NCBI GenBank assembly: GCA_946965045.2
Contig: OX337230.1
Location: 3,472,001-3,536,000, forward strand
Length of the DNA: 64,000 bases
Source of the DNA: Epithemia pelagica
Lineage: Eukaryota > Protista > Bacillariophyta
Direction of reading: 5' to 3'
Below the pieces are notes generated by a model, which saw only the letters and a program-made list of their open reading frames with translations, was not told the origin of the DNA and made no database searches. Of the stretch, positions 1 to 64,000 are shown piece after piece. How positions within the stretch are numbered: the stretch's first letter is position 1; every line of letters begins with the position of its first letter. The position numbers and the translations under genes were made by a program.

Positions 1-78
1 GGGGGGCTTCGTTCGGGTTCTCTCTTCGGTGTCGTTCGGTTTGATCAGTCTTCTTTCGAGACTGTATGTCGAGGGTTT

Positions 79-2279
79 GTGGGCGCTGGGCAGCGCGTGT
101 GTGTTCGGTCAGAATGTTCCATCGCGTCGCATTCGCAACGCAAACAAGACTGGGCTTCTCTGTTTGGAGATGAGACCACTGGGGTAACTATCCGTGGTTC
201 AAGTGGGTCTGCATCTTCCGATGCTTTGGGTACCGTCTTCTGTACACCTGTCCTAGCCGGCTCCTGTTTGAGAGGAATTGATTGGACTGAGATGGAGTTA
301 AGCCCCCAAAGCTTAGAAAGTTGGCAAGCAACGTTTTCTACTCTACAGAAGGCTGCTTCCGAGTCTGAGGACGGAGTGGATCCAACCATGGCGGCGCTGG
401 TGATGGAGTCAACCAAGACAGCGGTGGATTTCACTATGACGCCGGGAAGGAAGCGGCAAGCCGTCGTGGTCGAAACAGTGTCGGAGGAGGATGAAGACGT
501 AACCACTGTCAGGACCCCCAAGATGAAACGACAGGAGATGCCTTGGAATGAGGTGCCCCTTGACATTGGCAACTCACAGCCCACTCCCACGGTGAAGGTC
601 TTGCAGACTGGTGCATGGAGTAGTTTGGTGGAGAATGTAAATTTGTTGCGAGAAAATCATGACCGAGAAGTTTCGGATTGGCGTGAGGCAGAAGTAACGC
701 TGGAGGAACAACTGGAGAAGATGCAAGTCAAGGTGTCAGTGTTGCACGAACTGTTGGGCAAGCGCCCAGAGCAGTTTGGGACGCGGTCCGCTTTTCAGTT
801 ATTGGAGGTTATCATGACCACTGTATCCGCTTTGGAACAGATGGTGTTGGAACGGACGACGGATAGCAAACCACCCACGAATGTCGAGGACAGAATGAAC
901 AAGCTGGATAGTCAAGTCGAAGAACTATCAAGCTGTCTTAAGAGTTCGGTTCGTGCGGCATTGAATGGTTTTCTGGGCGATGATTCGACCGAGTTTCGCA
1001 GGCAGTTTGTGAATCCCACGCTCACTTTGTTATCGAAGTCGTCGGCCTCGAATGCCAATCCCGGAGGCAAGTGGGAGCAGTTGCTTGAGAAGTTGCAGGA
1101 CAGAATGAAGTCGTTGGAAAAGAAGGTTTTGCGAACAAGTGTAGATTCGACAAGCAGGGCTGGGACTAACACAGGAGGATCAATGGGTAGCATGTTTTCC
1201 TGGTTGTCAGTCGGACCGGATGTGGACAGTCAAGCAGCGAATCGGTGGGGTTCCTCGTCAGGAGTTGGAGTCAGATTCGAAGATTCCGTGGCCGATGGGG
1301 CTCGGAATGATATTTCAATGCTGAAAGAAGAGTTGCGTCAGATGCGTGCCGAACTGCACGACTTGCAGGAACAGGCGGATTCCCATTCAATCACCATTGG
1401 GTCGCTTGTTTTTCCGTCAAGGGCCCATTGTGTGACTTGGTTAGCCTTGCACAATGCAACGGCCAATCCACATGTCTTTGTGGACGCAATATCTCTGTTG
1501 TCACTTGCAACCTCCGATGCCAGCCCTGACGAGGAGAAAGCGGCGAATCAGCGAGCGACGACAGCCAAGGTTCGCGATAAGACGCCATATCACATAGCGT
1601 ATATCGCGTCGTTTAACTTGGAGGTCCCGCCATTGCTTGGCAAAGGCTCCGATCAGTCGATGACTACAAATTCGAGAGCTTTGGGCGGTGAGCTTTGGGC
1701 GGTGTACCCAAGTTTGAAGATTTTCATCCTCCGTCGGGCCGCGAAGGTATCCACCAACGCATATGGGATCATGTAAAGGATGGCTCTTTGACGATTCAAC
1801 AGGCGGTGGGAGAGTTGTTTGCGTTTGGTACCGAACCATCCAGTGTGGCCAAGGAGTTGCTGCTGTTAAGCAAAACCTTTTGGGATGAACTGTGCCATTG
1901 GATGGTTCGGTATCATGCACAGGTGCAGGCCGAAAGCGAGGCGAGCGAGCAAGAGGTGTGGATATTGATATCCCATTGCGTCCGTGCCGTTCTTAAGAGT
2001 TTGCGTGAAGCAAGAGCACCGGGAAGAGCATCCAATACCCCTGGTGGAATGTTATGGGGGACTCTTAAGGCTCACGAAGTGATGAAGGAATATCGTTTGG
2101 CGGATTTCAGCGGTCATCCTAAGATTGCTCTTATTTTACATGAACACCTAATTCGGTTTGCGACGCCTCGCTCAAAGTTCGATTGGTTACAGGCGAGTAT
2201 CAACGAGAGGCTAGATAAGATGCAAAGGTCGATCAATCAGGCAGTGTCGTCGGCGAATAAAGCGGGAAAGAAGGCGTGA
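79..2279 (+). pseudogene. gag-like ORF1 of the YR retrotransposon, split by a 14-bp tandem duplication
   Basis: GAGCTTTGGGCGGT occurs twice (1676-1689, 1690-1703). Removing one copy joins ORFs 79..1776 and 1695..2279 in frame. The protein is coiled-coil-rich and lies before pol. Confidence 0.7.
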
Positions 2280-5200
2280 TTGGGCGAGGAGGAGCGACGG
2301 AGCTCCACTTTGGATCGAAAGCGAAAGCTGATAGATACAATGGAGATAGAGGGATCGGAGAAGGAGGTGGCGGAAGATGATTGTTTAGTGAACCGTGAAT
2401 TTAAGGATTACTTAGCACGACGTGCATCCCATGACGTTCAGGATGGTGTCGCCGAGAAAATTGTGTCGCGGCTGAATGTAGGTAAGGGACAGAGTCGAAT
2501 TGGGTTGGTGAGTGTGGGTACCCCCTTTTGGTATTGGGCGGTATCTCCATTGGGCGATGTGGTGTGGATTGATGTAAAGGAGAAACAGAGGTTGATGGGC
2601 GAAACAGGAGCGAAGGATTGGATGAAGAAATCGCTGGAACTTCGACAATTTCAGACGAGAAATCGAGGGGCCAAGAAACAGCGATTCGTGAAAGAGGAGG
2701 TGAATTGGAATGATCGAGCTCCGGTGGACATCATATTTTTTGACAAAGGAATTTCACCAGGTCCAGAGCATCCGGTGTGGAAACATGATTCCGTGCGGTT
2801 GGTCTTTTGGGTAGGTGGTCGAAAGAACGGTGGTCCTCCAGAGAGACTGATTGACGATTGGAAGAGAGGTGTGATGAAATTGGCCCACAATGAGTTGGGA
2901 GGTGTCACCACCCTGGAATCCTGGATTCATGTGGCGGAGCGACGGGAAATGCGAAGAGATCCAACTTGCAAGACCTTGTCGTTCGTTGATTATTGGGGCG
3001 ACTACCTTGAGGCTGGTTTGCAACATACCACGTTTCGAGGTGTTGTGGATCCCACGGTCCCGGGGAGAGAAAGTTCGTTCAAGGAGGTTGAAGAATCCAA
3101 GAAGCTGGGTGGTGGTTCAATTCTGGAACGCAAGATGGATTGGAAGAAGGATGTTGGAAAGGAGCATGTGCTCCCGAGTGTTTTTGGAGTGAGTTGTTAC
3201 GTGAACCGACGGATCTCGGCCAAGGAGTTGGCCGTGGTTCTTGATTTTCCAGCAGAGTTGCACAAGAATGGTACGGAGTCCGAGCTGAAACGATGGACGC
3301 GGGAAATCGAGGTTCCGTTCAAGAGTCGGGTTCAAGTTGTTCTGTCGCTGAGTGGATGGATGGAAGATAGGGTGGAAGAGGGAACGAAGGAACAAAGCAG
3401 AAAGCGAAAGTTGGAGGACGTTGCGGAGACATCGGCTGAGCTTGCGGAATGGGACACATCACGCATGACAGAGGAAGAGACTTTGTTCACTCCTCTTGAT
3501 AGTGAAGGTGGCGGCTCGCTTAATACAGAAGAGCGTCGTGAGGATCGAAATCTCAAAGCAACTAAATCGGATGATGCAGCGATTCCGACTTACCTGTGGG
3601 ATGATAGAGTGTGTGAACGCTTTGGGTTTACGAGCGTTGCGGATTGAACTCGTGCAATCAAGGCCTTGAACTTGATTCGGAAAGGGTTTTACAATATTGG
3701 AAACGGTTGGTAGCAAGTGATTACTGGAGATGGTGGAGATTTCAGAGGTTCGATGAGACAACTGATGAGAGAGAAAGGACGAAGAAATCAGGGTTAGCAG
3801 CATTGGCACATGCGGCACAGGCTTCATGGTGGGATTGGGATCATGGATCCTCACCTTTTTTCTGGCGAATGCCGTGTCTGGAATGGATGGTGCAAATGCG
3901 CGATGGTGTGCCTCCAATGTGGATTGGAGAAGCACCCGCGTACCGAAGGAAACAACAAGCAAACACAGATGAGAAAATGAGAGCGTGCGAAAAGAAGAAA
4001 ATTGCGAAGGTTCGGCATAGAGGATATATTGCTCCAACGGCAAACATCAAGAGCCTTACCAGTTTCTTCTCCGTTCCAAAGGGAGAAGACGATATTCGTA
4101 TGGTGTACGACGGCACCAAGAGTGGATTGAATAAATCCCTCTTTGCGCCGTGGTCCGGACTCGGTAACGTCAATTCAATGTTGCGTACAGTTGAGCCGAA
4201 GACTTGGTCTGCCGACAATGACTTTGGCGAGATGTTTCTTAATTTTTGGGTGCATCCAGATCTCTGGCAGTACACCGGAATCGATATCACGGAGTTGTTT
4301 CCTGAAGAGTTGGCAAGAAAACATGGAAAGACACGAATTTGGGAGGCGTGGACCCGTTGTGCTATGGGTTTGACAACATCGCCGTACCAATCAACCATGT
4401 TTGCGCAAAGAGTAAAGAGAATTGTTTTTGGAGACAAGTCAGACCCAAAGAATATTTTTGGTTGGGTCGATGTGCGGGTAAACTTACCAGGAGATGAGCA
4501 ATACGATCCATCCCTGCCCTGGTTGAGCAAGATCCGAGCAAAGGGGGATATAGCAGCCGACGTGCATCCCTATGTCGACGATCTTCGGGAAACAGCGCCA
4601 ACAGAGGAGGAAGCTTGGCAAGCAGCCAGTCGAATGGCAAAAGGCTCTGCACATTTTGGTTTGCAGGACGCCGCCAGAAAGCGACGGGAACCAAGTAAAA
4701 CTCCTGGTGCCTGGGCTGGAGCGGTGGTGGAAACCTCCGACAAAGGAGAAGTTTACAAAACAGTCTCTCAAGAGCGTTGGAACAAAACGCGAAACCACAT
4801 CAAGAGGCTAAAGGAGTGGGCCGATGATGGTGGATTGGTGGATCAAAAGGAACTGGAGAGGATAAGGGGTTTCTTGGTGTATGTGTCCTTGACGTTTGAC
4901 GTCATTGTGCCATACTTGAAGGGAATTCACCTGACGATGGAATCCTGGAGGGATGATAGAGATGATGAGGGATGGCGATTGCCTGTGAAGGATAGAAGGA
5001 AGAGAGAGGAGCGCCGAGAGGGACCATTGCTTCCACCCAAAATGGTGGAACAAGTACCTTGGTTCAAGGACGACGTTGAGGCTTTGGACCGATTGACACG
5101 GAGCGAGAAACCACCGAGGATACTGGCGCGCCCCACCAGTGGAGCCAGTGTTGCAATGATTTTTGCATACGCTTCTGGAGAAGGCTTTGGATCGTCCTTG

Positions 5201-6094
5201 TGGTTATATGGGACGAATCGAGTAGAGACGGAACATGGACTGTGGACGCGTGAATATGGTTCACGGTCGTCAAACTACCGTGAATTGTACAATCTGGTTT
5301 TGCGCTTGGAGGCCCTTGTCCGTGACAGGACGGTACCGAGAGGAACCGAGGTTTACATGTTCACCAATAATTCGACGGCAGAGTCTGCCTTCTACCGAGG
5401 AACTTCGTCGTCAAAGCTTTTGTTTGAGCTGGTATTGAGGACCAAGAAGTTGGAGATGGAAGGACATGTTTTCGTTCGCGTTGTCTGGGTGGCAGGGAGG
5501 CGCATGATTGAGCAGGGCACTGACGGTCTGTCACGAGGAGATCTGATGACCGGTGTTATGGCTGGCGCAAATATGCTTCTGTATGTGCCATTGAATAAAT
5601 CAGTGGCGGATCGACAGGACGATGTGATACCATGGTTGAAGGAATGTGCTCGAAGACATACTTGGAAGTTGCTGAAAATCCACGAATGGTTCGATGAAGC
5701 GTTTGAAGCAGGGAATTTCATTTGGGCTCCACCACCGGCAATAGCTGATATCGCAGTCGACTTGATGTGCGAAGCAAGGCACATCCGAACACACACAGCC
5801 CACATCTTCGTCTGCCCAGCGCTTATGACAAATCGCTGGCGGAAGAAGTTGGGGAAAATTGCTGACTTTGTTTTTACTGTGCCCGTTGGGTCGTCATTGT
5901 GGTCCAAATCTCAACATGAACCTTTGATTGTTGCATTCGTTTGCCCTTTCTTGTGTAGTGTACCTTGGCAGGTCAAAAGAGCCGACGTCTTACTGGACAG
6001 AGTGGAAGGGCAATTGCATGGCTTGTGGTCATCCGGTGCAGCCGCTGTCAGGGATCTGCTGCGCGAATTATGGGAATTCACGGGGGACGTCTAG
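2280..6094 (+). pseudogene. pol: C5-MTase-like N-terminal region, reverse transcriptase, RNase H and DIRS-type MT-like domain
   Basis: RT motifs FFSVPKG..DIRMVYDGT, DFGEMFLNF and YVDD are present. RNase H motifs FAYASGEGFG and FTNNSTAE have the catalytic Asp positions altered. An MT-like motif FIWAPPP...IFVCPALMT.RW follows. A TGA at 3645-3647 and a 1-nt loss in the T run near 3687-3690 separate ORFs 2280..3647 and 3644..6094 (frame 2280 continues *TRAIKALNLIRKG). Confidence 0.85.
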
Positions 6095-7508
6095 GGTTTG
6101 TCAGGGAATATGGCACGCGGCCTGTTACAAACAGTCCGAACATGACAAGTTTCCTGTGTACGAGACGGCTGATCTCGATGATGCTTTATTGGATGGAGAA
6201 CTGCACGGAGAGATGGAAGATGATGACAAAAGGTTTCAAGAAGCAAGAACGGGGGATGATTTGATGAATTGCTTTCAGTGCGACGACTGTGCGTTTTACA
6301 ACATGCAGGGAAGATATCCTCTCATGGAACACGACGCGGACTCGTTGTTGATGCTTTGCATCCGCCGTGCAAATTTAGATGCATTTTGGTCAAGAGAGAG
6401 GACAACTGTGGAAAGAAATTGGCGTGAGATGAAGAGTTTGATTGCAACAAGCAAAACTATGGGTTTGCACAAACCGTTGCCCCAAAGAGGACCGTTTCGA
6501 ATCGCAGACGACGTGGGCATGAATGTTGCGTGTGTAATGTTGATGAAGACCTTAAGAGATGGACGCAACTCGAAGCACATTCAATTTGAGTCTGCAAGAA
6601 AAGTGAGGTCAGCTGTCTCCAACCTCATGCACTCACTCCCTGGGGGCACTGGTCTGTCGACAGTTGCGCAAGGCGAAAGGGGAGGTCAATTTTTCAGTGC
6701 AAGTCCTACCAATTCATATTGGTTTCGACGATTCATGTCTGGATGTCACAAGAGCATGGGTGACGTATGGTTGCCTGATCAAGCTGTTACTGTTGAAGAA
6801 ATTAAGGCTGGTCTAGCAATATTAGAGGAGGAGTGGTCAGGCGGTGCGGTGGGTCATCGCAAGACCGAGTTGGCACTTACCGGGGCCTTGGTGGTAGTTG
6901 GTTATGCTGCGGCATTACGAGGCGAAGAGATTCCACAGATAGATGTGGGACTCATGCGCAAGTACTGGGAAGAGGGGTTGAACTACGAGAGAAAGAGGCA
7001 CGTGCCTCTGGCTCTAGCTGGACGCTTTAAACAAACGTCTGGAACGTTTCGAATATTCATTCAACCCCTGGCCGACGTAACCTCATCGGGCATTGCGATA
7101 AGGACGTGGATTGAAAGAGCTATTCGTTGCCTGGACTCTGAGGGAGTAAAATCAGGCCCCATGTTTCGAACCGTAAAACGGCAAGGGAAAATCGCTCGAG
7201 CAACGGTTGGCGATCTGGACAGTCTATTCCAACCCTTATGGAAAGGAATCCAACATCATCGCCATCCCCAGCTGATTGTCGAATCAACAAAGATCGAAGA
7301 TGTTTACAGTGCTCGGCGATCTTTTCGGCAAGGAGCAACGACGGAGGCTCAAAATCGTAACATCCCGGACGACATCATTCAAACCAACAATCGATGGAAG
7401 AAACATTTGAAGGGAAGGGGAATTTTGCCCTCCATGAGTATGATTGAACGATACTCTGATGCAAAGGCGTCAGTGGAATCGTTAGTGCGCTTCTCAGAGT
7501 TGATGTAA
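6018..7508 (+). CDS. Tyrosine recombinase of the retrotransposon, with a Cys-rich N-terminus
   Basis: Motifs ALRGEE, RSFRQGAT, NNRW and ERYSD (Tyr nucleophile); N-terminal CANY...WHAACY...CFQCDDC. Overlaps the 3' end of pol, as is typical for DIRS-order elements. Confidence 0.85.
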   Translation: MACGHPVQPLSGICCANYGNSRGTSRVCQGIWHAACYKQSEHDKFPVYETADLDDALLDGELHGEMEDDDKRFQEARTGDDLMNCFQCDDCAFYNMQGRYPLMEHDADSLLMLCIRRANLDAFWSRERTTVERNWREMKSLIATSKTMGLHKPLPQRGPFRIADDVGMNVACVMLMKTLRDGRNSKHIQFESARKVRSAVSNLMHSLPGGTGLSTVAQGERGGQFFSASPTNSYWFRRFMSGCHKSMGDVWLPDQAVTVEEIKAGLAILEEEWSGGAVGHRKTELALTGALVVVGYAAALRGEEIPQIDVGLMRKYWEEGLNYERKRHVPLALAGRFKQTSGTFRIFIQPLADVTSSGIAIRTWIERAIRCLDSEGVKSGPMFRTVKRQGKIARATVGDLDSLFQPLWKGIQHHRHPQLIVESTKIEDVYSARRSFRQGATTEAQNRNIPDDIIQTNNRWKKHLKGRGILPSMSMIERYSDAKASVESLVRFSELM

Positions 7509-7634
7509 GGTCGATTGGAGTCTGATGTCGGATATGGAAAGCAAGAGGGAATTAAGTGAGAAGGAAAGGAGGAAAAGTTACACAAAGGAGAAAGAAGAAA
7601 ACTGAACTTACGAGAGTGAAGAACGACCGCACGG

Positions 7635-7857
7635 GGAGATGACTTGACTATACCCTTCGGGGAAATAGTCCAGGTCGCTTGTTGATTGTCTGCTTGCCTG
7701 GTGAAGATTGGGGATCCTCTCTCTACGTTTGAAGGTTTGGGTGTGGCAACCTGGACCGACAAGCATCCATGTCTTGCGAAGATATTTCGGAGGCATGGCC
7801 TTACTTTGTGAGGAAATGGAGGGCGGTTCGTTGATTGGATCCACACTCGCACGCAAC
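7635..7857 (+). repeat. Split direct repeat B1
   Basis: Near-identical to 18921-19143 (GGAGATGACTTGACTATACCC...CACACTCGCACG(C/T)AAC). Confidence 0.95.
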
Positions 7858-8340
7858 AAACATGGTATTGCAGAGTCTGGAGATCTGCGACCGTGGAGCG
7901 ATTCCGGATCCCTCCTGAATTTGGGATTATTGGGTGGGGGGTCTATATCCCCCCCCCCATGTTGGTTAAGTATTATCTTAGTACACTGCAAGTCAATTTT
8001 TAACCGACTTCCAACAGTTTAACTTAAACGGTTAATAATGACTGTTTAAAAATTTACGATACCATCTCGCCCCCCAAAGCTTATTCGGTTAGCACATTTC
8101 CCTTATTCTGTAAGAAAATCACCAAGTCAGTTTCGAATCAGTTAAGAAAAACAAGTCAGTCAACCCCAAATTACTAACTGCTCAAGTAATTCAGTCAATT
8201 CGACATTTATTCCGTCGCCATCCAATATTATCCAGTCAACAGTCTCCATTCTAACCGACTAATATGCCTATCCAAACAATTGACCGAATAAACGGCTGAT
8301 ATTCAGTTTCACGCTCGTCTAGTCAGTTAAATTACATAGA

Positions 8341-8348
8341 GACGAGAG

Positions 8349-8422
<74 letters not shown>
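8341..8422. repeat. (GA)n microsatellite inside the left end of the CACTA element
   Basis: Directly visible GA dinucleotide run. Confidence 0.95.
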
Positions 8423-8423
<1 letters not shown>

Positions 8424-8564
8424 GCGACAACGACGAGAGATCACATGAGACCACAAAATTACAGCATCAACAAGAGAGAGAAAGAGAATATATGAGGAAG
8501 AAGAAATGTATATGCTGTATATATATTATAGTACATAAGGTTTGTCTTCGTCACTTCATGATGC

Positions 8565-8960
8565 TCAAGCTGCTTTGGGTTTACGCGTCCTCATTGACCG
8601 GACCACAGCTCCTGTTTCACTATCATGTTTCATCTTCTCTTTCATTTTCTCCATGTAACATTCGTTACAATAGGCATGTTTACACGGATGAGTTCGCACA
8701 CATGCATTTTTGCATGCCATTACAGGATTTGTCTGATTCACCTTTTTGCCAGGACCACCGAACCTCTCATTACAGCTCACACATGTGGATGGCCAATTAG
8801 TATTCTGTTCGTAGTACTTTTCCTTGAAGTATGTTGAAGTATCTTGACAAATCAAAAGGCCCAGTTCATGATTTTCATCTGGGCATACACATTTCTTTTT
8901 CCTTCTTTTTGGGGTCTGTTGTTTGTTACGAACACACTCCACTCCCTGTTTATCGACCAA
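8565..8960 (-). CDS. Cys-rich zinc-finger-like ORF (RING/PHD-like), possibly the last exon of the upstream gene
   Basis: CVSC...MACKNAC...CKHAYCNECY pattern with a basic C-terminus. No ATG start; splice-like signals lie upstream. Confidence 0.5.
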   Translation of the reverse strand: MVDKQGVECVRNKQQTPKRRKKKCVCPDENHELGLLICQDTSTYFKEKYYEQNTNWPSTCVSCNERFGGPGKKVNQTNPVMACKNACVRTHPCKHAYCNECYMEKMKEKMKHDSETGAVVRSMRTRKPKAA

Positions 8961-9261
8961 TTACAAGTGAGAGAAGGGCATATATCTGTTATTAGCACAT
9001 ATTACCTTCACGAAACAATCATACCTTCCTTTTGGTTGGTTCTGGACTATTGACCTGTCACATCAATCACCAATGGTTAGTAAAACAACAACCGCTCACA
9101 TATAATAGTTCATCCTCGCTTTTTGGTACAATTCTCTTACTTTTTGTTTATTATTCTTGGTTTCACGATGACAAGACATGTTGCAAAACCACAATTTCAA
9201 TCAAACATGAGCAACAATGACATGACGAGACCACATATTTTCCGCAATGAAATATTCTTTA

Positions 9262-11530
9262 TCATACCTGTTTGTTTTCTCCCACACTGATATTATCCGG
9301 TTTCCCAGTCAATGTGTCCTTTTCCTTTTCGACTTCCACAATCTCTGTTGTTATCGTACTTTTTTGCGTTTTTAACAATAGAGCAGTATTGCTGCTCTCC
9401 TCTTCGACAGACTCACTTATACCATCTGATCTCTGACTTGAATCGCGTTGCATATCAATATCGTCGTCCACTATTTGTGCACCAGCCGACTGAGATGGAA
9501 TACTTGGCTTGTCCAGAATATTGTGACTGACATCAGGTCTCTCATTCGCAATCAATGCGTCGTTCTCATTCGCAATCAATGCGTCGTTGGGGTTGGTAGT
9601 ACGTAGAGCAGCAATACTGCTCTCTTCCAATTCTCTTGTGCGATGATTTTGACGACTCGGATCCAGTGTTTCTTTACCAGTCGATAATCTGTCAACGACG
9701 TTGGAAGCACGTAGAGCACCATTAGTGCTCTCTTTTGATTGTTGCGCGGGACAATCTGGCATCCCATTTTCCATTTCTTCTCTGGTTGTTTCTCTAGTTT
9801 CTGATTCATCTGCCAATACGGGGTTGCTATGTTGCTCCTCAAACAAAACTACACTCAAAGATTGAGATTCCACAAAAGATACACTCACATCCTCTTCATT
9901 CGCTGCATCATTTGGTGCATCATCTATTGTGTCAACCACCCCCAAAGGAACAGGACAATTCCTCTCGACCGCGTCAGACGTTGATCTCTTGTCATTCTTT
10001 TCTGTCGTGTTCTGGTTTCCACGCCGTTCTGATTCATTCTCTGTTTGGAGAACTTCATTGTTTCTCTCAGTCACATGTCCATTTTCCTGAACTGGTTCGG
10101 TCATATCAGAAATTTCGGCTGGATTATTCTGCACAACCAACTCTCTTCCGGTTATTTCTCTATCTGCTTGACGAGATTGTCGTGGGACAAAACATGTTGC
10201 ATAGAGCATGCGGACACATTCTTCGTCAATGCGGAGACCATGTGCCTCGGTAAAGATTCGACTAGCTCTTTCGAAATCCGGTGTAGCACTGTCGACTTCT
10301 ATTTCCCTCACATCATTTTCATCCTTATGATTTTCATCCTTTTCACCAAAGTCACATAGACACAAATATAAGGGACACTTTTTGTTGCCACGTCCAATCG
10401 ATTTCGATGCTCTTTTTTGCATTCTGTCGTACCTTGTTTTTGCATACAACCACATAGAAGAATGTCGACGTATTGTACTTTACCTTTTGTTCGTAATCAT
10501 GGTTTTTTCCTTGACCTTTAGTAAGGGAAATACTCCAGCCAGTGTTTCTGAGCATGGGGGCCATTAAACTCCCAACAATGGCGGATTTGGCCGATCGGGC
10601 AACAGCCGAAAATCCACCTCTATCTGTTGAACAAGTCCTCGTCCTTTTGCCATTGACAAATTTCTCCTTTTGTTGAGGGGCCAGTACCATTCCTTCCCTT
10701 GCAAACCATCGATCTATTGCGTCAGCAAGCCAGTGACGATCTTTGTGGAATTTGTGTACGAGTTCAAAGACCATCCGTTGATTGGAGGGCGTGCTTTCGA
10801 GTGAATTGAGGATTCTCCGAAAATCAACGAGATGTACTGGATACGACGCAACTTTCGGCATCATAATAGTCATCTCCTTAGCACGGTCTCTGATGTCTTC
10901 GGTGTATCGTTCCACAATAAAGGATCGAGGGCTTTCTCTAATCTCTTTGATCTCTTGTAGCATAGCCTCTCCATCAGGTTCTTCTAAATCCGCAAGTCCA
11001 TCTGTCCTCCTGTTCTTACGATACATCCACAGTCGTTTTGCTTGCTCCGCGTTTGCGGGGCCGGCACCAGAGTCATGCTTGAAAAAATTACGCGGATAAA
11101 CCAATAGTTCACGATCCGAATTCGCGTTTGTTTCTGGACCACTTATTTCTGTTGTCGACCGATTATCCCAAAGATGCTGTTGTTCATCATTTATTGTGGT
11201 CGATGTAGAAAGAGCACTATTGGAAGCTGTGTCTGGATTGTTAGAACCAGAAGAATTCTCCAACGATATACGCGAAGCACTCCGGCCGTTGCTTTGGTCC
11301 ACGTGATTTTGTATCGCCATTCCTCGATGAAAACATCTCTGAACAGACTGAAAATACATTAGAAACGATTCTGTCATTGCAAATATCAGTCCGTGCCATT
11401 TTAACTTACCATTGTCATCAATAATTTGTCTCAGATATTCTACAGGTATATTCGGTGATGACGGTGTGTTGTTTTCGTCAATGAACAAAACAGCGGAAAA
11501 CCTCCATCTTTTCCATTTGAATGCAGACAT
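9262..11530 (-). CDS. Hypothetical CACTA accessory protein (two overlapping ORFs; intron or frameshift at 10352-10455)
   Basis: ORFs 10352..11530 (392 aa) and 9262..10455 (397 aa, acidic low-complexity, NENDALIA duplicated). The latter ends at CAG|GTATGA, a donor-like site. Confidence 0.5.
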
Positions 11531-11900
11531 ACAACGGTCAATCCGAGTACCGGTTGATGAGTAACGGTTTCTAAGTAAAAAGGTGTCTCAACTAGTACGT
11601 CATGTCCGACAATCTAATTAAGATTGTGTCTGGTACTTAGGAAAGACAAGTATTATGATAAAATTCGAACACAGACGTTTTATCTTCATATGTATATTGA
11701 TACCAGGCTATGGATACTTAACAATGAATATGTCCTACCAAGACTGATCCGGTACCCCCCAAATGAGGGCGAATTCATCCCCCAACGCCTTCGAACATAT
11801 CATCCCTCTCTCAAATCTCTCTCGTCATATGAGACCATGACAAGAACAGCGAACAACACATACCGTTGATTCTTTTACAAAGGAGCACACTCCCTCATTT

Positions 11901-14900
11901 ATGTCCCGAGATATGACAACCCCAAACACTCTTGTTACGATGAGGGTTCCATGTCGTCAATGTGGTGTAGAGGTTGTTTGCAAAAAAGTAAACCATTGCC
12001 CCGCATCCATGGTTCCATTTCTCTTCGAGGGATCTTGTTCCAACTCCGCCAAATCATGTACCTTGTCAATGAAAACTTTCTTTTGTTGCAGTATATGTAC
12101 TGAGACAAGCGGATCCTTTCGAAGGGGGAAAGGCTATATAACGCAATGGAAATACATCGAACGTCACCATCAATCAACGATGCATCAGTCCAAATTGAAA
12201 CTAAATCGCAACAAAGAAAAACGAAATGAAATTTCCATCGACACTTACGATTCATTCCTTCCTAATGATGACGAATCCGTGGAAAACGAATGTTCTGAGG
12301 GCAGGATCAAAGACAAGAATCATGACACCACCGATGACGCTCGACTTGGAAATTTATCGTTGGAAGAATTGTCCCTTCTTGGGTTCCACGAAGAATCTTG
12401 CACTCCAAAATATCTGTATTATGAATCAATGCAGAAAGGCATGGGTGCAAGATACCTTACGGGGAAAGCTTTTGGTGTGAACCCCACCTCTGTCACCAAA
12501 GAGGAAGCAAAGTTCTGTTTACAACTTTCGTCGTTGCTTATCCATCTTACGGACCATCAAAAACGAATGTTGGCGGACATTCTGACAACGGCTGGAAATA
12601 ATGGACATCCATCCATGTCTATTTTCCGAAATATTCGCTTGCCATCTACCATTGAAGATTTTGAGAGGTTCTTTATCACGGGTAAGGATTCGTTCTTCCG
12701 GAATCTACCACATCCTGTTCCACAATCGACGGGGGACGGAAGCCATGCATATGTCTCTTTGTCAGATCTGCTTGCCAATGAGATTGGTAAAGCCACTAAA
12801 TATGACGACTTCGAATTCCATACAAAACTTCAGCTACTCGACACAGATCAAGTTCCAAGTGTATCGACAACACCAATTGCCAAAAAGTTGTTTATGAAGA
12901 TGAAACACTCGTCTACGTCCCTCAATGATCCTGGATCAAGTGATTCCTTCATTCTCTATTTATGGATAAGAGAATGGAGGGATGACTTCGATCCCAATAA
13001 TACAAAGGCATCTAGAAACCAAGTTTGGTGTAATACCTACACGGTTTCGCCACCCACATCTGGGAATTTCAACGGATCGCATACGTATTACATGGGGATT
13101 TCAAGTAAAGGGGATGATCATCGGCCCATTGAAGAAATATTGACGGCTGAAATCAAATTGTTGTCAGAACAAGGTATACGATTGTATCACGGTGGGATGA
13201 AACAAATCATTCGTGTAATGGTTGGCAAGCTTTTCATTTCCGTCGATAGACCCGAAAGGACAACGATGTTCCAGATCGGCGATCATAATGGATCGTATTC
13301 GTCGGTTTGGGGGTACGCGACATTGGTAGATGGTTCATGTCAAATCAACCGACTCCCATCTTGCGAGGTATGCCGCCAGAACAGAGTGAATCGTCTGAAA
13401 ACTGGCAATTATAGATCAACTACTACGATATCGGACGATCCAAGTACTATAGTGTGCCGAGATTGCTCCGATTGGTCCATTGAAGATCCCGCATTTGTAT
13501 TCTTAGCACCAAACGACTATCCAAGAATCTTTGATCCAAGTCCTGACGCACCGGAACCACCACCCAAAAGAGATTTATGGTTTCGCGTTGAGGAACATAC
13601 AAGTGCTGTCGTTGATGGGGACCCACCAGAAAACGATGCAGATGCCACCAATGGGTCCAGGAAACGTAGAAAGAGTCCCAAAAAGCCCCCGCCAAAAGTT
13701 TTCTTGCAAACAGTCAAGCTTACAGTGGATTGGCTGAAATCTGCGGTAATCTTTGCGTGTCACCAGATCAAGACACACCTGCCTGGAGGACGGCAAAACC
13801 AAATGTATTGGACTAAAGCAAACTTCGCTGCTTTTCTAAAAACTTGTGGGTGCACCAACAAGTTGATCGATACTCTGCACAAAGAAGCAGCAAATGACGA
13901 TTACCCAAGATCCAACATGCCAGTGACTTGGGGCGAAGTAGAATCCCTTGCAAAATGTCATTATGCACCCATGCATATGTTATTCCTGGGTCACAGCAAG
14001 AGCAATATAGAAATGATCTCGAAGTGGATTGGAAAATACAACAAGTTGGCGTTGTTTGGCAAAGAAGTGAATAAGTACCTGACAGCTATCCGATCAACAA
14101 GAGCAACGAAATTCTACTGCGCCCAACCGCTGTCCACCTCTTCATGGGGAACCGGAGTATGGGTTAGCGAGAATTACTTGTTGGGTGTCCGTATATGGAA
14201 ATTTCTGTTAGGTCTTCCAACAATTAACGAGAATCGACTTTTGTCCCTGCAAACATACAACGAAGAAAAGCTGTCTGTTGTAAGGTTCGCACATTCTATG
14301 ACACTATGTTTCTCTCGGATTATGACGAACCTAAAGTGGCAAGATGAGATGCATGAATACATCTTGTTATATATGGACCAAATGGTAAAGTTGGACATGA
14401 TTTTATTAAACTCGGATAGACAGAAGAAGAATCCAAATTTCGTAAAATCAAATTCTCTCGGCATACTCTCTGTCGCAAAGGCACACCAAGAGATGGGACC
14501 GGCGCTATTACATTGGGAAGGAGGATGGGAAGGCGAAAGGAAGATACAACAAGTAAAACCTCTACTTGGTATCAAAAGAAGTACAGCGGATTGGACTCGC
14601 ATCACGTTGCGTCGCTTGTACCAGTATGATACCTTGCAATGGATGCACACAACCATGGAAGAAGGAGATGACGGAGAATGTATGAGAGCCAAGCGTGGAA
14701 GAGACTCATTGATCAAGATCTACAATTCAAGAAAAGATATGCTGGAAGATGTTGCGATCAATAATGTGTTAACTGCCATCCGATCTAACGACAACGGGCT
14801 GTATTTGGCCTTCCGCCCAATTGGAGAGTCGGAGGGAAATTCACGAATACAAGTGAAAATAATTCAAATTGAATTCGATGACAGAAATGGAAAATGGAAT

Positions 14901-15131
14901 CATAGTCGTTGTTGGACCTCGCCTATCAAGTTGGGTGGGAATTCGATTCTATTTGAGTCGATGTCACAGCTCAAGAAGGATAGAATTTTGGAGATCGTTT
15001 TGATGTTACCAGAACTCTGTCCAAATATGGGCAGGTTCATAAACCAATACTATTGTATTGGTAATCTTTGGACAGAACGCAATGAGGATGGAGAGTTTAG
15101 ATTGCCTATGTTGGATTCTGTGTTATTCTGA
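11901..15131 (+). CDS. EnSpm/CACTA-type DDE transposase
   Basis: Motifs EWRDDFDPNN...W, VDRPER, HYAPMHMLFLG and HWEGGWEGERKIQ.VK resemble the D-D-E core of CMC transposases; Cys/His-rich N-terminus; located between the TIRs. Confidence 0.75.
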   Translation: MSRDMTTPNTLVTMRVPCRQCGVEVVCKKVNHCPASMVPFLFEGSCSNSAKSCTLSMKTFFCCSICTETSGSFRRGKGYITQWKYIERHHQSTMHQSKLKLNRNKEKRNEISIDTYDSFLPNDDESVENECSEGRIKDKNHDTTDDARLGNLSLEELSLLGFHEESCTPKYLYYESMQKGMGARYLTGKAFGVNPTSVTKEEAKFCLQLSSLLIHLTDHQKRMLADILTTAGNNGHPSMSIFRNIRLPSTIEDFERFFITGKDSFFRNLPHPVPQSTGDGSHAYVSLSDLLANEIGKATKYDDFEFHTKLQLLDTDQVPSVSTTPIAKKLFMKMKHSSTSLNDPGSSDSFILYLWIREWRDDFDPNNTKASRNQVWCNTYTVSPPTSGNFNGSHTYYMGISSKGDDHRPIEEILTAEIKLLSEQGIRLYHGGMKQIIRVMVGKLFISVDRPERTTMFQIGDHNGSYSSVWGYATLVDGSCQINRLPSCEVCRQNRVNRLKTGNYRSTTTISDDPSTIVCRDCSDWSIEDPAFVFLAPNDYPRIFDPSPDAPEPPPKRDLWFRVEEHTSAVVDGDPPENDADATNGSRKRRKSPKKPPPKVFLQTVKLTVDWLKSAVIFACHQIKTHLPGGRQNQMYWTKANFAAFLKTCGCTNKLIDTLHKEAANDDYPRSNMPVTWGEVESLAKCHYAPMHMLFLGHSKSNIEMISKWIGKYNKLALFGKEVNKYLTAIRSTRATKFYCAQPLSTSSWGTGVWVSENYLLGVRIWKFLLGLPTINENRLLSLQTYNEEKLSVVRFAHSMTLCFSRIMTNLKWQDEMHEYILLYMDQMVKLDMILLNSDRQKKNPNFVKSNSLGILSVAKAHQEMGPALLHWEGGWEGERKIQQVKPLLGIKRSTADWTRITLRRLYQYDTLQWMHTTMEEGDDGECMRAKRGRDSLIKIYNSRKDMLEDVAINNVLTAIRSNDNGLYLAFRPIGESEGNSRIQVKIIQIEFDDRNGKWNHSRCWTSPIKLGGNSILFESMSQLKKDRILEIVLMLPELCPNMGRFINQYYCIGNLWTERNEDGEFRLPMLDSVLF

Positions 15132-15146
15132 TAATTGGGTAGAGTT

Positions 15147-16580
15147 CTATAAGTAAGATGAGAGTGTCCATGGATAGTTTACGACGTCGGATTGGATCGT
15201 CCATCCGTGTAGACGTCTCTTTGTTTTCATCTGTTTCTTGAGAAGACCAGCCTTTTCAATAGACCGAAGAATGTTCGTTGTAGTCCTAATCGTGGCCTTT
15301 TCGCAGCCAGCAACAGTGAGTGTGATCGATTGATGAAGATGGTTTGTAGTCAGCCATTGGTGGGTTATGTGATTGTCAACTAAATACCGGACCATGTGGT
15401 AGACACAGAGATAATGATATTCCATATGCGTAGAATGAATGAAAAGAGGTTGATGGGTCCATAAGATAACACAATGAAAAGTCTTCTCATTGACACAGGT
15501 CTTTGACCAAAGTGGTTCCGGAATTGATCGAATCTGGTCAGGTGGCGTGTCATTCAGTAAGGGGAGTAAGCGGTTTTGTGTGCCCATTCTTGTTCCCATA
15601 ATCCGTCGTGGAATGAAGATAATCAAACCAACACCCCAACTTTCTTCTTCCATTAGGGAGGGAAACTTAAGAAGACACTTTTCTCTTCGCATTGTGATAT
15701 CATGCAACATGGTTTCCAAAGCTTGGAAATACGGCAGTGGTTTGGAACAATTCAGTCCAGTGGTCACACCCCGTAAATCAAGTAGATCCTTTTTCTTGTC
15801 CAATATGAGGTCGTGATTTCGGCCAGTCAGGACAAGACCGCATTTACACCATTTACCCAACGTAACGAATGCAACTTGGTCTATGAATGATCGGGGTTTG
15901 CTCATTGTTAGTAACAGTCCTGAAGTTCGAGCGCCTGTTAAGATCTCATCCACAATAATTCGGAATCCATGGTGAGACGAAAGTAACCCGAGTTTGTGCA
16001 AGAATCGATCGCTTAAGATGCACCCATTCGATGCGAGTAATAATTCCAGGAATAGGACGGTGATTGGTTGTTGGATAGTAGTCTGGTATAGACATCGTAT
16101 ATGCAATTGTGAAAGGCATACATCTTCGTACGCATGTCGACGAGAATCCTCCATAGTTCCAGGTATTAGGTATGGTAAGGCAACCGTGCGTACCCGTGCT
16201 GAATGAGAGACTTCGGAAATGTCTGATGGATCATGGATGTAACCCGGACCATTATCGATATGGAATTTCGCCGTCGACCAATGTTGAAGAGGACCCAGAT
16301 CACCAGCAATGTAGCTCCCACAACCCACCAACACACCGTTCGTATCGCCATTACTTAAGCTGGTTATAGCAAAAAGATTGGCGTCTGATCCATTCGGGGT
16401 CAACTTTTCGAGAGAGAAGAACCCCTTTGTAGTTCGGTTGATTATGGATCTCAATTCGTCTTCGCATATTCTGTCGGTCGGAAGGAATGAATCAACAGAT
16501 GCTTTGCGTTTGGACGAACCCCGAGTCCGTTCGAGTATCACATACGATGATCCCCATTTGTTTGCAAAATCATCGACCAT
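15147..16580 (-). CDS. Class-III aminotransferase-like (PLP-dependent fold) protein carried by the transposon
   Basis: PNGSDANLFA, GSYIAG, LFLELLLASNG...FL..L..L...HGFRIIVDEILTGART and VTLGK align with the AAT-III consensus (SGSEAN, GxYHG, EPxQxxGG, DEVQTGxGRT, TxGK). Start taken at the ATG at 16580. Confidence 0.7.
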   Translation of the reverse strand: MVDDFANKWGSSYVILERTRGSSKRKASVDSFLPTDRICEDELRSIINRTTKGFFSLEKLTPNGSDANLFAITSLSNGDTNGVLVGCGSYIAGDLGPLQHWSTAKFHIDNGPGYIHDPSDISEVSHSARVRTVALPYLIPGTMEDSRRHAYEDVCLSQLHIRCLYQTTIQQPITVLFLELLLASNGCILSDRFLHKLGLLSSHHGFRIIVDEILTGARTSGLLLTMSKPRSFIDQVAFVTLGKWCKCGLVLTGRNHDLILDKKKDLLDLRGVTTGLNCSKPLPYFQALETMLHDITMRREKCLLKFPSLMEEESWGVGLIIFIPRRIMGTRMGTQNRLLPLLNDTPPDQIRSIPEPLWSKTCVNEKTFHCVILWTHQPLFIHSTHMEYHYLCVYHMVRYLVDNHITHQWLTTNHLHQSITLTVAGCEKATIRTTTNILRSIEKAGLLKKQMKTKRRLHGWTIQSDVVNYPWTLSSYL

Positions 16581-16623
16581 TTTCCAGAGCGAGAGAGAGA
16601 GGTGACGATGTGTGAGAGACATC

Positions 16624-16677
16624 ACACACACACACACACACACACATCACAGAGATGAGAGAGAGAGAGAGAGGGAG
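16624..16677. repeat. (CA)n/(GA)n microsatellite upstream of the aminotransferase-like ORF
   Basis: Directly visible; it gives the spurious MCVCVCV N-terminus of the ORF-track entry. Confidence 0.9.
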
Positions 16678-17209
16678 AGGTGGAGGGAGTTGTTGTGGTA
16701 ATCGGGGGCAGAAATCCGGATGTCCGGGGGGGGGGGACTTAGTTTGAGTCGTATTAATGGAATACATAGGAAATAACAGACAGTCATTGAAAGTTTATGG
16801 CGCCGGGCGAGTTTTGACATTTGTATCTATTTGGAATACTCTAGCTCGATATTATTGTCCAACACCGAATTATTGTTGTGTGAAATTCTAAGTATTTTTA
16901 AAAATCAAAAATACTTTAAATGGAATGATGGACGTTCAAAACTTTATAACGTTCGTTAGGTCGTGGCTACTAAGGTTCTTCTAAATGGGGTCGGTTGAGA
17001 TCAAAATTATATATATAAACATCAGTTATAGCTTCATTGTTTGTAAATGTATGAGTATCTGAAGATATGCAAATTCGAAATACATATATATGTGTTGGTA
17101 TTTTAAGAGCGTGCCTGTTTGTTGTGGACCGAATGTTTGTGGTTTTGTTAAGCACAGGGATACCCCCATTTTTTCTCACTCATTGTGTTTTTTGTGTGGT
17201 TTTGTCATC

Positions 17210-18355
17210 ATGATGTCGGATGACGACGACGACGAGGAGAGCTATGTTAATACAGTTTCTGTCAACGACGTTCCTTATTTCGACTGGGTATTGATGGACA
17301 ATATCCGAATCGGGTCTTTCGTGGCAATCCAGTCTCGTGAAGATAAGGATGAGCCAATTATCACTATTGCTCGGTTGGAAGAACGACAACAGGATGAAGA
17401 TGAGGACCCAGATATTGCCGCAACTACGATCAGATTGCGGTTGTTTATCCCACTTTTTGTTGGGAAGCGCCTCGATTGGTATCCGAAAAAACCCAAACAT
17501 AATCACCGTAAAATTGAAGAGGGTTGTGGATCCAAAAACACAGAACTGTATGAGACAACTGAGTGTGTGTGGATTGCTGGAGAAAAACCGGACGACAAGA
17601 TAAAGCTTCTATTTCCGGTTTTTGTTTTCACATTCGAGGAATTGCGGCGTAAGGAGAACAAGTGGGCGGAGGGAATGAGAAATGTCTTTTTCGTGAGGTA
17701 TTGGCACAATCGTATCTATTCCTACACTGCGCGAACTAAGCATCGTCTGGAAGATTTGCCATCGACTGCTTCCATGGGTTTCGTGAACAACAATCCAGCA
17801 TATAAACAGCCTTGCAATCTTATAATGCAACGGCGTTGTCTTCATCGTAACATTTGGATGGGATTATACAAGATTCGGAAGCACATTATCAAGGTCTGTG
17901 GTATGGATGATAACACGAATGGTGCTAAACAGGGAGGAGTGTCTTTGACAATCGGATACATTCCAATGGAATGTGTTCAGTACATCTATGTTTATGAAAG
18001 CTACGTGTGGTATCGTAAACTCCACGTCTCGTATCGAGCAGGTGTTATCAAATTTGGGAAAGAAGATTTGGCACATATCCGTACGCTTCTCGGAATATCA
18101 ACAGACAAGTATGATGGCTCATGTCTCTCGTTGGATAAAGATCAGAAAGTTCTTGGTGACAATTTGAATCAAAAGATTCTCAAGAGAGGTTATTGCCAAA
18201 CGAGTACTGAAGGAAAAGAGAATATAGAGGGTAAAATGAATGTGATTACAGGAATTGTGAACGAGAAACATAACAACGACGACGACGACAGCGATGACAA
18301 CAATGATGATGACGATGAGGCGACCAAGAGAATTAAACAAACAAAACTAAACTGA
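17210..18355 (+). CDS. BAH-domain-like protein carried by the transposon
   Basis: IGSFVAIQS...IARL...IRLRLF...ELYET...VFVFTFEEL...NVFFVRY matches the BAH pattern (GDxV, IARI, ELFxT/S, V, FFxRY); acidic termini. Start taken at the ATG at 17210. Confidence 0.55.
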   Translation: MMSDDDDDEESYVNTVSVNDVPYFDWVLMDNIRIGSFVAIQSREDKDEPIITIARLEERQQDEDEDPDIAATTIRLRLFIPLFVGKRLDWYPKKPKHNHRKIEEGCGSKNTELYETTECVWIAGEKPDDKIKLLFPVFVFTFEELRRKENKWAEGMRNVFFVRYWHNRIYSYTARTKHRLEDLPSTASMGFVNNNPAYKQPCNLIMQRRCLHRNIWMGLYKIRKHIIKVCGMDDNTNGAKQGGVSLTIGYIPMECVQYIYVYESYVWYRKLHVSYRAGVIKFGKEDLAHIRTLLGISTDKYDGSCLSLDKDQKVLGDNLNQKILKRGYCQTSTEGKENIEGKMNVITGIVNEKHNNDDDDSDDNNDDDDEATKRIKQTKLN

Positions 18356-18920
18356 CTTAGCATTATACGGTTAGTATAGACCGAATGAGCATTTAGTCGG
18401 TTAGTGAGACGGAATTAAAACCGAATGAGCATTTAGTCGGTTAGTGAGACGGAATAACTATTTACTCAGTTATCGATAAATCGATTAATTAATATTCGAT
18501 AAGTATAACCGACTAAAAATTTGGTAACGAAAGATTGGGGTTATTCAGTTATCTTGGACAAGAATAATAAATATTCGGTTACTAAATTTGGTAGTCGGTT
18601 GAGTTTCGATTTGCAGTGTAGTTTAAGTTATGAAGAATGGATTGGGAACGATTGGGCTGCAATACCGAGACGCGTGAGGAAGAAGTACCGCATCGTACCG
18701 CCCCCGGTCAAGAAGGGACCGACAGACGAACAAGGAAAGGTCATTGCACCCAAGAGTCTCCCAATGCAGGACAACGTCGGTTGGGCCGGTCATTCTATGA
18801 CCGGTCCCAACAGAACTTTGACGATTCATAAATCGTCGGAAAGAAGAAGTGAACGGGTCATCAAGGATCTGATCACCCATTGGTTCCGTACATCTTTTTC
18901 TTTCGCCCGCCCGCCCGCCC

Positions 18921-19143
18921 GGAGATGACTTGACTATACCCTTCGGGGAAATAGTCCAGGTCGCTTGTTGATTGTCTGCTTGCCTGGTGAAGATTGGGGA
19001 TCCTCTCTCTACGTTTGAAGGTTTGGGTGTGGCAACCTGGACCGACAAGCATCCATGTCTTGCGAAGATATTTCGGAGGCATGGCCTTACTTTGTGAGGA
19101 AATGGAGGGGGGTTCGTTGATTGGATCCACACTCGCACGTAAC
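18921..19143 (+). repeat. Split direct repeat B2 (probable 3' end of the YR retrotransposon)
   Basis: Second copy of 7635-7857. Confidence 0.95.
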
Positions 19144-19318
19144 TGCCAAAGAACAAACTTTCAACCAGTGTGACGCAGACTCATTCATTCCTTCATACAT
19201 CCTCTTTCATTTCCATATCTTTGTCGTCGTCGCTTGAAAAAATCTTTTTGCGAAACACCGAATTCAATTTAGAGCAACGAGCTCACAAACCAAACGACCC
19301 AAGAACCGACTTGAAAGC

Positions 19319-20791
19319 ATGTCTCAACAACAAGGACCTCCTCCAGCACAAATGTCGCGCTCGAGATCCTTTCAGCATCCTGCGCCATCACAACGACCTC
19401 CTCAAGCACGAATGCCGTCCTCTTTTGAGGATGGTGGACCGGCAAGAAGTCCAATTAGGTTTCAAGACGAAGAAATGAGAATGAAGAATAGTGCCCAACC
19501 CGCCCTTGTTGTGCCACAAGCCGACGGCAACGACAACGACGACGCCCCCGTGCACGATGTGGTGAATGAATGGGCACAAGGTACCAGTATGCACGGTGTG
19601 CCCTTTATTTCGGATTTCGAAACGTGGCAGCATTGGAAACGAGCCATGTGGTTAATTTTGGTCACTGGTGCGGGTTGTATCATGGTCTGGCAAATTTATT
19701 CTCTCATTACGGAATACAAGGAATTTGAAATCATTACGGAAACGGAAACCAAGGTTCCGCAATCCCTCGAGTTTCCTCAAATTACTGTCTGCAGTACCAA
19801 CTATTTCAACCAAACGGCACAAGAAGAATTCGGAATTATCGATCCAATGAATGAAGAAGAATTGAAGCGCATTTCCATGGTAGATTTGATTTTCTTATCG
19901 AGTTTCAATGACGTGGACATGGAGGATGTGCGCCAAAATTGGACCGAAACTATTACGGACGATGGATTGTGCTACACCTTTCAGACAGACGAAAAGGTGT
20001 ATCGGCCGGGCAAGTTTGGTGGTTTGGTGTTTTGGGCCGATTTGTATCAAGAAGACTTTGAAAATTCAACAGAAACGGCCGGAATCTTTGTCTACGTGGA
20101 ACAAAAGGGGAGTCGGATTCACGACCAATTGCCCTTTTATTACATTTCGCCCGGTCGTGAAGCGGTCTTGTCGATTGATGTGACGGAATTCAATCGCGAA
20201 AAGAAAGCGCCGTGGGCCCGATGTACCTTGTCGGCACCCAATTACACGCAGCCCCTGTGTTATTCCGATTGCATCAATCAAAAGCTTCGAGATGATTGTC
20301 AATGCAAGCTCTATGGCGACTCGCAAGGCCCTGCGGACCTTCGGTATTGTCAATCGATTGAAAAAGAGGAAGATGCCGAGTGTACCTTTAATGTGTGGGA
20401 CAATGAAGAAGCCATTTTTGCCAATTGCAGTTCGTCCTGTGAATTACCCCCCTGTGCCGAAACTACCTACAGCGTGTCCTTGACCGATGTCGATTATGCC
20501 GAAAACTATTACAACTTTGTCGAAGAGGAATACGGTCTTCCTCGTCAAGTCTTTGCCACCAACTATGTAACGGTGCGCATCAACTTTGGAGCCATGAAAA
20601 AGCAAGAATTGTCCGAAAGCAAGGCAGTCACCTTTTCGCAACTCTTGGGTTCGATTGGTGGATCCATGGGTCTCTTTTTGGGTATTTCGGCCATTTCCGT
20701 CTTTGAAATTTTTGGAGACTTGTTGTGGTTGCGTCTCCTTCCCCGCTTTTGTGGATACCGTCGATTGCATGGAGTGGGATCCCGTTCCTAA
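19319..20791 (+). CDS. DEG/ENaC (ASIC-like) channel subunit, copy 1, intact, intronless
   Basis: W..GTSMHG pre-TM1 motif, TM1, FPQITVCSTN, Cys-rich thumb (C, CxxxC, CxC, C, C, CxxxCxxxxC) and TM2 QLLGSIGGSMGLFLGISAISVFEI. Confidence 0.9.
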   Translation: MSQQQGPPPAQMSRSRSFQHPAPSQRPPQARMPSSFEDGGPARSPIRFQDEEMRMKNSAQPALVVPQADGNDNDDAPVHDVVNEWAQGTSMHGVPFISDFETWQHWKRAMWLILVTGAGCIMVWQIYSLITEYKEFEIITETETKVPQSLEFPQITVCSTNYFNQTAQEEFGIIDPMNEEELKRISMVDLIFLSSFNDVDMEDVRQNWTETITDDGLCYTFQTDEKVYRPGKFGGLVFWADLYQEDFENSTETAGIFVYVEQKGSRIHDQLPFYYISPGREAVLSIDVTEFNREKKAPWARCTLSAPNYTQPLCYSDCINQKLRDDCQCKLYGDSQGPADLRYCQSIEKEEDAECTFNVWDNEEAIFANCSSSCELPPCAETTYSVSLTDVDYAENYYNFVEEEYGLPRQVFATNYVTVRINFGAMKKQELSESKAVTFSQLLGSIGGSMGLFLGISAISVFEIFGDLLWLRLLPRFCGYRRLHGVGSRS

Positions 20792-21415
20792 GTATATGTA
20801 TAGTAGGAGTACCCACAGAGAAGCGGTTGGAACTTCAAGCTAGTACGAAGTGAAGATTCCAAACCAGAACTGCTGAGGCAGCAGTGTTTGGTCCACAAAA
20901 TGTTGGTGCGTAATAGGAGTTAGTATTAATTTATCAGTAGAGAGAATGAATGAAGAACGACTCTTTTCTGTAGAGGATCAGGAAGTACGGATTATGAGCA
21001 ACTTTGAATCCTTCAAACTCGTCTTGCACTCGCTGGGTGACAAGAAACGCCTGACCGACATGATTGTTCGGATGGTTGGCATCGACAACGATTCCATCCA
21101 TAATCTTTTTCGAGTCGCTTGGTGTGACGATTGACGATTGACGATCCATGTTTTTCGTGGGAAAAGTTCACCCGACGCTACTGGAACATGGCGGATTTAA
21201 TTCTTCCTTTTTTCTCTACAAGATCCTGTACTACTATAGAATCCTGCGAGCACGCACATATTGTATGGCCTATGTCTATCAACGGTCGAAATCCAAATCT
21301 TGGCTCTATTGTATTGTACTAGTATGGCACTTTTTCTTCCAAAAAATGTGTCCGGTGCAAGTTTTGATCGTAAACAATATCTTGGGTCTCAAGAAAAGAA
21401 CAAGCCCTCTTCACC

Positions 21416-22807
21416 ATGACGATGGATGACCATCATTCGTCCAAACTGGATGAAGAAAATGCAAAGGGAGGAGTGGGCATGGACGATCATCCCGAACAAC
21501 ATGAAGATGAACAAGAAGAGTCACCGGTGTCCTCGTCTGTGCGATTTACGGATAACAGCAAGAAGGAAACCTACAACCAAGACAAGAAGAAGAAGAAGAC
21601 GAAAAGGATTCGAGTGATAATGCGGCAGTCCATTTGGTATTGGATGAATGGGCACAGGGATCCAGTATACACGGTGTACCGTTTATTTCCAATGGCACTC
21701 ATTGGAAGAATTGGAAACGATGCATGTGGTTCATTTTGGTCACGGGTGCCGGTTGTCTCATGGTGTGGCAAATTGCTTCCTTGGTGACGATTACAAAGTC
21801 ATTACGGAATCGGTTACCGTCGTGCCACGATCCTTGGCCTTTCCGCAAGTCACAGTCTGCAGTACCAATCCCAAAACAATGCCACCCGCATGGCCGAATT
21901 GGGCATTGTCAATCCCCAAAAATCAAGACGAGTTGCGGCAAATTTCCATGCAAAATCTCGTCCATGAAACCTGGTTCAATTACGAACCGTTGGAAGCTTC
22001 TCATAACTACTGGACGGAAACCATTACAGACGAGGGATTGTGTCATAGCTTTATCACGGACAAACGTGTGATACGGCCCGGTACCTTTGGCGGTTTGGAA
22101 CTTTTGGGTCAATTTGCAGCAAGACCATTTTGACACTGTCACCGAGATTGCTGGTATTTATGTCCATGTCGAACAAGTCGGCACGCAAATTCACGATCAA
22201 TTGCCCTTTTTATTACAGTTATCCTAGTACGGAATCCGTCTTGACCTTGACCGTCACAGAATTTCACCGCGAACAGGAAGCACCCTGGGCCAGCTGCGAT
22301 TCGCAAGCGCCCGAATGTACTCAATCTCGATGTATCAATGACTGTGTCAATACGGCAATTCGTGACATTTGTGGGTGCCGATAGTACGGCGATCTGTTGG
22401 AACCGGACATGGCCTATTGTGAATGGAATGATTGGAATTCGGCCAATTCCAATGGTACCAGGGACTTGTGTGGTACCGGGAAACGGAAATTGTCGACCAT
22501 TGTGCCAATCCTTGCGATTTGCCACCCCCTGTTCCAAAGTCACCAATCAAGCCATTTTGTCCGACATGGATCATTCGGTAGCCTTTTTTAGGAGCCCTGG
22601 GAATCGGAACGAGAACAGTGGGCCTCGGCCAATGAATTTCGCCACACATTTTGTCTCGGTCCATGTCAATTTTGCGCAACTCAAAGTGCCACTTTGGCCA
22701 TTTCGGCCATTTCCGTCTTTGAAATTTTAAGAGATTTGGTCGTGCGGCGACTTGTCCCCCGACTCTTTGGATACCGACATGTCCAAGGTGTCGGAGCGCG
22801 AGTATAA
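21416..22807 (+). pseudogene. DEG/ENaC copy 2, pseudogene
   Basis: EWAQGSSIHG, FPQVTVCSTN and thumb cysteines are spread over several frames. There is an in-frame TAG after CGCR, and the LLGSIGGSMGLF pre-TM2/TM2 segment is deleted near 22685-22700. Confidence 0.9.
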
Positions 22808-23052
22808 AAGAGTGATCCCCGAAACAAACAACTGCAGTTGGTTGTTGTCGAACCAACATGGTGGTTCTGAACCTCTCTTGTGTTTTGAAAGCAGAATTTG
22901 GACAGGACGACGCAAGTACCTACTACTACTAGTTGCAACCACACATTATGCCACATATATTTTGTCGTGAACCATTCGGTTTATCTGTTCTGCCTACTGT
23001 CTCCCGTTGGATAATTCTACCACCACTAGTATACAGACTTAAAGTGTTGTTG

Positions 23053-26000
23053 CTATCGATTTTGGCGGGCCTGCAACAAGGTAAAGACTCGCACGGGTTC
23101 TCTGGATCGTGTCGTAATGAGCCGCGAAATATTGACGGGCGACAAGGCCGTGACATCCATTTCATCCACGGCCAGCAACCGATCTCCGACTTGCAATTCC
23201 CCTTGCAAGACGGAGCTTTCCTTGACGGTAAACACAACGGCGGGTCCACTGTCGGGAGTGTCCACCACGACACCAAGCTTTCCCGGGGGAGCCTGCACGG
23301 TATAAATGTATCGGGAATCGGCATAGTCCGGTCCCAAATGGGCCCAAGGATTGGCATCCTGGTTGTTGCTACTACTACCGCGGGAGTGTCTCCGGGAGGG
23401 TTCGCCACCCAAAATGTTGGAAGAATCCAAATCGGCCGTGACAATGGACCGAGCTTCATCCGCACCGGATACAATCTTTTCAAAATCAAAATCGGCTGAA
23501 CGTTTCAAGGCACACACGAATGGGTGAGTTCCTCGTGGTACACAACTAGAATGCCCCCCCATAAGTGACACTGCGCAAGTCTCTGTGGAACAACGTACCG
23601 GTATGAATGCTTTGTTGTTCGGTATCAATTTCCACCACGAGGGGACTATACTTTTGGGGATGTCTTGCACCTGTTGGTACTTCCACGGGATCGTCGTTGT
23701 GGTCGTCGTCATGGTCGTGGTACAAGACATGATCTTGCTTGTCCACGGGGACATGTCGTTGATGTGTGTGGCGGCCCATGCGACGACGTGCCACCACCAC
23801 CACGACCGAAAGGAGGAGGACACCGGCCAAGGCCCCAAAGGCGGCAATCACGGCCGTGCTGGGACCTCCGTCATTGTCATTCTGGTTATTGTTGTTGTTG
23901 TTGAGCGTGCCGAGTCCTCCTCGAATTTGGGCCAAGGAGGAATCGGGAGCGGCACCGGTAGTGACCACCAAGGTGGCAAAGGCGCCACCCGAGGTTTGCA
24001 ACAAGTCAAAATACTCGAGTCGCAAGGTCGTGTCGGCAAAGGGATCTAAAATCAAGTCCAGGGGATCCAGTTGTGGAGTTGTGTCTGGATACACGAGCCG
24101 TTGATCGTAGGTAATAATGGTAGTGTTGTCCGTCGTGACGGTTTGCGATTGAAAGCTCACCTCCGTTTCAAACGAGGCCAAGGACGACGATGCGTCGTCG
24201 ACCAGTCGTCGTCGTCGTCCATGGCGGACATTGTTGTTGGGTCCGTAAATGGACGAGTACCACGTTTCCGTCGTGACAATAAATTGGGCAATGTCCGTCG
24301 TATCCAGTGTCGAAACACCCACCAAGGTCAATTGCAAGTTTTGGACCGTGCGTTCGACGGTTGGTGCCACGGGTGCTGCAGTGGGACTGCGGGACGGCAC
24401 GGCCGTCGTGGGGCGCAAGGAAGAGGGAAGAGCCGTGGACGGTGCGGGAGTCGTTGTGGTGGGAACGGGAGCGGGAGTGGGTGCCAGTGAGGTGGGTCGC
24501 CGAGAGGATGGTTCCGTGGTGGGAGTTGCCGCCGTGGTCGGAGTGGTTGTGGGGGATGCCGTCGTGGGAGGTTCCGAGGGTGCCGTGGGAAATGTCAGGG
24601 GAGACGGTGGTTGACTGGGACCAGCCGAGGGATGATGCGTCGTGGTGGGACCCGCCGAGGGCGACTTGGACGGCACGTGACTGGGTGAACGACTGTCGGT
24701 CGGAGCCGACGATGTTACGACGCTGGGAGTCGCACTGGGAACTGTGGAGGGCATCACACTTGGAGTCTGGCTGGGAGAGACACTGGGAGCCATGGTACGG
24801 GTGGGAACCGACGACGACGACGGCCGTGCGCTGGGTATCGACGACGGTACGTCACTGGGTTCCCTGCTGGAAGGCACGGTCGACGGAGCAACCGATGGGG
24901 CCGTGGAAGACGACGAGCCCAGGGGAGTTCTGGATGGCTCCTGAGACATGCTCGGTGGCTCTGTCGGTTCCAAGCTGGGCCAGGTAGAGGGAACCTCGGT
25001 CGACGTGGGAGTGATGGAGGGAAACGAGGACGGACTCGACGAGGGACCCACCGACGACGAGGAGGGAGCCGGGGTCGTTCGTGGGGCAAAGGTGGCCGTG
25101 GCCGGATCCACCAAGTCCACGGCCGGTTCCGTGCAGTTGATATCCAAGTTTTGAAAAAAGGGCTTGAGGGTACCATCCTCAGTCAAGAGTCCAAAATGTC
25201 CCTCGACATCGTCCAGGTCGTTGGCTTGAATCCGTTGCCAGTCGGAATCGTAGGCCACGAACCAATAATAGGCCCAATTTTGATCTTGCGCCAAACAGAC
25301 AAAATCGCGCAACCACTTTTGCATGCTGGGACCATTGGCAGGATTGGCATTGACATTGACGCCCGCATCGGCCCAGCCGGTTTCGCCAATCACCACTTGT
25401 CGAGTGCCATCCGTGACATTACTCAGGAGGGATGTGACTCGATTCAGCATGTCGGTGGCCGCCTCATTAATGGTGGTCACGGTCGGTTCCCAAAAGGGAA
25501 AATGATTGAAGTGTACGACTTGAGTGTCCACCGTCACGAGCTCGGGATATTGCTGGTATGTCTCCAACAAATCGGCAATGGTCACGGGGACTTCAGTCAA
25601 GCCATTGGCGTCCAAATCGGCCCGAATGTCATTGCGCAACGCAATCGCTTGGTCGACGGTCAAGTCGCCCCGAGAAATGGCTTGACTCGACACGTGAAGG
25701 CCCACCACGTTGGAGACATTGCGCGTTTGAATCAAATTCAGCAAGGCCGCCTGTTCTTCGGCAAAATGGGTCCCATTGGGACCGACCCAAAGGCCCAACC
25801 ACAAGCCCAATCCCACTTGTTGCGTGGCCTCCAACATAATGTCACCGGCTTGGCAATCCGTCAAGGAAAAGATGCGAATATTGTTGGTGACAGTGGCGAG
25901 TTGGGTCAGGTCGGCCGCGGCGTCCGACAAGGTTTTGCAACGATTGTCGTCCGTTTCCCAATCGGGTCCAATCCGTAAGGTATAATCGACGCCATGCAAT

Positions 26001-26110
26001 TTGAAATTGAGGGCCTGGGTGGTACCCACCATCATGATCATGAGGAAAAAGAGGACGGCAAGGACCGAACAACACGGTGGTACCATCACCACCGTCCTTC
26101 TCTGGCTCAT
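23053..26110 (-). CDS. Type-I membrane protein: signal peptide, GH17 beta-1,3-glucanase-like domain, Pro/Ser/Thr stalk, juxtamembrane domain, TM, cytoplasmic PDZ (2 exons)
   Basis: GH17 motifs IRIFSLTDC, FPFWE, VIGETGW, YYWFVAYD and EGHFGL. The intron 23598-23496 (GTACGT...CTCAC...TTCAG, 103 bp) joins IHT|ADFDFEK in frame to a PDZ domain (APPGKLGVVVD...GDRLLAVDE). Confidence 0.85.
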
Positions 26111-26294
26111 CTTGCTATCTATAGAATGTAGTAGATAGGGTGTCGTAATTTGTATGGGGACAATCCAGAACGACACTCTCTCTCTACAACAGATCCTCTG
26201 GAGCCTTGTTGTTGTAGCCTCGCTGGTTGCTGGACAAGCTTGTGTGAGGATGTTCTTGTTGTTGTCTTTGGTTCGTTTGTTCCTTCGGATGGAG

Positions 26295-26767
26295 CAGGGT
26301 GACCGGAGTCTAATTATACCCTCACTTTTAGACCCGGTCTAAAAGGGTATAATTATTTTAGACAGAGGTCGAGTCTAAAATAAAATTTTTAGACTCTTAA
26401 CCTTAACCCTTCAGTAGCGCCGCCACCACTGCGTGAGTACGAGACCGTTCTGCCTCATTCATCTCAATGACATCTCAATGAACAAAGTAAGGTCTCAGTT
26501 ATCCTCTCTCATGCTTAGAGAGTGCAAGAACAATGTCATACATACCATCCAATAACTTAGATGATGAAGCTATGAGGTCCTCTGGATGTGTTGTCATAGA
26601 CAATGCTCGCTCCTGGTAGCTGTCTGTCTAGGGTTAGGGTTATTGCTTCGCCATACAAAACCACGGCGAGATTTTAGACCCTGTTTTAGACATTTTATAC
26701 AGTCTAAAAGTACTTTTAGATTTATTTTAGACCCGAAATATTTTAGACTGTCTAAACGGTCACCCTG
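26295..26767. mobile_element. hAT-like MITE (473 bp)
   Basis: TIR CAGGGTGACCG/CGGTCACCCTG; GATGGAG duplicated at 26288-26294 and 26768-26774 (8 bp if the shared G is counted); many TTTTAGAC/GTCTAAAA subterminal motifs. Confidence 0.85.
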
Positions 26768-27645
26768 GATGGAGTGGTCGTTCCCGAGTGTTGGTGGAGT
26801 GCACAAAAATTGTGGCCAAAGACTGTTGTCGCTGGTCCGTTAAGGGGCTATAGTATCATATATCGTTCATGACCAAGCGTACCACGCCACACGATCTAAT
26901 AGAGTATAGTGTCGGAAAATGACAGTGGACGGGGCTATTGTTTTGAATAAGTGGGTCCAAATTCTACAAGACCAAACCATAAGCAAGTGCGGTGGGAGAA
27001 GTGCACGATTGACCCTTGTGCGGACAAGAAAGCACGACACATCGAGTTTGAAACCAATCCACGACCTCACAAACTGCACAATGGGAGTTGCTTTCGTTTC
27101 TCAATGGAATCTTGTTTTACCCCCCAGCGGGGTGAGTAATGAGGACTAGCGATAGAATACACGATTTGTATTCTCTATGTAAGGGAATACAAGCGTAGCG
27201 TATTCGATCACGCGGGACTCACTCACCCCTGCTTGGGGGTAAATCTTGTTTCCAAGACGGATGCGGAAGCAAAATCAAAGAATGCCGCGCTTTTTTTGTT
27301 GGACCGACCATTACATTCAACAAAACAGAGTCCACGGTTGGCAGCAAAACACTAACACTTGTGTTGGATGCAATCGGAACTATCCAGCATCCAGGGTGTG
27401 CGTTTGTGAGCAAGTGCGTAGCGTGTTCGAATCAACACCAAGTAGGTAGTCAAGGAACATACCTACTTTCTACAATATATACGCTTACAGTCGACAAACC
27501 TCTGTCCTCTTGGATGGAGCGCGCTTCCTTACATCGCACCTCCTTGTACCCACTATCATTGTCATCCACGGACATCAATAAGTCTTTTTGGGGTTCCATC
27601 CTGGAGTTTCAAACGTCCCGGTGGTCCCTTTGGGCGGTTTCAGTT

Positions 27646-29178
27646 TCAGGCACTGTCCCGTCGTTGTCCCACTCCATAAAGGGTACGGATTCCAAACAAG
27701 CGAGGAATGAGACGCAGGAGTAAGAAATCGCCAAAGATTTCAAAAATGGAAATGGCCGAAATGCCCAAAAACAAGCCCATGGATCCACCAATGGACCCCA
27801 ACAATTGTTCCCGCGTAATGGCCTTGCTTTCCGACAGCAATTCCAGGCCAATTTCCTTGAAATTAATGCGAATGGAAAAAAATTTTTGTCCAAAGTCGGT
27901 CGCATTGAACAGGTCTTCAAAGAATTCAAACAATTGGTTCGACAATTGCGCCGAGGTTACCGAGACACTGTATGTGATTTCCCGACAGGGTGGCAAGGAG
28001 CAATTGCAGGCTTGAAAAATTCGTTCCGAATCGGAATTGATGAATTCGGTACAGTTTTGATCGTCGAAATTGGTCAAGGGTTGACAATAGCGCAAATCGG
28101 GGTCGGCCAGGTCGTCGCCATAATTGCGACACTCGCACTCGTTTCGTATTTCGGCATTGACGCATTGGGAGTAACAGAGTCGTTGCGTGTATTCCGGGGC
28201 TTTGGAAAAGCAGCGCGCCCAGGGTGCTTCTTGTTCGCGATCAAAGACGGTCTTGTCCATCGACACAATGGATTCACCGCCGGGAGACAAGACGGTCAAG
28301 GGCAATTGATCGTGAATTTTGGTGCCTGGTTCTTCGACCCAAATCAAGAGGCCGGCCAACGGGGTATTCTCGTCAAAATCGTCTTGATCCAAAATGCCAT
28401 AGAGTCCCAACCCCCCGTAAATGCCGGGTCGATAGACGGATTCGTCGGTCAGAAAGGACCAGCATTTGCCAAAATCGGTAATGCGTTCCTTCCAGACTGG
28501 ATTAATGGTCGTGTTGGTCGTTTCGTCGAATTCATCCCACAATTCTTGCCCATTGAAATAGGTAAACCAAATCAAGTCTTGCACGGGCGGGGTAATGAGT
28601 CGCAATTCCGTTTCATTGGCCGGTTCGGAAATGCCCGTGGCTTCCATGCGCGTTTTGGAAAAGAGGTTAATGCTACAAAGGGTAATTTCCGGAAAGGGCA
28701 GGGACTGGGGCACGACGGTTTCCGTTTCGGTAATGACCTCAAAATCCTTGTATTGTTGAATGAGGGACGTGACTTGCCAGACCATGAGGGCACCGGACAG
28801 GCAGACGAGGCACAACCACAGAGCGCGTTTCCACAGCTTCCACGTTTCGCCATCGGCAATGCCGGCCACACCATGCATGGTGGAGCCTTGCGCCCATTCG
28901 TGCACGACCAGATTCAGAGGCACGTCTTCGGCGTCGTGTAGTTCGTCGTCCTCCAAAGGATTCTCCATGTCCTTCTTGGTGAGAGACTCATTGTCGTCGT
29001 TGTTGTCGTCACGGTGGTGGGGGCGGGTCGAATCCAACCAGTCGTTTGAACTTTCCTTGGCCGTGAGAACCGACGACGAGTGGGGCTGCAGGCTGGAAGG
29101 CTTTTCGTCGTCCGGATTGGTTGGGGGAGTGTTGGGTTGGTCGTCGTCCACACCGTCTTGCAGAGTTTGGGGTGTCAT
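27646..29178 (-). CDS. DEG/ENaC channel subunit, copy 3, intact, intronless
   Basis: EWAQGSTMHG, FPEITLCSIN, thumb cysteines and QLLGSIGGSMGLFLGISAISIFEI. Confidence 0.9.
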   Translation of the reverse strand: MTPQTLQDGVDDDQPNTPPTNPDDEKPSSLQPHSSSVLTAKESSNDWLDSTRPHHRDDNNDDNESLTKKDMENPLEDDELHDAEDVPLNLVVHEWAQGSTMHGVAGIADGETWKLWKRALWLCLVCLSGALMVWQVTSLIQQYKDFEVITETETVVPQSLPFPEITLCSINLFSKTRMEATGISEPANETELRLITPPVQDLIWFTYFNGQELWDEFDETTNTTINPVWKERITDFGKCWSFLTDESVYRPGIYGGLGLYGILDQDDFDENTPLAGLLIWVEEPGTKIHDQLPLTVLSPGGESIVSMDKTVFDREQEAPWARCFSKAPEYTQRLCYSQCVNAEIRNECECRNYGDDLADPDLRYCQPLTNFDDQNCTEFINSDSERIFQACNCSLPPCREITYSVSVTSAQLSNQLFEFFEDLFNATDFGQKFFSIRINFKEIGLELLSESKAITREQLLGSIGGSMGLFLGISAISIFEIFGDFLLLRLIPRLFGIRTLYGVGQRRDSA

Positions 29179-29712
29179 TCTGGTAGCAGTGCCTTGAGGA
29201 GTTGAATGATACGGACGGTGTGGTGGTGCCTGATGCTTCTTTTTCTTCTTCCGATGCCCCTTTTTGGGATCTTTGGTTGCTCACTAGCAACGACGAAGAT
29301 GACGACGACAGTGGCACTGTGGCAAACCTAAAGTACGAACACCAAGAGTCCTTTGTTCACCCTTCATGCATTTTGCTCGCTAGAAGGATACAACAGGGAT
29401 ACTCGGTATTTTCTGTGGACGAGCTACAAACATAGACAAACCTCCACAAACTGTAGGTCGCATAGACATTTTGTTCTTATACTGTACATGTTATTACAGT
29501 TATAAAACGTTAATTTATAATACCCTCTTTGCGGCCTTGCGCATTGTAGATAAATGTTGACATTTGTTGAGCGTGCCGGAGACCTAAGTAGACAAATGGA
29601 CACTTCTAAGTAGGAATATTAGGCCCCAGTTTTTGGCGACATCTCAGTCCCGAGTGGAACAAAGAGCCAGTCACAGTTTACAAGAACAGAGACGGAATGA
29701 AATTTCGCATCG

Positions 29713-29965
29713 ACAAATCCACAAATCCACAAATCCACAAATCCACAAATCCACAAATCCACAAATCCACAAATCCACAAATCCACAAATCCACAAATCC
29801 ACAAATCCACAAATCCACAAATCCACAAATCCACAAATCCACAAATCCACAAATCCACAAATCCACAAATCCACAAATCCACAAATCCACAAATCCACAA
29901 ATCCACAAATCCACAAATCCACAAATCCACAAATCCACAAATCCACAAATCCACAAATCCACAAA
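29713..29965 (+). repeat. (ACAAATCC)n array, about 31 units, left TIR
   Basis: Directly visible perfect 8-bp period. Confidence 0.95.
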
Positions 29966-30122
29966 CGACGCAACAACACAAATGACGCAACAACACAAAT
30001 GACGCAACAACACAAATGACGCAACAATCAAACAACTCATTGTCTTGTTGTTGTTCATTTGTGGTTCCACGAAATGGTGGTCTTCATCCTCCTCCTCCTG
30101 GATGGTTTGGTTGGGTTCATTG

Positions 30123-31000
30123 TAGAGCTGTGTCCAGCGTCAAGCGCTTGACTTCTCAAGCGCTTGAGGAGCTCCAGCACAGATAGGGTGTTGCTTGAGA
30201 ACTCAAGCTCAAGCACCCAGACTACGGGAAAGTCCCAAAACGTCCTCATTCATCTGCCTTCACACCTTTCCAAAATGGCCGAGAACTCCAGTGATGATGA
30301 GAATGAGTCATCATACCATCCAGATGATGATAATGATGAACAAGTGTCCGAAGAGGACCTAATAGCAGATGACAGTGATGATGGTCAGAAAAGTAAAATG
30401 TCGAGTTTGAAGTCAGTGACATGCTGTGAGAAATGATGGATGACGAAGAGGATGACAATGGAGAGTCCAGGAAGAGGTATAGTGGAGGGGTATCCTATGC
30501 TACCATCTGCCATCTTGAAATTGACAAGTTCTGTACAACGGCAGGACTGAAAATGTACTACGTGAACAAGGCTGGGAAGAAAGTTGCACAAGATCCTTTG
30601 CTCTCTTGGAAAGGAAAGGCAAGTGAGTTTCCCAATATTTGGCGACTTGCTCTGAAGTATCTTGCCATGCCGGCAACAGCAGCCTCCTCTGAACGGGCAT
30701 TCAGTATTGCTGGCCTGATAATCACGCCAAAACAATCATCCTTCGATCCTTCAACAGTTTCTGATCTCCATTTTTGGCGTGAGAACTAGGGAAGTATATT
30801 CTAGCAGAGTTTCCATAGCATATCATTTACATAATAAGAGAAGTTACCATTTCATTAGAGGTACTGCGATGAGTCTATTGTCATAGTTTCCCGTGTTAGC
30901 CCTTTTCGCTGCCGCTTGAGCGCTTGAATTTGGTCTCGGCTCAAGCGCTCAAGCGCTTGAGTTCTCCAGCAGAAAAAAGCTGTTGCTGGACACAGCTCTA
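30123..31000 (+). mobile_element. Internally deleted hAT transposon (878 bp) nested in the Foldback-like element
   Basis: TIR TAGAGCTGTGTCCAGC/GCTGGACACAGCTCTA; 8-bp TSD GTTCATTG (30115-30122, 31001-31008); TCAAGCGCTTGA subterminal palindromes. Confidence 0.92.
30433..30789 (+). pseudogene. hAT C-terminal dimerisation domain remnant
   Basis: DPLLSWK....FPNIWRLALKYLAMPATAASSERAFS.AG. Confidence 0.9.
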
Positions 31001-31537
31001 GTTCATTGTGTACATTCCTTGATTCGTGGGTTGTTGCATCATTCTTCTTCTTGTTCGATCAAGTCTGTTTCTTGTCATTGTCGTTGTCCCTTGGCCCCAT
31101 CCACTCCTCCTCGTCCTCCTTCATCATGATGGAGCTGTGATTCCCCAGGTCGATCGTCGTTCTCATTGTCGTCATTCCGTTGGACAATGGCATTGGTTCC
31201 ACGATGACAATTGCCTCCGGCCCGACATGCCATAGAGGCATACCAATATTTTTGGAGCCCAAAATGACCTTACCACGCCTTTTGGCTCAGACCATAGCTG
31301 GTTGATTTGGTGTTGGTTGCCGCTTCTTGTGTCGGGTCGAAGCAATGCTTGGGACGAGTTTTGGGGGGCACCAATTCGACTTTACCAAGGTTGAGGGTGC
31401 CAAGTCAAGTGGTCTTTGATTGCTGCATTGATAATAGTAATAAAATAAAATTGTTTGATTGTTGCGTCGTTTGTCTTGTTTCGTCGTTTGTCTTGTTGCG
31501 TCGTTTGTCTCGTTGCGTCATTTGTGTTGTTGCGTCG

Positions 31538-31646
31538 TTTGTGGATTTGTGGATTTGTGGATTTGTGGATTTGTGGATTTGTGGATTTGTGGATTTGTGG
31601 ATTTGTGGATTTGTTGATTTGTGGATTTGTGGATTTGTGGATTTGT
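31538..31646 (-). repeat. (ACAAATCC)n array, about 13 units, right TIR
   Basis: Directly visible (TTTGTGGA)n on the + strand with one variant unit. Confidence 0.95.
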
Positions 31647-32801
31647 CGATGCGAAATTTCATTCCGTCTCTGTTCTTGTAAACTGTGACTGGCTCTTTGT
31701 TCCACTCGGGACTGAGATGTCGCCAAAAACTGGGGCCTAATATTCCTACTTAGAAGTGTCCATTTGTCTACTTAGGTCTCCGGCACGCTCAACAAATGTC
31801 AACATTTATCTACAATGCGCAAGGCCGCAAAGAGGGTATTATAAATTAACGTTTTATAACTGTAATAAGATGTACAGTATAAGAACAAAATGTCTATGCG
31901 ACCTACAGTTTGTGGAGGTTTGTCTATGTTTGCAGCTCGTCCACAGAAAATACCGAGTATCCCAGAATCTCCGAATTTTTGGGCTGCGCGGACGACATGA
32001 ATGAGGTGTTGGAATGACGACGATGATGATGTGTTAAGTGTTGGGTGAATGACAGACGAGGCAATATTCGCCGCGAGAATGGCCCCTTGGGGAGGGTACA
32101 CGCGACCCGAGGTCGCTTATAGGAATTCTTTTTATTCGCGTATAGATCGCGGAACGTTCACAAAGTATCTTTCGCGAAACAAGCGCACAATGGCGTTGGG
32201 AGATTTGCAATCTCTCTCTGATCGATTTGGTCGAATCCACACCACCGTACATACCATGGCGACCAGTGACACACGAATCCTGATCGTTTGGGCAAAGAAT
32301 CCATCTCGCTGTTTTTGTTTTCAAGAATCTTTGGGTGCAGTGCGTGGTTGAATTTCACGTTCCATTCCTTGGCGTGTTGTCCCCATAACCCCCTTTTTGA
32401 AAAGAACTACCCATTGTAGTATTGCGCTCCAACGGTGAGTCGAGAAATGCTTCGCTCTACTACAGAGGAATCGGCCTGTATCTTGGTTGTCGTCCTGTCC
32501 GGTCCAAGGTACTGCCTCTACTATAGTAGAGGTAGTAGTAGTGCTCGGCTGTGATGCCTTGGATTGGTGCACTGTGACAATCGAACAGTGGAAACACCCG
32601 ACCACCACTCCACCATGGCCCTGCTCTTTCTGGTTCTATTCTACTCCCCTAAGTGTCCCAATTGCCTTGTTGCCACGGCTGCTCTCTCATGGTCATTATT
32701 GTCTTTTTTGTCGTGTGACAGAAAACTCTCTACTGCTACGACTGCCAGTGGCCGACGACACGTCTGTTGGAGAGATATTGGTGGTGGTGGATCATTCCAA
32801 A

Positions 32802-35800
32802 ATGGACTTCTTCATTTGTTGTCGGTCCCGGATCCTGGTTCCGATCATGTGGTTGTTCGTGAGGAAACCAAGAGAATGGTTTGCGGTTTCTCTGTGTTTG
32901 TTGGTGCTGACTCCGATCGTTCTCCTTCCTGCCACGGTTGGAGCCATTCGTAGTGATGCACCAACAACCACAACCACGACCACAACCACCACCTGTGGGG
33001 ACGACGATTCCTCATTCGACAAACAACGACAATGCATCCAAGCCGTACTGGATTGGATTCGGACCCATCCCCGAGGATTTGTCAGTCCCAAATTGGAGCT
33101 GCAACCACAATCCAGCAGCGTCGGGCCTGCTACCAACGACAAGGACAAGAAGAACGACAAGTCGTGGGTCTGGACCGTCACGGAACCAGTCGAACCGGAG
33201 GAAGTGCTCTTGTCCATTCCGTGGGACCAGTGTCTCGTGGTCATGCAACCACCACCACAATCACAAGAACAACCCTCGTCAGCGAACGGAACTACCGTTT
33301 CTGTTTGTGCTCTGATCCAGGCACTCCACAATCCACAGGGAGGAGGAGAAGGTGGAGGAGAGTCCGATTCCGCAGACACTGACAAAAGCCTTGCGGACCA
33401 GGACAAGGAGCCATTTTGGAGGAGGACACCACTGGTGGATTACATTTCGTCTCAAGTATTGTTGGGTGTACAATCACCACAAAACAACAACGATGCAGCT
33501 CTTTCTACACGGCCACCTCGATTGTGGTCATCCGCAGGAAGACAAGCCTTGCACACTCTCTTGGGCGAGGATCTCAAGAACGATCACCCAAACAAGGACT
33601 CGTCATTTTTTGTGTCTCTGGCTCATCCTTGGACTGTACGAGATTCCCATGGGATGGACAAGGATGAAGATACTAATCGCCAAGAAGGAATGGTGGACTC
33701 ACACAGCGATTGTCTGGGACATGACCCACAATGGGTCTGGGCTCTGCACCAATGGATTGCATTGTATGGACGGCCTCTCCTCCAAACCGAACAACCACCA
33801 GGCGCAGTCTTGATTCCACTCTACGATTTGTTGACTTGGTGGTACCAAGAAGAGACTCCCAAAGCATCCTCGTCAAAGTTTCCCAATCTCAAGATTGTAA
33901 CGCCATTGGATAACCATCAGAACGACCCGAACGAAATGGACCGCAATCCATTCCAGGATGGAGAAAGTGTCACGATTCAAGCGTCGCGGTTCATTGCAGC
34001 TGGACAACCACTCGCTGTTGCCACCCCAAAGGCCTCAACGTGGCATCCGTCTCATTCCAATGTTGCCCTCTTGCCCGAAATGGGCACCATGTTTCAAACG
34101 TATGGGATTGTCCACACCGAATTTCCTCAATACTGGATCCTTCCCGTCGGAACTCCAAACGATACTGACACCCTTGTCTTGACCGTGGATTGTGCAACGG
34201 ATACCGAGTGGCAAGTGCACGATGCGCATCGGGAATTGCAACTTTTGTGGTATCCGGGCGGAACTCCATTGGTCAATCCAGACAGTTTGCTCTACGACGA
34301 GCGCAAGAAGACTAAATGGTTGGAGTTTGTCCAGCATCACATTCATCGCTTGTATTTGCACATTGCAAACGAGGAGAAGGATCAGGCACTCATTCCTCAA
34401 GCCGAGTGGGATGCCATAGTCGCTTATCGCGAGGCGCTATTGATGGTATTGGAAGCATTGGAAGATGTGTTGGATGGAGCAGGGTACCGAGAGTATGGTA
34501 GTACGAGTGCGGAGGACAAAGAACCCTTGCTTTTCTTTGCCACGACACGCCAAGGTCGATACAATCTACTAGATGTACCGTACAATGATTACCGTCGAGA
34601 GACATGTGATGAACAAGCCCCAATCGATTCCATTCAGAAACATTCCAAAATCATGGACCGTCTCACTACACCGTACCAAACGATTGTTTACGACCAAGAT
34701 CCGGAAGAAGGCAATATTTGCTATGGCTTGGATGGCATCTACCAACAATGCACATCATACCGTCCGCAGTACCACGAAATGATGGTCCATTACCCAGCAC
34801 GCTTTCTCCCTTTTGTGAAACGGGTCTTGTGGGTGGGCGGAGGCGACGCCATGCTGCTCCATGAGATACTCAAGTATACCAAATCTCTGGAACTCGCGGT
34901 TGGCTTGGAGCTGGATCAACAAGTGACGCGCAAGGCCTTTCAACACTATGGCGTCCAACCCCATTTCGACGATCATCGTGTCCAATGGTGGTACGGCGAT
35001 GCCGCCAAATCCTTGTCCATGATGCCAAGTGAATATTTCGGTACCTTTGACCTTGTACTGGTTGATTTGAGTGAGACTGTCTTGAGTTTTCCTGTATCGG
35101 ATGGGCTCGACATTTGGACAGCGCTGTCCTTGCTTTTGCAACCCAACGGCATTTTCGTAAAGGTACGTAAGAGTGGGCTCCAATAGATAGATGGCACCAA
35201 GGCTGATCACTCACACTCTGTGTCATCTCAATTGCTTCTCCATAAAGAATGGCTTCTATTTCCAAAAGTTGAACAAGATCTTTCCCCATTCAGCACAAAT
35301 AATCAATTACGATATTCCTCTCATATACAGACAGAGTTTTGCTCTGGGGAGCTTTGAAACGGATTTCTTGCATACACATATGGCACACCACCATGGGGTT
35401 AAGACACTGTTTGCGCCATTAGAGAACGTCGACAGCGACTTGACAATGATGCACGACTATCACTGGAACAGCACCGCAAAGCCGTACAATGACAAGACAA
35501 GTGAAATGTCAGAAAGCACAAGTGGGAAGCCACGTCTGCAAGACAAAAGTCCCGGACTTCTTCTCGTGGTTGAAGCCGAGCAGATTTTGGACACTTCCAT
35601 CATCGCGTCTGCGGAAGCACTTCAAAACACGATTGTCCGGGCTATTGAAATGAGCGGCTTGTTAACCATTATTTCGTCCATGACGCTTACGGATGGAGAC
35701 CAAGTGGTGATTATTGTTCTAGCGGAGGGCTACATTGTAGCCAGAGGATGGCCGGCAAATGAATATTGCGCCTTGGACATTCATTTATGGAGCGCGTTTG

Positions 35801-37245
35801 ATCGAATGGAAGCTGTCAAAGACGAACTCCTAGTTGCATTGCAAAGCCCATACTTTTCACTGTACCGCATGGTAGCGGGTGGTATGTTTGGTGTCCAAAC
35901 ATGGCAACGAGATGCCTCCCTTCGTGGTCCTCAGTTTCGTAATAGCTCTGACGATTCCCCCGCTTCTCACAATGATTCCGAGAACAAAATGCGCTCAGCA
36001 TTTTCGAATGGCAATGCTCAGATGTATCAACATCTCCTTCATATCTACTATGAAGAAGTGCTCAGAACTTGGTTGCCCGTTGATAAACAGAAGAACCGTA
36101 ATATAGCATTGGCTATCTGTGGATCCAGCGAAGAGCGTTGTCATAGCCCAGAAGTGTTCAGGACCATCTTCCACAACAACGCCTTCGACGGGACAATCAT
36201 CCCTATTTGGACGTGTCCCAACTTGTTGAATGGCGGTAACGATACAAGCGTCTCCAAATTCCTGTGCGAGCGAGAAGTCAATGCCACTCTTCATGATCTA
36301 GTTGGTACAAGTGGACAAAGCTCAGAAAGTCAAGGCATATCACTCATCGCTCTTGACGCCACTGCTCCTTTTGCAATGGCACAAATTGTTCATAAGGTAC
36401 TTCGGAGTTCCAGACAACGATCCGTTCTTCTATCGGACAGAAACCTTCTTGTACTGTCATCAAGTAACAACGGTGCCGACGACTCAACTTCAACTTGGCG
36501 ACGAATGTTCGTTGATCAATTCCGCTCAATTCTTCCCCATCAACCAGCATTCGTATCCCATGTTACATTCTCCAATGATACCAACATATTCGATACCTTA
36601 AGTTTCGTTTCCGGTGACTCTTCGTTTACGATGCATTCGAAGAAAGCTACAAAGAACTTTGAGCTTCGCGCTAACATGGTGTCGAACACGCATCACATTG
36701 GTGGAGTTGAACTCAAATATCAGCGTGACTTCACACCTTCGCAGTTTTTCACCAGTCGAGATTACGACCAACGCGGTCCCTTCCATCAATGGAAGATGCA
36801 AAGACCTGTTGGTTTTCAAATTCTCGTACGAATCGAAGTGGACGAGTTCTTCAAGTCAGAGTCAGATTTGAAGTCTTTGCTTGATCTCGCGATCAAGTCG
36901 GCAGATGATGAGGTCGAGTACACATTGGAACTTCATGACTTTACTAACCTTGGAGAAGGTAGTGTGATTGTTGGGGTATTTTCTGGTGGCAAAAGCGGAG
37001 GACTTCCCATCGTCTGTCTATGGGATGGTCGAAACCATATTGATGTGAACATCTTTCGGTATCACGAAAACAGGGACTTTGCTGATAAATTCACTGAAAG
37101 CTTGACAAGTAGTTTCCAGGGATCCTTACATGTCGTGTTACGTGACGAAATGCCTCGCGGACATGGACGAGTGGTCAATTTCAAATCGGATCTTGATGAT
37201 AAACGAAATGGCAAAACTCCTTACTGGGCCTCCCATCTATCATGA
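32802..37245 (+). CDS. Multidomain polyamine-pathway fusion: signal peptide, SET-like, aminopropyltransferase (spermidine/spermine synthase-like), two AdoMetDC-like domains (2 exons)
   Basis: APT motifs YHEMMVHYPA, VLWVGGGDAMLL, ELDQQV, GDAAK and FDLVLVDLSE. The intron 35163-35247 (GTACGT...AAAG, 85 bp) joins FVK|NGFYF. SpeD-like segment IVLAEGYIVARGWP..EYCALDIHLW. The start could also be the ATG at 32847. Confidence 0.8.
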
Positions 37246-37745
37246 TGTCATGATCTTGAAAACTTGTTACAGAGGTTGATGCACAGGGCATGTCGTTTTG
37301 TTTTTCTTCACGACCGAGTTTTGTGTCCTTGCTTTGGTTGGACGACAGGCTACCACGATTATCGCGCAAGCAGTGTCAATCACGTAGCTTCGACCATGAT
37401 TCTGAATCATGGCTATCACGGAACCCTGCGAAGTGGAGACACTGTTCCCACGACCCCCGATTCCAAGGTTGGTGTGGCTGATCTGTTCCACGAGCCCGGA
37501 CATTGTTAGTGGCGCGTGTGTTGGGACAACCGGGTCGCTACAAGTTCTTAGTTTGAGTTGGTTGGGGCTTGAATTCCAGGCATGCCGTTCTGCCCATCGA
37601 CCTATAGCAAGACAAACACCCTCACCACTGGAAAACTATAAAAAGCGAAGACAAACAAACTGTGAAAATTATTCTTATAACCTGTCATCTCTCATTAACA
37701 TGCACTTATGTAAGTTTTTTCTTCTTGTTGTTCTGCTGGCGTATT

Positions 37746-38939
37746 TTAATCATCATCGCTGTCACAGAGATCCACAAAGACGACTCTCTTGGGTGTAACC
37801 TTGGTGTTTTTGAGTTTCGAGAGAGCTCTTCCAATTTCCCTTCCAATCTTGGCACCCATTTCTTCATACTCTGTGTCCTTGGAACTGGTCCCCGAATCTT
37901 GACTTTCTGCCACATGCGATTCTACTCCACCAGCAACCATTGCCCTTGCAATTTTCGCAACCATTGCTTCCAAGTCCATTTCCTTAGATGCACCGCTTCG
38001 GGAATTTCCATTCTCCACCTGATTTTTGTCGCTGGAACTTCCACCTTCATTGACTGGTGGTGGTTTCTTGAGACTAGTACGCTTCTTGAATCCGGCAAAG
38101 CATGGAGCCAACAGTTTGTGTTTTCGCCTGTTCTTGTTCTCTGAATTCTCGGCCTCTGTGTTCCCAGCTGTGACGTTAGAGGCTCCCTTCATATCCTCAG
38201 GGTTCTGCTGTGGCGTCACAATCCGGCGGCAAGGGACATCAGGTTGTGGTTGCGGATGGTCACAGCCACATAGTTGTTTACCATTTGCTTGACAGGGTGT
38301 TGCTAGCCCCACTGGCTCAATGAAAGAGTCGGTCGAATTTAGATCCAACAGATCTGGATCCAGCCAATGTCCGGACTCATTGGATGACTCGTCTGGATAG
38401 TCCTCATCTAGCGCCATCCCTTCTTTCTTTTCCTCACCACACTCCATGATGTCATCATTCTGCGACAGATCTTCCGGAACAAAATATTCTCCACTATCGT
38501 TGATGAGCACCATTTTCCCTCCCTTGTGAAAGCATCGCTTTCTGGGAGGCTGCACTTTCTTCTTTGGTGCCCTCTTCTTCTTTGTTGCCCGCTTCTTCTT
38601 TTCTGGAAACTTATAGTCGGCGGCTTGCTCGGATGGGCGATAGTAATATCCATGCTCTTCCCATATACGTTTTCTCTCTTGGATCATAGCTTGGCGAGGG
38701 GACCGACGAACCCGCTTTCCTTTGATATAAAGTGGCTGAACGTACTTTTCGTAGACCTCTTCGAAGTGACGAGTGGATTCCCACTTGACCCACACTAAGG
38801 ACCCATAACCATCGAACCGAGGTGGTTGATCTGTTTTTACCAACCATACCTGATGTTCCATGAACCGATTCTTGCCAACCAAGCGAACCATTTTGCCCAA
38901 TTGAATGGGAGTTGGAGGTACGGCAGTCTTTTTCTTCAT
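37746..38939 (-). CDS. Hypothetical protein; possible Tudor/SH3-like N-terminal domain followed by basic and acidic low-complexity regions
   Basis: 397-aa ORF; GKMVRLVG...VWVKWEST.HFEEV beta-rich pattern; Lys-rich NLS-like segments. Confidence 0.55.
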   Translation of the reverse strand: MKKKTAVPPTPIQLGKMVRLVGKNRFMEHQVWLVKTDQPPRFDGYGSLVWVKWESTRHFEEVYEKYVQPLYIKGKRVRRSPRQAMIQERKRIWEEHGYYYRPSEQAADYKFPEKKKRATKKKRAPKKKVQPPRKRCFHKGGKMVLINDSGEYFVPEDLSQNDDIMECGEEKKEGMALDEDYPDESSNESGHWLDPDLLDLNSTDSFIEPVGLATPCQANGKQLCGCDHPQPQPDVPCRRIVTPQQNPEDMKGASNVTAGNTEAENSENKNRRKHKLLAPCFAGFKKRTSLKKPPPVNEGGSSSDKNQVENGNSRSGASKEMDLEAMVAKIARAMVAGGVESHVAESQDSGTSSKDTEYEEMGAKIGREIGRALSKLKNTKVTPKRVVFVDLCDSDDD

Positions 38940-39649
38940 GGCGAAATTGTGTCACATCAACGAAGGCATGGGTTCATTTCCAGTTTTTGGGTGAAGCTCT
39001 CATTATTGACATCCGAAAAGATCTCGTACTCTTTAGGCCGCACTACGGAAAAGTTCTTACTACCCATCCCCCATCAAAAAGATACGCACTTACATACGAA
39101 AGGAAATTCTGTTGATGGTATCTTTTGATAGAGATGATGGAAGGAAAGGGAGTAAAATGGATGGGCGCGGGGTGGGGTCTCCAACGGAACAAAAATTCCT
39201 CCATGCCCATAAATAATTCTTATCCTAAATTTGGGGATCAATTCTTGTCGTTGCTCGAATCTCGGATTCGTTTATCTCACAAGAGCAGAGACATGGAACG
39301 TGGTCAACGATTGACCATTGGCACAGCATTTGTTCTGGGAAAGTATATCTTAAAACAAGGATGGAAGGCATCTCAGGTTCCGTCACAGCGGAATTGAATT
39401 CAATCTTTTTTTCTTCCCCTTATTTTGAGTCGTGACCACGAATCTTTTGGTTCGTGTGTGCTCCATCTCCCACGAGATTGCAGGGGACATATTATGTGTC
39501 ACCATGAAAGAGACGGCCAAGGAACATCATCCGACACCCATGCTCCGAAAACGTCTACTACATGTAATGTGACTTCCACAGCAACAACAACTACGACCAG
39601 GTCGATTCGTCGTCTCGCCACATCCAATGTACCCGCCTCCTCCACGTAA

Positions 39650-40807
39650 CCAACTCCTGATCCTTCCCTTCATGGTGGAGAACATCGTTTACGTTCCGAA
39701 AGCTTGGCCTTTGATATGGATGTGCGGTATCCACTCTTGGCGGATTTTACATTTGCATCCGTCTTTTGGCCCTTGACGCGACGTGACGCCGAGGCGATTA
39801 TGGCCTTTTACAATACGACCCGTCGTCATGTTGAACGAAAAGCAAGCAACAGGAACAAGACTGTCAAGCCAAACGAAATTAGATTGACCATGGATCATGT
39901 CATTCTTCTTAAAGCCTTGGAACGGCGAATTGACCATGCGTTGCGAAACGATCCACATCTGGCCTCCCACAACACTACCTCGTTGGAGGAAGAAGGTGCG
40001 TTTTTGCGCTTGTATGGCCGGTCTCCCAAAGATGAAGAGCCAACGGATTTGGCAGGCCTATAAAGAGAAACTGCAGGAGCTCCAGCAGAGGGAACAAAAG
40101 GACATAGACGCCACAATGCGAGGGGAAACTTGTGTGTCGCCGCCATTTTGCGGACCATGGAACTTTTGCGGGTATGAACCGGAGCCGATGTCATGGCTCT
40201 GTTGCTCACATCGGAACGGGTTTACTCCGACCTCTTACATTGGTTGGAGTATGGGGAACCGGAACAAATGGTATTAAGGAAATGGTCCTCGGATTTTGAT
40301 TTGACAACGTAATTTCTATGTCATGTGGGGCCGAGGGGTGTCCTTGTTGGAATCTGCCAATACGACCCTTAAGTGTGCCATGACTATTTGCAGGCTGTTC
40401 TTCAACAATGGATGTAAGTCCGAACTCACATTGAGACTATCGACGGCAGTTACTGGGCCGATTTTGGTGTCAACATGACTGTTGGAACGGCACAACTGAT
40501 TGAATTATCACTCTTCAGAAAGTGCACTGGTCCATCCTTGTTTGCATGGAAGGGTGAATTTGAACTCATCATGCCAGAGAGATCCGATGTCAGCGACACA
40601 TCTCGTTGGAAAGTGTTGACTATGGAGCCAGTTGGCGCCAACATGAAAGGATTCTCGGCTGACTTACAGAGTATTGTTATAAAATCGACCGTATTCCGCT
40701 GCCGATCAAAACCAATTCGGATTATCAGTGGTCTGAAGAGCGTCATGATGCCCCCACTGCCCATCAACAAGTGTACGAAAAAGTTTGGCAACAAGAGTCT
40801 TGGCTGA
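39650..40807 (+). pseudogene. Cdc123-like (R2K-type) ATP-grasp pseudogene
   Basis: Reading through stops and frameshifts gives FDMDVRYPLLADFTF, GAFLRLYGRSPKD, LLLTSERVYSDL, VLRKW, *FLCHV (EFRxFV position), GICQYD and ADFG...LIELSLF...TGPSLF.W. Confidence 0.7.
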
Positions 40808-40851
40808 ATCGTTTCTGATACCTTCTTTCTTCAACGCCCAGTCATGTCGCC

Positions 40852-41046
40852 ATGTCGCTTCCCGAGTGGATTCGTCGCTCTATTTGGAGCGATGACAAGA
40901 ACGAGAAAAAAACTGCTTTGTTATTTGTGTATGGAACTCTCAAACGACAGTGCCATTGGCATTCAAAATACCTGTCCGACTCTCAGTTTGTGGAAAGCTT
41001 TTCTTCGAACATACGCCGCGCTCCCAATTGTATGCAGATGATATGA
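40852..41046 (+). pseudogene. Gamma-glutamylcyclotransferase (AIG2/GGACT-like) N-terminal fragment
   Basis: LFVYGTLKRQCHWHSKYL matches the FVYGTLxxG signature; the frame closes shortly afterwards. Confidence 0.65.
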
Positions 41047-41325
41047 AGAGTCCGTGGAGAGAACATTTGAAGAAGTACTCTAAACGGAGCAATCACTGGC
41101 TACATCGTCGGATATGCACTATAGTGAAACATTCGCCTTTCGGAGCAATTCACAGTACAATTTATATCGTTACTTCGAAAATAGTCTACAGGGCTTTTTC
41201 CAGTGTGTCTCAGAGCGCTGGCACTGACAATCTGTTTCTATCCCCGACCATTGGGGAAATGGAACTTCAAGCAACGAAAGGTGCTGAATCTATGTTCAGC
41301 AGACGACCTCGATTTACTCCTCCGA

Positions 41326-42231
41326 CTATCGATTACGGTTTTCCCTCTTTTGGGGAGAAATGGTACGATGCACAACGACCGGTACCGAATCGTTGCGCAA
41401 GAAATGACTTCGAAGATTGTGGACGTTTAAAGGATCATGCTTTGTGGTGGAAATGGGGCTGCTTTGTTCAGACCATCGGGACTGTGCAAGCAAATGATCA
41501 TATTCTCCCATTTTTGTGTACAGGAGGCGGTTGGAATGGGACCACTCTTGCGAATGGGAACAAATCCAGTCGACACGGCGAGAAACTTTCTGTGCGGACA
41601 ATACGGCACGGCGGTGCTGTCGTACAAGTGCCTTGATCTTAGGATATACCACGTGCTCTAGGCCCCGTAGTTCTTGGCATTTCGAAAATGTCCAAAAGCA
41701 AAGTTGGATAGATTCCCGCTCATCTTGAAGTGTACTTGCTCTCTGATATTCGGCGCAGTCTCTGAGGCGGCTCTTGACGGACTTGCATGCTCTCTTGAGT
41801 GCTTTTCTATAGGGTCCCTGAAACTTTGTGACCCTGACCATTTCTTGGAGGTGAAGTTTTTGCAGTTCATTCTTTGACCACCACAGTTCCTCCCTAGGAA
41901 CGTCATGTTCTTGTCTGAATGTTTGAATCGAGCAGTGCACGGAGTTTGTAGACTTGTTCAAGTCGAATGACACCGATTTTTGGTTTCCTCTTTGTAGTGT
42001 GTACGTGGATGACGTATGCGCTGGGCGTTTGAGACACGATCTTGCTTTCTTCGCGATCATTGGTCCTTCAGCTTTCTGTTCAACGCAAGGATCCTTGCAT
42101 GGAACAAGCAGCCCATGCCGGAATCTAGAACGAGAGCATAGATCTACATTTGTCGTCAGCCACGAACAGGGGATGTTGATAAAGTCATCGTCATGACCAC
42201 ATGTATACGTTGGAGATTGGATCATGTTCAC
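41326..42231 (-). CDS. Hypothetical protein of the diatom-type V(S/R)F...WWS..E...RGLE family
   Basis: KSVSF...LWWSKNEL...CQELRGLE...HRRAVLSAQ pattern; similar layout to 46696-47694. Confidence 0.55.
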   Translation of the reverse strand: MNMIQSPTYTCGHDDDFINIPCSWLTTNVDLCSRSRFRHGLLVPCKDPCVEQKAEGPMIAKKARSCLKRPAHTSSTYTLQRGNQKSVSFDLNKSTNSVHCSIQTFRQEHDVPREELWWSKNELQKLHLQEMVRVTKFQGPYRKALKRACKSVKSRLRDCAEYQRASTLQDERESIQLCFWTFSKCQELRGLEHVVYPKIKALVRQHRRAVLSAQKVSRRVDWICSHSQEWSHSNRLLYTKMGEYDHLLAQSRWSEQSSPISTTKHDPLNVHNLRSHFLRNDSVPVVVHRTISPQKRENRNR

Positions 42232-42568
42232 TGTAGTTTCTTTTTATGTGTGCTTGACAGACTTTGTTTTTGCCGTCTCTCCAATTTGTGACAGAGCAAT
42301 GATCAATGATGCCCTGAGAGCTACTGTATAACCAATAAAGCCGAACTGGTAGGGTCACATAGTTTACTGGTAGGGGTGGATTCGGGGTAACCAGGGCTAG
42401 CTTTGCAGAACATCGGAGAAAAGGAGATTCCAATTTCTAGTTCCGCGATACAATGTTATGGTACAGTATCAAGTCTGGACCAACTACACGAAGTTCGTAG
42501 GACCTTGTGGGACCGGCGTCACTCTCTGATATGAATTTGGTAGCGTATATGGTTTTTGATGAAAAAAG

Positions 42569-42873
42569 TAGAGGTTGGACCCGCGAGCTCAAATCGATGC
42601 GGGTAGGTGAACCGCGCATCCTAATCATTGCGGGTCCAAATACCCGCGCGTTCCGCAGTTCCGCACTACTATGGGATTTTATGTACTCTGCACATATTTG
42701 ACGTACGGACAGGCAGACCTAGAAAGCACCAAATCAGTGCCCACCGCGTTTACTATGCGTAGGTGCGGGTAGCGCGGATCGGACCCGCCAGTCTCTTTCG
42801 TTGCGGTTCCAGGGATCCGCACCGCGGATCCGCGGATCCGATCCGCAGCACCGCGGTGCGGGTCCCACCTCTA
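42569..42873. mobile_element. hAT-like MITE (305 bp)
   Basis: TIR TAGAGGTTGGACCCGC/GCGGGTCCCACCTCTA (15/16); 8-bp TSD GAAAAAAG (42561-42568, 42874-42881); GCGGATCC-type subterminal repeats. Confidence 0.9.
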
Positions 42874-43450
42874 GAAAAAAGAGCACAGCCAAGAATCATT
42901 GATAGAAATCTTCTGTTCTTGTGATGGCCACCCTGGACCTGATTGGTGGCAGGGATGATGTGGGAGTTCTCCATTCTCCCGAAATGAGCTAACTTTTTCG
43001 GGGCTAGACACTGATAACAGACGTGGTAGTTATCCCTGTAAGAACCACGGAGTGATTCATGCCAACTATAAAGGGTGCGATTGGGGGGGTACCTTTGTTC
43101 GTCCGTCATCCGAAAGGAAAAAAATTGTCTCGTATTTTTTCCCAAAGCGCCAGCCGGGTGATATCGCCAGCCTCCCTTCGATCGTTCGCGCCGGTCACGC
43201 CTTGTATTGCTGGGGCCAGGAATCGTCTCACTTTTCGAGCAACACCACAAAAGACGACCATGAGCACACCAAAAACCAAAAGAAAACCATCCAGCCCTAC
43301 GAACGACCACAGTGACAACTTTATGGCCAAAACCATCCACCTTGATCACAAGTGAAGGCGGAATGAATCAAAGGAAGGATGACAACATGAAACATGACAA
43401 TCAACCACTGCAATGAACAATCAACCACTACAATGATGAAGCAACGGTTT

Positions 43451-43526
43451 GACAGCGTCATCATGGGGTATGTAAGCCCAGGAAGCAGGACAGCGTCATC
43501 ATGGGGTATGTAAGCCCAGGAAGCAG
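43451..43526. repeat. Perfect 38-bp tandem duplication
   Basis: GACAGCGTCATCATGGGGTATGTAAGCCCAGGAAGCAG x2. Confidence 0.95.
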
Positions 43527-44115
43527 GAAGCCTAAACTAGTAGTGGACTATGCTTTTATCTTTCCCATATACAAAGTGCCAGGAGCTTGTGTTGATACTC
43601 CTAGAGGTGCATGTGTGTGTATTTCATGGTTTGGTGTGTGTGTGTGTGTGATGATTCCGTGAAGCTTGATCCACTACTACGTAAAGAGTACTCGCTTTTG
43701 AAACAGTATAGACTTTAGAGTATAAAATGGGCTTGTAGATTTCTCTGTGCATGTCTCGTCGAGTCTCACGGCTCACGGTTCCTGTTTCCCATTCATGAGC
43801 GCAAGCGGCTAAACAATAGGGCGAAGCCAGTTATTACAGTTGGCTTGGACGTTACAATAATGTGCTAAATCAAAAGAAATTTGAAAGAAATAATTTTTAC
43901 ATTTTTTAGAAAATTTTGGGAATAACCGTATGGACAGCAGACGGGAGGTACCCCCGCAATCGGAGGGATCTTTCGCATTTACGGACAAAACCTTTCTATG
44001 TTCCCTATTGTACATCTGTCTCATTTATTTCGGAGATATGTCTGGCCGCCTCACCAATATGGAGGGGAAATAATGGCGAATAGCAACCAACCAGTATATA
44101 GTAAAGAGCCCATTC

Positions 44116-44667
44116 TAGGGTTGGGGGAATCTGGTAGCGGGAATTCCATTCCCCTTGGGAATGGGAATTCCCGTTCCCAATTCCCGTCGCCGCCAAAAAG
44201 CCGATGGGAATTCCCAAATGCGACTGCCTACATTATAGTGCGATTTTAAGTATGTGGGTGTCGAAGATATCTTTGAATGATTGTGGATGCCAAATATCTT
44301 TTGTAGTTTGAAAGCACAAAGTCCCACATCAAAGAAAGAAATGGATACTGCTGGTTGCGGTGAGTCGATCGACTTAGAGTTGGAGCGTCTGAAGGACAAC
44401 GATGAGGAGATAGGAGGAGAAGAAGAAGAATGTGTTTGGTTGGAACACAAGAACTCCATCACCCGCATATGGAAGCAGGTGATGATGGCATTGACAGTGA
44501 CTACAACATTGATGAACTCCTTAATTACTAAGATCTCAGCCATGTGCAACCTGCATTACGTGAAAAGGTGTCGTTTTGGGAATTCCACTGGGAATGGGAA
44601 CGTTCCCATTGATATCAATGGGAACGTTCCCAATTCCCGTCGTTGAAATAGCGTTCCCCCAACACTA
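44116..44667. mobile_element. hAT-like MITE (552 bp)
   Basis: TIR TAGGGTTGGGGGA/TCCCCCAACACTA (12/13); 8-bp TSD GCCCATTC (44108-44115, 44668-44675); GGGAATTCCC/GGGAACGTTCCC subterminal palindromes. Confidence 0.9.
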
Positions 44668-44921
44668 GCCCATTCACAGTGGACACGGACATGAACCGGT
44701 CACTCGAATCTTACCTCTACTCTAGGCCCTGGGGTTATCACAACATGTACCTCTAGGTAGGTTTCACGGATTGTCATCCTACCTAGTAGTCGAGAAGCAC
44801 ACCTCACTGGGCCCGCTCTTTCTCTTTGCCCATATCATCAGGAAACACCATGCAAATGACCCGACAAGTCCGCCCGGATGTGTATCCTTGTGTCAGTCGA
44901 AAACACATTATAATAATAGTA

Positions 44922-45403
44922 AGTCTCTCAACAAACGAATTCATATCGGACTGTAGGCAAGACAGGTCCTCGGATCGTGAAATGGCCCTGTACTTGCATG
45001 AGTTGGTCGATTGGTGGATTCTCTCCCAACACACAAGGAATCGTACCATTCGGTGGCCCACTGCGCGGGGAGAGAGACAGATTCCGGTAGTTGGTACATT
45101 GGACCAGACACTCCCAACGAAATTCTCACCATCGCTCTCCACGATCAATCGTGCTTGGCTGCGTTCATTCGTCCCAACCACGTCGATCGAACCTACAGTC
45201 TCTCAACAAACGAACTACAATCGGATTGTAAGCAAGACAGGTCCTCGAATCGTGAAACAGCTCAGTACTTGCACGAGTGGGTCAATTGGTGGATTCTCTC
45301 CCAACACACAACAAGGAATCGTACCATTCGGTGGCCCAATATGCACGAAGAGATCAAAAGATTCTGGTAGCTGGCACATTGGACCGGACACTCCCAAAGA
45401 ATT
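44922..45403 (+). repeat. Diverged ~205-bp direct repeat x2 (period 275 bp); possibly a decayed LRR gene
   Basis: 44922-45124 versus 45197-45403; translations contain QLVDSLPT and TLP.E(I/L)..(I/L)-like fragments. Confidence 0.7.
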
Positions 45404-46695
45404 GGTACGTCTCGGGCCGGAAGGGAAGGACTGTCTGTTTCGTTCGTGTGCCGCTGACTCTTGGATTGGGGGACTCTTGTTCGAAGAATGCCGTGAAACA
45501 ATCACACCTCAGAGTTGTGTGGTGTGGGGACAGCAGTTAGGGTCCGAATTCGACTTCCAAGAGAGTGTTGCTTGTCGCCACCACGGAGAGGATCCAATGG
45601 AATGACTGTTTCGTTCGTTTGCCATTCTTGACTATTGGATTGTTTTTTCCTTGGAAAACTTTTCCACTAAAAAAACCTGCCTCCAGACACCACAACCACA
45701 TCTCATTTGCAGAGTTCCAGGACTGTGAATCCCATTGTCACCATTGTAGGAATGAACAAATTTTTCTTGGGCAAACACAGATACAGATGTGGTCCAGAGT
45801 CACTATTTTGATTGCCAGTCCTCATTCCAATTCGACGAGCCTGTGGACATTGCAACTAGTGGGGGCATGCCGTAGTCCGTAGTAGCAGTAGTAGTCATGC
45901 CGTGTATCCGAGACGGTACTCCCTAGGATGCCCCATCATCACCTTTCGTACAGTTCCTGTTGTTTGGTGAATGTTCCTCTTGTTGTGTGCCTATTAGTTC
46001 TTGTTGTCCAGATTCCGTTCCTGGGCTGGCTCGGTCTGGTGTCCTGCAATCCTGGTAGGAAATCATACTAAAGGGGTTCTCTTCTCTTATTCTCGATTCT
46101 TGCGCTCGAGCAGTGACCCAAACGACAGGGGATTCTTTCAGTCGATCGTCTGTAGAGATCCCTGCTGTCTGTTGCTGTCGGTTTCGGGAAAGGGGTTTGC
46201 CGAGATGTAACTGGGTTTGCCGAGATAACTTTCCAGATTTTTGAATTAATTGTGAGGACACCATTCCAGTTCGAGACTCAATCATTCGTCGGCATCCGAG
46301 ATGTTTGTGTAGTGCCCTCAGTCGTGGCTGCCGTTGAAGCGTGAACGAAACCATTCTTACTTCAAAGGAGATTGGGTAGGGACGGTAGAATTGCCCCTAT
46401 AAGTGATCCAGTCACTCTTGGTGTCCCACAGGGTGGGCCTGGTTTGTCCACCGACAAAAACCGACAAGATAAAAACAAACCCAGTTCTTGCTTCTTGCTC
46501 CTCACAATGGTTTCAGTTTGTCGACGCAACACAATCCGAACCACTTCTCATATCATTATCACCACTTTGTTGTGGCACACAAACACAGATATACACACTC
46601 AAAAGACACCACAAGCAAGACACCACAGGTAAGCAAAAGCAAAAGCAAAACCAACACAGCAAATACTCCTCTCTCTTTCGAATACAACAGTCAGC

Positions 46696-47694
46696 ATGGT
46701 ACGAGTGGAGACATCCTCTCTGTTTCGTCGGCTCTTTGTGCCGGATGATTCCAAGCAGCAGTCTTCTTCCCAAACTACCAAGTGGCGTGATTCTTCTCCG
46801 CATGGAACAACAACAACAACAACGATTACTTCGTGGGACGATTCCCTGAGTTCCTTTATCGAAGTCTATCTTCCTTTCAAAGAAAACGAACCAGAAGAAC
46901 CAATCCTCCCCGACAATGAATCACCCCGAGACTGCACTAGCAACAATGGCAACCATAATATAGTCGAATGTGGCGTTTCCAGAAACAAGAGGGTGCGATT
47001 TGTCCCCGACTCTCAAAACTGTTGGTACGACGACGACTCGAGTCTTTATGATAGTGACAAGAATGATGATGATGATGATGATACAAGCATGACTTGTGGT
47101 TGTTGTTGATACACGGACGAGGAATACAAGCAAATGAAGGCTGCCATTCCCCACATGCGGAAACAAATTGCATGGCTGGAACAAGAGGAAGAAAAGCATT
47201 ATCACTACATGTTCTCAAAACAAGAACCAGCATATGGCACCAAGAGAGGCGACATGATGCTACAACAAACAGAAGGGTACATGTCCTTTGCCGATACCTT
47301 GTCCTGGTTGTTTCAGGAAACCAGTCAGGTGTCCCATGTCTTGTGGAATGCCCAACACTTGCTGCACTCCCATTTTTCCACGGACAGTACTAGTAGTAGT
47401 AGTAGTGTTTCGCATCGCCTGTCTCGCTTGTACATGGGATGCAAACTCGACTGGATTGGCTTGGAATATCATTGCGGTAGTCCAACAGTGCGACACGAAA
47501 CCAAGGCCCGTCGCGAGGCCTTGTGGGAAGTCGTTTCCGACATTCAATCGGAATACGAACAAGGCTTGTGGACGGTCGAAGGACGCAATGAGGAATTGGC
47601 CGACTCGTGTCGTCAACTTTCGCAACCCCATGCTTTGTACGCGCAATTGATTGCTCACGCGCAACGTCAAGCTTCGGCCGTGTTTGACGAGTAA
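46696..47694 (+). CDS. Diatom-type hypothetical protein with one in-frame TGA (47107-47109)
   Basis: ORFs 46696..47109 and 47134..47694 share a frame: KRVRF...CC*YTDEEYKQMK...GLEYH...RREAL...DIQ. Trp is expected at the stop. Confidence 0.6.
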
Positions 47695-48244
47695 AACCGA
47701 ATCATCATGACGACAACACAGGAGACTGACTGGCAGAAACTGGCAAACAGCAGGGCGTGACTGTGATCGTGGGACCCTAGCGAGAACCAGAGGACGAGGG
47801 ATCGAATTCGAATGACAACGACCACCACCCCAAGACAGTTTGGCCTTGCGGGAAGCGCCCAAGTGCATCAAGCCCGGTCCGTGGACTACAAAGTTTGTTG
47901 GCTACGGATGGCGATGCGAAGAGGACTTTCTTTGTTCCTCAAACTATCACCAGTCCAGACCACGCTAAATAACGGCACCACACTGGGTCTGAGCACCTCT
48001 GATGGTGCTCTCGTTTGGAACGCGAAGCCTTGGCACGATGCATCATGTGGGATTTGAGGAGCGTGTCCGTTCCATTCCATTGAAGAGTATGTGTGATGGA
48101 TGTCGATCGGTCGAATGTGATGTACCATGTGGGAACGACCCAAAAGGCAGTACAAATTTTCTGATTCTTTGGAAACGAATGAATGAAAACGGACGAAACA
48201 CGTGTGTGTGATTCGTTGGAGTAAGATCTGTTTCATGGTGTATC

Positions 48245-49468
48245 ATGGGAGTCTTTCTCGCAATCACCGCCCGCAAGATGACACAAAATACCGTGGCATC
48301 GCTGGGAAAAGGATTTTTTACCTGTTCCAAATCCACAATGGATATCCACGAACAAGCGTTCTTGTCTGGATTGGTTTTTACCCATGACCAAGACAAAATA
48401 GAACCGCAATGGAGGCCACAGACTAGGCCTCCCAGTGAGAGAGGGTGCCGTTCCTACCATGCGTCGGTTGTTGTGAAGTATCCAGACACGACCCGCGACG
48501 AGAATGTGGTGATAACGGGAGGTTATACAAGAGGCTTTATGAGTGAAACAAAGTGGACCATTGTCTTCAACGTTGGTAGTGGAGAGTGGCAACACGGACC
48601 TTGTATGCAAGAATATCGATATCGTCACGCATCTGTGGTATGCAATGGTGCTATTTACGCCATTGGCGGGCGCGGGGACTTCATTTCTAATGATAGCATT
48701 GAACGTATCAATATCAGGGATTTGCTTGGTCCCTCATCTTCCAGCAACGAAACGGATGGATGGACGATGTTGACGTGTCGTTTGACTACCGGACGGGAAG
48801 GGTGTGCCGCTGCTGTTGTACGTGACAGATTTATTGTTGTGGCGGGGGGATGGAATGGAAGCGATACTGTATCATCAGTGGATATCATCGACACACTATC
48901 CGGAAATCCATGTTCGGTCATAGCTGGACCATTGTTGAAAGTAGCTCGAAGCATGTTTGGAATGGGTGTGGTTGGTGAATGCTTATATGTTGTTGGTGGG
49001 AAAGTTGGCACGGAATTTGATACGGAAGATCGTGTGACGAAGTCAGTCGAATACCTGGAGTTTGATGGCTTGTTGGACAATACAGCGAGTAGTGCAACAA
49101 CTGTTTTCCCTTTTTCCAAATCGTGGACGGTTCATAGCGATCTCAGTCTGAACACTCCTCGTAAGCTACATGCTGTAGTCCAAGTGGGCTCCTGTCTTGT
49201 TGTTGCAGGAGGATTGACGAACGGCAATGACCCCTTACGTTCTGTGGAAGTTTTAGATACTTTGAAAAGTATTGTTTGGAAGCTTCCTCAGTTGAGACAT
49301 GGGCGGTCTGAAAAGGGGAGAGATGGTTGTAGCATGGTTTACTTGTCGAGGGGTGCCACTCTGATTGATCCGTGTGATCCGTTAGATTTGTGGCAAACAC
49401 TTTCTCTTGGGGACAAGAACAGTTGGCTGTTTGCTCGTTTGTTGGCGTCTGTCAAAGTTCCCATCTGA
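48245..49468 (+). CDS. Kelch-repeat protein
   Basis: Repeated R..HASV...GG...S.E...W Kelch units (IYAIGG, IVVAGG, LYVVGG, LVVAGG). Confidence 0.9.
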   Translation: MGVFLAITARKMTQNTVASLGKGFFTCSKSTMDIHEQAFLSGLVFTHDQDKIEPQWRPQTRPPSERGCRSYHASVVVKYPDTTRDENVVITGGYTRGFMSETKWTIVFNVGSGEWQHGPCMQEYRYRHASVVCNGAIYAIGGRGDFISNDSIERINIRDLLGPSSSSNETDGWTMLTCRLTTGREGCAAAVVRDRFIVVAGGWNGSDTVSSVDIIDTLSGNPCSVIAGPLLKVARSMFGMGVVGECLYVVGGKVGTEFDTEDRVTKSVEYLEFDGLLDNTASSATTVFPFSKSWTVHSDLSLNTPRKLHAVVQVGSCLVVAGGLTNGNDPLRSVEVLDTLKSIVWKLPQLRHGRSEKGRDGCSMVYLSRGATLIDPCDPLDLWQTLSLGDKNSWLFARLLASVKVPI

Positions 49469-50209
49469 CAAGACTTAACGACTCGAATCAAAACTCCCCA
49501 TAGTCTGTCAAAGGATTGGGATCCCAGCAAACTTTACGAACAGTTCAGACTTATAACAACTATCTCATACTGTTGTTTCTTGGGTCGTTTCGTATGTGGT
49601 GGAGGAAGCTGTTGTGGATGTCAATGATTCTTGCTACTCGGCACATCCCCCAAACGTCCACCCTGGGTGGGTGCGGGGTGAGAGAGGAGTAAGATGATTT
49701 TCATCTGTATAGTGTGCCAGTAGACTCCTTTCTCGTATGAAGTTGCTTTCGAGATAAGCATTAATTGTCACTTGTGTGTTCTATAGTGCTCTATTGGAAG
49801 CGGTGATTCGGTTGTCGTAGAAAGGGGTCGTCGTCGTAGGAAAACGAGTCGTCCTCTCTGGTTTCGATTTTCATCGATTGTCTTGCTGTGGCACCTCCTA
49901 TCCAGCACCGCTCGACGGAGTAGCACCAAGAAGACAATGTTTGAGTTTCATGAATTTGTGTGTCTCCCGTGAAAACCGTGTCCCAAAGTGTCTGTCTCCA
50001 GTCCAATATCGAGCGCCGATCGTTCTCTCGTCGTTGTTGTTGTTGTTGTTGGATCATTCATGGTCTCGTGTGAAAGAGACCAAACGGTGCGCTATCCTCT
50101 TGTTGGGTCATGCTGTGCCATATCCCAGTGTCGTGTTCGTGTGTGTCCCCCGGTTGTTGTTACCGGCCCAATAGGCCGCGCACCTTGCGATGGCCCGCGG
50201 CCCTCCAAG

Positions 50210-51955
50210 TTACCGAGGGACAAGGGTACACAGTAGGAAATCGCCCGCCACTTGCCACAATCCCAGTGCCGACGCTCCCAAAAAGAATTCCAACGATCCT
50301 CCAATGGCCGCCAAGAGTTGCGCCGTTGTCATGGCGGGAGATTCCGTCCACAATTCATATTCCAAGGCGGCGAAATTGACCGTCACTTCCATAAAATTTT
50401 GCGCATAATACTCCTTGGCTTGAGTCACTTGTCCGTTCGTAATGTTGGGATTTTGTTCCATGCTGCGAAACACGGTATCAGCATAGACCACATCCGAGAC
50501 TTGCGCATGATATTGTGTTTCGAAACAGGGTGGTCCTTGACAGGCAGCATGACATATGGCATGCTGGGACGGCAAACTGCCAGTGTCATGTCGTCTTGAC
50601 AGTACCTCCTGGACACAGGCTTGATTAACTGCACCACACAGCGGCAAGGAGGATGGATTGTTGGGTGGTTTGGTACTCATCCACGGATCTGTGCTGAATG
50701 CATCGACAAGGTCCTGGTCCTTCATGGTATCGCTCTGGTTGTTGTTGTTGCTGCTGTCGATATCTCCCCAAGCTCGACAGTGACACTCGCTTCGAATCGT
50801 CTGATACCGGCATTACCATTGACACGCACCTTGTGTCAATGTCGACGATGAATCATTCTTGTCATTCTCAATACGACAATGTCGCCAGGGATCTGTCGTT
50901 TCCCGAATCCACGTGGTTTGTGTCAAGCCCACCACGGCACCTTTTCCGGGAGCAACCGTGACAAAGGGGAGACCGTCATAAATAGGCATGCCGCCATGAG
51001 ATGATGGTTGTTGTTGTTGTTGTTGCACATAGACGCGAATGCCCGCCGCCCGGATTCCGTCGTGCACAACATGGGCATCGGATTGATTCAAATGGACATA
51101 AAATTCCAAACCTCCAAAAAATCCCGTCCGCAAGACGCGTTCCGAGGTGGTAAACATCCAACAAATGCCATGCGGTGTCATGCGAGGACGCCAGGCTTGA
51201 TAGAATTGCGTTTCATTCAAGGTTTTGTCATTAAAGGTGGTGAAAAAGAAAAAGTCGGTCAACCGAGGTGACACTTGAACAAGTTCCCATTCCGATGTGG
51301 CTTCCCACGTGTCTCGAGTCATGTTATTAACGTCGTTGTCGTTGCTCGAATTGGCCGATAGCCGTTCCAAATATTCAGTGCGTCGCCATTTGGATTGCGT
51401 GTGCCAATTGCAGACTGTGACTTGCGGAAATTCGAGGGAGGATGGTGGAACAACGGTTTCCCGATCCTTGACAATGGCATAGGTTCGGTATTCCCGAATA
51501 AGAGCCATCATTTGCCAAGTCATGACACCAGCCGAGGCCAACACCAAGAACAATCATAGGGCTCGTTTCCATCGTTTCCACTGTTGTGCATTGACAATTT
51601 CTGGAATGCCATGCAAGGTCGTTTCGTGTTGTCACCATTCCTGCCATACCTCACGGAGCGAAACTTCTTCTTCTTGTTGTTGTTCGTCTTCGTTTGGGTC
51701 ATTCACAAACATTGTCGTTGTTGTAGAAGAACGATTCATAGCGTGGATCCCTGGGTCCTTGTCCTGGTGGGGGTGGTCCTCATTATTTGTTCTCGTCGTC
51801 ATCATCAAGGGTGATGCCTCTTCTTCCACATCCCAATCGTCATCCTTGTGGGAAGGACGTTGCTGGTGCTTGTCGTTCTTGGTGCTGGATCCGTCGGAAT
51901 CCACTTGCGATTGTTGCATGGCGTCCCTTTGTGCCATCGCCATCGCCATCACCAT
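50210..51955 (-). pseudogene. DEG/ENaC copy 4, pseudogene
   Basis: One frame with three in-frame stops (EW*QHETTLHG, RAL*LFLV, CQW*CRYQ); FPQVTVCN; thumb cysteines; TM2 QLLAAIGGSLEFFLGAS; further stop or frameshift after TM2. Confidence 0.88.
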
Positions 51956-52342
51956 AATAATAATATGCTTTCTGGTTGTTTGCGTGGAGTGGTTTGAAGA
52001 TTCTCTCCTCTCTAATTATTCTTAGGAAACCAATCTCGTATCCTTCGAATCGTTGGGTGCTGGTACAACGGTCCCTCGCACAAGGTCTATGCACAGAGAC
52101 AAACAACAGAACAGTGCATCGACATACTCGTACATTCCTCTCTTCTCCCTCGTTGTTGCTTCTGTGTTGTCGAGATGCGGATTGAGGCGATCGAATCTAC
52201 ACAAAGGTTACGGTTTACAATAGCGGTTATAAACGGTAGTTAACGTCAATATAACGTTGGTTTCTCCAAAAGAACCCGGTTTTACGCTGGAATGGTGTGA
52301 CGCATCGCCTCCCAAGAACGCAGCAACACAGGGACGACGACC

Positions 52343-54003
52343 ATGGCGGCGTCGGAACCGGATGCGGCATCCACCACCAACCATCTGGACGACAACAACG
52401 ACGACAACACTTTATCCTCTCTCAAACAAGATGAACAACCACCACCAAACTCCAAGGATTCACCACTGCATCCAAAAGATGAGGAACAAGGCGATACACG
52501 AGTGAAAGAGTCCCAACGAATCCAACAAACAGCACAAGAGGGATTATCCAACAAGCAGAATGATCCCTTACCGGACAATAACGATGAGAACAAGAGTGAC
52601 CAGGAATCGTCCTATCGTGCCACGACGGATGACGACGAACCGCACCACGACGAGGATTACGATGATGATGAACACGCTCCGTTATTTCGAGTGGTTCAAG
52701 AATGGGGTGAATCTTCCACGGTCCATGGGATGAATGTCATTTGCGATTCGCATCATGTGTGGACCATCTGGAAACGTCTGCTTTGGTTCTTCTTGGTGAT
52801 TGCATCGGCCAGTGTCATGGTCTGGCAAATGACGGCCTTGATTCGCGAATATCGGGAGTATGCCGTCGTGACGGAAACCCAAACCATTCTCGATGATACC
52901 TTAGAATTTCCCGAAATTACCATTTGCAACATTAATGAATATTCACAAGCGGCGAGTCGCATCGTGGCACAAGAACAACAACAGGATGACGACTGGATCT
53001 TGCCTCGGACGACTCCTCAACTCGAACGCATGGCACAACCCTTGGAGGAATTTGTCCAAACCACCTCGTTTCAACAACAAGTGATTGACAAACAAGACTT
53101 TGCGCAAGTGTGGAAACGAAGGATTACCGATTTTGGGTCCTGTTGGGCCTTTGCGCCACCCCCCTCGGAACCACGGTCCGGTTCGTCGTCGTCTTTGTCG
53201 ACAACGCCTCGCACCAGCACCAGTGGATTGGAATTTTCCGTCTATTTGAATCAATCCGATTATACCAGTCGGACGGAATTTGCCGGCATTCTCCTTGTAG
53301 CCCAGCTACCGGGCACGTTGGTGCACGAATTTTTACCCTTTGTCGTGGTTCCGCCCGGCACGGTGGCATGGATTGCCCTCGAGGCCACGCAAATGGTACG
53401 AGAACGCGAACCCCCCTGGTCTCAGTGTCATTCACAGGCGCCCGAGTATACCCAGGCCCAGTGCCGCGCCCAATGTTTCATGCCTCCTTTCGGCGCGACT
53501 GTCACTGTCGCTATTGGGGCGACCCCGTGACCAATGACAAGGATGACGCCGAGCTGCCCTATTGTACGACCAATCAAGATCAATTGTGTATGGAAGGCAT
53601 TTGGGATCGAGAACAAGATCTCGTCCAACAATCGTGTGCCTGCGAATTACCGCCCTGTCAAGATACGCAATATCACATGTCCGTTTCGGATTTGGTCTTG
53701 GCGGCCACCACCAAAGCACCACACGCGTTGCCAAATGCCACCACCACCACAAGTACCGACGATGGGGCCCGCAATCTCGTGTCGGTGCGGATTCCATGGG
53801 GATCCACCCCAGTGACCCGTTTGGTGGAACAAAAGGCGGTCACCTTTGCCGAATTGCTCGGTTCCATTGGAGGTTCCATGGGTTTGTTTTTGGGCATTTC
53901 GGCCTTGAGCATGTTTGAAATTTTTGGCGACTTGTGTCTGTTGCGACTGTTGCCCCGTTTGTGTGGATATCGTCATGTCCGGGGATGGGGTGCGGCCGCG
54001 TAA
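52343..54003 (+). pseudogene. DEG/ENaC copy 5, with a single 1-nt frameshift near 53478 (recent lesion or assembly error)
   Basis: EWGESSTVHG, FPEITICNIN and ELLGSIGGSMGLFLGISALS. Adding one A (TTC[A]ATGCC) gives CFNASFRRDCHC, matching copies 1 and 3. Confidence 0.8.
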
Positions 54004-54846
54004 GGACTATATATAGAGAGAGAGATGAATGGAGGGAGTCTGGGAGATGCTTGTCTCTCACAGGCCACAGCCGGGAAGCAGCGCGTCCTCCATCGTTGGC
54101 TGGTTGTACTCCTCTCTCTGTCCCACCAACCAACCAGAGGATTGGCATTACCACACACCCGGACAATCCTGGGTGTCGTTTGAACTGGAGCTCTCTCATT
54201 CCTGTGGAACGAGAATCGCACCGGTAGGGCCATATGGACAGACAAGGGCGAAATGCATTCACAGCCAACCGTTTCCTCTCCTCGGTTGGAATGCACAGTC
54301 CGTGTGGGAAAGAGCTGCGCACAAGAGAGCTGTGTCCCACCACCCACACGGAACGTTGTATTCCGTCGCCGCATCGAGTTCAACTGGGCCTGGGATCGAT
54401 GATAGACTTGGACCTTCGAAGTAGACATCCAAAAACAAAACCAGCACCTCCTGGTCGATCGAACGAGCGTGCAAGACGACGATGGATCTAGATGGTCCGG
54501 AAGGAAACCGTGGTGTCGGATTCCATCCATCATCGAATTTGTTCCGGATGTGGATTGCGTGTCCACGCCTACAGTTACAGTACCGTAGGATGACAGCATA
54601 CACATCTATAGATAGCGTTGATAGTTTTGGATAGGATCCACGTTTCGGTTTCGCGCGCACCCGCCAAACGTTCAGTCGCGCTCCATCGGGTGGTTTTTCG
54701 GTCGGGTTTTGTGGTGGCGTTTTGTTGCTGGGATGAGAGAAACTGCAGATTGCACCAAAGATCAGAGCACATAAATTGAAGAGGAGGATTCACGTCAACA
54801 CCACCACCAGCAGAACTACCGAGGCACTACCGACGGATTGGATACC

Positions 54847-55738
54847 ATGGCTGACAACGAGACCAACAACAACGACACTCCTACGACCACCGAGCCCTTG
54901 GCCGACGAGGCAGACAATGCCGAAGCTCCTCCCGCAGCTTCTCTATCGACGAAACGCAAGGCCTCGGAAGAGTCCGACAATCGTTTGGTGACTTTGGAAA
55001 GTTATGATGGACAACAATTCCAATTGCCCTGGAAGGCGGCCCGTCAAAGTGGCATGATCCGGACGGCCTTGTGCGGAGACGACGACGAAGAAGAAGAAAC
55101 AGAGGAGGAGAATGAGGCAGTGAAGACGTCCTTGGAACAACAAACGGTTCCTATTCAAAAGGTGATGGGACCTACTTTGGAAAAGGTTGTCGAGTTTCTG
55201 ATCCATTTGGAACAAGAACACTTCAAGTCTATCCCTCTTCCCTTGCCTGGGATTAGCTTTGATGAGGTACGTATGGGAATGCGTGTTGGAGTTGTCGTGG
55301 CAACAGGAAGCGACGGACGCTGTTGGATGGGGTTTTGAAGTGAACCGTCTTCTCACTGACGCGTGCTCTTGTGTGTGTTTGCTACAGTGTATGACCCAAG
55401 AATGGTACCGCAATTTCGTCAATGAGGGCGTTGCCGAGTCCGAAATGGCCTTTGGTCTCTTGGAGGCTGGGCACTATATGGACATTCGTCCCTTGATTGA
55501 ACTCATGTGCCTCCGAATCACCTTTGTCGAATTTGCCGATCGATCCTGGGAAGAAGTAAGTGCCGAATCCACGGTTGGACCCCACCACGCGTTGCGGGTG
55601 TTGTGTTCTCACGCCTTTTTTTCATTCCAGCTCCAGGCCATGTTTAACAATGAAGCTCCACCATCCGCCGCAGCATCCACCAACGAGGAAGCCGCTGCAG
55701 CTGCGGCGCCCGCTGTCGAAGCCGGCGGAGACAACTAG
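54847..55738 (+). CDS. SKP1-like protein (3 exons)
   Basis: VTLES.DG..F...AARQS.MI, TLEKVVEFL and LLEAGHYMDIRPLIELMC. Introns 55267-55387 and 55556-55630 (GT-AG) keep the frame. Confidence 0.85.
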
Positions 55739-56118
55739 AGTGTCTTGTTTTTACAACATAAGATGGTGAAGGGGGCTCCATCGGTACCGGCATCTCATGC
55801 TTTTTTTCCAACAAGTATCCAATCCAGATATTGGTCTCTACCGCAACCTGTTTATCAAACTCCTCCGGCCTGTCAAAGTGATGCTTTTGATGCAACCATT
55901 GTGTTACAATAGAATTAGCCTGAATAAAGATAAAGTTGCATTCATTCACACTTGTTTCATGTCCTATTCGACTAAGGGCTAGCCCTTACATCGGTTCACC
56001 AGTATGTTGGTTCACCAGTATGTTTGGTGGATGAGGATACGTCGTTGGAGCTGCCGAGATTCCTCGGTAGCAATAATGAGTGTTCATCCTCTTATGGAAA
56101 CGCGTTGTTGCTCTATTC

Positions 56119-59100
56119 TCACTTGCTTTGGACCGCACTCGGTTGTCGGGCACTGGATTTGAGTGCATAGATTTCACGTGTTGGTTTCGGCTTGAGTGAG
56201 GCATATTTTCGATCCAAGTCGACCACCTTGGCCAGAGCGCCCCAGCTTCTCCAATACCTCTTGGCCTCTTCGAATCGATACAGCGCTTGCTCGGAATCTT
56301 TCATGACGGTCAATTGATATTCCCCGAGCCGTTCACTGGCCAACGCCGCGTCATGTTGGTAGCCACCCCGTTCGGCCAACAAAATGGCCACTTCGTACTC
56401 CTTAATGACGGCAAATTCGGTTCGTCCCCGTTTCTTCAAGGCCATGGCTTCGGCATCCAACAGGGCCAAGTACTGCCTGACATTGGGATTGCCCATATCC
56501 AACCATTTCTTAACCTTGGCCCGAAACATGTGACCCAGTTTCAAGTACTTGTGGCGGCCCGTCTCGCGGGCGGCGGCATAACACGAGACACCCTTGTGAA
56601 AGGTATCCCACATGAGTTTGGAGGTGGACAATTGCGTTTTTTGCAAAAAATCGTGACCCACTTGCAGGACCAAATCCGCGTGTTGGACATGATGGCCAAA
56701 GTAGGTCCACAAGAGGCCCTGAAAGGCTTGGACGCCAGCGGGAAATTTAGCAAGACAAAACTCGTGACTTGTCACATTGCTGATTTCGCCCACCATGTTG
56801 GTCGGATCGTCTCGATTGTCCCAACCCATGAGATTGCAAAAGACTTGGCGCATGGAATGTGAAGTAAATACCATGTAAAAGGCATGATCGCCTCGCAAGT
56901 CACACAATTGTTTGGTATAATTCCGGAAATCGGCTTCCAAATCCGCCAAGGGCGTCCCCTCCATGATGCGCAAGAGCATCCAATGGTACGTGATCCATGT
57001 CGCGCTTTCCGTGTCCCTGTTCAAGGAATATACAAGGGCAACCAATGAGGCGGACGGCAAATCGGAACGATACACCCATTGCGTGGTCGGCACTTACCCA
57101 GTCTTTAAGGCAATATCGTACGCCCGTAACAAGGGTGTCAGGACGTCCTTGGCGGGTCTCATCCAAGGGTACAAGTAGCTATACACGATAAACATGGTTC
57201 GTGCTGCTGTTTCCTGTCCGGGAGACTTTTCCATGAGCCGCAAGGCATGTCGGCCATACAAAAAGCCTCCTTCAAAGTCTCCCAAGGCTCCCGCCAATAC
57301 CACACCGGTACTCGCAAAGGCGGGAGACGAAAACTCACAAAATCCATACTTCATGGTCCAATTCACGGCCTTGAATACCACCAAGGCAAAACGTTCATCG
57401 GGCAACCGGTAGCAACAGGTGGCCAATTTGTCCAAGAGTCTCATCAACTCAATCCTAGTCCGATCCGTCATGTACTCCAACTTGGCTGTATTTCGTTTTT
57501 TCATGGTCGCCTTGATTTGAAGAATGTTGCCCAATACCGACAATTGTACGGAGGAGGCCTTGCGCGGTAAGCGACAATCAAAGTTTCCCAACACTTCCAG
57601 CAAGGAAAAAATGGCATCCTGCAGATTCCCACGTTGGGCCATGCTATCCACCCAGGCCGTGTACACATCAAACTTTTGCGCCATGGGAAGGTTCTGAAGC
57701 ATGACTTCTTTGCAATACCGTTCCATCGTTTCCACATTGCCATTGTAGTTTTCCGCCATGGCGCCAATCGAATACAGCGCCAGGCACAATTCGGTATGAT
57801 CCATCCATGCATTGTCCGGTAACAATTGAATACCCTTGGAGGCATACTCGGCGGCCCGATCAAAGGCACACAGCGACATGGACCGTTCCCCGGCTTGACA
57901 ATTCAAGTGCGCCAGTTCCACTCGGCGACTGTCCGACTGGTCCTCGTACTCACTGGTGGTTGCTCCGGCGGAATTTGCAGCATTCTCACCCGCATTGAGC
58001 AAATTGACCACGACAAAAATAGCCGACGATGAGGTCAACCGTGCTGGATCCAAGTGCTGGACCAGGATTTCACCCACGACGCGACCAAAGGCCACACGAT
58101 CTGTTTTGGGAGCAATCAAAGATGCTGCCTCTTGGATCTTGTCATGAGCCCAGCTATAACTCGTCGTCGTTTCACTCTCGTTGGTCGCCGACGATTCTTC
58201 GAACAACGAGGTAGAATGTCGACGAATATGATCGTGGTTCTGCAAGACCTGCAAGCCCGATTCAAGCACCTTGCGTTGTCGTTGTTTCTCTGACAGAATC
58301 GAATCGGGAAAGTGTTGCCATACCAAGTACATGGTGTCCAATTCAAACGTGACACCAAAACACGACGCCAAGTGGACCAGTTGCAGCATGGCCAAATCCA
58401 CTTGTTCTTGGGCCAATGTTGTTAATTTGACTTTTAACAAATCAATGACATTGTCCGTGGCACTCGTGGAGGCTTCAATCTCTTCTTCTTGCCATGTCCA
58501 AGACTGAGACGCTCGGTGATATCGAAGAAAGCGTCGATGGTAGAGCATGGACAAGAATTGGAGTAGAAAAAAGGTATTGCCCAGCGTCTTTTTCTGACAA
58601 AGTTCCGCCAAGGCCCACGTTTGAGCCTTGCTCATGGGTGGCTGCTGCCGCTCGTGGCGTCCGGGTCGTGGGTGTTTGCCACCCGGGTGCTGGATGCGCA
58701 ACAATTTCTGAATAATCGTGTGAATGGACGTAATGTCCAAGTTACAAATGTGGAGTTCAGTCATGGCAAACTCACCCGCCGCTGTTTCTTCAGTTCCTTC
58801 TGGTTTGGGCACTGTGGTCGATTCCCCTTGCTCGTCGTGTGGTCGTTGTTGTGGTGGTTGTTGGCTCTTGGTTCGCAATTTGGTGACGGTTGCGTGCAAG
58901 TTATGGGTGGAGCTCACTTCATTGGATCGATAAATGCCAACAATCATGAATCGATGACGATTGCCTTGATCGGTCAACAAGACTTCCAAGAGTCCCAATG
59001 CCGGTCCATCGGCTACTTGCAAATCATCCAGGACGAGAATCAAGGGATCAAAATGTTGACACAGGATGCGAAGAAATCGCACAATGGCGTAATACAAACG

Positions 59101-61137
59101 ATCCTTATTGTTTTCGGACGATGCGGTCGTGGTTGTGGACCCTCCACCACTACCAGTCGTCATGGGTCGGGAGGAAAAGGAGGAGGATCGGGTCATGGTG
59201 GTGGTGCTGGTGGGTGCGGCGGTTGCTGCTGCGGGGGGAGGTTGTCGTGTGGAACGTTGGGCCCCCGCTGCGGCGGCTGGACCTCCAGCACTGCTGGTAC
59301 TACAAGTACTTTCACTGCTCTTGTTGTCCGTTCGTCGGCGTGTGGACGACGCAATTCCTCTCTGACTGCTGTTGTTCGTATTGGGGTTTCTTCCTGCTTT
59401 GGTCATTGGCGTTGTCGTGCCTTGCGGTTGGGTCCCTCCTGCTGTTGGACGCGATGACGACACGGGTGTGTTGGTGTTTGTGGACCGTTGGGGTACAGCT
59501 TGTTTGTTGTCTGATGCTGACGCTGGTACGGATAACAATTGGTGTTGTTCCTTGGTCTTTTTGGGGACCAAGACATGATCGAGTATTTCCGTCAAGACGG
59601 GCAAGACATGGACGAGGAGGGCCAATTCGGAATTCAATTCACAATGCAATTGCCGACAAATTTGCACATAGCGCCGTTGGGAGGCGGCATGGCAACTCGT
59701 TTTGAGTTGCAACAAGGCACCACATACTTGACCACAGGCACTGGCCAAGCCCGAAAAGGGTGCCGCCGCTGTATTTCCCGTAGTGGCACCTGCCGTTGGA
59801 GTGGTGGTGGTGGTGGGTGGAGATGGGGACGATGAGTCGTTGGTCCAGGACGACGAGGCCGTTCCGACATCAAACTTGCCTCGAGCCAACAAGCCTTGGA
59901 CTGGATGCTGGTCAATGTTGTTGTTGTTGCGGTCTGCTGTGGCATTTTCTGGATTGTGGTTATTGCTGATGCTATTCGTCGTCGTCGTCGTCGTCGTCGT
60001 AGTGCTATTTGTAGTACTGTTATTGCGAATGGATTTGTTGTGTTTGGTCAAGAGTTTTTGCAAATAGTCCGTGGCCAAGGTGGTTTTGCCCGTGCCACTT
60101 TGGCTCGAAATCAAAATCAATTGTTTGGTTGGAGGGGCGGAAGTGTCCACGAGGGTTTGAAAACACGTCTTGAGGCATTGCAATTCCACGGATCGACCTT
60201 GAATGCCCAAGGATTTGAAATTCAATGTGGCACCGTTGGTGCTGCTGCTGGTGGAGAACGAGTGGGAGGGATGACTGGTACTAGGGCTGTTGCTCCTGGT
60301 CGTATCGGGTGTCGTGGTGGAACCCGCCACAGAGGAAGACGCTTGACTGGACAATGTATGTTTTTTGGTAAACAATTGAAATTCGCCACTCAAATCACTG
60401 CATTCCGTGTCGACATCACTTTCATCCTCCTCGTCGTCCTCCTCATCCTCCTCTTCCTCCTCCTCATTTTCGACAATGTGTTTCATGCTATCCTGGTCGT
60501 CGTCGTCGTCGTCGTCTTCCTCATTGTTGTCGGCCACGGAGGGCGGCAAGGCCATTGGTAGAGGAGGTTCCAGTATTTGTGGGTCGCCTTGCGGAAGCTC
60601 GGCTGTATCATTATTTTCATCATCCTCATCCTCCTTGTTCTCATCATTGGGGTGTTCCATGCGGTCCGCAGCATCGTCGTTTGGGGGTGGAGTCGTCAAC
60701 AACAAGGACACTGGTTCCAGGCTCGTTGCAATTGGCAGGCGTTCGTCCTCTGGAGGTGCAGCAGCAGCGGCGGCAGTTGTGGAGTGTGACAACCGCTCGT
60801 CTGGTTGTCCTTGTGGTTGTGATGGTTGGTCGTGGACCGACGCCACTGTCAGGGGAGGAGGAGCATGTGTTTCTGGGTCCATTGCGACGACTGGGGTGGC
60901 TGTTGTTGTTGCGGCTTTGGTCTCCTGCGGCTGCTGCTGCTGCTCCTCATCATTATCATCTTGGGCGCTGCTGCTCAATTGGTGAACCACCACAACTTCA
61001 TCCTCTTGTTCTCGGGTGTCGTCATCGCGAGGACTCATTCCAGAAGTCGTCGTTGTCGTATTATGGAGGAGGATGTTGGTGGTGTCGTCGCTGTTGTTGC
61101 TGTCGTTGTTTTCGTTGTTGTTGATTTGTGATGTCAT
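56119..61137 (-). CDS. Large STAND-type P-loop ATPase (AAA_16-like) with helical/TPR-like C-terminus (2 exons)
   Basis: Walker A SSQSGTGKT, Walker B LVLDDLQ, GIYRSNEV, GNTFFLLQFL and HDKIQEAA. The intron 57097-57017 (GTAAGT...ACAG, 81 bp) joins KTG|DTES in frame. Confidence 0.85.
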
Positions 61138-61391
61138 TGTGCAATGGTAGATTCAACTTGAGTGTCCCTCGCCAAACGATGTAGAATGTATACAGGAACG
61201 AGACGAGATCAAGAGGTGATGGCAGGGATTCGTTGGGTGTGTTGGGTAGTCTTCTCTTATTTTGGATTTTGGGGGCTTGGGGAACAAGAACCCACAAAAC
61301 TCAGTTACTCTATATCATTGTCTACAGGCCGCATAGTGAGAGTCAAACATTTCTCCCGCGGGAATTGTGGCAGAGCCGACCGGTGCCAAAC

Positions 61392-61686
61392 AGTTGAGAT
61401 TTCTTTTAGAGAACATTGAGTGTCGTTGTGTTGGTATTTAAGGAGGCGCTCGCTTTGAGGGAGTCAGGAGTGATGTTAATGGCCGTAACCGCTTGGGGTT
61501 GGTCATTGTCGGGTCTTTCGTTTGGAAGGTTCATGGTTGGTCCTAATAGAGATACGTTTTGGTAGTGTTTGAAAGTTATGATATTACGATTAGGTCTAAG
61601 AGGTGATGGTGAGTGCTGAGGTCGATTTTGTATGTGGGAATTTATGAGACAGATGTTTTTCTGTCGGACAGATGTTTGTTCCGACA
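61392..61686 (-). repeat. Probable 3' LTR (~295 bp)
   Basis: On the minus strand a purine tract GAGGGCGAG is followed by TGTCGG at 61686. The end is placed at ...AAATCTCAACT, which lacks the canonical CA. The 5' LTR is not in the window, so the distal boundary is uncertain. Confidence 0.5.
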
Positions 61687-61706
61687 CTCGCCCTCGACCG
61701 GGCGTC

Positions 61707-64000
61707 TTACCATCCCATGATTTTCTTACGGGAGGTTTCAAACAAGGTTGCGTCGAGTGGTTTCGTAAAACAATCTCCGAGTTGTTCGTCAGTGGCGATT
61801 GGTTTCATTTGGATGCCGTTGGGTCCGTTGTTGAGTTTGGACCGGAACCAATGGTATTTGACCCCGATGTGTTTCGATCGCGGTGTCATGCGAGGGGGGT
61901 CTTTCGTAGCGAGTTTCTATGCGGCTTGATTGTCTTCCCAAATGGTAGTAATTGAAGTAGTGCCAGGTTGGGCGAGCTGGAGATGCGTAGTCATTTTCTT
62001 TAGTTGTCGTTGAAGTGGGAGTAATGTGCGCATGCTGGTACTGGCAGCGATATATTCTGCCTCCATTGTAGAGAGGGCGATCTCGGTTTGCAATTTGCTT
62101 GACCATGTCACAGGGGAACCGCCTAGAGAAATCAGGAAGCCGGTACGCGATCGTACACTAGAAGGATCTTGGGGGTCGTCGTTTCCCCAAATTCCGGCGA
62201 AATCTGCATCCACAAAACAGTCGAGATTGAGATCTTTCGAGGGCTTAAGTTTTAAGCCTTGATCACTTGTGCCCTGTAAGTATCTTCCAATTCGTTTTAA
62301 GGCTTCTCCGTGTGTCACTCGTGGATCGTTGCTGAATCGTGCTGCTTGGTGGATCGCAAAAGCACAATCTGGACGAGTATTGTTCCCAAGATACAATAAC
62401 ATGCCGACCACGGAACGGTAGTTGAAGTCTTCAGAGAAAGGAGGCTTGTGTTTGTCTTTGCCGAGTGTCTTTGTCGCGGGTGTTTTCTTTGGAGAGCTAT
62501 CGTTGAGTCCCAGTGCTGAAATGATACTGCGAGTGAGGTGTGGTTGTGTGAGTGTCATGCTGCCGTCGCTCGAACGGGTAATCTGAACTCCGAGGTAAGT
62601 GGGCAAGTCTCCGAGGTGGTCAAAATCCATTTTCAATTTGGTGAGACCGTGTAACAACTCATCGACTGCTGCTTGATTTACTCCACAGATGATAGCATCG
62701 TCGACGTATGTCACCATGATACATCCAGCCTTGCAGAAGAGACAAGGATCGTTGCCGTCCGGTGTGAGTCCAAGTGTTTCAAGCCGTGTTTTCAGGTAGT
62801 CATACCACAGTCGTGGTGCTCGACAGTCACCGTACAAGCTCTTGTTTACTTCAAGGATTTTCTCACTGTGGCCTTGCCCGTAGCCGGAAGGTAAATTGAC
62901 GTAGATGGGCTCGGGCAAACTGGATTGGACGAAGGCATTTTTGAAGTCGATTGAGGCTGTAACCAGGTTGTGCTGCAGTGATAGAATCAACAATAAACGA
63001 ACAGAGGGCCAGTCAATGACGGGTGCGAAAGTGTCCTCCTTGTCGGAGGTAGCCTTCTGTTGGTCGCCTCGAACCACCAGGCGTGCCTTGTAACGGGAGA
63101 TGGTACCGTTGGGGAGACGCTTCCGTTTGAGTGTCCACATTGTATCTACAATCTCTTTGCCTTTGGCGTTGCTTCGTGGGACAAGACGAAAGGTCCCTTT
63201 TCCTTCCAATTCATCCAATTCACGGTCCATGGCGATGAACCATTTCTTTGTTCCTCAGGAGTCATCCGTGGTAAATCGAAGTAGGAGGGGTTGTCGGCGT
63301 CAAACGATTTGGAGGCGAAGTAACGTGGATCCCAATCATCAATCAACTGTTGAGCGGTAGTGGCTTGGAGAGAGAAGGATCGATCGTTGAGGTAGCACGG
63401 TTCGCCCAGATCAGGGTCGCTCCAGTGAGTCCAATCGAGAGCGTTGGCCATGGTAGCGAAAGTGGAGGCATCGTTGTTGACAGATGTGGTTGAAAAGAAG
63501 AAATGGGCGTTGTGGACAAAGGTGCTGTGGTGACGAAGGCAGTGCGTACTCCAGCTGCTGTCGTCGGACGGGAGATCGAAACGAACGTGGCGTTCAGGGT
63601 CGGGAAATCGTCGTGTCTGGGAACGATTGCGACGAGATCGACGTGGTGCCGATGGTTCCAACTGTGGCTCGCCCGTTTCGTTTGGGAGTTCCAACTCTGG
63701 CTCGCCCGTTTCGTCGATGGGTTCCAACTGTGGCTCGCCCGGTTCGACCGGAGGTGGAGGTGGTGGTTCCAACTCTGGCTCGCCCAACTCCAAAACGGTG
63801 GGTTCCAAGTCATGTCCTGGTGGGTTGCCAAGTGGGAACTCTGTCTGTACTTGTGGTTGTAGTTGTTGCTCGCCCTCGACAGCGTGAGGATCGGACGGAG
63901 GGAGCATGGTGTCGATGTTGGAATCACTTGGAGGCAACCAGGATGGGTCCAAAGGTGGCAAGGGACCGTCAATGCTGGAATCGTGGTCATCAAGGTAGTG
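61707..64000 (-). pseudogene. Copia pol (linker, RT, RNase H) with a frameshift near 63245 and an in-frame TAG at 61917-61919
   Basis: EEQR|KWFIAMDREL requires one extra A; EDNQAA*KLATKDPPRMTPRSKH reads through the stop in frame. Confidence 0.88.

Follow-up and report, generated by a model that had tools for sequence, protein, structure and literature searches.

DEG/ENaC proteins are textbook animal channels. The presence of several genes for them side by side in a diatom raises the question of whether they belong to the alga at all, and if so how old they are and whether they still encode working channels. The stretch of DNA analysed here (the window) comprises 64,000 nucleotides of contig OX337230.1 of Epithemia pelagica. 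Five loci homologous to the Pfam family ASC (PF00858; cut-off 23.6 bits) were located between positions 19319 and 54003, on both strands, using Pfam and tblastn; at E<1e-3 the window yielded no sixth DEG/ENaC copy. The first-pass annotation had described five copies in both orientations within 35 kb. As loci these are confirmed, and their positions are exact. As intact open reading frames they are not, since only c1 and c2 are uninterrupted in the window sequence. One or both haplotypes carry an intact form of four of the five genes (c1, c2, c4 and c5), and another DEG/ENaC paralogue, adjoining PPR and PFL genes, is found elsewhere in the assembly. We think it very probable that these genes for DEG/ENaC (ASIC-like) channel subunits are native to the diatom nuclear genome and form an old cluster, part of which is decaying.

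The two intact genes are c1 (19319..20791, plus strand), a single ORF of 490 aa, and c2 (27646..29178, minus strand), encoding 510 aa. Their matches to Pfam ASC have E-values of 1.9e-58 (199 bits) and 3.3e-55 (188 bits) respectively, and extend over the whole length of the PF00858 profile (coverage to position 453/455). In c1 a disordered N-terminus (residues 1-75) is followed by the HG motif at 92-93, a first transmembrane helix TM1 (~105-134), the extracellular domain (~135-438) and the second helix TM2 (~439-477) that contains G455-I456-S457. The structure was predicted as a monomer using AF2. In the model the helices 105-134 and 439-477 flank a beta-rich extracellular domain with pLDDT ~90, and the thumb helices are formed by residues 312-327 and 350-368. 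The ASIC fold on which the first-pass annotation had made its assignment depend was thus obtained. The model is matched to human ASIC1a by Foldseek with E 2e-27 (TM 0.59-0.67 according to target, over ~420-440 columns), and every one of the top 50 matches listed is a DEG/ENaC chain. Comparison of the family profile with PDB sequences gave ASIC2 (9e-50), ASIC1 (1.5e-48), ENaC-alpha (8e-45), ASIC5 (3e-43) and PPK26 (1e-26).

Each of 21 diatom sequences carries H92, G93, F152, P153 and C158, and the HG and FPxxTxC motif residues are found in all five copies. These motifs, together with the Cys-rich thumb and the GxS filter, were correctly recognized from the outset in c1, c2, c4 and c5. The G455-I456-S457 filter is invariant across the diatom clade described below, with the exceptions of c4 (GAS) and c3 (from which the Gly is lost); PW and GG.MG...GIS..S..E are further invariant motifs of that clade. 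The wrist is also conserved, i.e. a Tyr at the top of TM1 and a Pro-Trp at the base of the thumb. The four genes c1, c2, c4 and c5 are genuine members of the DEG/ENaC family with the ASIC fold, in a diatom nuclear genome.

The best matches to the diatom proteins, by both profile and structure, are ASIC1 and ASIC2 (PDB 2QTS, 6AVE and 6L6P), with which they share an identical topology. HG, FPxxTxCN, the Trp of the PW wrist and the Tyr at the top of TM1 are common to the diatom proteins and the vertebrate ASICs, as are ten cysteines of the thumb and an additional conserved pair; TM2 closely resembles that of ASIC2. Five metazoan ASIC-like proteins have 14 extracellular Cys columns in common, of which 12 are likewise Cys in 7/7 diatom sequences. 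However, identity to vertebrate ASIC1 and ASIC2 is only ~20%, and the middle residue of the filter is Ile rather than Ala (G-I-S compared with G-A-S). Between the first and second conserved cysteines the diatom proteins have ~28 residues fewer than ASIC, and the metazoan Cys pair of this segment is absent from all seven aligned diatom sequences. With a finger region ~28 residues smaller than that of fish ASIC1b, and one disulfide pair fewer, the diatom channels may be gated differently from ASICs. The diatom proteins additionally have a cytosolic C-terminal motif, RLxPRxxGxxxLxGxG, with no ASIC counterpart. ENaC alpha/beta/gamma, BASIC (ASIC5), FaNaC and pickpocket belong to the same Pfam family and have the same fold, but they are weaker matches than ASIC1/2 (8e-45 for ENaC-alpha to 1e-26 for PPK26), and the large finger or GRIP-type insertions of ENaC are lacking in the diatom proteins.

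An exhaustive profile search followed by tree construction revealed a diatom clade of ~50 full-length representatives at 50% identity (SH-aLRT 99), represented in the tree by 55 rows when the window copies and alleles are included. The named members come from Seminavis robusta, Epithemia and Entomoneis; most of the others are unnamed Logan, ENA or JGI sequences. For this reason a restriction of the clade to raphid pennates is put no more strongly than suggested. Seminavis robusta CAB9519788.1, annotated as 'Acid-sensing ion channel', falls in the same clade as c1, as do Epithemia clementina ACA910_006165/006170/006171 and the Entomoneis paludosa MMETSP1065 transcripts; these entries have 34-56% identity to c1 and the same motifs. 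Since the Entomoneis entries are complete MMETSP transcripts, at least one diatom expresses the family. A word-index search with an alignment extended to distant matches brought in just a handful of proteins, from insects and nematodes, while the ESM Atlas, searched by features and by shape, returned only animal PF00858 clusters. No microsynteny is shared with the examined Epithemia or Seminavis loci within +/-10 kb.

Non-animal members of the superfamily have been published previously, from the heterokont Cafeteria roenbergensis, Symbiodinium sp. KB8 and Tunicaraptor unikontum (Elkhatib et al. 2023, PMC10507113; also PMC9822975). In that survey candidates were found in one stramenopile species only, and Cafeteria branched together with cnidarian channels, basally in the ENaC-type Clade B (PMC10507113); the diatom clade by contrast scores best against ASIC-type proteins. 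A diatom branch is therefore present in databases, with one member already annotated as an ASIC, and the statement of the first-pass annotation that there are only scattered non-metazoan homologues is too modest. No member of the diatom clade is characterized or discussed in the papers searched.

The tree is unrooted. It contains diatom and metazoan groups with no outgroup, and the Cafeteria and Tunicaraptor sequences were left out. Rooting as a way of separating horizontal transfer from ancient origin was dropped, because without an outgroup monophyly of the diatoms is trivial. Beyond the clade the nearest relatives are metazoan ASIC-like proteins, from which, as from all animal sequences, it is separated by a long and well-supported stem. 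The clade is not placed inside the bilaterian ASICs. This position, together with the shortened finger segment of the acidic pocket, led us to file the genes as ASIC-like DEG/ENaC rather than as ASICs.

Since DEG/ENaC genes are overwhelmingly metazoan, and animal ASIC-like proteins are the closest relatives beyond the clade, it might be thought that the contig came from a contaminating animal or was assembled as a chimera, and that the channels are not diatom genes. We find this scarcely credible. The copies group with those of Seminavis, Epithemia and Entomoneis, apart from all animal sequences. The assembly contains two diverged haplotypes of the whole locus, and these are seen in the reads of three samples. 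The GC and GC3 of the channel genes fall inside the range of their neighbours, and 13.2 kb is 100% identical in ENA record ERZ21939226 ctg1314l, although this derives from the same assembly and is not independent. Thus the gene-family tree, the presence of both haplotypes and the native composition identify the host as a diatom, in agreement with the earlier impression that the neighbouring genes look diatom-like. A search with a neighbouring spermine-synthase-like protein matched only its own allele.

The genes could be native to the present genome and yet have arrived recently from an animal, by horizontal transfer or as a retrocopy, followed by a burst of local duplication. The first-pass annotation had leaned in this direction, reading the absence of introns as consistent with such an origin. 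The coding regions of c1, c2 and c5 are indeed uninterrupted, the phyletic distribution is patchy, and lateral transfer between animals and heterokonts has been left open in print (PMC10507113). But the neighbouring genes are likewise long uninterrupted ORFs, and the family members of Seminavis and Epithemia are also single-exon. As both the lack of introns and the base composition are the same as in the neighbours, neither lends support to a recent horizontal or retro-origin. Nor is the cluster a recent local expansion as had been proposed. Identity between c1 and c2 is just 51%, and that of c4 and c5 to c1 is 30-34%. Three Epithemia genes nest within the c1/c2 group, and Entomoneis members are distributed over several subclades, indicating that the family had diversified before these diatom lineages separated. 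A recent transfer is therefore very unlikely. An ancient transfer, before the diatom radiation, may have occurred, since the tree cannot be rooted.

Native genes of this age need not all be functional, and three of the loci are damaged in the window. Copy c3 (21619..22801, plus strand) lies in tandem with c1 and is its sister in the tree (SH-aLRT 95). Its tblastn matches fall in three frames, and piecewise reading requires at least six changes of frame and encounters in-frame stops; TM2 has lost its first half, including the filter Gly. The alternative haplotig from this assembly also has a broken copy, and identity between the two haplotypes is no more than 93.6% in this region, with 13 gaps. 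Thus c3 is a pseudogene in both haplotypes.

Copies c4 (50210..51949, minus strand) and c5 (52343..54003, plus strand) are arranged head-to-head, with ~390 bp separating their start codons. In the window c4, a divergent paralogue, is a null allele with three nonsense substitutions (GGA to TGA at 51634, TGG to TGA at 51556 and CAA to TAA at 50815). Introns or readthrough were considered as explanations of these stops and ruled out; homology is continuous across them, and at each of the three positions the other allele carries a sense codon. On the alternative haplotig c4 is an intact ORF of 581 aa. It has a truncated C-terminal motif and the TM2 sequence GGSLEFFLGAS...LWQ. Copy c5 has a deletion of 1 nt in the window (53477/78, the base being missing after 53478), leading to a truncated product of 395 aa, and Pfam ASC is consequently matched in two pieces of 114 and 79 bits (E 1.3e-32 and 4.6e-22). 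On the alternative haplotig there is a G at this site and an intact ORF of 554 aa, and c5 retains all the family motifs.

The alleles were checked against reads using Logan contigs, and both forms of c4 and c5 were confirmed in runs from three samples. The two c4 alleles are present at a depth ratio of ~1:1 in the read-derived contigs of runs X1, X3 and X4, and deviate from this in run X2 (85 versus 208); the form of c5 with the additional G is also seen in run X4. The sequenced organism is therefore heterozygous, with null alleles of c4 and c5 on the window haplotype and intact ones on the other.

The occurrence of null alleles at two loci of one haplotype, together with the dead c3, indicates that the cluster is partly dispensable. 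Taken further, the same damage might mean that the species is losing the family and that the five loci are all non-functional relics of it. Yet intact alleles of c4 and c5 exist, and c1 and c2 each have a second allele of 98% identity (that of c2 being P0005). Comparison of the haplotypes gave pN/pS values of 0.185 for c1, 0.143 for c2 and 0.17 for c5, with pS in the range 0.05-0.14 for these three; the value for c4 was 0.35. All family-invariant residues are retained in c1, c2 and c5. On the divergence between haplotypes these three genes are under purifying selection, and we judge general loss of function to be quite unlikely.

The preferred reading, of an old native cluster in partial decay, suggests how the proteins might act. 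Each subunit has a cytosolic N-terminus carrying HG, two transmembrane helices and a disulfide-rich extracellular domain of ~300 residues. By homology three such subunits would plausibly assemble into a cation channel, probably Na+-preferring, with the pore lined by TM2 and its G-I-S filter; c4 would contribute a divergent subunit with altered pore residues. An extracellular stimulus would open the channel, and be relayed to the pore via the wrist formed by the Tyr at the top of TM1 and the Pro-Trp at the base of the thumb. Protons, a ligand or mechanical force are candidates for this stimulus. We infer Na+ conduction, location in the plasma membrane and a sensory role for the diatom channels from their relatives.

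Diatom membranes are known to be excitable. The broader proposal, that an old and independent non-animal branch of DEG/ENaC makes working sensory Na+ channels in raphid pennates, is made only tentatively, and we consider it somewhat improbable. If it is correct, sensing of pH, of a ligand or pheromone, or of touch could feed into that excitability, and a unicellular photosynthetic system would become available, with a possible outgroup for inquiring into the ancestral gating stimulus of the superfamily. Independently of this proposal, the diatom clade supplies a second large DEG/ENaC lineage where it can be tested whether that stimulus was protons, a ligand or force, and it adds a candidate type of sensory channel to diatom physiology. 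The heterozygous null alleles of c4 and c5 provide natural, ready-made loss-of-function material. We note separately that all the named members of the diatom clade are benthic, gliding forms.

The window is best read as holding native diatom genes for DEG/ENaC subunits, which would form trimeric channels. A Pfam scan of the long ORFs between 18 and 56 kb gave strong matches to ASC (PF00858) at three loci. These are c1 (19319-20791, plus strand, 490 aa; E 1.9e-58), c2 (27646-29178, minus strand, 510 aa; E 3.3e-55) and c5, where two overlapping plus-strand ORFs (52343-53530 and 53110-54003) match with E 1.3e-32 and 4.6e-22. A tblastn search of the window with the Pfam-matched proteins gave exactly five homologous loci, including c3 (21619-22801) and c4 (50210-51949, minus strand, 1740 nt from ATG to TAA), and no other match at E<1e-3. 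The five copies at 19319-54003 proposed in the first-pass annotation are thus borne out by Pfam and tblastn, the first coordinate being the c1 start and the last the c5 stop. The loci stand as described. In the window haplotype (the assembly sequence analysed) only c1 and c2 are unbroken ORFs, with 51% mutual identity. At least six frame changes are needed to read through c3, in-frame stops interrupt it, and the first half of TM2 is gone together with the filter glycine. c4 keeps a single frame throughout, with three internal stops at 51634, 51556 and 50815. The reading frame of c5 shifts (2 to 1) between 53476 and 53479, and the distance between the conserved Cys and Arg residues on either side shows that a codon has lost one base.

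The database protein closest to c1 (P0001, 98% identical) is encoded on the ENA contig ERZ21939226:ctg1286l. Window 46343-59530 has a 100% match in another contig of that ENA assembly, ctg1314l, so that ctg1286l is the alternative haplotig of the same organism. On this haplotig c4 and c5 are intact ORFs of 581 and 554 aa, each with a recorded PF00858 match. Compared codon by codon, the window c4 has three nonsense substitutions (GGA>TGA, TGG>TGA and CAA>TAA), and every indel between the alleles is a multiple of three. In the window c5 one base is absent after 53478, a G in the haplotig allele, and the remaining indels are in frame. The alleles were checked in contigs built from the reads of four public runs (three samples from one study). 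Segment 51296-51619 of c4 is present there in two forms, the second differing from that of the window at 26 positions and matching the haplotig allele exactly. The depths of the window and second forms are approximately equal in three runs (81 vs 89, 70 vs 72 and 26 vs 23); the fourth deviates (85 vs 208). In run X4, c5 occurs in a form that has the additional G and nine substitutions and is identical to the haplotig allele. Both forms of c4 and c5 are real and not assembly errors. Since both alleles are present in the read contigs, the sequenced diatom is heterozygous, with c4 and c5 as null alleles in the window haplotype. Neither haplotype has an intact c3, whose region is 93.6% identical with 13 gaps, compared with ~98% for c1 and c2.

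Selection was measured by Nei-Gojobori counts between the two haplotypes. There are 16 synonymous and 11 non-synonymous differences in c1 (pN/pS 0.185), 18 and 9 in c2 (0.143), and 52 and 32 in c5 (pS 0.142, pN/pS 0.17). These low ratios place c1, c2 and c5 under clear purifying selection. For c4 the counts are 50 and 64 (pN/pS 0.35). Its looser constraint would be expected if decay of one allele has been under way or if the subunit is less constrained. We note that the haplotypes diverge to very different degrees along the region. Identity is 92.3% in the c4-c5 block (window 48048-56107), with 134 gaps and pS ~0.14, and ~98% in the c1 and c2 blocks (18618-21187 and 26767-29383), with pS ~0.05; the two null alleles of the window haplotype fall in the more diverged block.

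The channel genes are native to the diatom genome. They are present in both haplotypes, and their GC (0.47-0.54) and GC3 (0.50-0.62) lie within the range of their neighbours (0.46-0.57 and 0.45-0.63). The same assembly has another paralogue at a different place, adjoining PPR and pyruvate-formate-lyase genes. The two haplotypes and the composition, together with the grouping of the copies in a diatom clade, contradict a contaminant contig. Absence of introns had been read as consistent with horizontal or retro-origin. The neighbours (GH17-like, spermine-synthase-like, AdoMet-decarboxylase-like, Kelch and AAA_16) are also long single ORFs, and the Seminavis and Epithemia genes of the family are single-exon, so that intronlessness carries no signal on origin.

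In a word-index search the high-scoring relatives are exclusively from diatoms. Epithemia clementina contributes three genes from a single contig and Entomoneis paludosa several MMETSP1065 transcripts that are marked complete; the others are unnamed. The next matches are ASIC-like proteins of cnidarians (E 1e-10). An exhaustive profile search gave 12,862 proteins at E<=1e-3, and representatives of 380-760 aa were taken into a tree. There, 51 representatives and the window copies form one clade (53 rows including c1 and c2), with FastTree support of 100, a stem length of 0.92, and SH-aLRT of 99 under an IQ-TREE mixture model. One clade member, Seminavis robusta CAB9519788.1, carries the existing annotation 'Acid-sensing ion channel'. 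The best matches outside it are ASIC-like proteins of Saccoglossus, Physella, Haliotis, Antedon, Asterias and Helobdella, and fish ASIC1b. In IQ-TREE c3 is the sister of c1 (support 95). A wider group (99) unites this pair with c2 and the three Epithemia genes, and c4 and c5 join it weakly (82). Because the Epithemia genes group with c1/c3 and c2 the cluster is old, the c1/c2 split being at least as old as that from Epithemia. With the sequences used the tree is unrooted, and does not separate ancient origin from ancient transfer. In the exhaustive search the diatom profile also matched three very long database proteins, P0082 (2330 aa), P0081 and P0090 (~1100 aa), at as many as 11 separate places; these proteins may consist of channel domains that are concatenated or repeated, or be fused gene models.

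Deg/ENaC homologues outside animals have been reported in Heterokonta and Filasterea, the sole stramenopile used being Cafeteria roenbergensis, together with Symbiodinium sp. KB8 and Tunicaraptor; the choice between gene loss and lateral transfer was left open (Elkhatib et al. 2023, PMC10507113; Aguilar-Camacho et al. 2023, PMC9822975). Full-text search of an open-access library found no paper describing diatom ENaC/ASIC members; a 2026 preprint merely includes PF00858 among domains of marine algal proteins, and other text matches were reference-list coincidences. The diatom cluster is real and somewhat richer than first described, by virtue of its heterozygous null alleles and the large diatom clade. 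What is new is a further member of a known family, such members being already held in databases, with a predicted channel function.

A family profile of 21 members matched PDB sequences of ASIC2 (9e-50), ASIC1 (1.5e-48), ENaC-alpha (8e-45) and ASIC5 (3e-43), and also ENaC-beta/gamma, FaNaC and PPK. The AlphaFold2 model of c1 has a mean pLDDT of 74, mostly >85 in the extracellular domain (10-residue blocks). It comprises a disordered N-terminal tail, TM1 (105-134), TM2 (439-477) and a beta-rich extracellular domain with thumb and knuckle helices. The predicted structure has the ASIC fold: Foldseek against the PDB placed human and chicken ASIC1 on top (E 2e-27; TM 0.59-0.67 by target, ~420-440 aligned columns), and all 50 of the matches listed are DEG/ENaC channels.

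Residues invariant in the diatom family (c1 numbering) are H92-G93, F152-P153, C158, P298-W299 and, in TM2, G447, G448, M450, G451, G455, I456, S457, S460 and E463. In an alignment with five metazoan ASIC-like proteins, 12 of 14 conserved extracellular cysteine columns are common to both groups; the other two, a metazoan pair of the finger region, are absent from every diatom sequence aligned. The segment between the first and second conserved cysteines is 60 residues in c1, compared with 88 in fish ASIC1b. A Tyr that tops TM1 in the diatom proteins and the Pro-Trp of the thumb base align with their ASIC counterparts; in ASICs this is the Tyr72/Trp288 pair coupling the extracellular domain to the pore. 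The filter is G-I-S in the diatom proteins, whereas it is G-A-S in ASIC. An invariant cytosolic tail of the diatom clade, RLxPRxxGxxxLxGxG, lies in the C-terminal 20 residues of c1 (window 20732-20788, plus strand), c2 and c5 and is absent from animal channels; trafficking or binding of a regulatory partner are possible roles. Both alleles of c4 lack this tail, and their TM2 departs from the family (GGSLEFF...GAS...LWQ). Three subunits would assemble into a trimeric channel, probably Na+-preferring, with gating presumably from outside via the conserved Tyr/Pro-Trp wrist and with stimulus and cellular location likewise presumptive.

Some other features of the region were observed. Window 7984-18617 spans 10.6 kb of low GC (0.41-0.44) and has five long ORFs, with no Pfam matches. 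This segment is absent from the alternative haplotig, where the empty site is at 9190-9235 of segment L001. Its ends are CACTGCAA(G/A)TC inverted repeats with TA as the duplicated target, which agrees more closely with Tc1/mariner/pogo-type ends than with a CACTA element and its 3-bp target duplication. The spermine-synthase-domain gene (window 32655-35186, 843 aa) is followed after 4 nt by an AdoMet-decarboxylase-domain ORF (35191-37245, 684 aa). A word search found no relative of the spermine-synthase-domain protein beyond its own allele, and the two alleles are only 90% identical in protein. Between window 43063 and 44103 the alternative haplotig (L008 1-11473 and L010 1-5821) has ~14-15 kb without counterpart in the window, with ORFs of 566, 1139, 814, 387 and 358 aa and a MULE/ZSWIM-type transposase; this is probably a haplotype-specific transposon insertion.
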